Of a DNA stretch of 53,623 nucleotides, positions 1 through 53,623 are shown in pieces. The notes under the pieces are model-generated. The model saw only the letters and a program-made list of their open reading frames with translations, was not told the DNA's origin and made no database searches. Positions within the stretch are counted from its first letter, which is position 1. Every line of letters begins with the position of its first letter. The translations under genes and the position numbers were made by a program. This DNA comes from Promethearchaeota archaeon. GTDB taxonomy: Archaea; Asgardarchaeota; Lokiarchaeia; Sigyniarchaeales; SOKP01. The stretch is from the NCBI GenBank assembly GCA_004524535.1, contig SDNY01000007.1, positions 1 through 53,623 of the forward strand, in the 5' to 3' direction.

Positions 1-91
1 AAGAAATTATACTGTTAGCATTTTATTTGCGTTCCTTGACCTTTAGAAACAGGTTTTGAATAAAAATAACAAAAAAAATAGCAAGATAAAT

Positions 92-619
92 ATGAGTGAA
101 AAAGGTATAGTGGTAGTACAAGCGCTGGTGAAAGGCGGAGCGGCGAGCGGGGGGCCTCCTATAGGACCGGCTGTAAAGTAAATCAAGTCGAATTACTTAG
201 CCCAAGGTCCTACGGGGATTAATATCAAAGATGTTGTGGACGCTGTAAATGAACAAACTATGATGTTTAAAGGATTAACCGTTCCAGTGAGGATTGAATG
301 TGATCCTGAAACAAAGCAATTTGAAATATTTGTAGAAACTCCTTCGACAGCATCATTATTGTTGAAAGAAATCGGTGTAGAGAAAGGGGCTTCAAATCCA
401 GGGGAGGACAAGATTGGCAATTTAACTATCGACCAAATAATTTCAGTAGCTAATGCTAAAAAAGACATCTTTTTAGATAAGACATTTAAAACTTGTGTTA
501 AAACAGTAATAGGAACAGCGTTATCCGTAGGACTAACTGTTGAGGGTGTGGATCCTAGAATCATTCAAGAGAGAATAGACAAGGGAGAATATGACGATAA
601 AATAAAGGAGGAATCGTAA
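92..619 (+). CDS. rpl11: 50S ribosomal protein uL11, split by a BHB intron (exons 92..174 and 205..619; 165 aa spliced)
   Basis: ATG at 92 gives MSEKGIVVVQALVKGGAASGGPPIGPA. Removing 175..204 gives PPIGPAVGPTGINIKDVVDAVNEQT..., the conserved uL11 N-terminus, in frame with ORF 236..619. Lies upstream of uL1. Confidence 0.95.
175..204 (+). other. 30-nt BHB intron in uL11 mRNA
   Basis: Outer helix TAGGACC(162-168)/GGTCCTA(206-212); central helix GGCT(169-172)/AGCC(199-202); 3-nt bulges GT^A and CA^A; inner helix AAGTAA/TTACTT; in-frame TAA at 179-181. Confidence 0.9.
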
Positions 620-622
620 AAT

Positions 623-1354
623 ATGAAAGTGGATGATAAATTATTAAAAAGATCGTTAAATGCTGCTATTGACTTTTCGATTATAAAGAAAGAAGGATTT
701 AAAGATAAAATTCGCAAATTTGACGAAACTATTGATTTCATAATAAACTTAAAGGATATTAATTTAAGTGATCCAAAACAGAGACTTGACAAGGAATTAA
801 TATTGCCTAACGAGGTAATAACAGAAGATAAACCTAACATATGTGTGATTGCTTCTGATGAGATATTATTAGAAGCTAAAAAAATAGGATTGGATACTAT
901 TGACCCAGATGGTTTGGCAGCTTTGGATCGGGAAGAAAAGAAAGACAAAAAAAAATTCGTGAAAAAATATGATTTTTTTGTTGTGGAAGACAAGAACATG
1001 CGCGACGTTGCTCGTTTTCTGGCCAGATTTTTAGGACCTTCTGGAAAAATGCCTAAACCTTTTCCGTCGGGATATGGAATTATTTCATCAGTAGATGATC
1101 TTAATGTAGCTGTTGAGAGATATAAAAAAATTGTTAGGATCATGGTCAAAAAAAATCCAGTATTACAGGTAAAAATTGGCAAAAAATCAATGGAAATGGA
1201 TAAAATTTTGGAAAACATGAAATCTATCGTCGATTATGTCGCAGATCAAATGCCTCATAAATATAACAACTTTAGATCGATGTTTATTAAGACTACAATG
1301 GGACGACCGATCAAGATTGATAATGAATATCTAGAGACATTGGGGGTGAAATAA
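623..1354 (+). CDS. rpl1: 50S ribosomal protein uL1
   Basis: RKFDETIDFIINLK, FLGPSGKMPKP and IKTTMGRP motifs; L11-L1-L10-L12 order. Confidence 0.97.
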   Translation: MKVDDKLLKRSLNAAIDFSIIKKEGFKDKIRKFDETIDFIINLKDINLSDPKQRLDKELILPNEVITEDKPNICVIASDEILLEAKKIGLDTIDPDGLAALDREEKKDKKKFVKKYDFFVVEDKNMRDVARFLARFLGPSGKMPKPFPSGYGIISSVDDLNVAVERYKKIVRIMVKKNPVLQVKIGKKSMEMDKILENMKSIVDYVADQMPHKYNNFRSMFIKTTMGRPIKIDNEYLETLGVK

Positions 1355-1355
1355 A

Positions 1356-2255
1356 ATGATATCAAAAAAGGACATTCCAAAGTGGAAATTAGACGAAATT
1401 GAATACTTAGTAGATTTATTTAAAAAATATAAAAATATTGCGGTGATTATGGTTGGTAGTATTAACGATAAGCAAATTCAAGATACACGGAAGATTTTGA
1501 GAGGAAAAGCGGAAATTCGAATGTCTAAGAAGAGTATACAAATAAGAGCAATTGAAAAGTACAAAAAAGAGTCAAAAAAAACAAATCTTGATGATTTAGC
1601 GAAAAATATCCCAGGACAATCAAGTCTTGTTTTTACAGATATGAACCTATTTGATTTAAAAAAGATTTTCAACGAGAGTGAATGGATGGTCCCTGCTAAA
1701 CCTGATGAAATCACTCCCGTAGACATTTGGGTTCCTGCGGGAGATACAGGATTACCTACTGGACAAGTAATTTCGGAGCTAAATATGACATTACGATTAC
1801 CTACTCGTATTCAGAACGATACTATATGGATTCGCGAGAAGACGAGAACACATAAAGCTGGAGAAATTGTAGATGTTAAACAAGCGGCAGTTTTGAAAAA
1901 GCTTGGGATTAAACCGATAGAGTCATTAATTAAAATCCATTACGCATGGAGTGAGGGAGAAATAATACCAGAAGATATATTGTACATGGATATAGAATCG
2001 TTTCAACGAGATGTTGCATCATGCTACTTAGCTGCTTTAGCAATTCTTTTTGAATTACCTATTTTCCTTGAAGAAATGACAGATGAGTATATTAAAAAAG
2101 CAGTATTTGATGCAAAAATAATCAATACTATAATTTTTGAAGGTGGAATTAAAGCTTCATTGAAAAAAGAGGAGGCTAAACCCGAGGAAGAAAAACCAGA
2201 TGAGGAAGAAGAAGAAGAAGAAAGTGCTCCAGGTATCGGAGGACTATTTGGATGA
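1356..2255 (+). CDS. rpl10: 50S ribosomal protein uL10 (P0)
   Basis: IPKWK N-terminus, VPAGDTGLPTG motif, acidic tail ending GIGGLFG. Confidence 0.96.
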   Translation: MISKKDIPKWKLDEIEYLVDLFKKYKNIAVIMVGSINDKQIQDTRKILRGKAEIRMSKKSIQIRAIEKYKKESKKTNLDDLAKNIPGQSSLVFTDMNLFDLKKIFNESEWMVPAKPDEITPVDIWVPAGDTGLPTGQVISELNMTLRLPTRIQNDTIWIREKTRTHKAGEIVDVKQAAVLKKLGIKPIESLIKIHYAWSEGEIIPEDILYMDIESFQRDVASCYLAALAILFELPIFLEEMTDEYIKKAVFDAKIINTIIFEGGIKASLKKEEAKPEEEKPDEEEEEEESAPGIGGLFG

Positions 2256-2328
2256 GAATCTAAGATGAAAAATTTAAAATTAAAAAACTAGCAAAAGAAA
2301 AAAATAAAACAAAAAGAGGTAAAGAAGT

Positions 2329-2628
2329 ATGGAAAGTATATATGCTGCGCTCTTACTTCATACAGCTTCAAAAAAAATAACAGAGGCGGCTATTGAAAAA
2401 GTTCTGACGGCTGCTGGTGTAGAACCCGATAAATCTCAAATTAGTAAAATAATTGCAGGTTTAAAGCAAAAGAAAATTGATGAGATAATAGCTTCCGCAA
2501 CAGCAACACCAGTAATGGCTACCTCTGTTAGTGGGGGTGCTGAACCCGCCAAAGAAGCTCCTAAAGAAAAAAAGAAGGAAGAGGAAGATACAGAAGCAGA
2601 ACCAACTGGAATTGGTTCTCTCTTCTAA
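2329..2628 (+). CDS. rpl12: Ribosomal stalk protein P1/aL12
   Basis: MESIYAALLLH N-terminus, acidic tail ending GIGSLF, upstream GAGGT SD-like motif. Confidence 0.96.
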   Translation: MESIYAALLLHTASKKITEAAIEKVLTAAGVEPDKSQISKIIAGLKQKKIDEIIASATATPVMATSVSGGAEPAKEAPKEKKKEEEDTEAEPTGIGSLF

Positions 2629-2922
2629 TATATTATAACTAATTTTTTTTTAATATTTTTTTTTAATATTTCTTGAAATTTGATAGATCTACATTACTTA
2701 TTTTATTTTTAGGATTTATTCAATTTGGTATAAAGAATAAAATCCAGAAAAAGTATTCTGAATAATATTTTTCTCATTCATTCTATTTTCTAAAAAGATT
2801 TCAGCAATAAATTTGCCTAGATCACAAAGTTTTTTTTTAATTCACTTTTAATTTTTATAACTGGATTAATACTAAAATCGCATTTATAACCTAATCTACC
2901 CGAAATAAAGAGCTGACATAAA

Positions 2923-4392
2923 ATGGCAGGAGCATTTTTAAGATTCTTTACTCCATTCGTCAAAATAATGCCAGAAATAAGGAATCCTCAGAGGGAAGTG
3001 GCATTCAAGGAAAAATTTATCTGGACTGCCGTGGTCTTGATTATATATCTAATAATGTCAAACATTCCTTTATATGGCGTCGAACTTGAAAATTCAACAG
3101 ATTATTTTTATTGGTTAAGAGTAATACTCGCCAGCCAAAGAGGAACATTAACAGAATTAGGAATTGGCCCTATAGTAACAGCGGGACTTATTATGCAGCT
3201 ACTACTTGGATCTAAGATTATCAACGTTGATATGAACGATCCATACGATCGGGCAATGTTTAGTGGCACACAAAAAGTTATGGCTATTTTTCTGACTATG
3301 TTTAATATAATAGCATATATTATTGGAGGCCATTTTGGTAGACCAACTGATCTTGGAGTAGAAAGTATTGTGTTGATTTTTTTACAATTATTATTTGCAG
3401 GGATTATTATTATTTTGCTAGATGAATTACTTCAAAAAGGATGGGGGCTTGGTAGCGGTGTTTCTTTATTTATCGCAGCAGGCGTTGCTGGGCAAATCTT
3501 TTGGAATTCCTTTAGTTTTATCGAAGCTCCAGGGCAAGGACGTATTCCAAGAGGTATAATTATAGCATTTTTTTATGTTTTGTTTGATGACGATCCTGCG
3601 ACAAATTTAGATGATATCTGGATACGAGGGCAGTTGCCGTCTCTTTTAGGAATTATTACTACGATTATTATATTTATAATTGTTGTGTGGTTTGAGGGCA
3701 CGCGTGTGGAGATTCCGTTAGCGTATCGAGGCTATCGAGGTTTTAAAGGCAAATATCCAATGAAATTGCTCTATGTTTCTAATATTCCAGTTATTTTAGT
3801 TAACGCTTTATATGCCAATTTACTGTTTTTTGGTCAATTATTAGCAGGACCACAGTCCGGATTACGCGGTCAAGGTAATGACTTCTGGCTTGATTTACTT
3901 GGGACTTTCGAATACCAAGATACAGGGGCAGGCACAGGAGGCTATCTTATACCGAAATCAGGTTTGATATATTATCTTTCACCGCCATTGGGGATTGACG
4001 CGCTAGTGGACGATCCGTTACGGGCGGTTATTTATCTTTTCATATTCATAATCCTATGTATTTATCTCGGGAAGATTTGGGTCGAGGTATCGGGACTAGC
4101 TAGCCGTGACATCGCACAGCAAATTTTAGACTCCGGAATGATGGTGCCTGGCTTTCGCAGTTCGGCGAAAATCATAGAAAAGATACTGGATCGTTATATC
4201 CCCGTTCTTATTGTGCTTAATGGGATACTCATAGCGTGCTTGAGTTTTATGGCGGATAGTTTAGGTGCATTGACTTCAGGTACCGGGCTCCTCATCGCCA
4301 TAGGCATTATACATCAATACGCTGAGACTATATCAAAGGAGGTCGCAGCGCAACAATATCCGAGCATGCGTGGATTCCTTGGCTTAGATTAA
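2923..4392 (+). CDS. secY: Preprotein translocase SecY/Sec61alpha
   Basis: GTLTELGIGPIVTAGLIMQLL, DELLQKGWGLGSGVSLFIA and KLLYVSNIPVIL motifs. Confidence 0.98.
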   Translation: MAGAFLRFFTPFVKIMPEIRNPQREVAFKEKFIWTAVVLIIYLIMSNIPLYGVELENSTDYFYWLRVILASQRGTLTELGIGPIVTAGLIMQLLLGSKIINVDMNDPYDRAMFSGTQKVMAIFLTMFNIIAYIIGGHFGRPTDLGVESIVLIFLQLLFAGIIIILLDELLQKGWGLGSGVSLFIAAGVAGQIFWNSFSFIEAPGQGRIPRGIIIAFFYVLFDDDPATNLDDIWIRGQLPSLLGIITTIIIFIIVVWFEGTRVEIPLAYRGYRGFKGKYPMKLLYVSNIPVILVNALYANLLFFGQLLAGPQSGLRGQGNDFWLDLLGTFEYQDTGAGTGGYLIPKSGLIYYLSPPLGIDALVDDPLRAVIYLFIFIILCIYLGKIWVEVSGLASRDIAQQILDSGMMVPGFRSSAKIIEKILDRYIPVLIVLNGILIACLSFMADSLGALTSGTGLLIAIGIIHQYAETISKEVAAQQYPSMRGFLGLD

Positions 4393-4475
4393 TTTCATTT
4401 TCGGTTAATCTAAGAAAAGATCGAACAAGAAGTATTATTATTAATAATAATATGAAAAGAAAAAAAAAGATTTTT

Positions 4476-5897
4476 CTACTTCCTTTTTGAATGCAGTTGC
4501 TCTAATTTAGATCTCATTTTCTTTAATTTATCTCCATGGAGATCAAAAAGCCTCAAGAATAGAATTCCAATTAGGAGAGCAATAGCTGGAAATAAAAACA
4601 TAATCAATTTCAATCCTAAAATAATATTTGTGCCTGGATTAGGTTTATAGCTAGACCAACCTGTACCTTGAAATATTAGAGCGATTGTTATGATAGAAAA
4701 TATTTGCGAAAACCTGTGTATAAAAGCATTGATACCATAATAACTCGCTGATCTTTTAATTCCAAATTCTACCTCATCAGAATCAATTACATCACCAATT
4801 AAAATATCCACATAAAATAATGCTCCACCTAATCCTAATCCTTGGATTGCAATAACGATAATTCCTATAATTCTCATAGTCGGATCATCATATAAAAGTA
4901 CAAGAGGAAATAATAAACAAATCCATATACCTAATGTAAGCATTAACCCATTTCTCATGCCTATTTTTTGACCGATCTTCATATGCAAAGGCAAAACAAA
5001 GGCAGCAATTAATAATGCTAACATTAATGCGATGCCTATAAGTAAAGGGTCTTTTTTAATTCCAAGAACCCATGTACAATATAGAGGTAATGCAGTAAGC
5101 AATGTAGTAAAGCAATACCATATGCACATATTTGCCAATGTAAATTTCAGAAAGGTTTTATTTCTTAAAGTAAATTTTAAAGAGCCTATAAAAGAAGGTC
5201 GATTTTCAAGTGTTTCTGTCAACTGCTCCTTCTCTTCAACACCTTTAGTTATGAATATCAACGCAGTAAAAAAGATTATAACTGCCATAATTAATCCCGC
5301 ATTGATATACATTAGTTGGAAGTGTAATATTGTTGATTGGGAAGGATTTTCCTCAGTCGGAATTAAAGGAGATATAACGATGGTGGGAATAAGAGAAGCA
5401 CAAATTACAGCAATTATAATAAATCCCTTTACAAATATATTGGTTTTAGCCCTTTCTTTTTCAGTAGGAAACATTTCTGGGAAGATTGCGTTCACGTTGA
5501 CACTCCACATCGTATAAATTAGCTCAAAAGTTAGAATGATCACAAGAAAATAAATGAATTGCATTAGCAGGGGAGCTCCAATTGGAACTGAAAAAAGTAG
5601 AATCATAATTAAACTGAGAGGCACCATAGAGATTATTAAAAAGAACTTTCGTCTACCCCATCTTTTCTTATATTTGGTCCTATCTGATAAAGCTCCCAAT
5701 ATTGGGTCGTTTAATCCATTCCAGAGCCCCCAGATGATATAAGCAGCCATTACAAATAGAACGGGTATTCCTACTACGGCAAAATAGAATGTAAATACGA
5801 GAATTGTAAAAGCTTGATACGTTAATTGGTCGGGAATAGCACTCAGGCCAAAAAGAGCTCTTTTTGATGTCTTTATTGATGGTTTTTCTTCAGTCAT
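4476..5897 (-). CDS. MFS transporter, glycoside-pentoside-hexuronide (MelB-like) family
   Basis: NDPILGALSDRTK..WGRRK motif, about 12 hydrophobic segments, DVIDSDEVEFGIKRS motif. Confidence 0.85.
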   Translation of the reverse strand: MTEEKPSIKTSKRALFGLSAIPDQLTYQAFTILVFTFYFAVVGIPVLFVMAAYIIWGLWNGLNDPILGALSDRTKYKKRWGRRKFFLIISMVPLSLIMILLFSVPIGAPLLMQFIYFLVIILTFELIYTMWSVNVNAIFPEMFPTEKERAKTNIFVKGFIIIAVICASLIPTIVISPLIPTEENPSQSTILHFQLMYINAGLIMAVIIFFTALIFITKGVEEKEQLTETLENRPSFIGSLKFTLRNKTFLKFTLANMCIWYCFTTLLTALPLYCTWVLGIKKDPLLIGIALMLALLIAAFVLPLHMKIGQKIGMRNGLMLTLGIWICLLFPLVLLYDDPTMRIIGIIVIAIQGLGLGGALFYVDILIGDVIDSDEVEFGIKRSASYYGINAFIHRFSQIFSIITIALIFQGTGWSSYKPNPGTNIILGLKLIMFLFPAIALLIGILFLRLFDLHGDKLKKMRSKLEQLHSKRK

Positions 5898-6112
5898 TTT
5901 TGTAAAAACTCTGTATAATTTATTTTAAATTGAGAAAAGCACACTCCTTTTAATATTTTAAATTAATTATTGCTACTTATTATAAATTCTTAAAAGATAA
6001 GTTAGGGAATTTTTATTTCAAGATTTAAAAAACTCCCAATAAAATATTAAAATAATGTTAATATTATTAAATATAAAACATTAAAATACTCAAATCTCTA
6101 AAGGTTATTATC

Positions 6113-6718
6113 ATGTCGTTATTAAGCCCTCCTGATTCAATGTTTTTTATTTTAATTCTATCTCTTATAGTTGCCCTTGTAAGTGTAGCTTTGACAAAGT
6201 TGTTGGTTGATACTGAAGAACTTCAGAGAAAACAAAAGCAAATAAAAGCACACCAAGAAGAGAAGAAAAAAATTATTGAATTAGCGGAAATCGATGTTGA
6301 GAAATATCGAAAACAGCGTAAAAGATGGGAGCGTCGGGAGGAGATGCTTAAGAAAACGCAACAGGGTATGTCAATGCAGAGATTAAAACCCACTTGTATT
6401 ACATTTTTACCTATGATAATAATATTCATCATTCTAAATAATTATTTTTATGGTCGAACAGCAGTTGCTTATACACCTATGAGCCCTGATCTTTATGGAA
6501 TGTTAAGATTTGTAACTCAAAATGCTATGGTAAATCCGGGAAGCAAAGATCCTTTAGAAAGTAGGGCATTAGTATTTACAGGTTGGTATTTCATTTGTTC
6601 ATTAGGGATTAATACATTGCTCCAAAGGCTATTTAAACTGCAAACACAAGCTTCGGGAGGGATGGAACAAATGTTTGGCGGACAGAAATCTAGTTCTATG
6701 CAATTTCCTGATGTTTAG
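6113..6718 (+). CDS. EMC3/TMCO1 (DUF106, Oxa1 superfamily) membrane insertase
   Basis: TM, coiled coil, MQRLKPTCITFLP, GWYFICS pattern; usual neighbour of secY. Confidence 0.88.
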   Translation: MSLLSPPDSMFFILILSLIVALVSVALTKLLVDTEELQRKQKQIKAHQEEKKKIIELAEIDVEKYRKQRKRWERREEMLKKTQQGMSMQRLKPTCITFLPMIIIFIILNNYFYGRTAVAYTPMSPDLYGMLRFVTQNAMVNPGSKDPLESRALVFTGWYFICSLGINTLLQRLFKLQTQASGGMEQMFGGQKSSSMQFPDV

Positions 6719-6777
6719 CCAATTGGGTCAATACAAAATTTTTCTTTTTAAAATTGTCTTAAGAGTTAATTAGAAAG

Positions 6778-6913
6778 CGCAACGGGAGGGAATTTCGTTT
6801 CTTGCGAAATGGATAGAAACTTCGAACCCCCGAGTGCAGAGCACACTGGCTATTTGGATATGGAAGATACCTTCTCTCCAAGCCAGCGCGTTACCAGGCT
6901 ACGCTACCGTTGC
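6778..6913 (-). tRNA. tRNA-Ser(GGA) with two introns (37/38 at 6852..6875; T-loop 59/60 at 6792..6820)
   Basis: Acceptor GCAACGG/CCGTTGC, G discriminator, anticodon stem CTGGC/GCCAG with TT-GGA-GA loop, long variable arm; T loop TTCGAAT after splicing. Confidence 0.92.
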
Positions 6914-6954
6914 GCGTTAACAGGCGCGTTACGCGTTACCAGCGCTACCGTTGC
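6914..6954 (-). repeat. Scrambled partial duplications of the tRNA-Ser 5' end immediately upstream of the tRNA
   Basis: Minus strand reads GCAACGGTAGCG-CTGGTAACGCG-TAACGCG-CCTGTTAACGC, all pieces (one with a mismatch) of tRNA nt 1-27. Confidence 0.8.
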
Positions 6955-7013
6955 AAAAAATAAAGAAAGTTAAAGAAATTTTTAAAAGTATAATAATTAA
7001 TTATAGATTTAAG

Positions 7014-7292
7014 TTATTTTATAGGGATTGCCATTGTTTCATTCATTTTTTTTGTCTTTTTAGCTTGTTTAATAACTGCCTCAACCGCTGTGTGATCTGC
7101 TCCTTTTTCAAGATTAATTACTTCAGTCGTGGGTTCAACATGATTATAATTTACACGACGTCTTCGAACTTTTAATCCGTCAATGAGCAAATAATTCTTA
7201 TCTATAACATCCACAATTACAGCGTATTTTCCCGCTTCCCTTCCTTTAGTTTTTACAACAATTCGTCCTATATCATATGCAGAATTACTCAT
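7014..7292 (-). CDS. rpl14e: 50S ribosomal protein eL14
   Basis: IGRIVVKTKGREAGKYAVIVDVIDKNYLLIDG KOW motif. Confidence 0.95.
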   Translation of the reverse strand: MSNSAYDIGRIVVKTKGREAGKYAVIVDVIDKNYLLIDGLKVRRRRVNYNHVEPTTEVINLEKGADHTAVEAVIKQAKKTKKMNETMAIPIK

Positions 7293-7456
7293 AATTCGTC
7301 ACCAAATCATTTTTAGTAAATTTATCAATACTGGTTTATTTCCAGTAAAGATAAACAATGCAGTGTAAGATATGAAATATATTTAATAATAAATTTTTTG
7401 CGATTTTATAAAAAGGAGTTATTAATTTAGTTATTGTTTTAATCTCTTCAAGAATT

Positions 7457-8038
7457 TTATTTTAAATTTTTACTTTTAATTACAGAGAGAATTTTGTTTA
7501 AAACTTCCTCAATAGACAAGTGTTCTGTTTCTAGTATTAAATCATAAATTGTATTATCTTCTAAATCAATATCATATAGTATTTTAAATCTTTCTTGTTC
7601 CGATTTCTCTCTAACCATAGTTTCTTTTAATTTCTCTTCATAAGAAGTGTGATCTCTATCTGCCATTCTTTTAACTCGAGTTTCTAAAGGGCATTTAAGC
7701 ATGATTTTAAAGTTTTCGATATTTTGTAAGAGATGGCCACTTAATTGACTATCAATTATGATGTCCCCTTTTTTAGCTATTTCCACGATTTTTTTGTCCA
7801 ACTCTCGATCGATCTCAGGATGATTTTCAACATATTGAGTAAACTCTTCTAACGACATATTCTTTTCGTTTGCAAGATCCCTAAACGCTTGCCCCGTTGA
7901 ATAATATTTAAATCCAATTTCTTCGGCTAATGCTTTACCTACAGCAGATTTGCCACTACCATGCATTCCGGAGAGTGTGATCGCCCTCTTTGCTTTTTTC
8001 TCTGCTGATTTCCTTTTCTTTTTCCTACTTTTAGCCAT
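7457..8038 (-). CDS. cmk: Cytidylate kinase (archaeal type)
   Basis: ITLSGMHGSGKS P-loop, GQAFRDLA, IDRELD motifs; between eL34 and eL14. Confidence 0.93.
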   Translation of the reverse strand: MAKSRKKKRKSAEKKAKRAITLSGMHGSGKSAVGKALAEEIGFKYYSTGQAFRDLANEKNMSLEEFTQYVENHPEIDRELDKKIVEIAKKGDIIIDSQLSGHLLQNIENFKIMLKCPLETRVKRMADRDHTSYEEKLKETMVREKSEQERFKILYDIDLEDNTIYDLILETEHLSIEEVLNKILSVIKSKNLK

Positions 8039-8168
8039 AACAAAATAAGCTCTTTTTACTATTTAATCTATTAATAGTACAATTATATTATAAAATTAAA
8101 GAATTATCAAAATAATCAAAACATTCCCAATGATAAATAGAAAAGATGTTTTCTATAATAAAAAGTTA

Positions 8169-8438
8169 TTACTGGGTCCAGACAGATTGTTTTATTAAAT
8201 CTTGAAGACATTTACCACAATATCTTCCACTTTCCAACCTATTGGGTCTTCTTGTGATTTTATCAGTCTTTTTCATTTTTGAAGGTCTTAGTTTTGGGAT
8301 AGAGGGTAATGGTTTTTTACAGATAGCACAATGGCTCTTTTTAGGTTTTCTTCTCCAATAGTGGACTACATTCCGATTTCCAGGGGTTCTTATTTTTTTT
8401 CTTTTTTGTGCACGGCTCCTCAAACCAGGTCTCGGCAT
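8169..8438 (-). CDS. rpl34e: 50S ribosomal protein eL34
   Basis: MPRPGLRSR..RTPG, CxxC...CxxC zinc motif. Confidence 0.95.
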   Translation of the reverse strand: MPRPGLRSRAQKRKKIRTPGNRNVVHYWRRKPKKSHCAICKKPLPSIPKLRPSKMKKTDKITRRPNRLESGRYCGKCLQDLIKQSVWTQ

Positions 8439-8539
8439 TTTAATTCATACCTATAATGATAATGATTATAGTACTAGAAATTATTGATAAACTAATATCT
8501 TCTCAAATTATAGAAGAAATATTAATTTTATTATTTTAC

Positions 8540-9196
8540 TTAAGTTTTTACATTTAGATTTTGCTGAAATTCTTTTAAAACAGAATACAGCCGATCTACT
8601 ATTTTTTCTCTGAATTGAGTGTCGCTAACGAGTTTAGTCTTATTTTTTGAGGCTTTTTTATAAATCTTTTTTATTTTAAGTTGAATATCTTCCAATCCGG
8701 GAAAATCAAATTTCTTAATATTTGCTTTTAATTCTTTCATAAGTTTTATTATAAGATGGCTTTGTCCTTCTAGTTTTAACGCATCCATGAGCGTTATAAA
8801 TGAAGATGTTATCTCTGAAGCAATTCCAGGCAGTTCTAAAATGTATGACTTCATTTTTTCCATAGATTGGGAAAAGATTCCATTATTGCTTCTAATAAAT
8901 TCGTTAGATGGGTTTAGATTTGAGATCTCTTTAAATATTTTAATTGCGTTCTCATATTCTTTAACGAAATTCATTTTTTCAATAAACTCTGAAATGGGAA
9001 TATTTTTCTCTCTTAAGTATGATTCAATTTTTAACAAACCATTCATAGCGTTTTTAACAGCTTTTTGGAAAAAATCGTCGTTAATTGTTCCTTCTTGGTA
9101 TTTAAAATATAAATTATTTATTGAATTGACTAAAGAAAAGATTTCAGATTCTATTTCAATGGATACTTCTTTATTTTCTTTCATTTTAAATTCCAA
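8540..9196 (-). CDS. Vps28-like (ESCRT-I) protein
   Basis: SSFITLMDALKL resembles the Vps28 C-terminal FITxMDxLKL signature; helical. True start may be the ATG at 9184. Confidence 0.7.
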   Translation of the reverse strand: MEFKMKENKEVSIEIESEIFSLVNSINNLYFKYQEGTINDDFFQKAVKNAMNGLLKIESYLREKNIPISEFIEKMNFVKEYENAIKIFKEISNLNPSNEFIRSNNGIFSQSMEKMKSYILELPGIASEITSSFITLMDALKLEGQSHLIIKLMKELKANIKKFDFPGLEDIQLKIKKIYKKASKNKTKLVSDTQFREKIVDRLYSVLKEFQQNLNVKT

Positions 9197-10097
9197 GGAG
9201 AGTAGGTCTCAGAAAAAATATGATCACAGCAACAAATCCACCTATTATCAGAGATGATATTAAAACACGAAATGTAGATGAATTAGACAAGTCTCTTATG
9301 GCTAATGTCATCAAGATAGGAACCCATATTGCGATAGTTAAGGCATCCATAACATCAAGAACGGCCCATATTTGAGATTGAAATATTCTATTTAAAACAA
9401 TAGGAGAAAGGTCTCCTTGAGTATAAATGTTAACTGTTGGGAACGCAACAAGAATTATCATAATTTTAAGTGTGTTAATTAATAACAAGGGAGCAAAACT
9501 GCAGAACAGCATTTTATATTTATTCGCTTCTTGTGTTTGTAATAGTGTACCTCCTTTATAAATAGAGAATGGACTCATTTCAGCGTTCTTATGTATCTCT
9601 TTTATTTCTTTATCACCTCCAAAACGGAGTTCCAATCTTTCGGAAAAGCCAACAGAGTAATTAGCGCCTTTAATAAACAACCAAGTAAGAATTGTATAAA
9701 AAATAAAATTGATAATAAGTCCAAACATAAAAAAAACTAAAAAAAATGTAAATGCGAAAATAAATCTAGTTGATTCCGGTTGAAATATAAAATGTGAAAT
9801 AAAAGCCAAACCCATAAGACCCCATAAAAAAGAGTTTAATAACAAAATGAGATAACCGGGAGCTGCACTTCTTTTATGATTGATATCATTGAAAGCACGA
9901 GCCGGATCTCTAAAAAGATAATAGATTTTCATATACCACTTGAGTGGGGTTATCCAAGGATCTTCAATTCGACGAAATAGGAAAAAATTTTCAATATACT
10001 CCATTTTTAACCTATTACCGCAGAAAGAGCAAACAAAACTATCAGCAGGATTTTCATTTCCGCATCTTGGACATCTTAGGAGTGCAGTGGTTGACAT
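9186..10097 (-). CDS. Zinc-ribbon plus Yip1-like membrane protein
   Basis: N-terminal CPRCG..CSFCG ribbon, LFRDPARAFNDI motif, about 5 TM segments. Confidence 0.65.
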   Translation of the reverse strand: MSTTALLRCPRCGNENPADSFVCSFCGNRLKMEYIENFFLFRRIEDPWITPLKWYMKIYYLFRDPARAFNDINHKRSAAPGYLILLLNSFLWGLMGLAFISHFIFQPESTRFIFAFTFFLVFFMFGLIINFIFYTILTWLFIKGANYSVGFSERLELRFGGDKEIKEIHKNAEMSPFSIYKGGTLLQTQEANKYKMLFCSFAPLLLINTLKIMIILVAFPTVNIYTQGDLSPIVLNRIFQSQIWAVLDVMDALTIAIWVPILMTLAIRDLSNSSTFRVLISSLIIGGFVAVIIFFLRPTLLGI

Positions 10098-10190
10098 TTA
10101 TAGAAAATTTGAAAATTATTTTTTAATATTCTTATAATAATGATCTTATAAATATTTCTTTTGAATTTTAATGATTTTATAAATAGGGTA

Positions 10191-11258
10191 TTATTGATAT
10201 TCTATTAAAAAATAATGTTTTTCTTTAGTAATTTTATAATTTCGATTTATAAATTTTTTAATTAACTCTAAATTTGTTTTGGTATGATTTGTAATTTCTA
10301 AAACTTTTATTCTGGAAGGTTCATCCTTGATGTAAGCCATTAACGGTATCAATTGATCGCTTAAATAATTATCAACTGGAATCTCGTTTTTTATATATTT
10401 TATCAATTCGTCTGCTGCAATAATACCGAGTTTCTCCGAAGAAATGCGTTTTTCTCCCAAAATAGTTCCTGTTGAGATAATAGCACCAGTATCGGAGTGA
10501 GCCCATAAAGAAAGCCCTACTCCAGGACTATTTGAACTTACCCAAGTATAATTTATCTCTGTTTCCATCTTTAGGTTTCTTTTAATTTGCTGTTTTATTG
10601 ATTTTCGAATTCTTTCTGCTATGTTATCTCTTTGTCTCCTTAATTGATTGGTACAAATAATTTCACCTTCGATTAAATCAATATTTCCTAATTCTGTTAA
10701 ATTTATAGGTATTAGATTTTGTTTAAGAGGAGATATAATACATTTTACTTGAGCTCCTCCTTTGGGATAAAATCCATGTTTTTGAATTTTTATTTCAATG
10801 TTTAATCCTGAATTTTTAAAGATTTTATATGTAACTTCATTAAGGTAATTGAGGTCAGGCGCCCATTTTCCAAAAGTACCTCCTCCTGAAAGAGAGATTT
10901 CAATTGGCTTGAGTCTTTTAAGATTCAAACAAGCAATTTGAATTGGTTGCAATAGAAGACCAATACTTGCAGCAGTGGCGATATTTACATTTATTTTGGG
11001 TGATAACTGTTTATTAGGGATTAATGTTATTTCACGCGTACCAACTTTACATTCACTTAATTGACTATTAGTTAATTCAGCAAGAGTTTTAAGTCCTAAT
11101 AGATGCTGTAATTTTAAACCAGGTTTAGGACGGTTAGCACGTATATTATTAATTCTAATTGGTTGGTTAAATAGAATCGAATATCCAGCACTTAATCGAA
11201 GTATTGACCCACCCCCTTCTCCAAAAGAACCATCTATTTCCAAAAAAGTGTCGTTCAA
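10191..11258 (-). CDS. rtcA: RNA 3'-terminal phosphate cyclase
   Basis: IDGSFGEGGGSILR, IRANRPKPGLKLQH, GFYPKGG, DQLIPLMA, HTKTN motifs. Confidence 0.95.
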   Translation of the reverse strand: MNDTFLEIDGSFGEGGGSILRLSAGYSILFNQPIRINNIRANRPKPGLKLQHLLGLKTLAELTNSQLSECKVGTREITLIPNKQLSPKINVNIATAASIGLLLQPIQIACLNLKRLKPIEISLSGGGTFGKWAPDLNYLNEVTYKIFKNSGLNIEIKIQKHGFYPKGGAQVKCIISPLKQNLIPINLTELGNIDLIEGEIICTNQLRRQRDNIAERIRKSIKQQIKRNLKMETEINYTWVSSNSPGVGLSLWAHSDTGAIISTGTILGEKRISSEKLGIIAADELIKYIKNEIPVDNYLSDQLIPLMAYIKDEPSRIKVLEITNHTKTNLELIKKFINRNYKITKEKHYFLIEYQ

Positions 11259-11331
11259 TAATCCTTTTTTTTCTCTTTTTTTATTGATTTTTATTAATTA
11301 ATGTGATTTAAAATAGTTATTTAACATCATT

Positions 11332-13623
11332 TTATCCCATATTAATTATAAAGTTAACATCAGTTTTTCCTACCTTAATTTTATGTTTACCATTAGATGC
11401 TACATATTCTACCATTATCCTATCATCTTTAACAGGAACCATAAAGGTTGATTTACCATCTCCTTCGAACTTACCAATTCGTAATTCAATCTCATCAGTC
11501 TCAATTTCATCAATATAATTCATGACAGGCCCTATAGGAATAATTCCTCCTTCACGAATATAAAGTGGTAATGTTTCAATATCTACCTCAACATTTATCC
11601 ATTTTTCACCCTTAATACGTTCACCATTCCACCAGTCAGTCCAAACACCTTTGGGGAAATATATTTCTCTTGTATTAGTATCATCTGTTATTGGAGCTAC
11701 GAGCAGATTATCTCCAAACATGAATTCATTTGATATATTCCATACGTTAGGATCATCTTGAAATTCAATTACTAATGCTCGTGTCATAGGAAGGGATTTT
11801 TCTACACAATCAAATGCAGAGCCATAAATATAAGGGAGAAGTTGATATCGAAGTTGAATATAATCTCGACAAATTCTCATGATATTTGGACGGAACCTAT
11901 AGAGCTCCCGCTTTCCCATCCCATGGATACGACTATGTGAATGAAATAGCCCTAGTTGCATCCAACGTATAAGAAGTTTGCCAAAAGTTAAACCTGCAAA
12001 CCCTCCTATGTCTTGACTCCAGAATTGATATCCTGAAAGTCCGAAGGATAATCCTCCTTCAAGTTGAGGTATCATATTAGTCCAATTTGCGCTGCTATCT
12101 CCCCCCCAATGAACGGGATAACGCTGATTACCTGCCCATGCTGAACGAGACCACATACAAATGCCACCAGTCATCTCTTTTGTTATCTGGCATGCTGCTT
12201 TATTATATAATAGGGGATAGAGATTATGCATTCGATGTCCTGGCGTTCCATTATAATAAACACCATCTAAAGGTGCGCTTTCACCAAAATCTGTCTTAAT
12301 AACTTTAGCCCCTAATTTAAGGAGTTTACCAATCCATTTTTGATAAACCTCTACTGCGTTTGGATTAGTAAAATCAATACAAGCGGAAACACCCTTGAAT
12401 CCTTGAACCATACAAATCCCTGTATCATAAATTTCTCCCTCCTTAGTTTTAACAAATCCACCAACAGATTTTAACTCTTCATAATATTTGGAACCTTCAG
12501 GAATGTATGGAAGTTGCCATAAAGATACTTTGAATCCCATTTTTGTTAATTCTTCAAAAAATTTTTTAGGATCGGGAAACCTCTGCTTATCTAGCTCAAG
12601 ATCACAATACCAATCTTTTTTAAACCAGTGTGTATCTAGATGAATTACATCACAGGGAATCTCATTTTCTCGCAATTTCTTAGCAATTTTGAGTGTTTCT
12701 TCAGCTGATTTATAAGATATTTTACTTTGCCAATATCCAAAAGTCCATTTTGGAGGGACCACTCCTTTTCCCGTAATATCAGTATATTGTGATAAAATTT
12801 CTTTAATATTCCCTAAAATTACATAATAATCTAAAAAATCATCTTCCACAGCAACTTGAACATCGGTAGCACTCATGCTTCCAACCCACACTGTCATAGG
12901 ACATGAATGGTTAAAAAATACACCATAACCCTTAGTACTTACGAAGAAAGGAGTATTCTTATAGCTACGGGGCGTTGTCGTGCCTAACGCTTCCTTCATA
13001 ATAAGATCAATAGTTTGTCCTACTTTGTTTAATCTAGTAAACTGCTCACCAAATCCATAGATGGCTTCATGAGGATGAAGATCAAACTTTTCTACGCCAA
13101 TTGGAGAATTATCTTTTTTTGAATAACAAAAACCTGTGCCAAAAGCATCCCAATTGTTAAAATTATTTTTTTCTAATCCACTTAAACCACATAGTTTAAC
13201 ATTATTTAGAGTAAATATTTCTATTCGGAACGGTTTTAAGTTTATAGAAAAAATTATTTGTCCAGTTGTAATTAAAAACTGTTTTGATCCTTTCTTTATT
13301 TTTAATTTTGAGGGGCCCTCAAACGTTCCTATAACCATAGGATTTTCATTATTATTTACTTTTTCTGCTTCTTTATAGCGAATCCGTATAATCCTATCAG
13401 TAATAACATCAATTCGGAGAGCCCCTGGACTTTCTTTCAATTTACTATATTCTTTAAATGCTTCAGAAAGATCTTCAAAGCCATTAAAAGAGTCGTTAAG
13501 AGTTCCTTTCCTGATATTAATCGAAGTTTCAAAAATTAATGAATTTCCTTCTATTTTTTGAAGTTTTATACTATCTACTCTATGTTGAACAACCCCATTG
13601 GATTCTAATAATCTCGTTATCAT
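11332..13623 (-). CDS. Glycoside hydrolase family 31 (alpha-xylosidase YicI-like)
   Basis: IPCDVIHLDTHW, IKTDFGE nucleophile motif, HWGGD, WSQDIGGF. Confidence 0.92.
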   Translation of the reverse strand: MITRLLESNGVVQHRVDSIKLQKIEGNSLIFETSINIRKGTLNDSFNGFEDLSEAFKEYSKLKESPGALRIDVITDRIIRIRYKEAEKVNNNENPMVIGTFEGPSKLKIKKGSKQFLITTGQIIFSINLKPFRIEIFTLNNVKLCGLSGLEKNNFNNWDAFGTGFCYSKKDNSPIGVEKFDLHPHEAIYGFGEQFTRLNKVGQTIDLIMKEALGTTTPRSYKNTPFFVSTKGYGVFFNHSCPMTVWVGSMSATDVQVAVEDDFLDYYVILGNIKEILSQYTDITGKGVVPPKWTFGYWQSKISYKSAEETLKIAKKLRENEIPCDVIHLDTHWFKKDWYCDLELDKQRFPDPKKFFEELTKMGFKVSLWQLPYIPEGSKYYEELKSVGGFVKTKEGEIYDTGICMVQGFKGVSACIDFTNPNAVEVYQKWIGKLLKLGAKVIKTDFGESAPLDGVYYNGTPGHRMHNLYPLLYNKAACQITKEMTGGICMWSRSAWAGNQRYPVHWGGDSSANWTNMIPQLEGGLSFGLSGYQFWSQDIGGFAGLTFGKLLIRWMQLGLFHSHSRIHGMGKRELYRFRPNIMRICRDYIQLRYQLLPYIYGSAFDCVEKSLPMTRALVIEFQDDPNVWNISNEFMFGDNLLVAPITDDTNTREIYFPKGVWTDWWNGERIKGEKWINVEVDIETLPLYIREGGIIPIGPVMNYIDEIETDEIELRIGKFEGDGKSTFMVPVKDDRIMVEYVASNGKHKIKVGKTDVNFIINMG

Positions 13624-13781
13624 AATTCTATTTCTTTTTTTTTTTTAATTTAAATAATTAGTATGATTTAAAACAATTATTTAAAATGCTACACTATATA
13701 AAACATAAAGAGTTAGTGTTAATTTATTCTAACCATTTTTTATTCATATTAATAGGAAAGAAATAATCTAAGGTTATAATA

Positions 13782-14879
13782 ATGGCTAAAGGAAAAGAAT
13801 TAATAGACAAAGGAAGTAATTATTTCGATAAAGGCAAATATAATGAGGCCATTAATTTATATAAAAGGGCCTTAGATTTAGAGCCTAATGATGTAGATTT
13901 GCTTATTAAAATAGGATTGTCTTATCGACATTTAGAAGAATATGATAGAGCGATTGATTATTATGATCGGGTTTTAGAGATCGAACCGGACAATAAAACA
14001 GCTCTGAACAACATAGGTTACACTAAAGAATGCCAGGGTCAGATAGAAGAAGCTATTGATTTGTATAAGAAATCTTTAGAAATAGATCCATCTTACGATG
14101 TCCCTTTGGTAAATCTTACAAATATCTATTTCGAGAGAGAAGAGTATACCGACGTGATAAAAGTGTTGAAAAAAGCGTTAAATATAGATCATTTAAATAC
14201 TGCGAATTGGATAGATTTAGGACGAGCTCATAGGTTCTTGGAGGAATACGATGAGGCAATAGTCGCTTACAAAAAAGCTTTAAAGCTCGATAAATACTCT
14301 AAGATAGCTTGGAACAATATTGGATGGGTCTATTATTGCAAGAAACTATATGCTGAAGCGGTAGATGCTTATACAAAATCTCTTTCTATTGATTGGCTCT
14401 ATGATTTAAGTTTTTCAAATTTGATTAAAGTTTACAAGAAAATGATTAAAAATAATAGCCAAGATGCTATTATGTGGAAAAATATAGCTAATGGTTTTTA
14501 TGTAGCAAAAGCATATAAAAGGGCTCTTGATGCTTGTAATCGATCTTTGGAGCTTAATCAAAGTAATGAGGCACTTAAACTTTATGAAAAAATTGAGAAA
14601 GCTAAGTCTAAATTTGATATGGTTCCAATATTATTGAAAAAGATAGAAGATGCATTGGAGTTATTTTCCTCGATTTCAACTTCCGCATTATTAAGGGATA
14701 TTATTGAATACGTCAAACATAAATCACCTGAATTAAGTTCAGAATTTAACAATAATGAAATAAAATTCAAAATATTTGAAACGATTAGAGAAAAAGGTTT
14801 TTACATTAAATTGGAGAAAAATAAGTTAATTTTTTACGAAAAACCTGAAAGTGAATCAAGAATAGACTATATGAAATAA
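13782..14879 (+). CDS. Tetratricopeptide-repeat protein
   Basis: About 7 34-aa TPR units (G..Y...Y.EAI..Y.RAL.L.P). Confidence 0.9.
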   Translation: MAKGKELIDKGSNYFDKGKYNEAINLYKRALDLEPNDVDLLIKIGLSYRHLEEYDRAIDYYDRVLEIEPDNKTALNNIGYTKECQGQIEEAIDLYKKSLEIDPSYDVPLVNLTNIYFEREEYTDVIKVLKKALNIDHLNTANWIDLGRAHRFLEEYDEAIVAYKKALKLDKYSKIAWNNIGWVYYCKKLYAEAVDAYTKSLSIDWLYDLSFSNLIKVYKKMIKNNSQDAIMWKNIANGFYVAKAYKRALDACNRSLELNQSNEALKLYEKIEKAKSKFDMVPILLKKIEDALELFSSISTSALLRDIIEYVKHKSPELSSEFNNNEIKFKIFETIREKGFYIKLEKNKLIFYEKPESESRIDYMK

Positions 14880-14884
14880 ATCCT

Positions 14885-16021
14885 TTATTTATTTTTAAGT
14901 GATTTTATTCTTTCAATCCCTTTAAATTCTTTAATTAATTTTGAGACTTCTTTAGGTACTAAATTTAGCCATTCATCATCATCATTGTAGATTAGATCTC
15001 TAATGTGTGTAGCATTCAATTTATCCATCTTCAAGGGTAATTTGTCTGCAACCAGATAACTTTTGTTAGTAAATAGAGTTCTCACCCAGTCGCTATTAGA
15101 ATAAATAATATCGACATCTCCGACTATACTTATTACGTGATCGACCCATTTTTGAGCTTTAAAAATATCAACTATGTCAAAGATTTCAATCCTTTCCTTA
15201 GGTATCTTTTCAAATTCTAATGTAGATATGATAAATTGCTTTCTCTCTTCTGCAGAGAAAGGATCATTTATAGTATGAGAGAATTGGGAGCTTCCAATTC
15301 CTAATTTGACTTTTTCACACTTCTTTAACATTTTTTTTAATACATATAAATGACCATTATGAAATGGCTGAAATCTTCCAATAAATAATCCTACTTTGCC
15401 TTTCTTGATTTTAGAGATTCTTTTTTTCTCAAAAAGTGTTTTTATATCCTGTTTCAATAAAAATTCCCAGATTTCTCGAGAATAATCAACTAATTTTTCA
15501 TAATTCATTAAATTTTTTAGCTCTTCTTTAGTATAAAACTGGCTCCCGTTGAGTTCTAACTCACTGGGATTTGGATGTAATTCGATGGGGTAGTCAACTA
15601 ACGCGAAAAAAATGTATGCGATTTCTGGAGTGAAGTTATCTTCTTCAGTGTGTAATTTGTAGAATAGAATCTTCTGAATATATTTTTCAGCAATCCCAAA
15701 TTCTTCTTCAAGCTCTCTTACCGCATTTTTTTTTATGTCATTAAGCGTCATTTTATCTTTATATTCAACATGACCTGAAGCGGAATCTGTGAAGTATTCA
15801 GGATACCCTCTTTTACTTTTACCTCTTTTTTGTACTAAATATAGGATTTTGTTTTCAGCTGTAAATGCCATTACAAAGAGCCGAACGATGAGATGGCTAA
15901 TTTTATTCTGATGAGCTTCACTACGGTTCATTGGAAAGATATATTTGGAAAGTTGCCCCGATTGGAGATATTTTATATGTTCATTTTTGATACAGGCTAA
16001 AATTTCATCATTTGATTTCAT
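14885..16021 (-). CDS. Fusion of N-terminal Nudix (IDI/YfcD-like) and C-terminal NMN adenylyltransferase (NadM) domains
   Basis: SASGHVE...AVRELEEEFGI Nudix box; GLFIGRFQPFHNGH, GIGSSQFSHTINDPFSAEER, NATHIR motifs. Confidence 0.88.
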   Translation of the reverse strand: MKSNDEILACIKNEHIKYLQSGQLSKYIFPMNRSEAHQNKISHLIVRLFVMAFTAENKILYLVQKRGKSKRGYPEYFTDSASGHVEYKDKMTLNDIKKNAVRELEEEFGIAEKYIQKILFYKLHTEEDNFTPEIAYIFFALVDYPIELHPNPSELELNGSQFYTKEELKNLMNYEKLVDYSREIWEFLLKQDIKTLFEKKRISKIKKGKVGLFIGRFQPFHNGHLYVLKKMLKKCEKVKLGIGSSQFSHTINDPFSAEERKQFIISTLEFEKIPKERIEIFDIVDIFKAQKWVDHVISIVGDVDIIYSNSDWVRTLFTNKSYLVADKLPLKMDKLNATHIRDLIYNDDDEWLNLVPKEVSKLIKEFKGIERIKSLKNK

Positions 16022-16032
16022 TCAATAACACC

Positions 16033-16848
16033 TTATATTCTAATCTTAATAATATCACCTACTTTAAGTAAAAGATCTTTAGCAGCATTTCCTTGATTCT
16101 TCGAGATTTCAAGATAACCAGTGGATCCAACAAGAAATAATAAAGAATGGAGAGATTCGCTAGCAAAATGGGTTACAAATTTACCTCTATATTTTTGGTT
16201 TTTAGATTCCAATTCTATTGTATCTTTTAGTGAGAGAGATGATCCTTCAATTAAGTTATCTTTTATTGGGATATTTGTTGTTATATTTCCAAAATTATCA
16301 ATGTATTGTACTGTGCAATGAATAGTTCTCTCATTAGGAATTAGTCTATACTCAACATCAATCTCAGTTAAATTATCTAAGTTGAAGGAAGGACCAAATT
16401 TACTTAGTGGTACTCCACGGGTAATATGAGCGCCTATAGGAGCCATAATATCTCGTCCGTGAAAAGTATTTGAAACAGGTTTATTGAAATATTCATCATT
16501 GTTAACGATTACACATTCAACAATTTTTTCATTTGAGAATATAGTTGAAAATACACCATTGTTAGGTCCAATAAAATAATAGTTAGAATCAGATTTGAAG
16601 GCAAGAATTTCTCTTGAACTACCAACGCCAGGATCTACTACTACTACAAAAACTGAATGTTCAGGGAAATGTTTATATGTAGTTTTAATAAGATATGAGG
16701 CTTCAATTATAGAATAAGAGGATATATTTTGAGTGATATCAATGATTTTAACATTAGGATTAATTTTTAGAATGGTACCCTTCATACTTGCGACATAATG
16801 ACCTCCAAGAGGACCAAAATCAGTTAAAATAGCAATAATATTTGTCAA
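16033..16848 (-). CDS. SAM hydroxide adenosyltransferase (DUF62, chlorinase/fluorinase family)
   Basis: LTDFG, VVVVDPGVGS, GPNNG, TFHGRDIMAP, IDNFGNI motifs. Confidence 0.93.
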   Translation of the reverse strand: MTNIIAILTDFGPLGGHYVASMKGTILKINPNVKIIDITQNISSYSIIEASYLIKTTYKHFPEHSVFVVVVDPGVGSSREILAFKSDSNYYFIGPNNGVFSTIFSNEKIVECVIVNNDEYFNKPVSNTFHGRDIMAPIGAHITRGVPLSKFGPSFNLDNLTEIDVEYRLIPNERTIHCTVQYIDNFGNITTNIPIKDNLIEGSSLSLKDTIELESKNQKYRGKFVTHFASESLHSLLFLVGSTGYLEISKNQGNAAKDLLLKVGDIIKIRI

Positions 16849-16864
16849 GATTCTGTCATTACAA

Positions 16865-17764
16865 TTATTGTTTTTTCTGAAATCTTTGTTCTGCTTGATA
16901 AAAATCCTGTAGTGCTTTTGACTTTAAAGTATATTCTTCTTCTTTTTCAGTTTGCATTAGTTTTTTGGATAACTCGCTTGCTTTTTTATAATATGTATAA
17001 GCGGCGTGGAAGTCTTCTTTCCTTAACGCGCTTCTTGCCTCTCTCACGATTTCATCACGTTTTTTAGACAAATCTGGTATATCTACAGATAAACTAGCTC
17101 TCTCCCTTAACGATTTAGCTAGATCTCTTACTTTTAACTCTTCTGCAACTTCTGCGGCTTTATTGAAAAGCTTTCCAGCTCTTTCGTAATCTAGCGATTT
17201 TAAAGCGCTCTCCGCAGCCTTATAATATTCAGAAATTTTTGTATGCACTTTATCTTCAATTTTTTGTAATAATTCTTGCGCAATTCTTCTTTCTTTTTTA
17301 CCTTCGCTTAACATTTCTTTAGTTAGATTGATTATCCTTTCTTTTAATACATCAGCGTTTAAAATATCATCTAACGTTTCAATATGTTTTTCATAAATGG
17401 CTTTTAATTCTTCTTCAAATTCTTCTTTTGGAATCTCTAAAAAGTTTAAAGATTCTATAGAAATTGCGGCATTTTTCATCGGAGCTCTAAATTTTTCGGG
17501 CTCTTCACCTTCGTTTAGTAATACTCCAACTATTATTCCAGAGGCTTTTCGACTTATTTTACCTGTGAAATTATGAAGATAAGAAATTATAATATAATTT
17601 TTTAATTTTAAAAAATTAAATGTGTTCTTTGAGTGGTCTAAATTTAGCCTTAAAAACAAATCACTTGATACTTCGAAATCTAATTCAGTGTTTTTTAAAT
17701 AATAACCTAGAATTTTATAATCCGCTTCTCTTGGCAATAATACAATAAATAAGCCTTTTGGCAT
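16865..17764 (-). CDS. Hypothetical protein: alpha/beta (possibly longin-like) N-terminus plus TPR/MIT-like helical C-terminus
   Basis: Long ORF with upstream GGTGA; repeated A..AL...D...A...Y.KA.E helices. Confidence 0.55.
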   Translation of the reverse strand: MPKGLFIVLLPREADYKILGYYLKNTELDFEVSSDLFLRLNLDHSKNTFNFLKLKNYIIISYLHNFTGKISRKASGIIVGVLLNEGEEPEKFRAPMKNAAISIESLNFLEIPKEEFEEELKAIYEKHIETLDDILNADVLKERIINLTKEMLSEGKKERRIAQELLQKIEDKVHTKISEYYKAAESALKSLDYERAGKLFNKAAEVAEELKVRDLAKSLRERASLSVDIPDLSKKRDEIVREARSALRKEDFHAAYTYYKKASELSKKLMQTEKEEEYTLKSKALQDFYQAEQRFQKKQ

Positions 17765-17828
17765 AAAATTTAAGTCACCTTAAAGTTAACTATTAAAAAG
17801 TAATTTTAAATGTTAAAAAAAAATTAAC

Positions 17829-18245
17829 TTAAGTTTTTTTTAAAACTCTATTTGTTTCTTCTCTAATAGAACGAATTATGGAAAGTAATTGGGCGTAATA
17901 TAGATTATTAGAAACCGCTTTTTCTCCTTGTCTTATTGCGTCAATTGCCTTCTTTTCTTGTTTTAGGATAGTGTCTATAGAATTTTTATCCCATAATTCT
18001 TGTATTTTTTCACCTAATTCATCGGATAAATCTTTCAAACTTTTAGAAGACTGCACGCGAAATTGTTTTAAAACTTCTACGATTAACCTGATATTCTCCG
18101 TTAGGCTTACAGTCTCCTCACTAAATTTTTGACTCATATTATTAATTGCAGTTCCCATATTCTGAATTTGGGCAATTGTACCGTCCAATGATTGGGTAAT
18201 TGAGTTAATTTGTTCAATCATTTGGTCTAAGAGTTGTTCAGCCAA
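17829..18245 (-). CDS. Hypothetical coiled-coil protein
   Basis: Heptad pattern; upstream GGTGA; co-oriented with neighbours. Confidence 0.65.
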   Translation of the reverse strand: MAEQLLDQMIEQINSITQSLDGTIAQIQNMGTAINNMSQKFSEETVSLTENIRLIVEVLKQFRVQSSKSLKDLSDELGEKIQELWDKNSIDTILKQEKKAIDAIRQGEKAVSNNLYYAQLLSIIRSIREETNRVLKKT

Positions 18246-18246
18246 A

Positions 18247-18660
18247 TTAACTACTCACCTCCTCCTCTCGTAGATTCTTTTTCAATTTATTTACAGACTC
18301 AATTGCTTCTGACAAAAGTAAATTTACAGTATCTTGAGTTAACACTTCAGAGGCTAATTTTTCAAAATCTTCGAGTGAAGAAATCATTTTTTCAAAGGAA
18401 TCGAGTGCAAAACCTTGTCGAATTTTTCCAAACTCATTTTTAATTCCTTCTCCAATCTCTTTTAATGCATCAATATATATTGTTTGAGTTACATTTATCT
18501 CTCTTGAGAATTCTGAGATTTTTTCATTTAAATTGGATATCTTCTGCTCTATATTCTTGTTTAATTCGTCTAAAGTATTCTTTAACCCTTGAATTGCTTG
18601 CCCTAATTGTGCAATGCGTTTATAAATATTTTGTAACAAGTCTGTTAGCATTTCTGCCAA
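18247..18660 (-). CDS. Hypothetical coiled-coil protein (similar size and N-terminus to 17829..18245)
   Basis: Heptad pattern, upstream AGGTG, MAE.L start shared with its neighbour. Confidence 0.65.
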   Translation of the reverse strand: MAEMLTDLLQNIYKRIAQLGQAIQGLKNTLDELNKNIEQKISNLNEKISEFSREINVTQTIYIDALKEIGEGIKNEFGKIRQGFALDSFEKMISSLEDFEKLASEVLTQDTVNLLLSEAIESVNKLKKNLREEEVSS

Positions 18661-18763
18661 GTTTAAACACCTTATTTAGCTATTATATTAAAATTATAAG
18701 TGTAATTTTTTATTTAATTTAATCTATATATAACAATGTAATTATAAAAAAACTTTTATTTTT

Positions 18764-18958
18764 TTGTGTTACATTCTAAATTTTGGAGATGGGATAATTA
18801 CAAATAAGGATTTAACCAGAGATTTATTAATGAATCGAACATTAGCGTGGAATTATTTGGAACGCTTAACCGAGAAAAACATTTTTAAAAAACTAACCAC
18901 AACAAAGCCATCAGAATATAAAATGAATCCAGATTACTTATTTTTTCTATCTAATTAA
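18764..18958 (+). pseudogene. Possible winged-HTH gene fragment
   Basis: ITNKDLTRDLLMNRTLAWNYLERLTEKNIF..Y..NP resembles a wHTH; weak start, surrounded by non-coding AT-rich DNA. Confidence 0.4.
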
Positions 18959-19296
18959 TCAATTAATTTCAAAAAGTGATATAAAAAAATGATCGTAAGA
19001 ATGTTAACCCTACATTATTCACGCCCCAATAATAAAGAGAAATATTATCTAATAATTATGAGAAACTAATGAGTATGTCTGTCTAAATTTATTCTTTATT
19101 TTATAATTAGTACTCTGATTTCTCCCTAAGAAAATTTCAGATTCTTTTGAGAGAATTGTCATTTATCTGAAAGCACCAATAAAAAGGATTCAATCCTTAG
19201 ACAAATAATAGTATTTACCCCCTTTACTCTTTCTAAAATCATAAATTTTTTATTTCATTCAATCTAAATAATAATAACAAAAATTTTTTTTGTTAT

Positions 19297-19344
19297 AACA
19301 AACAAGAACAACAACAAGAACAAACAAGAACAACAACAAGAACA
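19297..19344 (+). repeat. Short tandem repeat (AACAAGAAC-based; 22-bp unit x2) immediately upstream of tRNA-Ile
   Basis: CAAACAAGAACAACAACAAGAA occurs twice at 19299-19342. Confidence 0.85.
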
Positions 19345-19348
19345 GTAT

Positions 19349-19519
19349 GGTCCATTAGCTCAGCTTGGTTAAAGCGCGGGTCTTATAAGACCATATAGAC
19401 GGACACCCCCTACTAAAAACTGTCTATATAGCATAAAAGCCCGAGAGCCTTGTGCCGGGATACCGGGGGTTCGAAATACCAGAGCATAAAGCTCTAGGAC
19501 GGACTTCCCCCATGGACCA
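19349..19519 (+). tRNA. tRNA-Ile(TAT) with three introns (anticodon loop 19389..19438; variable loop 19446..19461; T loop 19476..19505)
   Basis: Acceptor GGTCCAT/ATGGACC-A. After splicing: anticodon arm CGGGT-CTTATAA-GCCCG, variable loop AGACC, T arm GGGGG-TTCGAAT-CCCCC. Confidence 0.85.
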
Positions 19520-19579
19520 TTTTATAACTTAGCAAATATATATAACGCCTAAAAAAGAGTTAAATAACAACAATTGTTC

Positions 19580-20260
19580 CTATTTATCAAGGCTAACAGA
19601 AACTAAATTTAACAGCCATTTCTTTATTTGCATTAAATTCTTAAGTAATCCAGGTACATGGTTTTCTGGGAATGTTTTATCTGGTTCTAATTTTTGTGTA
19701 GCGCTCATCCACTTGTTCAATGCTAATTGTACTAAACTTGCTCCTTCAGCTTCCATAAACATTGGCACAACAGCAGCAGATTCTCGGGCATCCCCGATTG
19801 CGAAATAAATTTTTCTATTGATACCTTTTATCATTACTAGATTAGCACATTCATCCAGCTTTCTTTCAACCAAAATTGATTTAAGAATTTGCTCTTTCTC
19901 GTTCTCTTCTTTTTTAGCAAAAATTTCCTTCCTAGCTTTAAGTTTGGGGGCTATTTCATTAATTAATTTATCACCAGTAGTGCCCTCATTGAAATACTTT
20001 GTAATAGATAAATTATCATCTAAAGCTTCGATTAAGATAAATTTTTTTGTATTTGAATAAAGGATTGCTTTTGAACCACCTTTATTTTCATTTTGGGATA
20101 ATTTTATGAAAATATTTCTCGTACTTACATTGTTATTCGTGTGATACCCTAATTCGAACAATTCTTTATGGTTTAAAGGAGCGAACTCTTCAGTTATATT
20201 TGTGGATAACCATTCGGATGTGATTACAGAGTTAAATTGATCTAACAATCGATTTTCCAT
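19580..20260 (-). CDS. Hypothetical protein
   Basis: 226-aa ORF with host-like codon usage; no motif recognised. Confidence 0.7.
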   Translation of the reverse strand: MENRLLDQFNSVITSEWLSTNITEEFAPLNHKELFELGYHTNNNVSTRNIFIKLSQNENKGGSKAILYSNTKKFILIEALDDNLSITKYFNEGTTGDKLINEIAPKLKARKEIFAKKEENEKEQILKSILVERKLDECANLVMIKGINRKIYFAIGDARESAAVVPMFMEAEGASLVQLALNKWMSATQKLEPDKTFPENHVPGLLKNLMQIKKWLLNLVSVSLDK

Positions 20261-20382
20261 AATTGATTAGAACCCATGTTATTTTTTAGAATTTGATTAT
20301 ACAATATACAATATTCTTATAATAAATAATTATAATTTTTATATATATTTTCATTTCGATTACAATAATATAAAATTATTTT

Positions 20383-21750
20383 TTATTTCTTAATTATTTG
20401 TTCATAAGCTTTTTCAAATCTTTCGATTGCAGTTATGATATCAGTAGATTTAGCTCCTATTGAGGCGTTCATCACAATATATGGTATGGGATAGTTATCA
20501 CAGCACATACCAAAATTTTTATCCTCTTGATTATAGACTCTAGGGCCAGTAACCCGTAAATTATAGAGAGCACCTCCTAATTCGGAAATTTGTTCTTTCT
20601 TTAGTTTTTCAAGAGATAATGCAACAGCAACTGGATTATATATTTCTAAAATTCTTTCATTTATTTTTTTCGCAATCTCTACTAATCTCTTTTCAAGTAA
20701 TTTACGATTTTTTTTTTGTTCCTCCAACAGAGTTTGATAACCAGTGAGTCCCAACGAAAGCGTGGAAATTAAAAAATTCACAATGGGAGTTGCAGATGCC
20801 CGACCAGCGTATGTATGGCTAATCTTAGTGATTAACTCATCGTGCGGAGATGCAATTATAGCTCCACCCACGGGAGTAAGGAAATTCTTATCTGTAGATT
20901 GAATGATCGCATCGACTCTTCCCGCGTCAATGGCAGTACGAATTAATTTCATCCATTCTATACTTTGAACACCATAAGCGTTAATAATGATATGCACAAG
21001 GTCATGTTCCTTCGCAAATTTGCTAATTTCTTTAATATTGTCGTGTTCTCGCGGTGGAAAAAAGCTCGTAATTGAAATAATGGCAAAACAATTTTCATCC
21101 AAATTGCTTTTAATATCCTCAATAGGAACTCGAACAGCATCTCCAAAAATCTTTCCATTAACAACCTTTACATTACAACCTATTAAATCAATTGCTTTTA
21201 ATATTGATTGATGGTCAATTCTGGGAAGTATAACTTTTCTCTTATTTATGAACTTATTATCATTCCAATCAGGTTTTAAAGCGCCTAGGCATAATGCCAA
21301 TGACATTCCAGTACAGAGAGGAACTACTATTGCCTTTTTAATATTAGGTAAGCCAAAATTTTTTAGAAAATTTCGTGCTAAAAAATTAGAGATTTCGTAC
21401 ATTATTGACCCACCCGGAGCCTTTGGTTGTGGAGCTGTTAAAAAACCAGAGCGACCAACACCATGACAAAAACCACCAGAAGTTTTTAATTGGAGTTTAG
21501 ACGCGATTCTTGCTTCTCTTTCACCCACTTTAGCAGCTCTATCATCCTTATCAGTATCCATATTTGAAAGAATCTGAAGTAAAAACTCAATTTGCTCGTC
21601 GCTCCAAGGTTCTTTTGGCACACTTTTCTGTTCAAATAGAATTTTTATTGGCTTCAAGAAATTATCTAAAACAATCTGCCCTCTATTTAACATATTTTGA
21701 GGAATAGAAGAATTTTCAAAAAATTCGCTTATTTTGTTAAAATCAACCAT
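20383..21750 (-). CDS. spcS: O-phosphoseryl-tRNA(Sec) selenium transferase (SepSecS)
   Basis: GEREAR, HGVGRSG...QPKAPG, QSTDKNFLTPVGG (PLP lysine), YAGRAS motifs; directly downstream of tRNA-Sec. Confidence 0.96.
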   Translation of the reverse strand: MVDFNKISEFFENSSIPQNMLNRGQIVLDNFLKPIKILFEQKSVPKEPWSDEQIEFLLQILSNMDTDKDDRAAKVGEREARIASKLQLKTSGGFCHGVGRSGFLTAPQPKAPGGSIMYEISNFLARNFLKNFGLPNIKKAIVVPLCTGMSLALCLGALKPDWNDNKFINKRKVILPRIDHQSILKAIDLIGCNVKVVNGKIFGDAVRVPIEDIKSNLDENCFAIISITSFFPPREHDNIKEISKFAKEHDLVHIIINAYGVQSIEWMKLIRTAIDAGRVDAIIQSTDKNFLTPVGGAIIASPHDELITKISHTYAGRASATPIVNFLISTLSLGLTGYQTLLEEQKKNRKLLEKRLVEIAKKINERILEIYNPVAVALSLEKLKKEQISELGGALYNLRVTGPRVYNQEDKNFGMCCDNYPIPYIVMNASIGAKSTDIITAIERFEKAYEQIIKK

Positions 21751-21777
21751 ATAAAATCACATTTTTTTAATTTAAGA

Positions 21778-21931
21778 TGGCGGCCCTCGAGGAGATTTCC
21801 TGTCAATTGGGTAAATCCCAATGATTATCGAACTCCTATCCCTCCGCAGGATAACTGGGTTTGAAGCCCAGCGTCAGAGACCACTTATCGTTGACCAACT
21901 AATTTTTGATCAATTCCGACCGTCAAGGGCC
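21778..21931 (-). tRNA. selC: tRNA-Sec(TCA) with two introns (D arm 21885..21914; T loop 21796..21826), CCA encoded
   Basis: 9-bp acceptor GGCCCTTGA/TCGAGGGCC, anticodon arm CTGGG-CTTCAAA-CCCAG, long variable arm, 4-bp T stem; 7-bp D stem GTCGGAG/CTCTGAC forms after splicing. Confidence 0.93.
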
Positions 21932-22036
21932 ATAAAAAATTATTTTACCTAAATCAAATTATCTATTATTTTAAATGAAATTAACTATTATTTTTTAATA
22001 TTAATTTCCTAAGAAAGATAAAAGAAAAAAACATTT

Positions 22037-22702
22037 TTATCCAAAATCTTCACATATTAGTCGTCTTGCTCCGGGAGTTATAAGTTTCAGATCGTAAACT
22101 AATTCAATGAAACTCACTATCATATGCGTAGTCGCTCCAAAGATAACATAGTTTTTTTCATTATTGGGTGCTCGATAATTATATTTTCCTACCGCAATTG
22201 TATTATTTTTAACTTTATAAGTTCTTTCTCTATAATTTTTTTTATTGGCAAAAAAGGTAATTGGAATCTTAACAATCTCTTGTACTTCCTCTTCACATTT
22301 CGTCATTTTTTGATGCTCATCAACATATCCAACAAAAGGAGTAATTATGAATTTTTTTGGCGTTATATGATCGTCAAAACATCCTAATAATTTGATTTCT
22401 TCCTTTTGAATGGCTAATTCTTCTTTTATCTCTCTTAGCGCAGTATCTTGATAAGTTTTATCAAAACGCTCGTCAAATTTACCTCCAGGAAATGCCATTT
22501 CTCCCGAATGTTTATCACCTTTTCTACTAGTACGGCGAATCAAGACTAAATCATAAGGTTTATTATTGTAAGGGATAATTAGAAAAATTACTGCGGATTT
22601 AACAAAATCTTCATCTACAAAAGAGAGCCTATTATTAGAATTAAAAGATTTTAATTTATTTTTAATAAAATCTTCATTAAAAATAAAATCGATATTGTTC
22701 AT
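22037..22702 (-). CDS. Nudix CoA pyrophosphatase (NudL/PCD1-like)
   Basis: SAV...HSGEMAFPGGK...ALREIKEE, IFGAT motifs. Confidence 0.9.
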   Translation of the reverse strand: MNNIDFIFNEDFIKNKLKSFNSNNRLSFVDEDFVKSAVIFLIIPYNNKPYDLVLIRRTSRKGDKHSGEMAFPGGKFDERFDKTYQDTALREIKEELAIQKEEIKLLGCFDDHITPKKFIITPFVGYVDEHQKMTKCEEEVQEIVKIPITFFANKKNYRERTYKVKNNTIAVGKYNYRAPNNEKNYVIFGATTHMIVSFIELVYDLKLITPGARRLICEDFG

Positions 22703-22727
22703 ATTATTTTTTTTTTTTTTCTACTTA

Positions 22728-23450
22728 TTAAAATTTACTTTTAATCTTTCTTCTGTATTTGATGTAGTCCTTTAATTGTTTGATATTTTCCAATTTAAAC
22801 CGTTTTAATCCAAGTTCTGATAGATCTATGTCATACACAAGTTCAATAAAATTTGAAATCATATACGCAGTTGCACCCCACACTGTGTATTTTTTACGAT
22901 TTTTTTTATTTTTATAATTAAAATAGAAAATTGGGAATTTTTTACCCTCAATATCAATAGCTTGCTCCCTGAAATTTCTTTTACTGATAAAAAAATCGAT
23001 GGGGATTTTTAAAATCTCCTGAACTTCTCTCTCTTCTTTAGTTAAAATTTGATCTTTATCAATAATGCCAATAAAGGGGGAAATGATGAACCTGGTCATC
23101 GTGGGAAAGTCGTCGAGACAGCCTAAGATTTTTATTTTTTCCCTAGGCACTCCAATTTCCTCTTCGGTCTCTCTCAATGCTGTATCTTTTAAATTTTTAT
23201 CATGATTAGAATCGAAACTTCCTCCTGGAAAACTCATTTCACCTGCATGTTTTGAACCCCTATTAGTCCGATGTATTAATATTAAATCATAAGGCTTTTC
23301 CTTATAGGGAATTATTGCAAATAAAACGGCTGATGATTTAAAAAATTCGTCTTTAATAGAGATTCTCTTAGGAGAGTCAAAAGGAAAAATCCTTTTCTTT
23401 ATCAAATTTTTATTAAAAATTAAGTCTAATTTGTCCATGAGTTCTAGCAA
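22728..23450 (-). CDS. Nudix CoA pyrophosphatase (tandem paralog)
   Basis: SAVL...HAGEMSFPGG...ALRETEEEIG, VWGATA motifs. Confidence 0.9.
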   Translation of the reverse strand: MLELMDKLDLIFNKNLIKKRIFPFDSPKRISIKDEFFKSSAVLFAIIPYKEKPYDLILIHRTNRGSKHAGEMSFPGGSFDSNHDKNLKDTALRETEEEIGVPREKIKILGCLDDFPTMTRFIISPFIGIIDKDQILTKEEREVQEILKIPIDFFISKRNFREQAIDIEGKKFPIFYFNYKNKKNRKKYTVWGATAYMISNFIELVYDIDLSELGLKRFKLENIKQLKDYIKYRRKIKSKF

Positions 23451-23521
23451 AAATTTTAAGATATCAGTTATTTACAAAACTTAATATTCATTTTAATAAA
23501 ATTTTTTCTCATTGAACTACT

Positions 23522-23821
23522 ATGAAACTTCCGAAGGAACTCAGAGAGAAAAGCGACCTTAGTGGAACGGCAAGTAAAGGAAAGATATGCTCCGTAAAAG
23601 AATGTGGCGAATCAGCTATACGTTCTCTTTCAGAGAATAAATGGTCAAAGGTTTGTGAAAAAGCAAACTTAATGCTTAATGAAAATAGACTACGTAAAAT
23701 TTTTTTATGTAAAAAACACTATAAAGAAGCCAATAAAATGAGAAAATCAGACGAAAAATTAATCCAAAAAAAGGGCTTTTTGGAAGATTCCACTTCTACC
23801 AAAAGGGGAAAATGGGATTAA
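23522..23821 (+). CDS. Small basic zinc-finger-like hypothetical protein
   Basis: CSVKEC...LCKKH Cys/His pattern. Confidence 0.65.
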   Translation: MKLPKELREKSDLSGTASKGKICSVKECGESAIRSLSENKWSKVCEKANLMLNENRLRKIFLCKKHYKEANKMRKSDEKLIQKKGFLEDSTSTKRGKWD

Positions 23822-23839
23822 ACCTAGAGATAACAATCA

Positions 23840-23980
23840 TTAGGAAGCGCCATATGCTTCAAAATCAGACATCTCCTCGTAAAATGGTTCTATAAGAAGG
23901 ATTTGCCCCTCAATAATCCCTACAACTAAAAATGACAAGGCTATTAGAAGTATTATAAAAGCGATCAAACTTTTTCTCAT
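23840..23980 (-). CDS. 46-aa single-TM small protein (not in ORF track)
   Basis: MRKSLIAFIILLIALSFLVVGIIEGQILLIEPFYEEMSDFEAYGAS*, preceded by AGGTGAT SD. Confidence 0.6.
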   Translation of the reverse strand: MRKSLIAFIILLIALSFLVVGIIEGQILLIEPFYEEMSDFEAYGAS

Positions 23981-24033
23981 TTCTTATCACCTTTTAAAAT
24001 AATAGAAAGCAATTAAATTTTCGTTAGAAGACC

Positions 24034-24927
24034 TTATTTTATAAGTGTCTTTAATGTTTTAATTTTATTCTCTACTTTATCTATTTGTTTTACAAACTCA
24101 CTATCTTTTTCTTTAAACTCTTTTTCTGATATTTCTTTAGAAGAAAATCTTGCCTTATTAAAATTTTTTTCTGTCGTAAGCTCACTTTTTCTGTCAATTA
24201 GATCTTCAATCCATAAATTTATTCCAGCAATCAATTCTTCCTTTTCAGAAATAAAATTTTCTAGTTGCTGTTTATACTTTTCTTTTAATTTTCTAACGAC
24301 ATCCTTATCTCTTATCTTTTTTAATTTATGCTCTCTCCATAGATTTTTAAGCTGATCTCTCTTGACTGCAATATCGGTATTTAATTTTTCTACAATAAAT
24401 TTATCTGTAGCCTTTTGTTTTAACTCGTTTTCTTTTTGTTTCAATTCTCCGATAAGTGTTTTAACTGCTTTTAATTGAACATTTATTTTTTCCCCAAACT
24501 CAAAATCGGTGTCGTATTGTGGACTTTTCACCAATTTTTGAATTTCTTTCAATTTCTCAGCCAGATTTTTCTTTTTTTCACGAATTTCGTTAAGTTCAAG
24601 ATGAATTTCTATTTGTTCTTTTACGTCCTCTGAAAGAGGGTTTACTTCTTTTTTTTTTTGTTTTTTATCTTTTAATTTCTTTTCTACTTCTTCCAATTCT
24701 TCTCCCAATTCCATTTCTTCTTCTAGTTCCGTTTCTACTTCTTTTTCTTTTTTATCTTTCTTTTTTTTCTTTTTATCAAGATTTTTTTCTTTAGACTTTT
24801 CAGGAACCGCCTTTTCGGTTTTTTTTTCGGTTTTTGGTAAATTAGCAAGTAATGGTTTCCCACAGGAGATACAGAATTTGTCATTCGGGGCGACTGGTTT
24901 ACCACAATATACGCAATATTTAGGCAT
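24034..24927 (-). CDS. Zinc-ribbon plus long coiled-coil protein
   Basis: CVYCG..CISCG ribbon, charged linker, heptads. Confidence 0.75.
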   Translation of the reverse strand: MPKYCVYCGKPVAPNDKFCISCGKPLLANLPKTEKKTEKAVPEKSKEKNLDKKKKKKDKKEKEVETELEEEMELGEELEEVEKKLKDKKQKKKEVNPLSEDVKEQIEIHLELNEIREKKKNLAEKLKEIQKLVKSPQYDTDFEFGEKINVQLKAVKTLIGELKQKENELKQKATDKFIVEKLNTDIAVKRDQLKNLWREHKLKKIRDKDVVRKLKEKYKQQLENFISEKEELIAGINLWIEDLIDRKSELTTEKNFNKARFSSKEISEKEFKEKDSEFVKQIDKVENKIKTLKTLIK

Positions 24928-25029
24928 GATTTAGGTTTTTTTACATATTATTATAATATATTTTAAATGAAATTTATAATTAAAAAAGTTATATTAGTCC
25001 AGTTGTTAAAATTTTTTTAGTTTTAAAAA

Positions 25030-26445
25030 ATGGAAATTGAGAAAAAAATTCCAATTCATCTTGGATTATTTGGCCATATTGATTGTGGTAAAACGGCTAT
25101 TGCTGCGGTTTTAAGCGAATTTATATCAACTGCAGGTATTGATGCACATCCACAAAGCAAAGAAAGAGGCATTACTATTGATTTGGGATTTACGAGCTTT
25201 ATACTCGATAATTATCTGGTAACTTTAGTAGATGGTCCTGGACATGCTGATTTGATTAAAATAAGCGCTTCTTCTATAGAGATAATAGATTGTGCGTTAT
25301 TAGTTATTGATATAAATAAAGGTCCTCAAGTTCAAACTGGAGAACATTTAATCATGATTGAGGCGCTTAATATAAAAAAGATAATCGTAATTCTCAACAA
25401 AATAGATTTATTTAAGAGGCCCCTTGATGAAGAAATTAAGAAAATCAAAAAATTTTTTGAATCCACCTCTTTTGGAGCAAATATACCGATTTACACCGTT
25501 TCTGCTAAGAATAAAGAAGGATTTGAAAAATTAAAAAATGGTATTTTAAAAACAATTGAAACTTTAGATATTAAAAGAGATCTTGAGGGGGATTTAGTAA
25601 TTCCTATTGATCACCATTTTTCAATCAAAGGAATGGGGGCAGTTATCACAGGGACTATATTAAAAGGAAAATTAACTTTGAATCAATTTTTAGAATTGTT
25701 ACCTGTAAATACTTCAGGAAGAGTTAAAAATATTCAAGTTTTTCATCAGAATGTTGAATCTGCTAAAGCAGGTGATCGAGTTGGTATCAATGTAAAAAAT
25801 ATCGATATCAACAAGGTTTATCGGGGGTGTTATGCTACAAATAATAAAAATGCGTTTGAATATTGCGATATTATAGAAGTAAAAGTCAATAATAATAATT
25901 TATTTAAACCTGAAACCCGTTTTGGTACTCAAGTCCATGTTACAATAGGAATGGTAACTGTTGTAGGAAATATTTATCCTTATTACGAACTGGAGGGTAA
26001 AAGAGTTAAAACTACAGCATCAAGCAATAATAAAGGATTTAAAGCTATTTTATGGTTAAAGGAAAGAGTTTTAATTAGAAAAGAAAAAGCAATTATGCTT
26101 ATTAGTCGATTAGATTTACCGCCGACCACTCTTAGAATAATAGGTTCAGCAGAAATAATAAAGATTCATACTGAACCTCCTTTATTTTACAAATACAAAA
26201 TAAAAAAAGGGCGAATCCAAAATCCTAATCATCCTCAAGGAATAGTATGTGAAGGTTTAGCCAAGAGCGTTGTCGGAGCAAAAAAAATTATTGGGAAAAA
26301 ATTGGAGGCCCCATTCACAAAGATTTTAAGCACTTTTGGAACCAAAGGAGCAGTAATTGTCGGAATTGAAAGCAAAGAGATAATATTAAAAAAAAGTGAG
26401 CCAGTTTTAAAAGAGTTAAGAAGTTTTCATTTAAAAAAGATTTAA
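25030..26445 (+). CDS. selB: Selenocysteine-specific elongation factor SelB/EFSec
   Basis: GHIDCGKT, SKERGITIDLGF, DGPGHADL, QTGEHL, NKID, IDHHFSIKGMG, SRLDLPPTTLRI motifs; near SepSecS and tRNA-Sec. Confidence 0.95.
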   Translation: MEIEKKIPIHLGLFGHIDCGKTAIAAVLSEFISTAGIDAHPQSKERGITIDLGFTSFILDNYLVTLVDGPGHADLIKISASSIEIIDCALLVIDINKGPQVQTGEHLIMIEALNIKKIIVILNKIDLFKRPLDEEIKKIKKFFESTSFGANIPIYTVSAKNKEGFEKLKNGILKTIETLDIKRDLEGDLVIPIDHHFSIKGMGAVITGTILKGKLTLNQFLELLPVNTSGRVKNIQVFHQNVESAKAGDRVGINVKNIDINKVYRGCYATNNKNAFEYCDIIEVKVNNNNLFKPETRFGTQVHVTIGMVTVVGNIYPYYELEGKRVKTTASSNNKGFKAILWLKERVLIRKEKAIMLISRLDLPPTTLRIIGSAEIIKIHTEPPLFYKYKIKKGRIQNPNHPQGIVCEGLAKSVVGAKKIIGKKLEAPFTKILSTFGTKGAVIVGIESKEIILKKSEPVLKELRSFHLKKI

Positions 26446-26485
26446 ATTTTCAGAAAATATAATAATCATAAGTGAGGTTGTAAAA

Positions 26486-26908
26486 ATGGCAAATATTGGA
26501 GAATCGGAATTTGAAATTAAACAAGAGACATTAGATGTACTGATGCGTTCATTAGAAACACTGGAGAGCAGTACTGATTTAGAAGGAACTGCAATTGTCT
26601 CTAAGACAGGATTAAGGGTTGCAAGTTCTGAGACAGCAGATGTAGTAGCGGATATTTATTCTGCTTCGCCAGCAACGTTAATTTCCCTTGCAGAAAAAAT
26701 AAGTGAAGGATTAAATCAAGGGGAATTAAAAGAAATCTTAATTAGAGGTAGTAGTGGATACACTATTATTTTAGTAGGCGATAAAGATACCGATTTTATG
26801 CTGTTTACCAACTGTAAGAAAGCCTTTAAGCTTGGGTATTACATTCATAAACTCAAAAAGTCTTTTGAGCTAATGGGGCCAATCCTAAAGCAAATTGCTC
26901 AAAAATAG
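26486..26908 (+). CDS. Roadblock/LC7 domain protein
   Basis: DLEGTAIVSKTGLRVAS...L..GELKEILIRGSSGYTIIL pattern. Confidence 0.85.
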   Translation: MANIGESEFEIKQETLDVLMRSLETLESSTDLEGTAIVSKTGLRVASSETADVVADIYSASPATLISLAEKISEGLNQGELKEILIRGSSGYTIILVGDKDTDFMLFTNCKKAFKLGYYIHKLKKSFELMGPILKQIAQK

Positions 26909-26921
26909 TAATATAAAGTTT

Positions 26922-28772
26922 TTAAGATTCTTGAAATTCCCATCGAATTGTATCTCCATCTCGTAAGTAATGTCTATCGGCTCCATGACCTGGTTTTTCA
27001 CCATTAACTTCGTAAATCCAATCACCTTCAATACCATCAATTTCAGTAACCAATATTCCCCAGCCATAATCATCATATTTTATATCGCAGTATTTATCAA
27101 GCGCATCCAAAACAGTAGTTTTTCCTTTCGAAAGAGTAAAATCTTTCCAACTTTTTATGTTTCCATCTCCATAATCTACGATCAATGTAATATCTTCTAC
27201 AACTTCTAAAGCCGTTTCATTACTTGTCTCATCGATAGATCTTACGCCTGTATTAATCCAATAACTAAAAACTAACAATGAACTAAAACATATGGCACCA
27301 AAAATTCCAGTGAATAAATATTTTAACATTTTAGTATCTTTTTTCCATACTAATAAACCAAATGATACCGCAGCGCCACATCCAAGTAGTATAAATGGTA
27401 TTGTAAAATTAGAATATTCTTTTTCTTTCTTTTTTTCCTCGACATCAATATCATAAATAGTTTTAGTATAGGGATTAGGTGGTGGAATTGGATCTGATTC
27501 TTCATAATATAGTACTAATTCCATATCAAGTAAAAAATTGCCTGAAACGGCTCTCATCGCCATTAAGAGACCAGTGCGTTTATCATATGTTGTTATTGAA
27601 TAATTCTCGCCTCCCGTTTCAATAAAAATGAATTTAACTGTTAATCCTGTTTCTTCAATTGAAAAAAGAAGATAGTTTGATTGGTCTCCTGTTCCTTCAA
27701 GAGTTGCATTTTCCTTTAAAGATGTTAAATTTTTTGTAGGAATGAGAAATCCAGAACTAAAATTATTAAAACCAATGTGTAGATTAAGGGCTGCTTCAGT
27801 ATTAGATATATTATATAACGTAAAATTTGTTTTCAAATTACCAGTCTTATTTTCAATAAATGTAATATTTATCCATGGAATGGGATTTTCAAAAATACTG
27901 TTATCATTAATATCTTTCTCATGGTAGCCTGTAAAATTAACTCTTACTAAACCATTAATAGTTGTATTTACATTCCCTTTGAAATCACCTGACATATTAA
28001 ACCATTTAAAAGGCTCGCCATATTCCTTTACAGTGTAATTATAGGTTAAATCTAAATTAGAAGTAAAATTCAGCGAGGTTATTTCCATTTGAAAGGCAAA
28101 TAATGACGTTTTCGCCCAAACCAATAATCCACTATGTCGCTCGTAAATCATGTATGTCCTTTGAGTTCCATCAGTTTGTTCAAAGCTAAAATAGATAAAA
28201 TTATATGTTTCCTCGATTTTTACAATACCGTTAGCCCATAAACTAGAACTTTCAGCAATGGCCAACTCCTTCACTTTAGTCAAATTTTCTGTCGGAAGAA
28301 GAAAACCTGAATCAAAATTATTATATCCAATTCCTAAAGCATCAGCAGCTTCAGGATTAGAAACATTATATAAAGTTCTATTATTTACAAATGTAATATT
28401 TATATACGGTATAGGCTCAGGGAAGCATGATGGATCTTTTGGGTGCTTATCGTCAAATCCTGTAAAATTAACTAATATTTGACTTCCAGAACTAGAATTT
28501 ACATAATCCTTATTGCCATCAAAAGACCACCACCATAACGGTCCTTCAAATTGAGTCACATTGTATACATATGTGCCATTAAGATCTAAATCCTGATAAT
28601 AATCCTGAGGAATATCTGCAATTTTAAGTTTCGAGGTATCTTTAGTTTTAAAATTTAAAGTATTAGTACTTTCTCCTTCAGAATTATTGATTTGGATTGA
28701 GGAGTAAAAAATTATGGCTCCGATTGCCATAGTAAAGATGAATAAGCTTATCAATAATATCTTTTTATTCAA
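26922..28772 (-). CDS. Membrane-anchored surface protein with a duplicated ~175-aa domain and C-terminal DUF4430 (transcobalamin-C-like) domain
   Basis: N-terminal TM; two copies of VNFTG...PIP.INITF...LYN.SN.EAA..L.IG.NNF.SGFL.PT.NLT; two TMs; TVLDAL...GILVTEIDG...WIYEVNG...GADRHYLRDGD.I.W. Confidence 0.75.
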   Translation of the reverse strand: MNKKILLISLFIFTMAIGAIIFYSSIQINNSEGESTNTLNFKTKDTSKLKIADIPQDYYQDLDLNGTYVYNVTQFEGPLWWWSFDGNKDYVNSSSGSQILVNFTGFDDKHPKDPSCFPEPIPYINITFVNNRTLYNVSNPEAADALGIGYNNFDSGFLLPTENLTKVKELAIAESSSLWANGIVKIEETYNFIYFSFEQTDGTQRTYMIYERHSGLLVWAKTSLFAFQMEITSLNFTSNLDLTYNYTVKEYGEPFKWFNMSGDFKGNVNTTINGLVRVNFTGYHEKDINDNSIFENPIPWINITFIENKTGNLKTNFTLYNISNTEAALNLHIGFNNFSSGFLIPTKNLTSLKENATLEGTGDQSNYLLFSIEETGLTVKFIFIETGGENYSITTYDKRTGLLMAMRAVSGNFLLDMELVLYYEESDPIPPPNPYTKTIYDIDVEEKKKEKEYSNFTIPFILLGCGAAVSFGLLVWKKDTKMLKYLFTGIFGAICFSSLLVFSYWINTGVRSIDETSNETALEVVEDITLIVDYGDGNIKSWKDFTLSKGKTTVLDALDKYCDIKYDDYGWGILVTEIDGIEGDWIYEVNGEKPGHGADRHYLRDGDTIRWEFQES

Positions 28773-28802
28773 TTTTTTTTAGTCCTATTCTATTGTGATT
28801 AA

Positions 28803-28890
28803 AAAGCCAGAGCCTATAATTGATAAATTGCCTTCTCCAGGCTTATCCTATGATGGCAGGAAGCCCAGAGCCTCGCGGGAAACTTATCCT
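28803..28890 (-). promoter_or_regulatory. Candidate structured 5' leader RNA of the DUF4430 gene
   Basis: GC-rich island in an AT-rich intergenic region; 10-bp stem CTCTGGGCTT/AAGCCTGGAG with G-U pairs only on the minus strand; TATA-like TTTAATATA about 28 nt upstream. Confidence 0.45.
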
Positions 28891-28978
28891 ATATATTTTT
28901 AAATTAAAAAATATTAGATATATTAAAAATGTTTTGGTATTAAAAACTAATACAAAACAATTATAAGGTTGGAGTGTC

Positions 28979-29617
28979 ATGGAAGTAAGGTCTGAAGAAA
29001 AATCTGATGATGTTATTACAAAAGAAGGTGAAAAATTGAGTCAAACAGTATGGCTCGAGAGAAAATCTTTCCGAGTTGCATTACTCGGAATTTTTACTGC
29101 GTTAGCAGTCGTTTTAGGGTATGCGTTGGTGTTTATTCCTAACATTGAATTATTTACTTTAATGATCTTTCTTGCAGGATTTATTATGGGAAAAAGGGAT
29201 GGAGCGATTATTGGTTTAATGAGCTCATTTATATTTGTATTTTTTAATCCTTATGGAGTTTCTCCTTTACCGCTTTTTGCTTATCAATTAGTTCATTATA
29301 CTTTAATAGGATTTTTAGGAGGAATAATGTGTAATTTCTTGGGTAAGAAAAAATCTTTTAAACCAGAGGAAGATTTATATGTTCTTCCTGTTTTAATAAT
29401 ATTCGCAATCACAGGGGCACTTATTACATTCACATATGACGTTATATCTACATTGATAGGGGCTTTGGTGATTTACGGAACATTAGACTCGTTTTGGCCC
29501 ATTTATATAATTGGATTGCCATTCACTACAATCCATCTAATTGGAAATACGCTTGGATTTATTTTTATTTTACCCATGTTAATCCAATTGATATATAAAA
29601 TACTCGATATATCATAA
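28979..29617 (+). CDS. ECF transporter S component (CbrT-like, possibly cobalamin)
   Basis: VALLGIFTALAVVLGYALVFIPNIEL...GLPFTTIHLIGN; about 6 TMs. Confidence 0.8.
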   Translation: MEVRSEEKSDDVITKEGEKLSQTVWLERKSFRVALLGIFTALAVVLGYALVFIPNIELFTLMIFLAGFIMGKRDGAIIGLMSSFIFVFFNPYGVSPLPLFAYQLVHYTLIGFLGGIMCNFLGKKKSFKPEEDLYVLPVLIIFAITGALITFTYDVISTLIGALVIYGTLDSFWPIYIIGLPFTTIHLIGNTLGFIFILPMLIQLIYKILDIS

Positions 29618-29675
29618 ATTTCAATTAAAATCGAAATATATAAACATTAATGAAGTGAAATTTTTTAAATTTTAA

Positions 29676-30140
29676 TCATTTCGATTCAGAAAGAAGCGTA
29701 ACTTTACCACCAGCAGCTTCTATTTTTTCAATTGCCCTTTTAGAGGCTTTATTTACGGATACGTTAATTTTTTTGTTAATTTGACCGCGACCTAATAATT
29801 TTTGGATATTAATCTCGTTTAAATTTATGGTATAGGTATCAGCTGATTTTTTAGCTATATTTTCAATGCTATAATCTAGATCTTTAACATTAATAGCATT
29901 TACTTTGGAAAGACGGACCATATCCTGAGGTCTCTTAAAGCCTGTTTTTCCCATAATCCAATCTGGGTCTGGAAATCCTAGCTCTTTCTGTTTTAAGTAG
30001 AAAGATCTTTTACTTTTTTTCCATTGGGTTGTTTTACCTCTCCCTGCGCGTTGACCTGTTTTTCTATGTTGTCCTACTCTTCCATAGCCACATGTACGAG
30101 TGCCTCTCATTTTTTGAATTTTTTTGGGATATTTTCTCAT
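29676..30140 (-). CDS. rpl15: 50S ribosomal protein uL15
   Basis: RGTRTCGYGRVGQHR, KLLGRG, ASKRAIEKIEAAGG motifs. Confidence 0.96.
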   Translation of the reverse strand: MRKYPKKIQKMRGTRTCGYGRVGQHRKTGQRAGRGKTTQWKKSKRSFYLKQKELGFPDPDWIMGKTGFKRPQDMVRLSKVNAINVKDLDYSIENIAKKSADTYTINLNEINIQKLLGRGQINKKINVSVNKASKRAIEKIEAAGGKVTLLSESK

Positions 30141-30158
30141 AGTTCCTCACTTTCTTAA

Positions 30159-30695
30159 TTACAACATTTTGTGAATTAATACATTAATATATTCTCCCAC
30201 ATTTCCAAGAATTCCCCCTTCAGCGTAATGCTTTTTAATTGAACCCCTGTAACCTTTTCTTGGTGGATGTAATCTAAAAACAGGTTTAAGTTTATACACA
30301 AATTTTTCATTATATTGTATTTTTCCGTTCAATAAAGCTTTAGAAAAATCTTTTATATTTTTATATTCGGTTAAATTTTTAATATATTCATCTGTGAGTG
30401 GTTTATTTCCTACAACTCTTCCTCTTACTCTCAATAATCTTACTAAAGTTTTCTCGTCAATTTCTCCATAAGCAATGTAATCTTTACATTTATTTAACAT
30501 TCCATTATAACTTTTTCCAGCCCATATCAGGACTCCGTGGTTTACTTTATGCATTCTGAGCATTTTTAACGTATCCGAGATCTTTCTTTTCATACCTGGA
30601 GCACCTCTTATCCGAATAGCGAAAATAAGGTTAGGTGCGAATTCAATTTTTTCCTTGGACGTTAATTTTTTTTTTGCCATAGACATTTCAACCAC
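30159..30695 (-). CDS. rpl30: 50S ribosomal protein uL30
   Basis: AIRIRG..DTLKMLRMHKVNH, FRLHPPRKGY motifs. Confidence 0.96.
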   Translation of the reverse strand: MVEMSMAKKKLTSKEKIEFAPNLIFAIRIRGAPGMKRKISDTLKMLRMHKVNHGVLIWAGKSYNGMLNKCKDYIAYGEIDEKTLVRLLRVRGRVVGNKPLTDEYIKNLTEYKNIKDFSKALLNGKIQYNEKFVYKLKPVFRLHPPRKGYRGSIKKHYAEGGILGNVGEYINVLIHKML

Positions 30696-30699
30696 TCAA

Positions 30700-31311
30700 T
30701 TAGATGTTAAAATTAAATTTATGAGCATTTTTAAGTGCGTCAAAAGTAGCTTTTACTAGGTTTTCGCTAGTTCGAGTATCTCCAAAAGTTTTGCTCCAGA
30801 TATCTTCAATACCGCATAACTTTAAGACTTGTTTAACTTTATCTGCACATGCTAATCCTACTCCCGCCGGAGCAGGAATAAGTTGAATCCTAACGCTTCC
30901 ACATTTTCCATTAACTCTAAATGGTATAGTGTGACTTCCATCACATCCACATTCTTTGCTGCCACAACCTGTTAAAATTGGAACTACAGAAAGTTTTGCT
31001 TTATCTATTGCTTTTCTGATTGCTGGTCCTACTTCTCTACTTTTTGCTGCGCCAACACCCAAAAAGCCATCAGAACCCACGAGTACAACAGCTTTAAATC
31101 TAGATCTTTGTCCAGATGCTGTCATTTTTTGAATCATTTTTATTGTCACTACGTCTTCACGAAGTTGTGGTAATAATATATCGATAATTTCTTTCTCTTT
31201 AACCACTAAGTTATTTTGGAAAATTCTTTTTAGGTCTATTAGACCTTCTTTTACTAATTCACCAAGCTTCGTCTTTGGAATCCACAATTCTTCCTCTCTT
31301 ATTCGACTCAT
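30700..31311 (-). CDS. rps5: 30S ribosomal protein uS5 (start likely MSRIREE at 31311)
   Basis: WIPKTKLG, GCGSKECGC, GSVRIQLIPAPAGVGL motifs. Confidence 0.96.
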   Translation of the reverse strand: MSRIREEELWIPKTKLGELVKEGLIDLKRIFQNNLVVKEKEIIDILLPQLREDVVTIKMIQKMTASGQRSRFKAVVLVGSDGFLGVGAAKSREVGPAIRKAIDKAKLSVVPILTGCGSKECGCDGSHTIPFRVNGKCGSVRIQLIPAPAGVGLACADKVKQVLKLCGIEDIWSKTFGDTRTSENLVKATFDALKNAHKFNFNI

Positions 31312-31327
31312 CTTTATCATTATGGAA

Positions 31328-31924
31328 TTAAGCGTTATTTTCAATCATATTTAAAGTATTTGAAAAGATTTGATTTAATTTTGAAGGATCAATTTTCTTT
31401 TTATTCAAGTATCCCGAGAAAACTTGATTGTATCTTTCTGGCTCGTTTTCTTTTAATAATTTTGCGTAATTTTCAATATGAGAACCATTTATTCTTTCTT
31501 CTAAACTATCTGGGAAAAATTCTTCGCTATGAGGAATATTAATACCTGCTTTCAAAACTCCTTTAATAGCAGCAAGAACACGATTTTTATGATAAAATAT
31601 TCCCAGATCAAGTATGGCAGATTCGATTTTTGCTTTTTTTGCTCTTACACCTGCTAAATAACCTGTTAAATATGCCGCTGGAATATTGCCAGTATTGGCA
31701 TTAAATCCAAATTTTAGAGATAACTCCTTGGAAAAAGTGGAGATTAATACTTTATCCCCACCCCTTTTAGATTGAATAAATTGAATTCTGATATGATTAT
31801 TAGAGGCTCTGATAACCAATCTCAACTCTTTTGATTTTAATAATTTTAATCTTTTATGGTAATTTGTTTTGCCTTGTTCCCGTCTTCTAAAGGGTCTTCT
31901 ATATCGTGGACCGCCGTGAGCCAT
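31328..31924 (-). CDS. rpl18: 50S ribosomal protein uL18
   Basis: RRREQGKTNYHKRLKLL, GNIPAAYLTG motifs. Confidence 0.96.
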   Translation of the reverse strand: MAHGGPRYRRPFRRREQGKTNYHKRLKLLKSKELRLVIRASNNHIRIQFIQSKRGGDKVLISTFSKELSLKFGFNANTGNIPAAYLTGYLAGVRAKKAKIESAILDLGIFYHKNRVLAAIKGVLKAGINIPHSEEFFPDSLEERINGSHIENYAKLLKENEPERYNQVFSGYLNKKKIDPSKLNQIFSNTLNMIENNA

Positions 31925-31925
31925 T

Positions 31926-32381
31926 TTATCTCCCTCTTCTCAATAATTCTTTGTCTTTAATATAACGATTTAATTGAGACACGCTATTAAACATGCCACC
32001 TTTAGCATTTTTATACAATTTTCTATAAGTGGTTATCGTTATCAATTTTCGATCTCTTAGTTTCTTTAAATGAGACCTAATTGGTCTGATTCTTCGAATC
32101 CAAGCTCTTTTTTTAGGAAAACGAGCATTTTTGGTTCCTTTTCTTTTTCCGAACCCTCTTCCTCTTCCTTTTATCTTTCTTTGATGCCGAATTTTTTTTC
32201 TATAATTTGAAATCCCTTTTTTATAGGCTTTTTGAATAATTCCCTCTTTAATTAGGTTACGAATATCCTCCCTTGTGATAGCCATAGCTATCTCATCCCC
32301 GAGGTATGGATCAAAATAGACTCGATTTACACCACACTTTAATATATCCGCTGCCATTCTCCTCTGAGCACTTAAATTCAT
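31926..32381 (-). CDS. rpl19e: 50S ribosomal protein eL19
   Basis: QRRMAADILKCGVNRVYFDP, AITREDIRNLI, YKNAKGGMF motifs. Confidence 0.97.
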   Translation of the reverse strand: MNLSAQRRMAADILKCGVNRVYFDPYLGDEIAMAITREDIRNLIKEGIIQKAYKKGISNYRKKIRHQRKIKGRGRGFGKRKGTKNARFPKKRAWIRRIRPIRSHLKKLRDRKLITITTYRKLYKNAKGGMFNSVSQLNRYIKDKELLRRGR

Positions 32382-32411
32382 TTTGTCATCACTCTATTTT
32401 TAATAAATTTT

Positions 32412-32912
32412 TTATTCGTCTAAATCGAGATCTTCCTCATCAAGGAAATCTTCATCTTCTAATTCTTCTTCATCAAGAAAGTCTTCATCTTCGAGCATAG
32501 CTTCAAATTCATCCATTTCCTTTTGAGAAATGCCAAGATTAAGAATCAGAAAATTTCTTTTCTGAGCGTAATCTATTAAATCTAATCGTTTTTTTGACCC
32601 TAACCTACCAGAAATCTTTATAGCATGTTTATTAGGCCTTAAATTTAACGTCTCTATATCGTATTTATTATTTATTCTAACTTCTTGGTATCCAGATGGA
32701 TGTAAACCTCGTATTTTTTTAGGACTTCTATATCCAACTGAAGGAGATTTTACGCCTGATTTGGTCTTTTTTCGTGTTTGTGAATCTATACCTCTTGCTT
32801 TTCTCCACGAATCCTTAACTCTATCATATCGCCATGATTCAACTCGTCTAAATGAGGGGCGTTTTTTCTTCATCCGTTTTCGAATCTCCAATAATCTCTC
32901 TTCTTCTGACAT
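32412..32912 (-). CDS. rpl32e: 50S ribosomal protein eL32 with acidic C-terminal tail
   Basis: WRKARGIDS, GYRSPKKIRGLHPSG motifs. Confidence 0.96.
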   Translation of the reverse strand: MSEEERLLEIRKRMKKKRPSFRRVESWRYDRVKDSWRKARGIDSQTRKKTKSGVKSPSVGYRSPKKIRGLHPSGYQEVRINNKYDIETLNLRPNKHAIKISGRLGSKKRLDLIDYAQKRNFLILNLGISQKEMDEFEAMLEDEDFLDEEELEDEDFLDEEDLDLDE

Positions 32913-32933
32913 ATTTATTCCCTTTATTATAAT

Positions 32934-33515
32934 TTACTTAATTTGCCATATTATTTCATTTCCAATTTGCTTCTTATACAAATAAACCCCGTCCTGAAAT
33001 ACTCTTGGATCTTTTTTACGAATTTTGCAACATCTTTTTAAATTAGCTGCCGTTTGGCCTAGAGATTCTCGGTCAGGCCCCTCAAGGATGATATCATCCT
33101 CTTCGACTTTTATTTTTACATTTTTTTCTATTTTTGCTTTTCTTGGTGCTCTTTCTCCTAAAAAATTTTCTACAAATAATATTTGAGCTCTTTCATCAGC
33201 CCGAACAGTAAACGGGAAATGAGAGTAACAAACTTTTGATACATACTTATACGGAGTCTGCACACCAACAATTAAATTGTGAATAATATTCATGATTGTT
33301 TTTGCCAAGGCAACAGTTTTGTTTTTTGGAAAATGTGAACTGAATATGATTTTATTTTTTTCAATTGATATCTTTATACCTCTAGCATGCGAAAAATCTT
33401 TAGAAATTGGTCCTCCATTAGGTCCTTTTACTATAATTAAATTATCCCCTTTAATTTCAACATCTACTCCCTCAGGAATCTCCAGTGTTTCACTAAAATA
33501 GGCAATTTTTACCAT
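32934..33515 (-). CDS. rpl6: 50S ribosomal protein uL6
   Basis: YSHFP, ENFLGERAPR, KDPRVFQDGVY motifs. Confidence 0.97.
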   Translation of the reverse strand: MVKIAYFSETLEIPEGVDVEIKGDNLIIVKGPNGGPISKDFSHARGIKISIEKNKIIFSSHFPKNKTVALAKTIMNIIHNLIVGVQTPYKYVSKVCYSHFPFTVRADERAQILFVENFLGERAPRKAKIEKNVKIKVEEDDIILEGPDRESLGQTAANLKRCCKIRKKDPRVFQDGVYLYKKQIGNEIIWQIK

Positions 33516-33538
33516 TTTTCCTTAACACAATAATTTAT

Positions 33539-33951
33539 TTAATATATATAACATAAAGAATGTCCACCAATACTTTTTTCTTCAGCTTCTTTTAAACTAA
33601 TTATTCCTTGATTTGTGGTCAAAATAATTAAACCTAAACCAGGAGCAGGAAGTAATTTTCTCTCCAATGCTTCTAATTGGTTAACTGTATAATTTAAGCG
33701 CATCAAGGCCTTACATTCATTGATTTTACCTAACAATGCTATTTTGAATTTACCTTGTCTGCCATCATCATATCTCTCGAACTCGCCAATATACCTTGAA
33801 TAAATCAGAATTTATTGATGTAGGCGTGGCGTTGGAATATTCTTAAGATGTGCTGGTTTAATTTCGAGGCAGGGGTGATAATTACTTCTTTCTTCTTCGC
33901 ATACTCTCCCATCTTGAGCGTGTTACACATATCTGCAAGTGTGTTTGTCAT
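33539..33951 (-). CDS. rps8: 30S ribosomal protein uS8, split by a BHB intron (exon 1 33951..33820, exon 2 33790..33539; 127 aa spliced)
   Basis: Exon 1 MTNTLADMCNTLKMGEYAKKKEVIITPASKLNQHILRIFQRHAY joined to exon 2 IGEFERYDDGRQGKFKIALLGKINEC...LLPAPGLGLIILTTNQG...GGHSLCYIY gives a complete archaeal uS8; position upstream of uL6. Confidence 0.95.
33791..33819 (-). other. 29-nt BHB intron in uS8 mRNA
   Basis: Minus strand CGCCA-C-GCCT-AC^A-TCAATAAA-TTCTGA-TTTATTCA-AGGT-AT^A-T-TGGCG: central helix GCCT/AGGT, two 3-nt bulges, inner AATAAA/TTTATT, outer CGCCA/TGGCG; contains TGA and shifts the frame. Confidence 0.9.
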
Positions 33952-34082
33952 ATTTTAATGTTTTTTTATTTATTCATAATTAATAAAATTATTCTAAGTT
34001 CTTCTAAATAGTTATGGATTAAATTTTAATTTTATTAATTAATGCCGAAAATTGAAAGAAAACTACAAAAATCTATAAGGAT

Positions 34083-35840
34083 CTAAATTTTTTTTTTTGC
34101 CTTCTGCATCCAATAATAATAATTTGATTGTGACTGGTCTGGAAATAGGGATCTAAACATTGAAAGACTCATATTAGGATTTTTTTTATATTCGCTAAGA
34201 AATTTAAGATAGTCTAACTTCATAAGATCTTCTTTAATATCTTCATAAGATATATTATATACTTCTATTGGAGTAAGTCTTTTAAATTTAATATATTCTA
34301 AGAAATTTAGAATACCCCCCCACAAGCATAAACCACCCTTAAAACCCCAAAACAATGAGATTTGCTTTCTCAATCTATCAATTGAATCTTGCTTTAAATA
34401 AATGGCTATTTCTCTTAAACTTCTGCCTTCTGATAACATTTCTGCAATAATTGGTTTTACAATTATAATTCGTGCATCTTTATTCGACCCACACCATTGT
34501 GGAATATATTCTTTTCTTACAGTCTCCCAAGGGACGCCTTTTAATTCGAAATCCATCTCGTATACTTCATATCCTTTTTTGAAAAGCCTTATGAGATGTT
34601 CTTTTATAAGTTCCAACCGTTTTGTTTGAAAATCTGTATTCCAAAATATGTTTGATAGATTAGCCACTCCATGACTAGATTCGTGAGGAAAGCCATTTTC
34701 TGAAAGATAAGTCGCACTATACCCCTGACTCATTAATATTTCTAAAATAGGTTTAAGAAAAAGAATCCTTGCGTTGTCTATACTAACCCAATATTCATTA
34801 ATTCTTTTAAGTACAACATCTTTAGAACATATTATACCATATTCAATTCCAAGAATTTCTGCGATTTTAGGACTCCAGAATCCTCTAGCTATTAGTGGAA
34901 TTAATAAAATAGGAGGTATAATTATTTTTGAACCCCCTTTTCCCCCCGTATCTATATTACCGATTCTATTCTTGAATTCTTCTTTAAATTTTTTAATCCA
35001 ATCAATTTCACGAGTTCTTAATTTTGAATCCGACCAACAGATCTCCAAAATCTCCCAAGTGAAGACCCCATTTTTTCCAATAAAACCGATCCCGTCTTTG
35101 GAGAGTCTTGTAAGCTTCTTTAGATTTTCACTTGCTATATTTTCAAAATCTCTCATAAGCTGATAAATTTCTAATTCTTTATTATTTTCAAAAGCATCAA
35201 CTTGATACCAAAACCATCGAGAAGAAAATCTCTCAGTAGTAAAACCAATTTGGATTAAACCGTCATCTATCGGATTCATTCCTATATCTTTAATTTGAGT
35301 AATTTTATATATTATTCCAGACCATTGATATTTCGCCCTATGAGAATAGATATCTATTAAAGTGAGAATTGGATGAGTACCACCATATCTTATATTCGAA
35401 TGTTCTTCTCTATCTTTTTCAGCTATATATTGCTGAAGTCCAAATATAAAGGGTTCAATCAGTTCATCAAAATCAATAGGGTATGGTTTAGCTATATATC
35501 CCTCGCTAACCTTATGAGATTTTTTTGAATATTGTGTTATTCCAAATTTTGCGATTAAGTTATCTGAGCTCATCTGATATTTTTGCCTAATCCAATTTTC
35601 ATATATTTTATTAAATTTAGGTAAAGTTATGAATATTAAGTTCTCCATCCCTTTAATATAGTGTTCGCTTGAGATGATATTTTGATTTAAATAAGCTTTA
35701 GAGCATAGATCGCAAGTATATTCCCAATTCAAAAAGAACCCATTATTTAGCAATAGTGGAAAATGAAGATCTAAAAATCTGTAAACAAGAGTTGTATCGT
35801 CTTGTTCAGAGTATTTAATCGACAAATTTTTTAGCGACAA
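34083..35840 (-). CDS. Free-standing GIY-YIG endonuclease-like protein with C-terminal tandem helical repeats, inserted between uS14 and uS8
   Basis: SGIIYKIT...QIGFTT.RFSSRW...FTWEILE...REIDWI...GNIDTGGKGG follows the GIY-YIG motif order (Tyr of YIG replaced by Gln). Confidence 0.7.
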   Translation of the reverse strand: MSLKNLSIKYSEQDDTTLVYRFLDLHFPLLLNNGFFLNWEYTCDLCSKAYLNQNIISSEHYIKGMENLIFITLPKFNKIYENWIRQKYQMSSDNLIAKFGITQYSKKSHKVSEGYIAKPYPIDFDELIEPFIFGLQQYIAEKDREEHSNIRYGGTHPILTLIDIYSHRAKYQWSGIIYKITQIKDIGMNPIDDGLIQIGFTTERFSSRWFWYQVDAFENNKELEIYQLMRDFENIASENLKKLTRLSKDGIGFIGKNGVFTWEILEICWSDSKLRTREIDWIKKFKEEFKNRIGNIDTGGKGGSKIIIPPILLIPLIARGFWSPKIAEILGIEYGIICSKDVVLKRINEYWVSIDNARILFLKPILEILMSQGYSATYLSENGFPHESSHGVANLSNIFWNTDFQTKRLELIKEHLIRLFKKGYEVYEMDFELKGVPWETVRKEYIPQWCGSNKDARIIIVKPIIAEMLSEGRSLREIAIYLKQDSIDRLRKQISLFWGFKGGLCLWGGILNFLEYIKFKRLTPIEVYNISYEDIKEDLMKLDYLKFLSEYKKNPNMSLSMFRSLFPDQSQSNYYYWMQKAKKKI

Positions 35841-35901
35841 ATAAATAGTTTTAAATATTTTAAATATTAAATATTAAATATTTTAGCGACAAATAAATAG
35901 T
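35829..35901. repeat. 21-bp direct repeat TTTTAGCGACAAATAAATAGT (35829-35849, 35881-35901) separated by TTAAATA iterations
   Basis: Exact match read in the sequence; overlaps the putative TTG start of the nuclease ORF. Confidence 0.85.
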
Positions 35902-35953
35902 ATGCCCCAAATTAGATATTCTATTACTTAAGAGTGATAAAAAAGAGTTGCTT

Positions 35954-36103
35954 TTATTCATAACGCTTAAATCCAATGTCCTTACCGATTTCATAAAAGC
36001 ATCTGCGGCAAATATTTAACCCATAGCGCCTTATAATGGCCCTATGCGTTCCACACCTTCTACACTCCCTTCTTCCCTTTCCAAAATCTTTTCCTTGCGG
36101 CAT
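35954..36103 (-). CDS. rps14: 30S ribosomal protein uS14 (zinc-binding; not in ORF track)
   Basis: [49 protein letters not shown]. Confidence 0.96.
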
Positions 36104-36151
36104 GTTTTCCTTGTTTTTTTATTTTTTTTTAATTATTTATTCACAGAAGAA

Positions 36152-36730
36152 CTACCATTCTAAATCGAGCTTTTTCACTATTGATACATTATATTTTTTA
36201 TTAAGAAATTCTTGGGTTTCCAATTTAGACACATAGTGATGCTTTGAGATTTTAGATCTTTTAGTTCTTCTATTTTTTACTCTCATTCCAGGTCTCACGA
36301 TTTTTCCACAAACATCCAAACCATATATTCCAATTTCCGTATCATATTCGATGCCAGGAATCGAAATATGTTCTGGTATTCCAAAGCCAAAATTTCCATA
36401 ATTATCGAAACTTTTTTTGAGGATCTTATTGTTGGTCACAATCAATAATCTTTTTAATAATTTTTCGCCCTCCTTTCCTCGAACTGTTACTTTGGTCCCT
36501 ATGGGGCGCCCTATTCTCAAATTGAACTCTTTAATATTTTTTTTTGACATAGTTTTTACAGCTTTTCTCCCTGTAATCGTTTCTAAAACGGTTGTCGCCC
36601 TTTCTAATTCCTCGCCACCAGCGCCAACACCTATATTTAGTACAATTTTTTCAAGAAATGGTCTTTTCATTGGATTTTTCCATATTTCCTCAAAATCAGA
36701 TTTTTGAGTCTTTTGGGCTTTGGATGACAT
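36152..36730 (-). CDS. rpl5: 50S ribosomal protein uL5
   Basis: NPMKRPFLEKIVLNIGVG, PIGTKVTVRG, FDNYGNFGFGIPEHI motifs. Confidence 0.97.
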   Translation of the reverse strand: MSSKAQKTQKSDFEEIWKNPMKRPFLEKIVLNIGVGAGGEELERATTVLETITGRKAVKTMSKKNIKEFNLRIGRPIGTKVTVRGKEGEKLLKRLLIVTNNKILKKSFDNYGNFGFGIPEHISIPGIEYDTEIGIYGLDVCGKIVRPGMRVKNRRTKRSKISKHHYVSKLETQEFLNKKYNVSIVKKLDLEW

Positions 36731-36750
36731 TTAAATACTCACTTATTTTC

Positions 36751-37506
36751 TTATATTTCAATTTTAGGTAAATTAATTTCTGATTCATTCTCTCCTATGA
36801 TAAATGTATAATCATACAAAGTTTCTGTATGATCTCCATTATGTTCAATTGAAACCGTACTTGCTTTTGGTCCAAATAATTTTTTAATATTTATTATTTT
36901 TCCTATTTGTCCGATGTTTTTACCGGACATTATGAGAGCTAAATTGTTTTCTTTAAATTTCAGATTTTTAAGAATTTCTTGGTCAGGAATAGAAATTTTT
37001 AAGACATCCATCCTTTTATAAATATCTTCTTTGGGGTTTCTTGGATCCTTTACTCTTAGTAGAACATTTCTCCCATCGTGTAGGTTTAATTGAACATGAC
37101 CTCCTTTAACAGTAGTTTTTTGATTTATTCTGCATAATTTGAAAGTACTTTCTGCTTCTGGTATTTCGTGTAAAAATAAACCATAATGAGAATCTGGGAG
37201 TATTCGGTAATGTTTATTAATTTTTTCAATACTTAAGACATCCATTAAACCAACAGGATAATTTTTATCTCTAATAACTTTACCATCAACTTTAAAATGC
37301 CCAAGTTTTATCAATTTTTTTGCTTCTCGATGAGTATCAACGATTTTAAGAAGATCTCTTATTATATGTAAGAGCGGTAAACAAAATCTAGTTGGATGAG
37401 GTCCAGGAGATGGCTTTAAAAAAAACGTCCCATGTTTTCGTTTTATTTGCAAAAATTTTGGTGTATTTAATCTTTTTAATACTCTTTGTCCTGCATGCCT
37501 TGTCAT
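36751..37506 (-). CDS. rps4e: 30S ribosomal protein eS4
   Basis: LKRLNTP, PSPGPH, VDGKVIRD..YPVGLMDV, QLNLHDGRN motifs. Confidence 0.97.
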   Translation of the reverse strand: MTRHAGQRVLKRLNTPKFLQIKRKHGTFFLKPSPGPHPTRFCLPLLHIIRDLLKIVDTHREAKKLIKLGHFKVDGKVIRDKNYPVGLMDVLSIEKINKHYRILPDSHYGLFLHEIPEAESTFKLCRINQKTTVKGGHVQLNLHDGRNVLLRVKDPRNPKEDIYKRMDVLKISIPDQEILKNLKFKENNLALIMSGKNIGQIGKIINIKKLFGPKASTVSIEHNGDHTETLYDYTFIIGENESEINLPKIEI

Positions 37507-37509
37507 TAT

Positions 37510-37953
37510 TTATTCCTCCTCTCCCTTTCCTTTTCCCTTTTCTCCTTTCTTTGGACCCACTAATTCCTCTCCCCATATAAATCCAGACTTTTTTTCAATC
37601 ATAGCAGAGCGCCAACCATCCATTTTCTTCCCGATTTTTCTAAACTTAGTTATAACTAGATTAGAAACATGAATAGTTGGATGAAATTGTGTCCCATCCG
37701 CTTTATCAAAGACACATTCCTTAACTTTAACTCTTAAATTTTTAGTAATTTCTAACACTTCGCCCTCAAAATCTCTGAACTCCCCAGAACACACTCTAAC
37801 GCTGTCGCCCACACGCAAGGGTATTCTCTTTATTCCAAATTCGTCTCGAAGAAAATCAGCTAATCGACAAGTTAATAATTTCGACCGTTGATGCTTTTTA
37901 TATTTATAGAGAGCCTTTCTCTGTTTAGTTGGCTTTTTTGACTTAACTTTCAT
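37510..37953 (-). CDS. rpl24: 50S ribosomal protein uL24
   Basis: SKKPTKQRK, LRVGDSVRVCSGEF KOW motif, IHVSNLVI. Confidence 0.95.
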   Translation of the reverse strand: MKVKSKKPTKQRKALYKYKKHQRSKLLTCRLADFLRDEFGIKRIPLRVGDSVRVCSGEFRDFEGEVLEITKNLRVKVKECVFDKADGTQFHPTIHVSNLVITKFRKIGKKMDGWRSAMIEKKSGFIWGEELVGPKKGEKGKGKGEEE

Positions 37954-37974
37954 GTTTTTTACACTTTTTAAATG

Positions 37975-38400
37975 TTAAATGATTAAACTTGATATTGAAG
38001 CAAGCCTAGGAAACATTTCTGCTGCTTCTCGAGCAATCGGGCCTCTAATTTCTGTCCCTTTTGGTTCACCTTCTTTTGTCACAAGAACGGCGGCATTATC
38101 TTCAAAACATAATCTTGTGCCATCTATTCGGCGATAAATCCTCTTTTGCCGGACAATTACGGCTTTGAGAATGCTGCCTCGAAGTTCTGGTTTACCTCGT
38201 TTAACAGTAACAGTTACTATGTTACCTATAGTTGCTTTAGGTAATCGTCTTAATCGCGTTTTACTATGATCAACATTAATAATTTGGGCAATTTTAGCAC
38301 CCGAATTATCTGCAATAAGCACTTTTGAACCATTTTGTAATCCGTAGCTTGTTCGAGCTTTTGTCACCCGTTTTCTTCCTAATTTTCTTCGAGTTCCCAT
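37975..38400 (-). CDS. rpl14: 50S ribosomal protein uL14
   Basis: IADNSGAK, AVIVRQKR, FEDNAAVLV, KGTEIRGPIAREAA motifs. Confidence 0.97.
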   Translation of the reverse strand: MGTRRKLGRKRVTKARTSYGLQNGSKVLIADNSGAKIAQIINVDHSKTRLRRLPKATIGNIVTVTVKRGKPELRGSILKAVIVRQKRIYRRIDGTRLCFEDNAAVLVTKEGEPKGTEIRGPIAREAAEMFPRLASISSLII

Positions 38401-38448
38401 TTAGTTTACACCTTAACTTGAGATTTTCTCTAATAGGATAAATGTTTT
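38379..38448. repeat. Copy 1 of a 70-bp imperfect direct repeat (uS17 3' end, spacer, first 22 nt of uL14)
   Basis: Matches 40760..40829 with 6 mismatches and no gaps. Confidence 0.9.
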
Positions 38449-38567
38449 CGATAAATCCTTAAAACTCTCTGAAGTAGCTTTGAAGCAGGGGTAATAATTA
38501 CTTCTTTCTTTTTAGCAAATTCTGCGTTTTTCAGTTGATTACATGCGTCAGCGAGCGTATTTACCAA
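38430..38567 (-). pseudogene. rps8: Orphan 5' fragment of a second uS8 allele (45 codons)
   Basis: GGAGG SD plus TTG; MVNTLADACNQLKNAEFAKKKEVIITPASKLLQRVLRIYRKH, 30/42 identical to uS8 exon 1, then runs into the duplicated uS17 end and stops. Confidence 0.88.
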
Positions 38568-38976
38568 TTATAAAAAACCTCCTTTTAATCTCATGATCTT
38601 TCATTCTGATACTAATGGTAAATAATTGATAAAATTTTAACTTTATTAAAATTAATAAAAACAAATATAAGAATAGCAAAACTAAAAAATCAGAATGAAT
38701 CTATCCATATAAAAGAAGGCTCTCGGAAGGCTCGGAAAAATGTTGACAGGCTCTAAACATTAGAAAAAAACAAAAAAAAGAAGATAAGCGTAAAAAAATT
38801 AGATTAAAACCCTAACAGAAATATGTCAAATTTTTTTTTCTTCAAATGAATTTTTTATCGTTATTATTCTGCATTAAATCTTAAATAAAAACTGCTCTCA
38901 GTTATAAAAATGTTAAAGGAGAAGAGAGTAAAAACTAAAATAAATATGTCAAATTTTCCTTTTTTTAAATAGATCT

Positions 38977-39912
38977 TCATTTCCTAATTTTATGGAAATC
39001 TGATGGAAATGATATCACCCCAAGAGATGAGTCAAGCTTATTACCATAAAAACTTAATTCGCATAAATCTTTTAGCTTTAAAATTGTGTCGGGAACGGAC
39101 TCCAAGCGATTATTTCCAACAAAAAGCCTCTGTAATGAGGAAAGATCACCGATCGATTCCGGTAATTCTTGAAGCTCGTTAGAATATAAATATAATTCCT
39201 CTAATCTCTTTAAATTGCCGATAGACTCGGGGAGGCTCCTTAATTTATTATGATTTGCATGGAATCTCTTTAAATTTGTTAAATTGCCGATCGAATCTGG
39301 AAAAGCGGAAAGTTGGTTATGATGGATTGTTAAATATCTTAAATTCTTAAGGTTGCCAAACGATTGCGGAAGCTCGAAAAGTTGATTATCGGATATGCCC
39401 AAATATCTCAAATTCTTAAGGTTACCAAATGATTCGGGAAGGCATCTAAGGTAATTTTTAAATATCTCAAGATAAGTCAAATTGTAAAGGGCTCCAAAGG
39501 ATTCTGGTAATATTTCTATTTTATCATTGATTAAGCTTAAATCTTTTAATGAACATAATTCACAGATTGAATCTGGTAGTACTTTCAGCTTACTTCCATA
39601 TATATCTAATTTTTCTAATGATTTAAGGTTCCCAATAGATTCAGGAAGCTCGGATAAATAATTATTATCTAGATTTAATTCTCTTAGCCATTTTAAATTA
39701 GCGATTGATTCGGGGAGTTGTGTAAGACCCACTCCATTGCATTGAAGCCAACAAACGTGATTATATGCCGTCATAAAGCTTGCTGATGGTGTTTTTATGC
39801 CAATTTCAGTGACGAGTGAAAATTCAATATCTAATTCTTGCTCTAATTCACTAAGAAAAAGTACCTCTGATTCAATTAATTTGGCTCCTCTGAATTTAAT
39901 CATGGTCTTCAC
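38977..39912 (-). CDS. Leucine-rich-repeat protein
   Basis: About ten 23-aa LxxLxLxxNxLxxLPxSIGNL repeats. Confidence 0.93.
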   Translation of the reverse strand: MKTMIKFRGAKLIESEVLFLSELEQELDIEFSLVTEIGIKTPSASFMTAYNHVCWLQCNGVGLTQLPESIANLKWLRELNLDNNYLSELPESIGNLKSLEKLDIYGSKLKVLPDSICELCSLKDLSLINDKIEILPESFGALYNLTYLEIFKNYLRCLPESFGNLKNLRYLGISDNQLFELPQSFGNLKNLRYLTIHHNQLSAFPDSIGNLTNLKRFHANHNKLRSLPESIGNLKRLEELYLYSNELQELPESIGDLSSLQRLFVGNNRLESVPDTILKLKDLCELSFYGNKLDSSLGVISFPSDFHKIRK

Positions 39913-39959
39913 ATAATTTTAATCAATCAGCTTATTTAAATATTATGAGGGTATGAATT

Positions 39960-40124
39960 TTACGCCTTCATTTTATCTAGGGTATCGTGTTCGTCTTGGG
40001 TAAAGTCAACAAACGCCTCAAGAGTTTTAATTCCCGAATCAAAGGATTCTTTATTTTCATATACAAAGGTAAGGCTGGTAGTATTCCCTTGTAATGTAAT
40101 TCCCATAGGGTTTTTATTTGGCAT
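39960..40124 (-). CDS. 54-aa hypothetical ORF (not in ORF track)
   Basis: MPNKNPMGITLQGNTTSLTFVYENKESFDSGIKTLEAFVDFTQDEHDTLDKMKA*; open frame only. Confidence 0.4.
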   Translation of the reverse strand: MPNKNPMGITLQGNTTSLTFVYENKESFDSGIKTLEAFVDFTQDEHDTLDKMKA

Positions 40125-40362
40125 ACTACTAAAGAATTAACTCACAAATAAATAGATTTACCGACCGCCGATTTAGTGATTTTCTCTATTCCCACACCAG
40201 AGGAGCTCTACCCCATTTAGATTTAAATTGCTTAGATTTGATATATAAAAAGATACACCACAAATAACAAATCCTTTACTCTCTTTGATTATAAATTAGC
40301 GTATTTCCTTTATTATTTCAATCAACAAGAATCTTAAATCAAAAAAAAAAACCAAAACAAGA

Positions 40363-40683
40363 GTGAGAGAAAGAATGTATAACACCCCCAAGAGATGTGA
40401 CAATAGATATTGTAATCGTGAACCCGAATATAAAATTTCCTATCCGAACGGAGAGACTTTTTTCCGTTGTGCCCATCATTTTACAGCCTACGAAATTGAG
40501 AGAGATAACGATAATTGCATGATCGAATCTCTTATTTTTGATGAAAGCTGGATAACCGAGTGTGAAGAATCCTCAGAAATCATTAGCTGGTTAAACCGAT
40601 TCATTGAAGAAAAGAACTTAGACGATAAAATCATAGAGTTTTTTGACGACAACCACATGCACCACCTTATGCCCATTAAATAA
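40363..40683 (+). CDS. Hypothetical Cys/His-containing protein
   Basis: CDNRYC...CAHH possible zinc site; only sizeable plausible ORF at this position. Confidence 0.55.
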   Translation: MRERMYNTPKRCDNRYCNREPEYKISYPNGETFFRCAHHFTAYEIERDNDNCMIESLIFDESWITECEESSEIISWLNRFIEEKNLDDKIIEFFDDNHMHHLMPIK

Positions 40684-40759
40684 TCGGAGATCCCGCTTTG
40701 GCAACTTACTCGGATGGATTCGAGATTGAACACATCTAAAACCGACGGAAGTTTTAGAT

Positions 40760-40829
40760 CTAATTTTCTTCGAGTTCCCATTTAATTCACACCTCAACTT
40801 GAGATTTTCTCTAATACAATAAATGCTTT
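40760..40829. repeat. Copy 2 of the 70-bp direct repeat (true uS17 end plus abortive uL14 start MGTRRKL)
   Basis: Matches 38379..38448. Confidence 0.9.
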
Positions 40830-41132
40830 TGTTTTTGATATTTTTCGAGATTCACCAACTCTCACCATGTCTCCAACTTCAATTTCATGCCACAAGCATT
40901 CTGGTAAGTGACAAGCAAGACGAGTGTTACGTCGTTCGTATCGCTGATATTTTCTAATAAAATGCATGTAATCTCTTCTAATAATTACGGTATTCTTTGA
41001 TTTTTTGCTTACTACAACTCCTTTCGTAATTTTTCCTCTTATTCTTGTACTCCCATGAAAAGGGCACTCTATATCTGAGCATTCTCCAGTTTTTGGAGGT
41101 TTTACACCGGGTACTCCTATGTTCCGACTCAT
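40794..41132 (-). CDS. rps17: 30S ribosomal protein uS17
   Basis: CSDIECPFHG, GVVVS, RKYQRYERR, GDMVRVGESRKISKTKAF motifs. Confidence 0.97.
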   Translation of the reverse strand: MSRNIGVPGVKPPKTGECSDIECPFHGSTRIRGKITKGVVVSKKSKNTVIIRRDYMHFIRKYQRYERRNTRLACHLPECLWHEIEVGDMVRVGESRKISKTKAFIVLEKISS

Positions 41133-41133
41133 T

Positions 41134-41439
41134 TTATTTTCTCCACCTTTTTTTTCGCAAATTTCTTAATCTATTTTCAGGACGACCAACAATTTTCGTG
41201 CCTAATACTTCCAACATATTATCATTTTCGTTAGAAAGCTGAAATCTAAAGATGTAATCTTTTTTTATATATTTTTTTATCGTATTGTTTTTTTCTGTAA
41301 TTAGCATATTTTTTGACTCGTCAATAACCATACCTATCTCTGAGAAATTCATCTTTTTTTTTTGTGTTGATATAAGTTTTGCATAAGCGTATAATCCTAT
41401 TAAATCATGATAAATTAAATATTTTGGATTAATATTCAT
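41134..41439 (-). CDS. rnp1: Ribonuclease P protein subunit Rpp29
   Basis: HDLIGL, GMVIDESKNML, GTKIVGRPENRL motifs; between uL29 and uS17. Confidence 0.92.
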   Translation of the reverse strand: MNINPKYLIYHDLIGLYAYAKLISTQKKKMNFSEIGMVIDESKNMLITEKNNTIKKYIKKDYIFRFQLSNENDNMLEVLGTKIVGRPENRLRNLRKKRWRK

Positions 41440-41660
41440 TCTTCTCTAGCCCATTCTTGCCATTTTTTCTCTTCGTTATTAATAGTTAAGATCCTTGCTA
41501 TTTGTTTCTTTAATATCTTCGCTTTTGCGGGATTATCGGAGATACCTCCCCCTGTTTGCGCAGAATAAAGTAACATTAATTCTTCTCTTAAATCAACTAA
41601 TTTTCTCTCTCTTTCCATATCATCCATATTCCGAATTTCTTCGGCTTTTACTATCTTCAT
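41436..41660 (-). CDS. rpl29: 50S ribosomal protein uL29
   Basis: EIRNM...LVDLREEL...NPAKAKILKKQIARILT. Confidence 0.95.
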   Translation of the reverse strand: MKIVKAEEIRNMDDMERERKLVDLREELMLLYSAQTGGGISDNPAKAKILKKQIARILTINNEEKKWQEWAREE

Positions 41661-41694
41661 TTTTTATTTCTTGTGTTATATAATTTATAAAGAT

Positions 41695-42483
41695 TTATTC
41701 TTCTGTTTCCTCAGAGGATTCCAACGAGACCTCTTTAATATCTTCCTCATCAACCTCTTCTATTATTTCTTGAAGTTCTTCAGGTACAGCTCCTTCTATT
41801 TCTTCTTCTTCAATTTCCTCAGCAGACAGACGTTTTGGTTTTAGTTTAGCTAATTTAGCTTCTTCTTGTTTTTGAGCCATTTCCAATTCTTTTTCCTTAA
41901 TCTTAACCTCGTCGCCCATTTTATAGTCAGCATGCATAATTTTCACTACAACTCCAAGAACTCCGCTCTTCTGTATGCATTGAGAGATTCCTTTATCTAC
42001 AGCCTCTTGTGCAGGCATTCCACTTTTTTTCATTGTCCCAGCCCTAAAAATTTGGGTTCTGGCTCGTTGAGAAGTTACTTTACCTGAAATGATTATTTCT
42101 ACGCCACGAGCCCCCGCATCCATTACTTTTCTTAAGATATAATAGCCCGCGCGCCTATAATGTCTGCCACGATCAAGTGAATAAGCCAATCTCTCTGACA
42201 TTATCTGGGCATCTAGGTCAGGGTTTGCAACCTCCTCAACCTCTATCTGGGGCATCTCAAGTTCATATTTGTCACGCAGAACATCAGTAATTTCTTGTAT
42301 TCGTTTACCGCCTTTTCCAATAACGAGCCCTGGTCTTGAAGTCTTTAAAGTGATCCGGACACCCAGAGGAGTCTTTTGAAGGTCTATTCCAGCAAAGCCT
42401 GCTCGGACTAATTCAGACCTTAAATACTCATTTATTTGCATTAACTTAATACCTTGTTCGATAAAGTGTTTGGAAAGTGGCAA
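41695..42483 (-). CDS. rps3: 30S ribosomal protein uS3 (TTG start, acidic tail)
   Basis: RPGLVIGKGG KH motif, AGARGVEIIISGK, GVLGVVVKI. Confidence 0.97.
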   Translation of the reverse strand: MPLSKHFIEQGIKLMQINEYLRSELVRAGFAGIDLQKTPLGVRITLKTSRPGLVIGKGGKRIQEITDVLRDKYELEMPQIEVEEVANPDLDAQIMSERLAYSLDRGRHYRRAGYYILRKVMDAGARGVEIIISGKVTSQRARTQIFRAGTMKKSGMPAQEAVDKGISQCIQKSGVLGVVVKIMHADYKMGDEVKIKEKELEMAQKQEEAKLAKLKPKRLSAEEIEEEEIEGAVPEELQEIIEEVDEEDIKEVSLESSEETEE

Positions 42484-42538
42484 TTTTTAACCTTTATTTT
42501 AATTTTTTTAATTTTATTATTTTTATTTATTATATTCC

Positions 42539-43018
42539 CTAACTAGGTAATTCGTATAAAACAATCTCTAGATGAGTTAAATGTTTATTCCTCGCTGTCG
42601 ATCTTCCGTGCGCACGTTCAATGTTTCTTTTTATTATTCTTCCTCTGCTCGCTGCAATATGGATAACTCTACATAAATCGATATCTAAACCTTTATATTC
42701 AGCGTTAGATTCTACAGCTGTGAGAACTTCGTAAATTCTTGCCGCCGCTTTTTGAGGGTATCTTCCCGCATACCATTTAAATTGTTTTAAGTCTTTTCTA
42801 TGAGCCTGTTTTTTCTTATGACGCCTAAACGGCACGGATTGTTTTAGCTGAATTACATTCTCTAAAAAAGTTTTGGCTTGGTCCAATCTCATACCTTTTA
42901 GGACAGCACATATCTCTCTCGCATGTTTAGGTTTTATTCTTAAATCCCTGCCTGATGCCTTTGCTATGCGATCAACGTCCCACCGTTCCTCAGTGAAAGA
43001 ATATCCCCAGTTTGGAAT
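42539..43018 (-). CDS. rpl22: 50S ribosomal protein uL22, apparently initiating at ATT
   Basis: The frame extends upstream of the track's Met to (I/M)PNWGYSFTEERWDVDRIAKASGRDLRIKPKHAREICAVLKGM; an in-frame TAA lies two codons before the ATT. Confidence 0.9.
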   Translation of the reverse strand: MPNWGYSFTEERWDVDRIAKASGRDLRIKPKHAREICAVLKGMRLDQAKTFLENVIQLKQSVPFRRHKKKQAHRKDLKQFKWYAGRYPQKAAARIYEVLTAVESNAEYKGLDIDLCRVIHIAASRGRIIKRNIERAHGRSTARNKHLTHLEIVLYELPS

Positions 43019-43061
43019 TTTTTACCAACTCATTTAGCTTTATTTTTGATTATTTTAGTTA

Positions 43062-43586
43062 TTATTTTAGTGGAACATATTTTGAACTTCTTGTGGCCCC
43101 AATTCCAGGAGAACCGTGCTGAATTCTTTTTCGAGTAAGGGAAAATTCACCTAAATAGTGTCCAATCATTTCAGGTTTTACATCAATGACTTCAAATTTC
43201 ATCCCGTTATAAACTCCAATTTTAAGACCAACCATCTCAGGGAACACGAGCATATCGCGTACGTGTGTTCTGGTGAGTAAGTCTTTACCCCTTTTCTTCG
43301 CTCTAAAAGCTCTTCTTAATCGTTCCAATAGCTTCTTTTGTCTTGGCGGTAATCCTCGTTTTAAGGAGCGTCTTGCCCTTGCGGGTAATAATTGGATAAA
43401 TTGATCCATATTCATTTTCTTCAACTCGTCTAAGGTATGACCTCTATAATGGAATCTTAATCTGTCGAGTTCAGCCTCAGTGTCTAATTGGTCGTCAGAT
43501 TCTTCAGTAATTTCTTCTTCTTCTGATTCTTCTTCTTCTTCTGGTTCTTCTTCTTCTCCATCTTCAAATTCTTCATCTGGAGCCAT
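43062..43586 (-). CDS. rps19: 30S ribosomal protein uS19 with acidic N-terminal extension
   Basis: [39 protein letters not shown] motifs. Confidence 0.97.
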
Positions 43587-43827
43587 TTTTCCACCAGTTT
43601 CTTAATTCAATTTATATATTATAATTTATTTTTCCAATAGAATTTATTATACTAGTCTAATAAGTAAAAGGTTTAATTTTAATTTTATTAAAGAGGGCAG
43701 AAAAAGAGTGGAAAAAAACACAAAATTTAAAAGCAAGCAAGAAGATTTTTTGAAAAGATTCTATAACGCCTTAAAACTTTAAATTTCATCATAAGATTTG
43801 GCAGTTTCTTTTAAGGGAAAATAGTAA

Positions 43828-44514
43828 TTATTTATATTCGTTTGGATTAAACACCCTCTTAATATCTTCCTCATCGAAATTTCCATTCCAAGATTCTTTG
43901 ATCACCACAAATTGTTCCCGATCTTTATTTGGGTTAATAACAGAATGATACGTATTAATTGGAATGGCAAATTTTTGACCTTTTTTCACATAATAATGAA
44001 CTTTATTGTTATTAATTATTATTGGAGTTCCTTCTAAAATTTCCCAAGATTCATTTCGGAGTTGATGAGTTTGAATTGAAAGCCCCATTCCTGGTTTAAC
44101 AAAGATGAGATTATAATTAGGATAGGTAAATTTGAAACTATACCATTTAGGAAGCATGTCTATGTAACCATCAGGAATTTCATATCTTTGTTTAAAATCC
44201 TCTGGTTTAAAATTTATTCTCTCTAAATCTAAATATCTGGATGGATCGTAAATAATCTGGTGATTAGATATATTATAACTATATTTTGCTTCAATCTCTT
44301 TTTCCCCCTTATTTATTATCATATAATAATCGTTCGATTTTATAATAAGATCTGCCTCAGACGCATTTTTAGTAATAAACGACGTTCCATTAATAATAAA
44401 TATCTTTTTAAAATTCTCCCGATTTATTGATATTATTAACTCTTGTGAGTCATTTCTTCTCAATACAGTTCCTTTTTCTGGAAAAATTATTTCCTTTACT
44501 ATTTCATTTGTCAT
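43828..44514 (-). CDS. Cupin protein (type II mannose-6-phosphate isomerase C-terminal-like)
   Basis: VKPGMGLSIQTHQLRNESWEILEG...IPINTYHSVIN...FDEEDIKR. Confidence 0.75.
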   Translation of the reverse strand: MTNEIVKEIIFPEKGTVLRRNDSQELIISINRENFKKIFIINGTSFITKNASEADLIIKSNDYYMIINKGEKEIEAKYSYNISNHQIIYDPSRYLDLERINFKPEDFKQRYEIPDGYIDMLPKWYSFKFTYPNYNLIFVKPGMGLSIQTHQLRNESWEILEGTPIIINNNKVHYYVKKGQKFAIPINTYHSVINPNKDREQFVVIKESWNGNFDEEDIKRVFNPNEYK

Positions 44515-44523
44515 TTTTTCAAG

Positions 44524-45477
44524 TCATTTTCTAAATTTCTTAAATTGCTCATCAATTTCATGTATGAATGGCATGGATTCTTGCGCTCCTTTTCTTGTCA
44601 CTGCTATTGAAGCCGCAGCGGTTGCATACTTTACAGCGTTTAATAAAGGTTCATCCTGACATAATTTACTTGCTAAAACTCCATTAAAACAATCTCCAGC
44701 TCCTACTGTATCAATTGCCTCGACTTTAAACGCGGGAATCTCGATAACCTCATCATTTTCAACAATTAGGCATCCTTTACTTCCTAATGTTGTAATAACT
44801 ATTTTAATACCTAAACTTGCTATGTCTTTTGATGCTTGGATAATTTTTTCTTTTTGTGTACCTGATAACTCCTTAAATTCTAAAAGAGAATGTAAGCGGA
44901 ATAATTCTCCCTCGTTAGGAATAATTATATCAATGTTTTTCAAAACACTGATAGGAATCGGTTTTAGCGGTGCTGGATTTAAAATCTTTATCACATCGCC
45001 TTGAGAAGCTATTCTATATATCTCTTCAATAGTTTCAATTGAGAGCTCCATCTGAACGACCAATACTTTTGCTTTTTTAATAATATCAGATTTAGCTTGA
45101 ATTTCCAACGGATTCAACCTTGCGTTTGCTCCTGGAGCTACACTAATCATGTTTTCTCCATTGTTATCTATCATTATAAATGCTACTCCACTTGCCTCCT
45201 GAGCATCTTTAATAATATGGCTCTTATCGATGCCTTCTTTTGTTAAACGAGATACCATTTGGTCCCCAAAAAAATCATTTCCAATTTTACCAATAAATAT
45301 TGTTTTAGCCCCTGCTCTCACTGACGCTATAGCTTGATTGGCACCTTTTCCACCTAAAAATTGTTTAAATATGCCTCCAGTCACAGTTTCTCCGGGTTTT
45401 GGAAGTCTCTCTGAATAGATATTAAGATCCATATTACTTGAGCCTATAACGAGGACATACCCATTTTTATCGGACAA
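44524..45477 (-). CDS. rbsK: Ribokinase (PfkB family)
   Basis: GSSNMDL, GGKGANQA, NPAP, PNEGE, DTVGAGDCFNG motifs. Confidence 0.93.
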   Translation of the reverse strand: MSDKNGYVLVIGSSNMDLNIYSERLPKPGETVTGGIFKQFLGGKGANQAIASVRAGAKTIFIGKIGNDFFGDQMVSRLTKEGIDKSHIIKDAQEASGVAFIMIDNNGENMISVAPGANARLNPLEIQAKSDIIKKAKVLVVQMELSIETIEEIYRIASQGDVIKILNPAPLKPIPISVLKNIDIIIPNEGELFRLHSLLEFKELSGTQKEKIIQASKDIASLGIKIVITTLGSKGCLIVENDEVIEIPAFKVEAIDTVGAGDCFNGVLASKLCQDEPLLNAVKYATAAASIAVTRKGAQESMPFIHEIDEQFKKFRK

Positions 45478-45716
45478 ATCTCTACACTATAATTTGATGG
45501 GATTAAGATATATTTATTTCAATATTAAGTAATAAATAATCATCATAATATTTTACCTATTTTTGAATAAAGTAAATAATCAGATAAAACCAAATGGTTT
45601 TTATTTGAAAAACTTGAATTCAATCTAATTATAATATTTTAGAATGTAAAATTTATAGAAGGAAAAATTAGTAGTTAAAATAAAAAAAAAATAAAAATTT
45701 ATAAGTTCTTTTATTA

Positions 45717-46061
45717 TTATTTTGCGGCTTCTTCTGCGGCTTCTTCAGCTGCCAATTCCTCTTCAAGTTCTTCGAGAGGCACTGGTGCTGGAGTTGTGAG
45801 CATGCTGTACCCAATCCATATCGCTATGATACAGATTAAGACAACTAATAACCAAAGAGGCAACACGACGAATAAGCGCCAAGAGAAGAGATCAAAACCC
45901 CAAAGGTCTTCAGTCATATCAGAAATTATTGGCATTTTAAATCCAGAACCACCCCAGACTGCTTCAATCCATAGATCTACGATTGAGCCCAAAGTATAAA
46001 GAATAGCGATGATGATGCCAAGCAGCATGATAATTAGTCCAATTATTTTATCTTTTGCCAT
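45717..46061 (-). CDS. Small two-TM membrane protein
   Basis: Two hydrophobic helices, WIGYSMLTTPAPVPLEE and acidic tail. Confidence 0.75.
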   Translation of the reverse strand: MAKDKIIGLIIMLLGIIIAILYTLGSIVDLWIEAVWGGSGFKMPIISDMTEDLWGFDLFSWRLFVVLPLWLLVVLICIIAIWIGYSMLTTPAPVPLEELEEELAAEEAAEEAAK

Positions 46062-46529
46062 TTTTAAAACCTTTTTTTATTTTAATTTTTTTTTATATTT
46101 GATTTGATTTTTTTAAGCATAGAACAATGTGCTTAATATTCTTTTTTAAAAAATGATCAAATTAAAACCATTCGATTTAAAGGATAATAAAATAATTAAT
46201 TAATTAATTTAAGTAATTAAGCAAGGAGTTAACATTTAAAAAATACCCTATCAAAATTGTTTAATAATTTTAAAGACGGATACGCAGAAGATGCTGCAAA
46301 GTAAAAATCCATAATCATTTATTTTTTTTTTATTTTAACTACGAATTTTTCCTTCTTTTCGTTTTTTTACCATTCCATGAATCGATTCCATTCCATTCAT
46401 TGATGATTGATTGGTGGTTTTTCAGATTAATTAAAATTTATATTTTTTACATAATTTTTAAACTCAACATATTAACCTAATTAAAAAATTAAAAATAAAT
46501 CGGAAAAAACACAAAAGTGTTGATGAAAT

Positions 46530-46727
46530 ATGTCTTTTGATATCAAAATAGATATGGACGCCTGTACGGGTTGCGGGACTTGCTATGAGGTATGTCCAAG
46601 CGAGTGTTTTGGAGAGCCAGAAGGCGGTAAAGTTAGCGTTCTTGAGGATAATCGCGACGATTGCGTAGGTTGTCGAGCTTGCGAGACACAATGTCCTGAA
46701 GAGGCAATAGAAATAATAGAGAATTAG
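46530..46727 (+). CDS. 2[4Fe-4S] ferredoxin
   Basis: CTGCGTCYEVCP and CVGCRACETQCP motifs. Confidence 0.95.
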   Translation: MSFDIKIDMDACTGCGTCYEVCPSECFGEPEGGKVSVLEDNRDDCVGCRACETQCPEEAIEIIEN

Positions 46728-46785
46728 ATTCTGTCTCATTAATAATTTCTAACTAATAAAAAAACTCAAATTCTTTTTTTATTTT

Positions 46786-48063
46786 TTATAAATCTGCGCA
46801 AAGGAATACAATAATTTCTTTTATGTAAGTTTTCACATCTTTTAATTTAATAGTTTCATTTACACCATGTGCATTTGAGCCGGGATTTCCATTTCCGTGC
46901 ATAATCATGTCATAATCTGTTAAATATCCCATATCAGTAGACCCCGACATTCCTATAGTGAGGATTTTTTCAATGGGTATATTTTGAACTAAACTCATGA
47001 CTTTTTTAATTCTATTAGATGCTGGTGAATTACCCTCAATTCTGAGAGCTGGATATCCCCAAATGAATGTTGTTTTTACATCTAAAGCCTTACTCTTCTC
47101 TTTTCCTCGTTTAATAGCTTCTTTTATTTCTTTTTCAATATCTTCAATATTCTCATCAGGGATATACCGTCGATTAACGGTTAAGGTACAGAGATCTGGT
47201 ACGATATTTGATTTTTCTCCTGATCTAATTATGTCTAGATTAAACATAGGACTCATATTTCGCTTCTCGCCAGTCCCTAGTTTTGGGAATCCCGGGATAT
47301 CTTTGCTTTCACGTTCTTCTACAGTTTTTTTAAGCAGCATAAGCTCATTTAAAATCGGGATCATCTCTTCTAACGCATTTACCCCCAAGAAATTCATACC
47401 AGAGTGGCAACTTCTTCCATGAGTTTGTATTATTACATCTAAATGCCCTGCTGCACCCAATGGGATGATAGGGCTGATTACTCCCTCCATACAAAACACA
47501 ATTCCCTTTACATATCCCTCTTCTTCTAAATATTTGATTCCAGGATATTGCCCTCCCTCCTCATCAGTACAAAGAAGGACATTGATATTATATTTTGGTG
47601 TTAATTTCATTTTTTCAATAATCTCTAAAGCGAGAATGAGGCTAACCATGGAACCCTTCATATCTGAGGTGCCACGACCATATATCTTTCCACTTTTTAT
47701 CATAGTAGCTTCAAATGGGTCAAAACGCCATTTCTTTTTTCCATCATTAGGGGCGGGCACTACATCCATATGAGCATAGAAGCTAATTTCCTCTTTTTGT
47801 TTAAAATCTTTGACAGCTACAAGATTGACACGAGGGCCTTCTAAGCCTAAGGGATCATCTTTTAAAAGCTCCTCTGGAACCGTTACCTCTTTAGTAGAAT
47901 ATCCTAATTCCTTAAAATATGGTTTTACAGCTTTAACAAATTCTGGATAGTTCTTACCAGGTGGGATGGTTGTATTAATATTAATAACCGTTCTCATTAA
48001 ATCCATGATTTTATCGGTATCTAAATTGTCAACTTCTTCAAAAATTTCGTTTAAATTAATCAT
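46786..48063 (-). CDS. M20 family metallo-hydrolase (ArgE/DapE-like)
   Basis: HMDVVP, YGRGTSDMKG, TDEEGG, AHGVNE motifs. Confidence 0.9.
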   Translation of the reverse strand: MINLNEIFEEVDNLDTDKIMDLMRTVININTTIPPGKNYPEFVKAVKPYFKELGYSTKEVTVPEELLKDDPLGLEGPRVNLVAVKDFKQKEEISFYAHMDVVPAPNDGKKKWRFDPFEATMIKSGKIYGRGTSDMKGSMVSLILALEIIEKMKLTPKYNINVLLCTDEEGGQYPGIKYLEEEGYVKGIVFCMEGVISPIIPLGAAGHLDVIIQTHGRSCHSGMNFLGVNALEEMIPILNELMLLKKTVEERESKDIPGFPKLGTGEKRNMSPMFNLDIIRSGEKSNIVPDLCTLTVNRRYIPDENIEDIEKEIKEAIKRGKEKSKALDVKTTFIWGYPALRIEGNSPASNRIKKVMSLVQNIPIEKILTIGMSGSTDMGYLTDYDMIMHGNGNPGSNAHGVNETIKLKDVKTYIKEIIVFLCADL

Positions 48064-48234
48064 TTAATATCCCTAAATTTTTAATTTTTAATTTTTAATT
48101 TAATTAATCTTATTTAAGATATAATAAAACTATTCGTAGGAAAAGAAAGAAAAAAGCCGAATTTTATTTCTTAGAGGTAAGTATCTTTTTTCATAAAAAA
48201 TCTTCCATTTCAATCAGCGTCGATTTAGGTAAGT

Positions 48235-49365
48235 TTACCATAGTAATATTCTATTGCATTTTTTACAAACTCCATGGTTAATTTGCATATTAATGCAATT
48301 TTCATGGTAAGCAGCTCCGCATTCTTTACAGAGATAAATATTTCCACTAAATCCGGAAAAATTTTTACCACAGAAGACACATTTACTGGAAAATGAAAAA
48401 TTTTTGTCGTTTGCTTCTATAATTTGAGAGGTACCAGACAAACCAATGCCGCTCCCAGCTGTAGTTGGTGTTAGATAATCGTTTGATTGAGGAGACCTTA
48501 TCCGTTGTCCTTCTAATTGAGCTTGGGAAGGAGATTGTTGTTGAGGTGGAGTTTCCCAATCTGAAACATACCGCTCCGCTGGTTTTTTGTCAAGACCCAT
48601 TTTCTGTGATATCTTTTCATCTAAAATATTTGTTATAATTAATGCTGAGGCGTATTTTCCTTTAGCACCTCCTTTTTGAAGATGAGTATGAGAAATCATG
48701 TGAATTATTCGGCCCCCTTTTTTTCCAAAATCAAAATATACTAATACTGGAGATTCGCCCCATTTCTGTTTAAGCTCATTTGAAGCTATTAATACCTCAA
48801 CAGCGGCAGATTTTAAAATTTGAATAGGAAAAGATCGCGTTTCAAGCCACCAACGGAATTCTGTTTTTCCAGTATTCGCACTTGTTTTTTTAGCCCATTT
48901 ATTTTGCTGAATTTCACCTAAAACACCTTCTAAAAATGGATGATTTGGCTCTAAAATTTGACACGCAACAACAGCATCCTCTGTTTTTATTCCGTTCCAA
49001 CAAATATAACCAGGAAATATATTTTGGATAATATGGTGAATTGCCCAATCTGTTGTGAGTAACCATCCACCATTCGCCACAAAATCTTTAATTTTTGAAT
49101 GAGCAATAGGAGGAATTTCATCTCCAGGGCACCCAATTAAGACGAGATCATATGAATCCAAGTCAATTTTTAAGATATTTTTTGGTTTTATTATCGTCTT
49201 TTCAGAGGCATACATATGTTGAATAATTTTTTTCGGTTTTTCGAATCTGCCATCAATAGCGAGAATCTTTCCATGTTCTTCAACCGCTTTAACGACACCA
49301 CCCTTATTCAATGCCTCCATTTTACGTTTTTTGACTTCAGAATAAATATCTTTCCATGAACTCAT
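48235..49365 (-). CDS. Hypothetical protein: GATase-like N-terminal domain plus C-terminal RING/PHD-type zinc finger
   Basis: YDLVLIGCPG..FVANGGWLLTTDWA; C-terminal CVFC...CKEC...YHENC...CKKC. Confidence 0.65.
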   Translation of the reverse strand: MSSWKDIYSEVKKRKMEALNKGGVVKAVEEHGKILAIDGRFEKPKKIIQHMYASEKTIIKPKNILKIDLDSYDLVLIGCPGDEIPPIAHSKIKDFVANGGWLLTTDWAIHHIIQNIFPGYICWNGIKTEDAVVACQILEPNHPFLEGVLGEIQQNKWAKKTSANTGKTEFRWWLETRSFPIQILKSAAVEVLIASNELKQKWGESPVLVYFDFGKKGGRIIHMISHTHLQKGGAKGKYASALIITNILDEKISQKMGLDKKPAERYVSDWETPPQQQSPSQAQLEGQRIRSPQSNDYLTPTTAGSGIGLSGTSQIIEANDKNFSFSSKCVFCGKNFSGFSGNIYLCKECGAAYHENCINMQINHGVCKKCNRILLW

Positions 49366-49474
49366 TTATTTCTCAATCTCAATCTCATTAAAATTAAAAT
49401 TAAAAGGTTTATAGTGTTATCTTATAAATATTATAAATTGATACTTATTTATATTTTCATAGGTAGCGATATAT

Positions 49475-50977
49475 TTGAAACAAAATCTTATAGATTTAGG
49501 ATCTCCATCAGAGTTTTGGGAATATTTTGAACAAATTTCTAGAATTCCTCGTTGTTCTGGCGAAGAAGAACAAATAAGAGATTTTATTATCAGAGAAGCC
49601 AAGAGCCTTAATTTCAATGCAAAAATAGACAAAGTAGGTAATCTCGTTATTAAAATTCCTTCAAAATCGGATAATAAAAGCGTAAAATCCGTAGTTTTAC
49701 AATGCCACATGGATATGGTGTGTGAAAAGAATAAAGAAATTCAACATGACTTCTCAAAAGATCCGTTGAAGTTGAAGATTGTTGAAATTGGTGGTGAAAA
49801 TTGGCTTACAGCAGAAGGAACAACTTTAGGTGCTGATAATGGAGTTGGCATTTCATATTTACTAACTTTAATGAAAAAAATCAATAAAGGAGAGCTCGTT
49901 TATAACTCATTAAACTTAGAATTTTTGTTTACGGTGGATGAGGAAGTTGGTCTTGTCGGAGCTTTTAATATTGATAAGGATTTAATAAAAGGTAAATATC
50001 TTATAAATCTTGATTCTGAAGAAGACGATAATTTCACTATAGGTTGTGCGGGGGGGATGAAAACCATCGGAGAAATAAAAATAAAGTATAATAAAATAGA
50101 AAAAGAGATAAATCCGATACCCATGAAGTTATCTATTACAGGTTTACTTGGAGGGCATTCGGGTGTTGATATTCATAGAGGGCGTGCTAATGCAATAAAG
50201 TTGATGGCTACTATTTTATGGAAACTTCATAAAGATAACTTTTTTGCCCTAAATTCCATCCAAGGAGGTAATAGAGCAAATGCAATTCCTAGGGAATGTT
50301 TTGTTATTTTATTTCTGCTTCCCGATGATTACTATCCAATAATGGAACTTTTCAATAAGATAAAGGAGGAAACAATATCAAGGTTTTCTGATATTGAGTC
50401 AAATTTAGAGATAAAATTGCAAAAGTTGGAGAATTTTAATGATAGAAAAATTTTTCCCGATAACCTTCTAAAAAATTTACTTCATATTCTTTATATCATG
50501 CCAAATGGACCAATTTCCATGCATTTAAAAATTCCTGATTTGGTGCATACTTCAACAAATTTAGGTTCCATTAATATTGAAAATGATTTTTTAAAAATAG
50601 TTACTAGTCAACGGAGTTTAGAAGAAATCTCAAAAGTTATAATCTGTGAAAGAATACACGCTTTAATGAAATTTGCGGGCAGGCATATTATTATAGAACA
50701 TGAGGGCAATTACCCTGGCTGGGAGCCTGATTTCAACTCTGAATTATTAAAAATATGCTCAGAAACCTTTAAAGAATTGTTCGATAAAGATCCCAATGTT
50801 CGCGCCATTCATGCCGGTTTAGAATGCGGAATATTAAAGGAACATTTTCCAGAAATGGAAGCAATCTCTATAGGTCCAACGGTTGAAGGAGCTCATTCGC
50901 CTGACGAACGTTTAAGAATTAGAAGTGTTGAGAAATTTTGGGACTACTTAATAAAATTACTCGATAGTATAAATTAA
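49475..50977 (+). CDS. pepD: Aminoacyl-histidine dipeptidase (M20C)
   Basis: IPRCSGEE, LQCHMDMVCEK, GTTLGADNG, NLDSEE, GGHSGVDIHRGRANA, IHAGLECG, HSPDER motifs. Confidence 0.93.
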   Translation: MKQNLIDLGSPSEFWEYFEQISRIPRCSGEEEQIRDFIIREAKSLNFNAKIDKVGNLVIKIPSKSDNKSVKSVVLQCHMDMVCEKNKEIQHDFSKDPLKLKIVEIGGENWLTAEGTTLGADNGVGISYLLTLMKKINKGELVYNSLNLEFLFTVDEEVGLVGAFNIDKDLIKGKYLINLDSEEDDNFTIGCAGGMKTIGEIKIKYNKIEKEINPIPMKLSITGLLGGHSGVDIHRGRANAIKLMATILWKLHKDNFFALNSIQGGNRANAIPRECFVILFLLPDDYYPIMELFNKIKEETISRFSDIESNLEIKLQKLENFNDRKIFPDNLLKNLLHILYIMPNGPISMHLKIPDLVHTSTNLGSINIENDFLKIVTSQRSLEEISKVIICERIHALMKFAGRHIIIEHEGNYPGWEPDFNSELLKICSETFKELFDKDPNVRAIHAGLECGILKEHFPEMEAISIGPTVEGAHSPDERLRIRSVEKFWDYLIKLLDSIN

Positions 50978-51118
50978 ATTTATCATAGATTTTTTCAGTT
51001 TACTTGATAAAATATATTAATTTGAAAATAATTATTTATTTAGAATATTTATTAAAAATTTATAATTAATTTTAAGAGATAATATATCAAAAACGCTTAT
51101 ACGTTTTTATATTAAACG

Positions 51119-51634
51119 ATGTCTAAGTTCGAGAGAATAAAAGAAAAGAAAGACATTAGCGGGTCAGAAACAATAGCTGAAAAAATCAGAAAGCGCACAC
51201 CATGGATTTTTGGGAAAAAACTTAGAAGACCTAAAATTGTTTTCCCCAGATTAAGGCGTCGAGGCATAACTGTGCCTACCCCAAGTAAGACTTTGGGTAT
51301 TTTTGTTATCTATATATTGTTATTTGTACTTCAAACAGGCATAATATATTTGATTTATAGGGAGCCTCCTGCGCTGGGAGCAGATAGTAAGGGAGATCCA
51401 ATTTTTCTTTATTCGAGTGTACACGATTCATTCATTATTGAAGGGATAGTCGCATCAATTCTGATTTTTATTTCTTCGACTGGGTTCATCTTGCTTTATC
51501 AAGCTTCAAAACACTCGTTTAATCGGACAATGGCTTTAAGAATTCTGGTTCTTGGTATAATTATGATCTTCGTGAGTTTCCTCGCACTTCAGTATCTTAT
51601 AGCAGTGAAGACGGGCAACGACCCATTCAAATAG
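51119..51634 (+). CDS. OST3/OST6/DC2(OSTC)-like oligosaccharyltransferase accessory subunit
   Basis: GIIYLIYREPPALG...FIIEGIVAS...GFILL, three TMs; resembles the DC2 pattern. Confidence 0.7.
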   Translation: MSKFERIKEKKDISGSETIAEKIRKRTPWIFGKKLRRPKIVFPRLRRRGITVPTPSKTLGIFVIYILLFVLQTGIIYLIYREPPALGADSKGDPIFLYSSVHDSFIIEGIVASILIFISSTGFILLYQASKHSFNRTMALRILVLGIIMIFVSFLALQYLIAVKTGNDPFK

Positions 51635-51747
51635 GCAAAGTATATTCACACATTTACCATGTTGGCATATTTAAACCATTCTTTTATTAGAGGAATTAAT
51701 TATTTATTTTGAATCCAAAATAATTTAATTTTTATTAAAATAAGAAC

Positions 51748-52887
51748 TCATTCTGCTTTACAAATTTTTATCTCATCGTAATCTACAAGTACTTTATAAA
51801 ATCCTCTCATTTTCTCATCCAATTCAGCTGATCGAGTGTCTAATCTTAAAATCTGATTATGAATATTTTGAAGTTTATACTTAGTAGAGAGAATAATTAT
51901 ATTCTGAGGACCGATTTTTTTTAAAATAATTGGCGAAAATTGTAAATTACCTCTTCCAAAAAGAAAACCTTGCCTTCCTATTAAAGATACAATTATTTTT
52001 GTCTTTTTGTCTTTAATATGGGTTAATATTTGCTGTTCGTTAAGATCTTGGGCTATAATTTTATTGTTTAAAAGCAGATCTATTCCTAGAACAGTTTTTT
52101 TTTGATTTAATCTATCTGTAATAGCTTTTGTAGTTGTTCCGGGTCCTATTAAATAATAAACGTCTTTTTCAAGAGATTCAACAATTCTTTTAGCAATTCG
52201 CTCTTGATTATTTAAATCAGAATTGGGAGACCCAATCTTAGAATATTGCAAATAATCAGGATTATAGGGGGTAAGTAAATATCCATAAAGTTTTGAAACC
52301 AATTTTCCTTTTCTATATTCTTCCTCATCAATATCTAAAACCTCTGATTCCTTTAAAGGAATTTCATCCCATAAGAATTGAATGATAATAGATGATGCCA
52401 TTCTAGGATTTATGGAAAAAACGCTAGAGTACACTTTTACGCCCGCAGGAATTCCGAGACTAGGTTTTTCTTTACCTATAGCACTTACGATATCTCTTGC
52501 AGTTCCATCACCGCCCACAAAGAGAATGAGTTTTAAATCTTTAATGCTTTTCATAATTTCTGCAGCAATGGTTGTATGCTCGGCGGTGGAATCATAAATC
52601 TCCGTTATATCATTAAAAATCGGGGCTTCAATGATCTCACAATCAAAATCCATTTTTTTTAGGATTAATTCTCCCATGAATTTAGGGCAAGTGATAAACT
52701 TAAGCTTAGATTTTACTGATTTTAATTCATTCAATAGCTCTATTGTCCTATTTAGAGCATTGGGGGTAGCTCCAAGATTAATGGCTTTTTCCAAAATATC
52801 TCTACCGTCTGTTCCCTTAAGACCGACTGAGCCTCCCATTCCCGAAATCGGATTTATAATTAATCCTAAAGTGAATTTATCAGGCAT
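51748..52887 (-). CDS. ATP-NAD kinase family protein (start likely MPDKF at 52887)
   Basis: INPISGMGGSVGLKGTDG, FVGGDGTARD, GIPAGVKVYS, GFLFGRGNLQ motifs. Confidence 0.88.
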   Translation of the reverse strand: MPDKFTLGLIINPISGMGGSVGLKGTDGRDILEKAINLGATPNALNRTIELLNELKSVKSKLKFITCPKFMGELILKKMDFDCEIIEAPIFNDITEIYDSTAEHTTIAAEIMKSIKDLKLILFVGGDGTARDIVSAIGKEKPSLGIPAGVKVYSSVFSINPRMASSIIIQFLWDEIPLKESEVLDIDEEEYRKGKLVSKLYGYLLTPYNPDYLQYSKIGSPNSDLNNQERIAKRIVESLEKDVYYLIGPGTTTKAITDRLNQKKTVLGIDLLLNNKIIAQDLNEQQILTHIKDKKTKIIVSLIGRQGFLFGRGNLQFSPIILKKIGPQNIIILSTKYKLQNIHNQILRLDTRSAELDEKMRGFYKVLVDYDEIKICKAE

Positions 52888-52949
52888 TTTTATATATATA
52901 TATACTAAAAATAAAAAAAAGAAAAAATTTTTTATAATTCTTAACGAGT

Positions 52950-53360
52950 TTATTTGCTTGCAACCCAACTTTCATAGTCAGACATCGAAAGCAAATTTCC
53001 TTTCTCAGCGTCAAGATTAGAAGGTTCTAGAGTAAATAACCAGCCTGCCCCATAAGGATCTTCGTTAATTTTTTCAGGCTCGTCCATTAAATTGCTATTG
53101 ACTTCTTTTACCGCTCCAGAAAGAGGAGAATATACGTCACCTACAGCTTTACTGGATTCAACAACGCAATCTATTGGATCGCTTGTCGGATCATCACCAG
53201 AAATTTGTACTTGGCTTAACGTTGCTCCATCAATTCCTTCTACATCAACAAAGCTAATTTCACCGAGTTGCTCCTGAGCGTAATCGGTAAGTCCAACGTG
53301 TCCGGAATCTGGATCATACCACTGGTGTGTCTTACTTACCAAATAAGATTCTTTTCCCAT
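52950..53360 (-). CDS. gcvH: Glycine cleavage system H protein
   Basis: VGLTDYAQEQLG, VESSKAVGDVYSPLSG lipoyl-Lys motif, INEDPYGAGW. Confidence 0.95.
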   Translation of the reverse strand: MGKESYLVSKTHQWYDPDSGHVGLTDYAQEQLGEISFVDVEGIDGATLSQVQISGDDPTSDPIDCVVESSKAVGDVYSPLSGAVKEVNSNLMDEPEKINEDPYGAGWLFTLEPSNLDAEKGNLLSMSDYESWVASK

Positions 53361-53484
53361 TTAAATCACTTTTTTTTTTTTACTTATAAGTTATTAATTA
53401 GTAATGATATGTTTTTTTAATAATATTAGAAATTAAAATTTTTTTATTGTTTTAAAATCAAATAACAAATTCTGTTAAAAGATA

Positions 53485-53623
53485 TTGACTCTTAAGGAAC
53501 AAGTTGACTATTACTCTGAATTTAAGCATTGGTATCGAAAAATTATTAAAGATTTCAAATTCGATGTGAAAAAAGATTATAAAGCACGTGATTTATTATC
53601 AGAAATACTAAGCAAAAAAGGTA
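53485..53623 (+). CDS. 5' part of a probable MptE/DUF115-like protein, truncated by the window edge
   Basis: Open frame TTG...FKHWYRKIIKDFKFDVKKDYKARDLL resembles DUF115 N-termini. Confidence 0.45.
   Translation, partial: MTLKEQVDYYSEFKHWYRKIIKDFKFDVKKDYKARDLLSEILSKKG

Follow-up and report, generated by a model that had tools for sequence, protein, structure and literature searches.

Nine short inserts and the tRNA genes

The window, a stretch of 53,623 nt from contig SDNY01000007.1, contains nine short inserts, of which seven interrupt three tRNA genes, one the gene for ribosomal protein L11, and one the gene for S8. All nine were located with the lengths and in the order given in the first-pass annotation (30, 29, 24, 50, 16, 30, 31, 30, and 29 nt), and a recount placed six of the nine at 29–31 nt, as stated there. 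The Asgard host proposed in that annotation agrees with the related loci, which all belong to Promethearchaeota or Odinarchaeota MAGs (8/8), and with the proteins encoded in the window, including VPS28-, Roadblock-, EMC3-, and OST3-like proteins and an Asgard selenocysteine-system protein. In the tRNA genes listed here, H denotes the 4-bp exon–intron helix.

6778–6913, minus strand: tRNA-Ser(GGA) gene, 136-nt precursor; ARAGORN tRNA-Ser(gga) after removal of two inserts
6852–6875, minus strand: tRNA-Ser intron, anticodon loop 37/38, 24 nt; H TTGG/CCAA, 4/4
6792–6820, minus strand: tRNA-Ser intron, T-loop 59/60, 29 nt; strict hBHBh′, H TTCG/CGAA
19349–19519, plus strand: tRNA-Ile(UAU) gene, 171-nt precursor; ARAGORN tRNA-Ile(tat) after removal of three inserts
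19389–19438, plus strand: tRNA-Ile intron, anticodon loop (37/38 to 38/39), 50 nt; H TTAT/ATAA, 4/4
19446–19461, plus strand: tRNA-Ile intron, variable loop 45/46, 16 nt; H CCCG/CGGG, 4/4
19476–19505, plus strand: tRNA-Ile intron, T-loop 59/60, 30 nt; H TTCG/CGGA, 4/4
21781–21931, minus strand: tRNA-Sec(UCA) gene, 151-nt precursor; encoded CCA at 21778–21780
21885–21914, minus strand: tRNA-Sec intron, D-arm, 30 nt; HBh′ type, H GTCG/CGAT, 4/4
21796–21826, minus strand: tRNA-Sec intron, T-loop, 31 nt; H TTCG/AGGA, 3/4, h 5 bp

In the raw window, no tRNAs were found by ARAGORN or by Rfam at the gathering score. After in silico removal of the seven inserts, and with T flanks and CCA added to the spliced sequences, ARAGORN called all three tRNAs with full cloverleaves. 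Spliced tRNA-Ser(GGA) has a long variable arm according to ARAGORN; its 37/38 intron uses the anticodon stem as outer helix and has a 3′ bulge AT^A and a loose inner hairpin, and its 59/60 intron has an h and an h′ of 5 bp each. In tRNA-Ile, the flanking helices of the 50-nt intron lie outside the strict register and the motif is therefore of the relaxed form, with a 10-bp internal hairpin in the MFE fold. The 16-nt intron has bulges AG^A and AT^A, an h of 1 bp, and an h′ of 2 bp, and it does not adopt a BHB in its local MFE fold (z = +0.38; equal stability in 122 of 200 shuffles). The 5-bp h of the 59/60 intron is the T-stem. With its two inserts removed, the third gene was called by ARAGORN as tRNA-SeC(tca), the acceptor/T fold being of the 9/4 type and the D-stem 7 bp long, and it shows the features of an archaeal 9/4 tRNA-Sec, that is, a UCA anticodon, a 9-bp acceptor and a 4-bp T stem, a long D-stem, and a long variable arm. 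The Rfam tRNA-Sec match to this gene is weak (24 bits, E = 2.1). The gene adjoins SepSecS (20383–21750), and SelB and the Asgard Sec-system protein are also found around it. The D-arm intron has a bulge GA^A, an h′ of 8 bp, and an h of 2 bp, while the T-loop intron has the weakest motif among the nine inserts.

The inserts had been described as BHB-type introns shared by tRNA and ribosomal protein genes, the 3′ end of each pairing with a 4-nt exon segment. The occurrence in both kinds of genes and the BHB assignment stand, and the pairing holds for eight of the nine inserts, where all four pairs of the helix form in the BHB register; the T-loop insert of tRNA-Sec forms only three. The background frequency of complete H pairing at random positions is 0.025, giving a binomial P of 1.4e-12 for at least eight of nine inserts. 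The splice register of each insert was picked with the BHB rule in mind, and correction for the choice among 1–4 equivalent junction registers per insert gives a P of at most 8e-8. In a scan for the strict hBHBh′ form, only the L11 insert (score 42) and the tRNA-Ser 59/60 insert (34) exceeded the shuffle level (maxima 30–33, n = 6 shuffles), and the other seven have relaxed motifs of the HBh′ or hBH type or with a mismatch beside the bulge. Removal of the inserts restored the product throughout, with three of three tRNAs, an L11 of 165 aa, and an S8 of 127 aa.

Interrupted L11 and S8 genes

The inserts in the two protein-coding genes are short, lie within the coding sequence, and truncate the unspliced reading, as is characteristic of archaeal pre-mRNA BHB introns of the cbf5 type.

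92–174, plus strand: L11 (uL11) exon 1, codons 1–27 and the first 2 nt of codon 28; ATG at 92
175–204, plus strand: L11 BHB intron, 30 nt; perfect hBHBh′, H GGCT/AGCC
205–619, plus strand: L11 exon 2, stop included; Pfam Ribosomal_L11, 2.6e-19
33820–33951, minus strand: S8 (uS8) exon 1′, 44 codons; Pfam Ribosomal_S8 profile positions 2–45
33791–33819, minus strand: S8 BHB-like intron, 29 nt, frameshifting; H GCCT/AGGT, 4/4
33539–33790, minus strand: S8 exon 2, stop included; inside a DNA block 94% identical to locus L001

The L11 insert has the classic BHB form, with an outer helix of 7 bp, an inner helix of 6 bp, and bulges GT^A and CA^A, and its MFE fold is exactly the predicted hBHBh′ (z = −4.23, none of 200 shuffles as stable). 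The early termination claimed for both unspliced mRNAs was confirmed; in L11 it is caused by an in-frame TAA at 179–181 inside the intron. Spliced L11 equals its uninterrupted relatives in length, the junction reads GPAVGPTG as in the uninterrupted P0001, P0002, P0005, and P0017, and the exon 1 translation agrees with the N-terminus of the 165-aa P0001 and P0002. The two nearest full-length L11 proteins (96% identity) lack the intron. Three further close clusters (P0006, P0007, and P0015, 94–95% identical) have N-terminally truncated L11 calls like the window's own P0009, and five L11 clusters of 82–85% identity start exactly at the exon 2 boundary. The gene starts only 91 nt from the contig start.

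In S8, the unspliced reading is frameshifted and ends at a TGA four codons past the junction. The spliced protein has the length of nearly all among the 120 relatives listed, and its junction AYIGEFE is identical to that of seven uninterrupted loci. The bulges AC^A and AT^A are each closed after one mismatch, h is 5 bp and h′ 1+7 bp, and the fold is modestly better than that of shuffles (MFE z = −1.86, 12 of 200 as stable). Exon 1′, a replacement copy of divergent sequence, is ~73% identical to the S8 N-terminus of L001, counted from the sequences. A search for other S8 exon 1 fragments of 26–84 aa gave the window's own protein as the only candidate (1/1). The S8 intron is absent from seven of the eight related loci, including L001 (~94% identical DNA), and the ~20 kb that L001 and the window have in common contain no further intron-like indel. 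In locus L005, S8 carries an independent 32-nt insert, located 9 nt further downstream than the one in the window, with H GGCG/CGCC, an inner helix of 6 bp, and a fold z of −4.05.

A nuclease-like gene and rearrangement beside S8

The position of the S8 intron coincides with one edge of an insertion of 2.1 kb that L001 lacks; the insertion contains the divergent S8 5′ exon together with a predicted GIY-YIG nuclease gene. The breaks relative to L001 are at 35880 and 33793, and homology to L001 DNA resumes at 33793.

33794–35879: 2.1-kb insertion
34083–35840, minus strand: GIY-YIG ORF, 585 aa, just upstream of S8 exon 1′ and within the insertion
38450–38687, minus strand: displaced native S8 5′ part and upstream region, 91% identical to L001 9474–9711

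The 585-aa ORF combines a predicted GIY-YIG nuclease domain (about residues 165–300) with helical repeats. The ORF itself gave no Pfam or NCBIfam match, and its sole PDB profile match is a weak one to I-TevI (E = 0.13). The consensus of its family (29 sequences) contains the motifs G..Y.I / G.TT / RW..Y / RE..WI / G.N, and within the family P0257 has a Pfam GIY-YIG match (4e-6). The AF2 model (pLDDT 89) matches I-TevI 1mk0 in Foldseek with a probability of 1.00 and a TM of 0.68 by target, and all eight structure rows from the ESM Atlas represent GIY-YIG clusters. The ORF has the GIY-YIG motifs and, as modeled, the fold, with weak support from sequence alone. Its presence or absence is visible in only two instances, L001 and L006, the latter having a 72-aa remnant of the ORF upstream of S8.

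The S8 region differs from that of L001 by two insertions of ~2 kb, a duplication of 70 nt, and a displaced native 5′ part. At about 38449, this displaced fragment joins a copy of the 3′ end of S17; the fragment reads S8 residues 1 to about 38 followed by a stop, and its N-terminus matches P0123. The predicted nuclease gene in the same insertion suggests that a homing nuclease may have brought in the S8 intron; the displaced native fragment is not accounted for by simple homing. A comparable arrangement is mobA and the gene 60 bypass cassette of phage T4. Collaborative homing, in which a free-standing homing endonuclease lies beside an intron that interrupts its target, is described for F-CphI/psbA and mobE/I-TevIII (PMC6083498, PMC2790892). 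Similarly, the window has a predicted GIY-YIG (I-TevI/SegE-like) nuclease gene beside the interrupted conserved gene S8; a close relative lacks the nuclease gene, neighboring exon, and insert together, with homology picking up again where the insert ends. Those examples concern self-splicing group I introns or ribosomal bypass in phages; S8, in contrast, is interrupted by a BHB mini-intron of 29 nt in a cellular chromosome, that of an archaeon.

Proposed splicing, alternative readings, and known systems

We consider it probable that the nine inserts are BHB introns, cut by EndA and rejoined by an RtcB-type ligase, and that the mRNA pair is recent and sporadic and not a conserved regulatory device. 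In the precursor RNA, the four exon bases immediately upstream of the 5′ splice site would pair with four bases close to the intron 3′ end, and the resulting 4-bp helix would place both splice sites in short bulges flanking it. EndA would cut both bulges and the RtcB-type ligase would join the exons, yielding functional tRNA-Ser, tRNA-Ile, and tRNA-Sec, while splicing of the mRNAs would drop the stop codon (L11) or the frameshift (S8) and give the full conserved proteins. From insert anatomy, product restoration, and distribution among relatives, all observed directly, we infer cleavage, ligation, and actual splicing of the L11 and S8 mRNAs. Within the window there is no endA or rtcB gene, only an RtcA cyclase (10191–11258). 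According to a passage in PMC5829648, Asgard archaea have an (alpha-beta)2 EndA with a broad-specificity L1 loop, the EndA type able to cut relaxed motifs, and a preprint passage (bioRxiv 10.64898/2026.10.13.758758) likewise supports an L1-loop (alpha-beta)2 EndA in this group. For both endA and rtcB, the occurrence in Asgard archaea is taken from the published accounts.

The BHB reading is weakened by the relaxed motifs of seven of the nine inserts, the incomplete H (3/4) of the tRNA-Sec T-loop insert, the non-BHB local fold of the 16-nt insert, and the modest fold of S8. The S8 gene is chimeric and lies in a rearranged region, so that it may be broken or owe its chimeric form to the assembly. 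More generally, the L11 and S8 inserts could remain unspliced in genes that are broken, mis-assembled, or mixed from several strains, with functional copies elsewhere or a chimeric bin. The rearrangement around S8 (displaced 5′ fragment, 70-nt duplication, and two ~2-kb insertions), the position of L11 merely 91 nt into the contig, and an S8 exon 1 form seen in no other record in the 26–84-aa fragment search would fit this. However, both inserts are in exact BHB register, the genes without them have exactly the length and junction sequence of the relatives, a perfect hBHBh′ is not expected from random damage, and both exon 1 ORFs are intact and conserved. The truncated L11 pattern is moreover repeated in three independent close clusters, S8 of L005 carries a different BHB insert, and L11 and S8 are normally single-copy and essential genes; this explanation is thus unlikely. 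Skipping of the inserts by the ribosome, by translational bypassing or recoding as in phage T4 gene 60 and with no RNA splicing, appears extremely improbable. In S8, the TAC (Tyr) before the insert and the TAT at the insert end could conceivably serve as take-off and landing codons that leave the protein unchanged, but no stop codon directly follows this take-off codon, L11 lacks matching take-off and landing codons, the BHB register is satisfied in both mRNAs, and seven inserts of like build are found in tRNAs of the same organism, where bypassing is meaningless.

The first-pass annotation had also proposed a regulatory checkpoint. Early termination of unspliced transcripts and the ribosomal nature of both genes would suit a maintained coupling of ribosome synthesis to tRNA-splicing activity, but a regulator of this kind ought to be conserved, and the idea is unsupported, as neither mRNA intron is present in very close relatives: seven of eight related loci, the ~94% identical L001 among them, lack the S8 intron, and the nearest full-length relatives (96% identity) lack the L11 intron. 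Neither do the ~20 kb shared with L001 show another intron-like indel, and the absence of the 2.1-kb insertion from L001 suggests that the S8 intron is tied to a foreign insertion. A checkpoint is thus very unlikely, and for the sporadic mRNA introns a recent neutral or selfish gain would fit better than a regulatory role.

In HAC1/XBP1, mRNA is spliced by proteins only at stem-loop sites, where IRE1 cuts and a tRNA ligase or RtcB ligates. The predicted splicing of L11 and S8 resembles this in being protein-only, in changing the reading frame, and in the joining by a tRNA ligase, but HAC1/XBP1 uses the nuclease IRE1 instead of EndA and another motif, and is stress regulated; the comparison is an analogy only. 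BHB introns are routine in Asgard tRNAs and very rare in protein-coding genes. Thus, the tRNA part of our finding was previously known for Asgard archaea, while the L11 and S8 mRNA introns are new as far as our literature search extended, which found only cbf5 and one 5′-UTR case reported. These are the cbf5 pre-mRNA of Crenarchaeota, with BHB introns of 16–44 bp (Watanabe 2002; Yokobori 2009, PMC2738675), and Haloferax HVO_1309, with a BHB intron in the 5′-UTR; according to a passage of the 2020 paper on the latter, no mRNA BHB intron apart from cbf5 had been reported until then (PMC7714728). As far as described in those sources, these are short protein-spliced introns in protein-coding transcripts with BHB or relaxed BHB boundaries, linked to a hetero-oligomeric broad-specificity EndA and with gain and loss among relatives. 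The predicted L11 and S8 introns resemble them, and their 29–30 nt fall within the cbf5 range. The introns described here differ in phylum (Asgard) and genes (L11 and S8), and in that two occur within one 54-kb contig; splicing of cbf5 and HVO_1309 was shown experimentally, whereas the L11 and S8 introns are known from sequence alone.

Multi-intron tRNA genes are described for Asgard archaea and Thermoproteales (PMC11291895; bioRxiv 10.64898/2026.10.13.758758), and the searched text of these two sources does not mention mRNA introns. As in the genes described there, the tRNA genes of the window have several introns each, among them ones at the non-canonical D-arm, 45/46, and 59/60 sites, and are missed by standard tRNA finders, and nothing essential differs from the descriptions in that text. 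The window has seven introns in three genes, compared with the 2.2 per gene given there for the richest families. A 31-nt T-loop intron is also described in the Lokiarchaeal tRNA-Sec (Mariotti 2016, PMC4989117). The tRNA-Sec gene of the window likewise lies beside the Sec machinery and has a T-loop intron of 31 nt, but differs from the gene as described there by an additional 30-nt D-arm intron.

Intron-bearing tRNA genes and their host lineage

The window is one entire contig of 53,623 nt (G+C ~31%). No tRNA was detected in its raw sequence by ARAGORN or by Rfam at gathering thresholds, and a permissive Rfam scan gave a single weak match, to tRNA-Sec on the minus strand (21811-21899; 24 bits, E = 2.1). 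ARAGORN run with its intron option returned no genes at the default score and 90 noise calls at a lowered score. By reading the intergenic gaps, we identified three tRNA-like genes, each 53-96 nt over length. Seven inserts were cut out of these by script, T flanks and CCA were appended for ARAGORN, and three tRNAs were then called:

6913..6778, minus strand: tRNA-Ser(GGA), inserts 6875-6852 (24 nt) and 6820-6792 (29 nt)
19349-19519: tRNA-Ile(UAU), inserts 19389-19438 (50 nt), 19446-19461 (16 nt) and 19476-19505 (30 nt)
21931..21781, minus strand: tRNA-Sec(UCA), inserts 21914-21885 (30 nt) and 21826-21796 (31 nt)

With its introns removed, tRNA-Sec(UCA) has a 9/4 fold and a 7-bp D-stem in ARAGORN. 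Counting one further insert in each of the genes for ribosomal proteins L11 and S8, the lengths and order of all nine inserts were reproduced as the first-pass annotation had given them. The tRNA part of the finding is already known: Asgard tRNA genes heavily loaded with introns at multiple sites are described in two sources (PMC11291895; bioRxiv 10.64898/2026.10.13.758758), and lokiarchaeal tRNA-Sec with a 31-nt intron in its T-loop in a third (PMC4989117). The tRNA-Sec gene is flanked by SepSecS and SelB in a selenocysteine gene cluster assigned from Pfam/NCBIfam matches:

19580-26445: selenocysteine gene cluster, two NUDIX genes between its members
19580-20260: Asgard Sec-system protein ("Asgard selenocysteine system protein")
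20383-21750: SepSecS
25030-26445: archaeal SelB

Two minor features adjoin the other tRNA genes. Directly 5' of tRNA-Ser, at 6914-6954 (minus strand), lies a degenerate partial copy of its first ~27 nt, exact over a 12-nt 5' stretch and followed by TAACGCG-type repeats, which may have been left by an integration or gene-conversion event at the 5' end of the tRNA. Directly upstream of tRNA-Ile, at ~19296-19345 (plus strand), imperfect short repeats of the ACAAGAACAA type form a run.

Besides LRR proteins and the selenocysteine system protein, the Asgard hallmark genes identified in the window by Pfam/NCBIfam are of eukaryote-signature type and are consistent with an Asgard origin:

6113-6718: EMC3/TMCO1-like protein
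8540-9196: VPS28-like protein
26486-26908: Roadblock/LC7 protein
51119-51634: OST3/OST6-like protein

One genome-contig search with L6 as the query retrieved eight related ribosomal-protein loci, all from MAGs labeled Promethearchaeota, Promethearchaeia, Odinarchaeota or unnamed archaeon. Promethearchaeota is a phylum in the Asgard kingdom Promethearchaeati. A close relative, L001, shares 93-95% DNA identity with the window over syntenic blocks.

BHB motifs at the nine inserts and predicted splicing of the L11 and S8 mRNAs

The L11 reading frame starts at position 92, meets an in-frame TAA at 179-181 and picks up again in the same frame. In the largest L11 ORF, the C-terminal domain is all that Pfam detects. 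Removal of 175-204 restores a protein of 165 aa whose junction, GPAVGPTG, has the same eight residues as the uninterrupted 165-aa relatives P0001, P0002, P0005, and P0017. The S8 gene starts at 33951 on the minus strand and stops after 48 codons, with its C-terminal part in another frame and the Pfam S8 profile split over two ORFs (profile positions 2-45 and 93-126). Here, removal of 33819-33791 gives a protein of 127 aa with the junction AYIGEFE, an exact match to seven uninterrupted genes of related loci.

The nine junctions were compared with the motif known as bulge-helix-bulge (BHB) using a rule based on the canonical 37/38 case, with which the perfect L11 motif agrees: each cut falls after base two of its 3-nt bulge, and a 4-bp helix (H) lies between the bulges. 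H pairs 4/4 in the exact BHB register in eight of the nine inserts, and 3/4 in the T-loop insert of tRNA-Sec. At random positions 4/4 pairing has a frequency of 0.025, giving a binomial P of 1.4e-12; since the register was picked among 1-4 equivalents with identical product, P <= 8e-8 is the fairer bound. Moving the 3' site by 1-6 nt abolishes the H helix in nearly all cases. The L11 insert is a textbook hBHBh' motif with a 7-bp outer and a 6-bp inner helix, and this structure is itself the MFE fold (z = -4.23; none of 200 shuffles as stable). The tRNA-Ser 59/60 insert is likewise a strict hBHBh', and in a window-wide strict scan only these two, scoring 42 and 34, exceeded the best shuffles (30-33). 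This strict scan gave 71 matches in all vs 44-60 in shuffles; an earlier permissive version gave ~1,000 and was uninformative.

The other seven inserts are relaxed motifs. The D-arm insert of tRNA-Sec is of the HBh' type, in the S8 insert a single mismatch adjoins each bulge (fold z = -1.86; 12 of 200 shuffles as stable), and the 16-nt insert of tRNA-Ile has very short flanking helices and a local MFE fold that is not a BHB (z = +0.38). For the tRNAs, splicing by the tRNA-splicing endonuclease EndA and the RNA ligase RtcB is close to certain; for the L11 and S8 mRNAs it is, judged from sequence, likely. For tRNAs and mRNAs together, we consider the mechanism highly probable. Cleavage of relaxed motifs has been reported for the (alpha-beta)2 endonuclease with an L1 loop, a type also reported from Asgard archaea, in two sources (PMC5829648; bioRxiv 10.64898/2026.10.13.758758). 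Neither rtcB nor endA is on the contig. A gene for RtcA (RNA 3'-terminal phosphate cyclase; Pfam RTC, 4.6e-59) is located at 10191-11258 on the minus strand; RtcA is part of the RNA-end healing/ligation pathway, which partners RtcB.

The first-pass observation of nine BHB-type mini-introns across tRNAs and ribosomal-protein mRNAs is confirmed by anatomy and restored products, and the tRNA-splicing pathway appears to be needed by two ribosomal-protein genes of a single Asgard contig. To our knowledge, protein-catalysed (BHB) introns in archaeal coding sequences have for more than 20 years been essentially those of cbf5 alone. The mRNA part of the finding represents introns of this type in a new phylum and in new genes, and bears on the reach of mRNA splicing in the closest prokaryotic relatives of eukaryotes. 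A 2020 Haloferax study names the cbf5 intron as the only mRNA one reported besides its own 5'-UTR case (PMC7714728), and cbf5 introns of 16-44 bp are given in another paper (PMC2738675). Searches of the openly available full-text literature returned no report of BHB introns in ribosomal-protein genes, or in coding genes of any other kind, from Asgard archaea.

Distribution of the putative mRNA introns among relatives

The S8 gene is without interruption in seven of the eight related loci, L001 included, and nearly all of the best 120 listed S8 proteins are 126-128 aa long. In the remaining locus, L005, S8 carries a different insert of 32 nt, 9 nt downstream of the site in the window and with a good BHB of its own (H GGCG/CGCC, 6-bp inner helix, fold z = -4.05). 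A shared-5-mer search of the protein database, which has limited power, found no S8 fragment of exon-1 size other than the window's own protein. The 93-aa S8 protein P0122 was rejected as intron evidence, as it seems to reflect an alternative start or an incomplete gene.

Neither of the two full-length L11 proteins nearest to that of the window (96% identity) is interrupted, and three clusters with 94-95% identity (P0006 and P0007, 127 aa; P0015, 119 aa) carry the same N-terminally short calls as the window's own protein, P0009. Five clusters of 138 aa (82-85% identity) start exactly at the first residue of exon 2 in the window, and other calls lose conservation slightly earlier, the 142- and 146-aa forms before GPAV and the 156-aa form before ASGGPP. 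The N-terminally short Asgard calls (P0011, P0013, P0014, P0021, P0024, P0033, P0043, P0045, and P0069) end either at the exon-2 boundary (138 aa) or 3-10 residues upstream of it (142, 146, and 156 aa), which suggests more introns in L11, at this site and close by. Their presence in many Asgard clusters hints that such introns may be common and mis-annotated as short or broken genes, in which case core marker genes for phylogeny and completeness estimates would be mis-called.

The ~20 kb common to the window and L001 holds no other intron-like indel, and none of at least 8 nt was seen inside their ribosomal genes. Taken together, the distribution across relatives says that the mRNA introns are real, recurrent, and recent, and not conserved regulators. 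The proposal of a regulatory checkpoint is therefore not supported, the introns being recent, sporadic among relatives, and not conserved.

Two further candidates were discarded. A hidden in-frame L24 intron, suspected from a stretched Pfam alignment, was rejected as L24 is colinear in all six loci holding it. In the L22 gene (42539-43018, minus strand), an upstream ATG at 43033 meets a TAA (43024) after three codons, resembling an 18-nt mini-intron; relatives begin ATG-CCT-ACN-TGG, and that first codon is ATT in the window (43018-43016) and in L001, so an ATT start accounts for L22, and gene callers therefore give a shortened 117-aa protein. In the related locus L008, only S3 residues 114-213 were matched (3338-3637), ~100 nt from L22, and the N-terminal half of S3 is missing or interrupted.

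The rearranged S8 locus and a candidate homing nuclease

The ribosomal-protein operon of the window is rearranged relative to L001. Homology to L001 ends at 35880, 40 nt upstream of a 585-aa ORF, and picks up at 33793, within 3 nt of the 3' end of the S8 intron. The 2.1 kb between these breaks consists of the ORF, a spacer, a divergent S8 exon 1, and the intron; exon 1 is ~73% identical to that of L001 (hand count), against 94% identity for the DNA block that contains exon 2.

34083-35840, minus strand: 585-aa ORF, putative I-TevI/SegE-like GIY-YIG domain at ~residues 165-300, then repeated helical HTH-like modules

The ORF itself matched no Pfam or NCBIfam family and belongs to a rare family (48 matches among 1.8 billion representatives). 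GIY-YIG motifs are spelled out in the family consensus, Pfam GIY-YIG was matched at 4e-6 in one of 14 members scanned, and the sole PDB profile match was the I-TevI catalytic domain (E = 0.13). The AF2 model (pLDDT 89) matched I-TevI in Foldseek with probability 1.00 and a TM of 0.68 by target, at a whole-protein E-value of only 0.25 and with no match reaching 0.001. All eight ESM Atlas structure rows were GIY-YIG clusters, mostly phage SegE- or NUMOD-type. Sequence and model point to a probable GIY-YIG nuclease domain. In the related locus L006, a 72-aa C-terminal remnant of the ORF (738-953) lies upstream of an uninterrupted S8.

Such a layout is typical of a free-standing homing endonuclease whose co-converted flanks end at an insert in its likely target, and is comparable to "collaborative homing". 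A free-standing gene that inserted between S14 and S8 would encode a GIY-YIG homing endonuclease, which would cleave S8 alleles without the intron within the conserved stretch encoding AYIGEFE; repair would copy the nuclease gene together with the donor S8 5' exon and the 29-nt BHB insert, the insert would ruin the target site, and the host tRNA-splicing enzymes would render it harmless. The S8 mini-intron would then be passenger and self-protection device of a mobile nuclease cassette, a reading that we regard as possible but rather doubtful. It is a single instance, and nothing similar to the cassette was found near the other eight introns; in the window, no more copies or remnants of the ORF family were found at E < 0.1 (13 chance-level matches). 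Nor does it account for a displaced S8 fragment: the native S8 5' part and its upstream region (91% identical to L001) lie 4.6 kb upstream at 38450-38687 (minus strand), reading S8 residues 1 to ~38 and then a stop, and are fused at ~38449 to an extra copy of the 3' end of S17 plus the start of L14 (70 nt, duplicated at 40760-40829 and 38379-38448). The fragment appears to be the outcome of a tandem duplication or of complex repair. For these reasons, homing of a cassette is not the main explanation. The association of the S8 intron with the nuclease is still the most novel lead, and if it holds, it bears on how BHB introns move: mini-introns too short to encode anything would be carried by the homing of a separate gene, a DNA-level route into protein-coding and perhaps tRNA genes.

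Adjoining the displaced fragment, a second insertion of ~2.1 kb that is not in L001 parts S17 from L14:

38688-40759, minus strand: second insertion
38977-39912, minus strand: LRR-repeat protein, inside the insertion
40488-40781, minus strand: 97-aa ORF, its first seven codons those of L14, then diverging

Follow-up and report, generated by a model that had tools for sequence, protein, structure and literature searches.

How does an Asgard archaeon make its ribosomal protein uS8 from a gene that is cut in two by 29 nucleotides, with a stop codon in the reading frame of the first half and the second half in another frame? The gene lies in a ribosomal-protein cluster (S4e, uL5, uS14, a 585-aa ORF, uS8, uL6, eL32, eL19, uL18 and uS5) on the minus strand of the window, by which we mean the whole stretch of 53,623 nucleotides analysed here (contig SDNY01000007.1 of a Promethearchaeota archaeon). 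The coordinates of the split gene, of the predicted RNA motif, and of comparable features in the same genome and in its relatives are collected in Table 1. Read without splicing, the exon 1 frame stops after 48 codons, and exon 2 stands in a frame other than that of exon 1 because 29 is not a multiple of three. The original prediction had described a 29-nt split with an in-frame TGA and a frame change, and our coordinates and ORF reading agree with it exactly.

Table 1. Split genes, the predicted BHB motif of uS8 and insertion sites among relatives. Locations are window positions unless a contig (C) of the same genome is named; G000 is the genome from which the window comes, and other G numbers are family genomes.
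Feature	Location	Strand	Remarks
uS8, exon 1	33820..33951	minus	44 codons; ATG at 33951; ends ...QRHAY; Pfam PF00410 positions 2-41
uS8, predicted 29-nt BHB intron	33791..33819	minus	borders 33820/33819 and 33791/33790; last 5' bulge base, inner hairpin, 3' strand of central helix, first two 3' bulge bases
uS8, TGA in exon 1 frame, within the predicted intron	33805..33807	minus	read as 33807..33805; ends unspliced 48-aa ORF
uS8, exon 2	33539..33790	minus	83 codons plus stop; starts IGEFERYDD; PF00410 best stretch 92-126; coding part 33790..33542, stop codon 33541..33539
uS8, whole hBHBh' motif	33784..33831	minus	from MFE fold and register analysis
uS8 motif, outer helix	33831-33827 with 33788-33784	minus	5 bp in the MFE fold of 33775-33840
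uS8 motif, central helix H	33825-33822 with 33796-33793	minus	GCCU/AGGU, 4/4 pairs
uS8 motif, 5' bulge	33821-33819	minus	AC/A; predicted cut 33820/33819
uS8 motif, 3' bulge	33792-33790	minus	AU/A; predicted cut 33791/33790
uS8 motif, inner helix	33818-33811 with 33804-33797	minus	loop 33810-33805; 8/9 pairs, one C.C mismatch
uS8 site A	AY / [ILV]GEFE		G000, G142 (29 nt); G014, G022, G013 (30 nt); same position as in G000
uS8 site B	IGE / FER		G020 (32 nt); G105, G140, G143, G144 (29 nt); 9 nt downstream of site A
uL11, predicted 30-nt BHB intron	175..204	plus	exon 1 92-174, exon 2 205-619; in-frame TAA
uL11 site	TGG / ASGG		G060 (36 nt); strict BHB
uL11 site	GGPPI / GPAV		G006 (35 nt); relaxed BHB
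uL11 site	GPAV / GPTG		G000, G008, G004 (30 nt); strict BHB
uL11 site	GPTGIN / IKD		G104, G063 (28 nt); strict BHB
E2 ubiquitin-conjugating enzyme, 29-nt BHB insert	C123:17016-17044	minus	inside HPN codons; exon 1 = UQ_con 1-73, exon 2 = 80-138
CdhD, 30-nt BHB insert	C8:3057-3086	minus	Pfam 7-135, then 138-227
AOR (aldehyde:ferredoxin oxidoreductase), probable BHB insert	C144:21930-21959	plus	exon 2 = AFOR_N 33-199
DeoC-type aldolase, probable BHB insert	C16:3517-3548	plus	exon 1 = 32-220 of 229

Excision of 33819..33791 in silico gave rise to a uS8 protein of 127 aa. Compared with the intact uS8 of a relative in the same genus (G001), 107 of the 127 residues are identical and there is no internal gap, which confirms the earlier claim that standard cuts would yield the conserved uS8 motif and a 127-aa protein. 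In exon 2, the first possible start codon of the frame comes only after 18 residues, yet these 18 are identical to those of G001. Selection therefore acts on them within a single continuous protein, and this speaks against a pseudogene or a protein made in two pieces.

We searched the whole genome from which the window comes (3.66 Mb in 198 contigs, 99.1% complete, 4.4% contamination) with the PF00410 profile. Only the split gene and a 45-aa N-terminal fragment (38430-38567) were detected, i.e., there is no second full-length uS8 in this 99.1%-complete draft genome. It had been stated earlier that the cluster holds no other full copy; the profile search extends this to the genome, in which no complete rps8 was found besides the split gene. 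A decaying pseudogene, with uS8 function supplied from elsewhere or by an unassembled copy, might be considered for a draft in 198 contigs with 4.4% contamination, and the partial uS8 at 38430-38567 shows that duplications do occur. We rate this as highly improbable. In addition to the missing second copy, the insert is the sole lesion of the gene, the exons are intact and conserved, and ten genomes, several of which are 96-100% complete, each have one clean insert, with a common geometry at the RNA level (see below).

To establish that the insert is present in DNA, we compared positions 33000-34600 with the Logan contigs of four DNA sequencing runs; a search for runs that contain this stretch gave DNA runs and no RNA run. 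A 10,686-nt contig of run X1 matches the entire region without a single difference, but the window itself may derive from X1, so this support is not independent. Run X2 comes from a second sample of that study; one of its contigs (130 nt, 33722-33851) bridges the insert with one difference and no gap. A diverged contig of X2 (602 nt, 27 differences and 2 gaps) likewise contains an insert, of identical net length; among its listed differences, changes at 33816, 33817 and 33799 would, in our reconstruction, turn the C.C mismatch of the inner helix into pairs. In several contigs of X2, X3 and X6 the match ends at 33793 and is followed by exon-1-like letters; these are intron-less alleles of related organisms. 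An assembly or sequencing artefact, with the 29 nt not in the organism's DNA at all, could be suspected of a window that comes from a metagenome-type assembly and for which the only run containing it whole may be its own source. Logan's own assembly of X1 and the bridging contig of X2 nevertheless reproduce the insert, which answers the concern about misassembly raised with the original prediction. The diverged contig and analogous inserts in nine other genomes point the same way, and we regard an artefact as extremely improbable.

The minus-strand RNA around the insert is predicted to fold into an hBHBh' motif. Its anatomy as first described (outer CGCCA/TGGCG helix, central GCCT/AGGT helix, two bulges and an inner helix) was found to be exact by both the MFE fold and the register analysis. 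A BHB intron is expected to have a central 4-bp helix with two 3-nt bulges; in uS8 both bulges are 3 nt long and lie, at the canonical register, on opposite strands of a fully paired helix H. A BHB intron should also be flanked by one helix or more, and two were found, the inner one with 8/9 pairs and the outer one with 5/6 pairs in the register analysis, where it follows a C.U mismatch (33826/33789) abutting the 3' bulge. This mismatch and the C.C mismatch in the inner helix are the imperfections of the motif. Symmetric cuts in the two bulges would, as judged in silico, give a functional joined RNA, and the structure is kept despite sequence change among homologues.

We also estimated how often such a structure would arise by chance. 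The folding energy of the motif does not stand out from chance (z = -0.89), with 39 of 200 shuffled sequences folding equally well. By contrast, only 5 of 5000 mononucleotide shuffles attain the BHB geometry at the sole protein-restoring register, and pairs are lost when the 3' partner is shifted by 1-3 nt. A self-splicing group I or group II intron was rejected, since the insert is only 29 nt long and a ribozyme core takes hundreds of nucleotides. No Rfam family was matched in the window or in 33500-34100.

We estimate at roughly 85% the probability that the 29 nt at 33819..33791 are a BHB intron in the uS8 pre-mRNA. In the proposed mechanism, folding of the transcript would pair the end of exon 1 (GCCU) with the 3' end of the intron (AGGU), leaving a 3-nt bulge on each strand, with the intron hairpin on one flank of the central helix and an exon-exon helix on the other. 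EndA, most likely as a two-subunit alpha-beta enzyme, would cut after the second base of each bulge. RtcB would then ligate the exons and probably circularise the 29-mer, and the joined mRNA would be translated into the normal 127-aa uS8. We infer cutting and joining in the cell from what is observed, namely the anatomy of the split gene, its restored product, nine relatives with the same architecture, the enzyme genes and the presence of the insert in DNA. The essential uS8 protein probably depends on mRNA splicing, and the intron itself probably has no function of its own.

Judged by sequence, the comparison among relatives is the strongest evidence for a BHB intron in uS8. We surveyed 134 family genomes, 132 of which gave a uS8 match, and read all interrupted genes individually. 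The gene is intact in 121 genomes, interrupted in 10 and cut by a contig end in one (G099). The insert is absent from all 8 same-genus reference genomes; among 39 relatives, uS8 is uninterrupted in 35, including 8/8 of the same genus and 16/16 that belong to the order but not to the family. Six genera are represented among the interrupted genes (g1 1/9, g2 5/41, g3 1/7, g6 1/6, g7 1/1 and g13 1/1); being kin, these ten genes stand for fewer than ten independent events, and the genomes are metagenome-assembled. Two insertion sites are used, and in genus g2 the four introns at site B resemble one another and appear to go back to a single event.

A single cut rule is common to all ten interrupted genes: a 4-nt exon strand and two bulge bases precede the first cut, and the hairpin, a 4-nt intron strand and two further bulge bases lie between it and the second cut. 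Application of this rule restores AY[ILV]GEFE in 10/10 cases, and the products align to G001 without a gap at the junction. The inner three pairs of helix H are kept in every gene, the outermost pair being G.A in five, and at least five of the first six pairs of the inner helix are formed in all ten. For each gene, 2-18 of 5000 shuffles match the BHB geometry, and slid partners lose pairing. Helix H varies among relatives and still pairs (GCCU/AGGU, GCCU/GGGU, GCUU/AAGU and GGCG/CGCC). The arms of the hairpin show covariation when G140 is compared with G143, and no sequence relationship is seen among the arms of the five introns at site A. Although the three inserts of 30 nt preserve the frame, they carry TAA, TGA or TAG, so read-through is no explanation. 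The alignment to relatives that had been suggested as a check has in this way produced uS8 inserts with the same BHB geometry in nine other family genomes.

The same genes bear on translational bypass or recoding, in which the ribosome would hop or shift over the 29 nt and no splicing would be required, gene 60 of phage T4 being the model. Bypass of the gene 60 type has matching take-off and landing codons. In G000 the last codon of exon 1 (TAC) and the last triplet of the intron (TAT) both specify Tyr, so that one peptidyl-tRNA could take off and land, and a hairpin is present in the gap. However, take-off and landing triplets match in only one of the ten interrupted genes, the other landing triplets being TAA, AAT, TAA, TAG, CAA, AAA, AAG, AAG and AAT. 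There is no stop directly after the take-off codon in G000, and a single frameshift would not rescue the in-frame 30-nt inserts with their stops. The BHB register, on the other hand, accounts for 10/10 genes, and we consider bypass very unlikely.

The outer helix of the predicted motif is good only in G000 (5/6) and G013 (4/6), with 0-2 of 6 pairs in the remaining 8/10 genes. By their predicted pairing, most uS8 inserts of the family are relaxed HBh'-type motifs. Since the outer helix is mostly missing and a G.A stands in H in half of the genes, we infer that the relatives' uS8 motifs require a splicing enzyme of broad specificity. Two EndA-domain ORFs were found in G000 (C100:30773-31375 and C84:30333-30935), each of 201 aa and each with N and C domains. 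One of them is closest to PDB chains 3p1z_B (E 8e-37) and 3ajv_B (E 2e-35), and the second gave much weaker PDB chain matches; such a strong/weak pair would fit a catalytic alpha subunit accompanied by a structural beta subunit. One RtcB gene is located on contig C101, around 22508-23815. By gene presence, the host encodes both the endonuclease and the RtcB ligase that a BHB intron calls for. An (alpha-beta)2 enzyme with a loop linked to broad specificity has been described for Asgard archaea (PMC5829648), and a preprint reports two EndA paralogues together with heavily interrupted tRNA genes in 44 of 60 Asgard genomes (10.64898/2026.10.13.758758).

The tRNA genes of G000 were examined as well. 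Aragorn detected only 13, of which 8 were called with an intron, and Rfam RF00005 gave at least 15 (150 of 280 candidates scored). So few detectable tRNA genes in a near-complete genome fit heavy tRNA interruption, and most of them are presumably hidden by multiple or non-canonical introns.

The closest known case to the uS8 insert is the cbf5 pre-mRNA intron of Crenarchaeota (Desulfurococcales and Sulfolobales), a BHB-like intron of 16-44 bp in a protein-coding gene (PMC2738675, PMC10485636); the 29 nt of uS8 fall inside this range (PMC2738675). According to these sources, some cbf5 introns shift the frame and others do not, they have been gained and lost among relatives, and the splicing endonuclease that cuts them is a two-subunit enzyme in their hosts. 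G000 encodes two EndA paralogues, which may form an enzyme of this type. The host gene differs: uS8 is interrupted here, not the codon of a catalytic residue in cbf5, so that it would be another intron of the same kind. Unlike the crenarchaeal case, the host is an Asgard archaeon, with two sites 9 nt apart in one gene and several more split genes. Splicing of cbf5 has been demonstrated experimentally, whereas that of uS8 is predicted from sequence.

A second precedent is the HVO_1309 mRNA of Haloferax volcanii, in which a BHB is cut by EndA and the spliced form is the major product by RNA-seq (reviewed in PMC10485636). It is unlike uS8 in its euryarchaeal host, its homodimeric enzyme, and its being a single non-ribosomal gene. 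The review names cbf5 and HVO_1309 as mRNA BHB cases and expects more to be discovered. Non-canonical BHB introns in Asgard tRNA genes are described as abundant in the lineage and repeatedly gained in the preprint cited above (10.64898/2026.10.13.758758), in which the term "mRNA" has 0 occurrences. These tRNA introns share the motif with the uS8 insert and presumably the EndA/RtcB machinery. Unlike tRNA, the uS8 host RNA is translated: the cuts must keep the reading frame, and splicing must precede translation. Full-text searches of the main text of openly accessible papers turned up no description of a BHB intron in any ribosomal-protein gene, nor in any protein-coding gene of Asgard archaea. 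The uS8 insert would thus add a new member to a known kind of intron, with an Asgard host and an essential ribosomal protein as its setting.

The original prediction counted the uS8 intron as the second in the window, next to a separate one. The latter is most likely the 30-nt insert in uL11, a perfect BHB (H GGCU/AGCC 4/4, inner helix 6/6 and outer helix 6/6), and introns at the same site in G008 and G004 have a changed H that still pairs. Across the family, PF03946 (uL11) matches 122/134 genomes, and in about 58 of the 122 the match is late-starting (profile position 8-27), split or stop-containing. We inspected the uL11 inserts of seven relatives together with the intact gene of G001. Short inserts were seen in the uL11 N-terminal domain at no fewer than four codon positions across the family; the translation of G005 contains two inserts, with no match in the strict BHB search.

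Inserts of 29-32 nt were also found in G000 in the genes of E2 and CdhD and, as probable cases, of AOR and an aldolase. The first exons of AOR and uL11 and the second exon of the aldolase are too short for separate Pfam scoring. A further candidate insert (C101, 21656-21685) was set aside for want of Pfam confirmation. Together with the nine further family genomes, the Logan contigs of X1 and X2 and the EndA and RtcB genes, these other split genes back the BHB-intron reading given to uS8 in the first place. The uS8 and uL11 intron sequences gave chance-level short matches only against the rest of the genome, i.e., no repeated intron sequence family was found.

We also scanned for BHB structures with ORF restoration. 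A blind scan of the window was far too noisy. In the genome-wide scan the share of candidates restoring an ORF stayed at 3.0-3.8% whatever the structure score, so there is no overall enrichment; most of these join neighbouring genes. In a register-shift control with loose thresholds there was no enrichment (2105 canonical vs. 1933-2142 shifted). Strict thresholds gave a modest excess, 235 vs. 196-208 and 101 vs. 72-85. The codon-usage score is weak on short exons (0.6 for uS8 exon 1).

The uS8 intron is one of the ~30-nt BHB introns in protein genes of this Asgard family, with patchy presence and absence. The two uS8 sites, the four or more uL11 sites, E2 and CdhD, and probably AOR and the aldolase in G000, lead us to suggest tentatively, at somewhat less than even odds, that the family hosts a population of such micro-introns that repeatedly enter protein-coding genes. 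Unrelated hairpins at the same site suggest independent insertions at hot spots. There may possibly be a few tens of BHB introns in protein genes per genome, which is a rough guess given the modest excess in the register-shift control.

Could the intron be a switch instead of a passive passenger, with the efficiency of EndA/RtcB splicing setting uS8 output? In HAC1/XBP1 splicing of eukaryotes, a protein-only endonuclease cuts at an RNA structure, ligation is of the RtcB type, and a frame change alters the protein; the nuclease is Ire1, which recognises twin stem-loops and not a BHB, and the process is stress-regulated. The uS8 intron would work in a similar way, with no homology implied. The shared ligation chemistry speaks for a switch of this kind, as do an essential, highly expressed host gene and the fact that uL11 is hit too, at several sites and in many relatives. 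Against it are the patchy distribution (10/132 genomes, 1/9 in the genus), the non-homologous hairpins at the same site and metabolic genes that are split alike. Neutral or selfish elements fit these three observations better than a conserved regulator, and we consider the switch unlikely.

If the micro-intron population is real, essential messages in close prokaryotic relatives of eukaryotes would need splicing before translation. This would imply either that transcription and translation are uncoupled in time or space, or that truncated products are tolerated. mRNA BHB splicing is documented in very few archaeal genes; here it would serve an essential ribosomal protein, and it would recur in uL11 and in genes of metabolism and of the ubiquitin system. 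How a prokaryote with coupled transcription and translation copes with introns in highly expressed messages is a testable question, and the uS8 case is relevant to ideas on how eukaryotic gene structure arose. Genes of this type will come out of automatic gene calling as broken or missing, with consequences for annotation and marker-based completeness estimates.

Several other irregularities were seen in the ribosomal-protein cluster. The 585-aa ORF (34083-35840, minus) separates uS14 from uS8; in the relatives read (e.g., G140, G143 and G144) these two genes are immediate neighbours. The ORF matched no Pfam family and has no second copy in the genome. Farther upstream on the minus strand, ~2.4 kb (38400-40790) are inserted between uS17 and uL14. 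This insertion starts with a duplicated uL14 N-terminus (MGTRRKL..., from 40781 downward) and contains small ORFs and a 311-aa leucine-rich-repeat protein (38977-39912; LRR_14, LRR_8). It is a rearrangement inside the ribosomal-protein operon.

The 45-aa uS8 fragment at 38430-38567 (minus) is located just upstream of uL14. It is a copy of exon 1 only, ends in ...KHLSY followed by a stop, within one codon of the intron site, and is nearer to the family consensus than exon 1 of G000. A similar stray fragment of uS14 and uS8 in G081 (L051) ends just after AYIGEFE. The region of the uS8 intron may be a hot spot for recombination breakpoints. By eye, the fragment forms 3/4 H pairs and 8/10 inner pairs with the 3' half of the intron (~2% chance in AT-rich sequence); its use as an alternative first exon 4.6 kb upstream was judged unsupported.

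The N-terminus of uL22 (42893-43032, minus) looks broken, with a TAA right after ATG AGT TGG. Beyond the TAA, conserved N-terminal sequence (…NWGYSF…AKASGRDLRIKPKHA…) runs on in frame, with no start codon before the Met of MRLDQ. Translation might begin at an unusual start codon, or there might be recoding or a tiny intron; a short hairpin spans the TAA.
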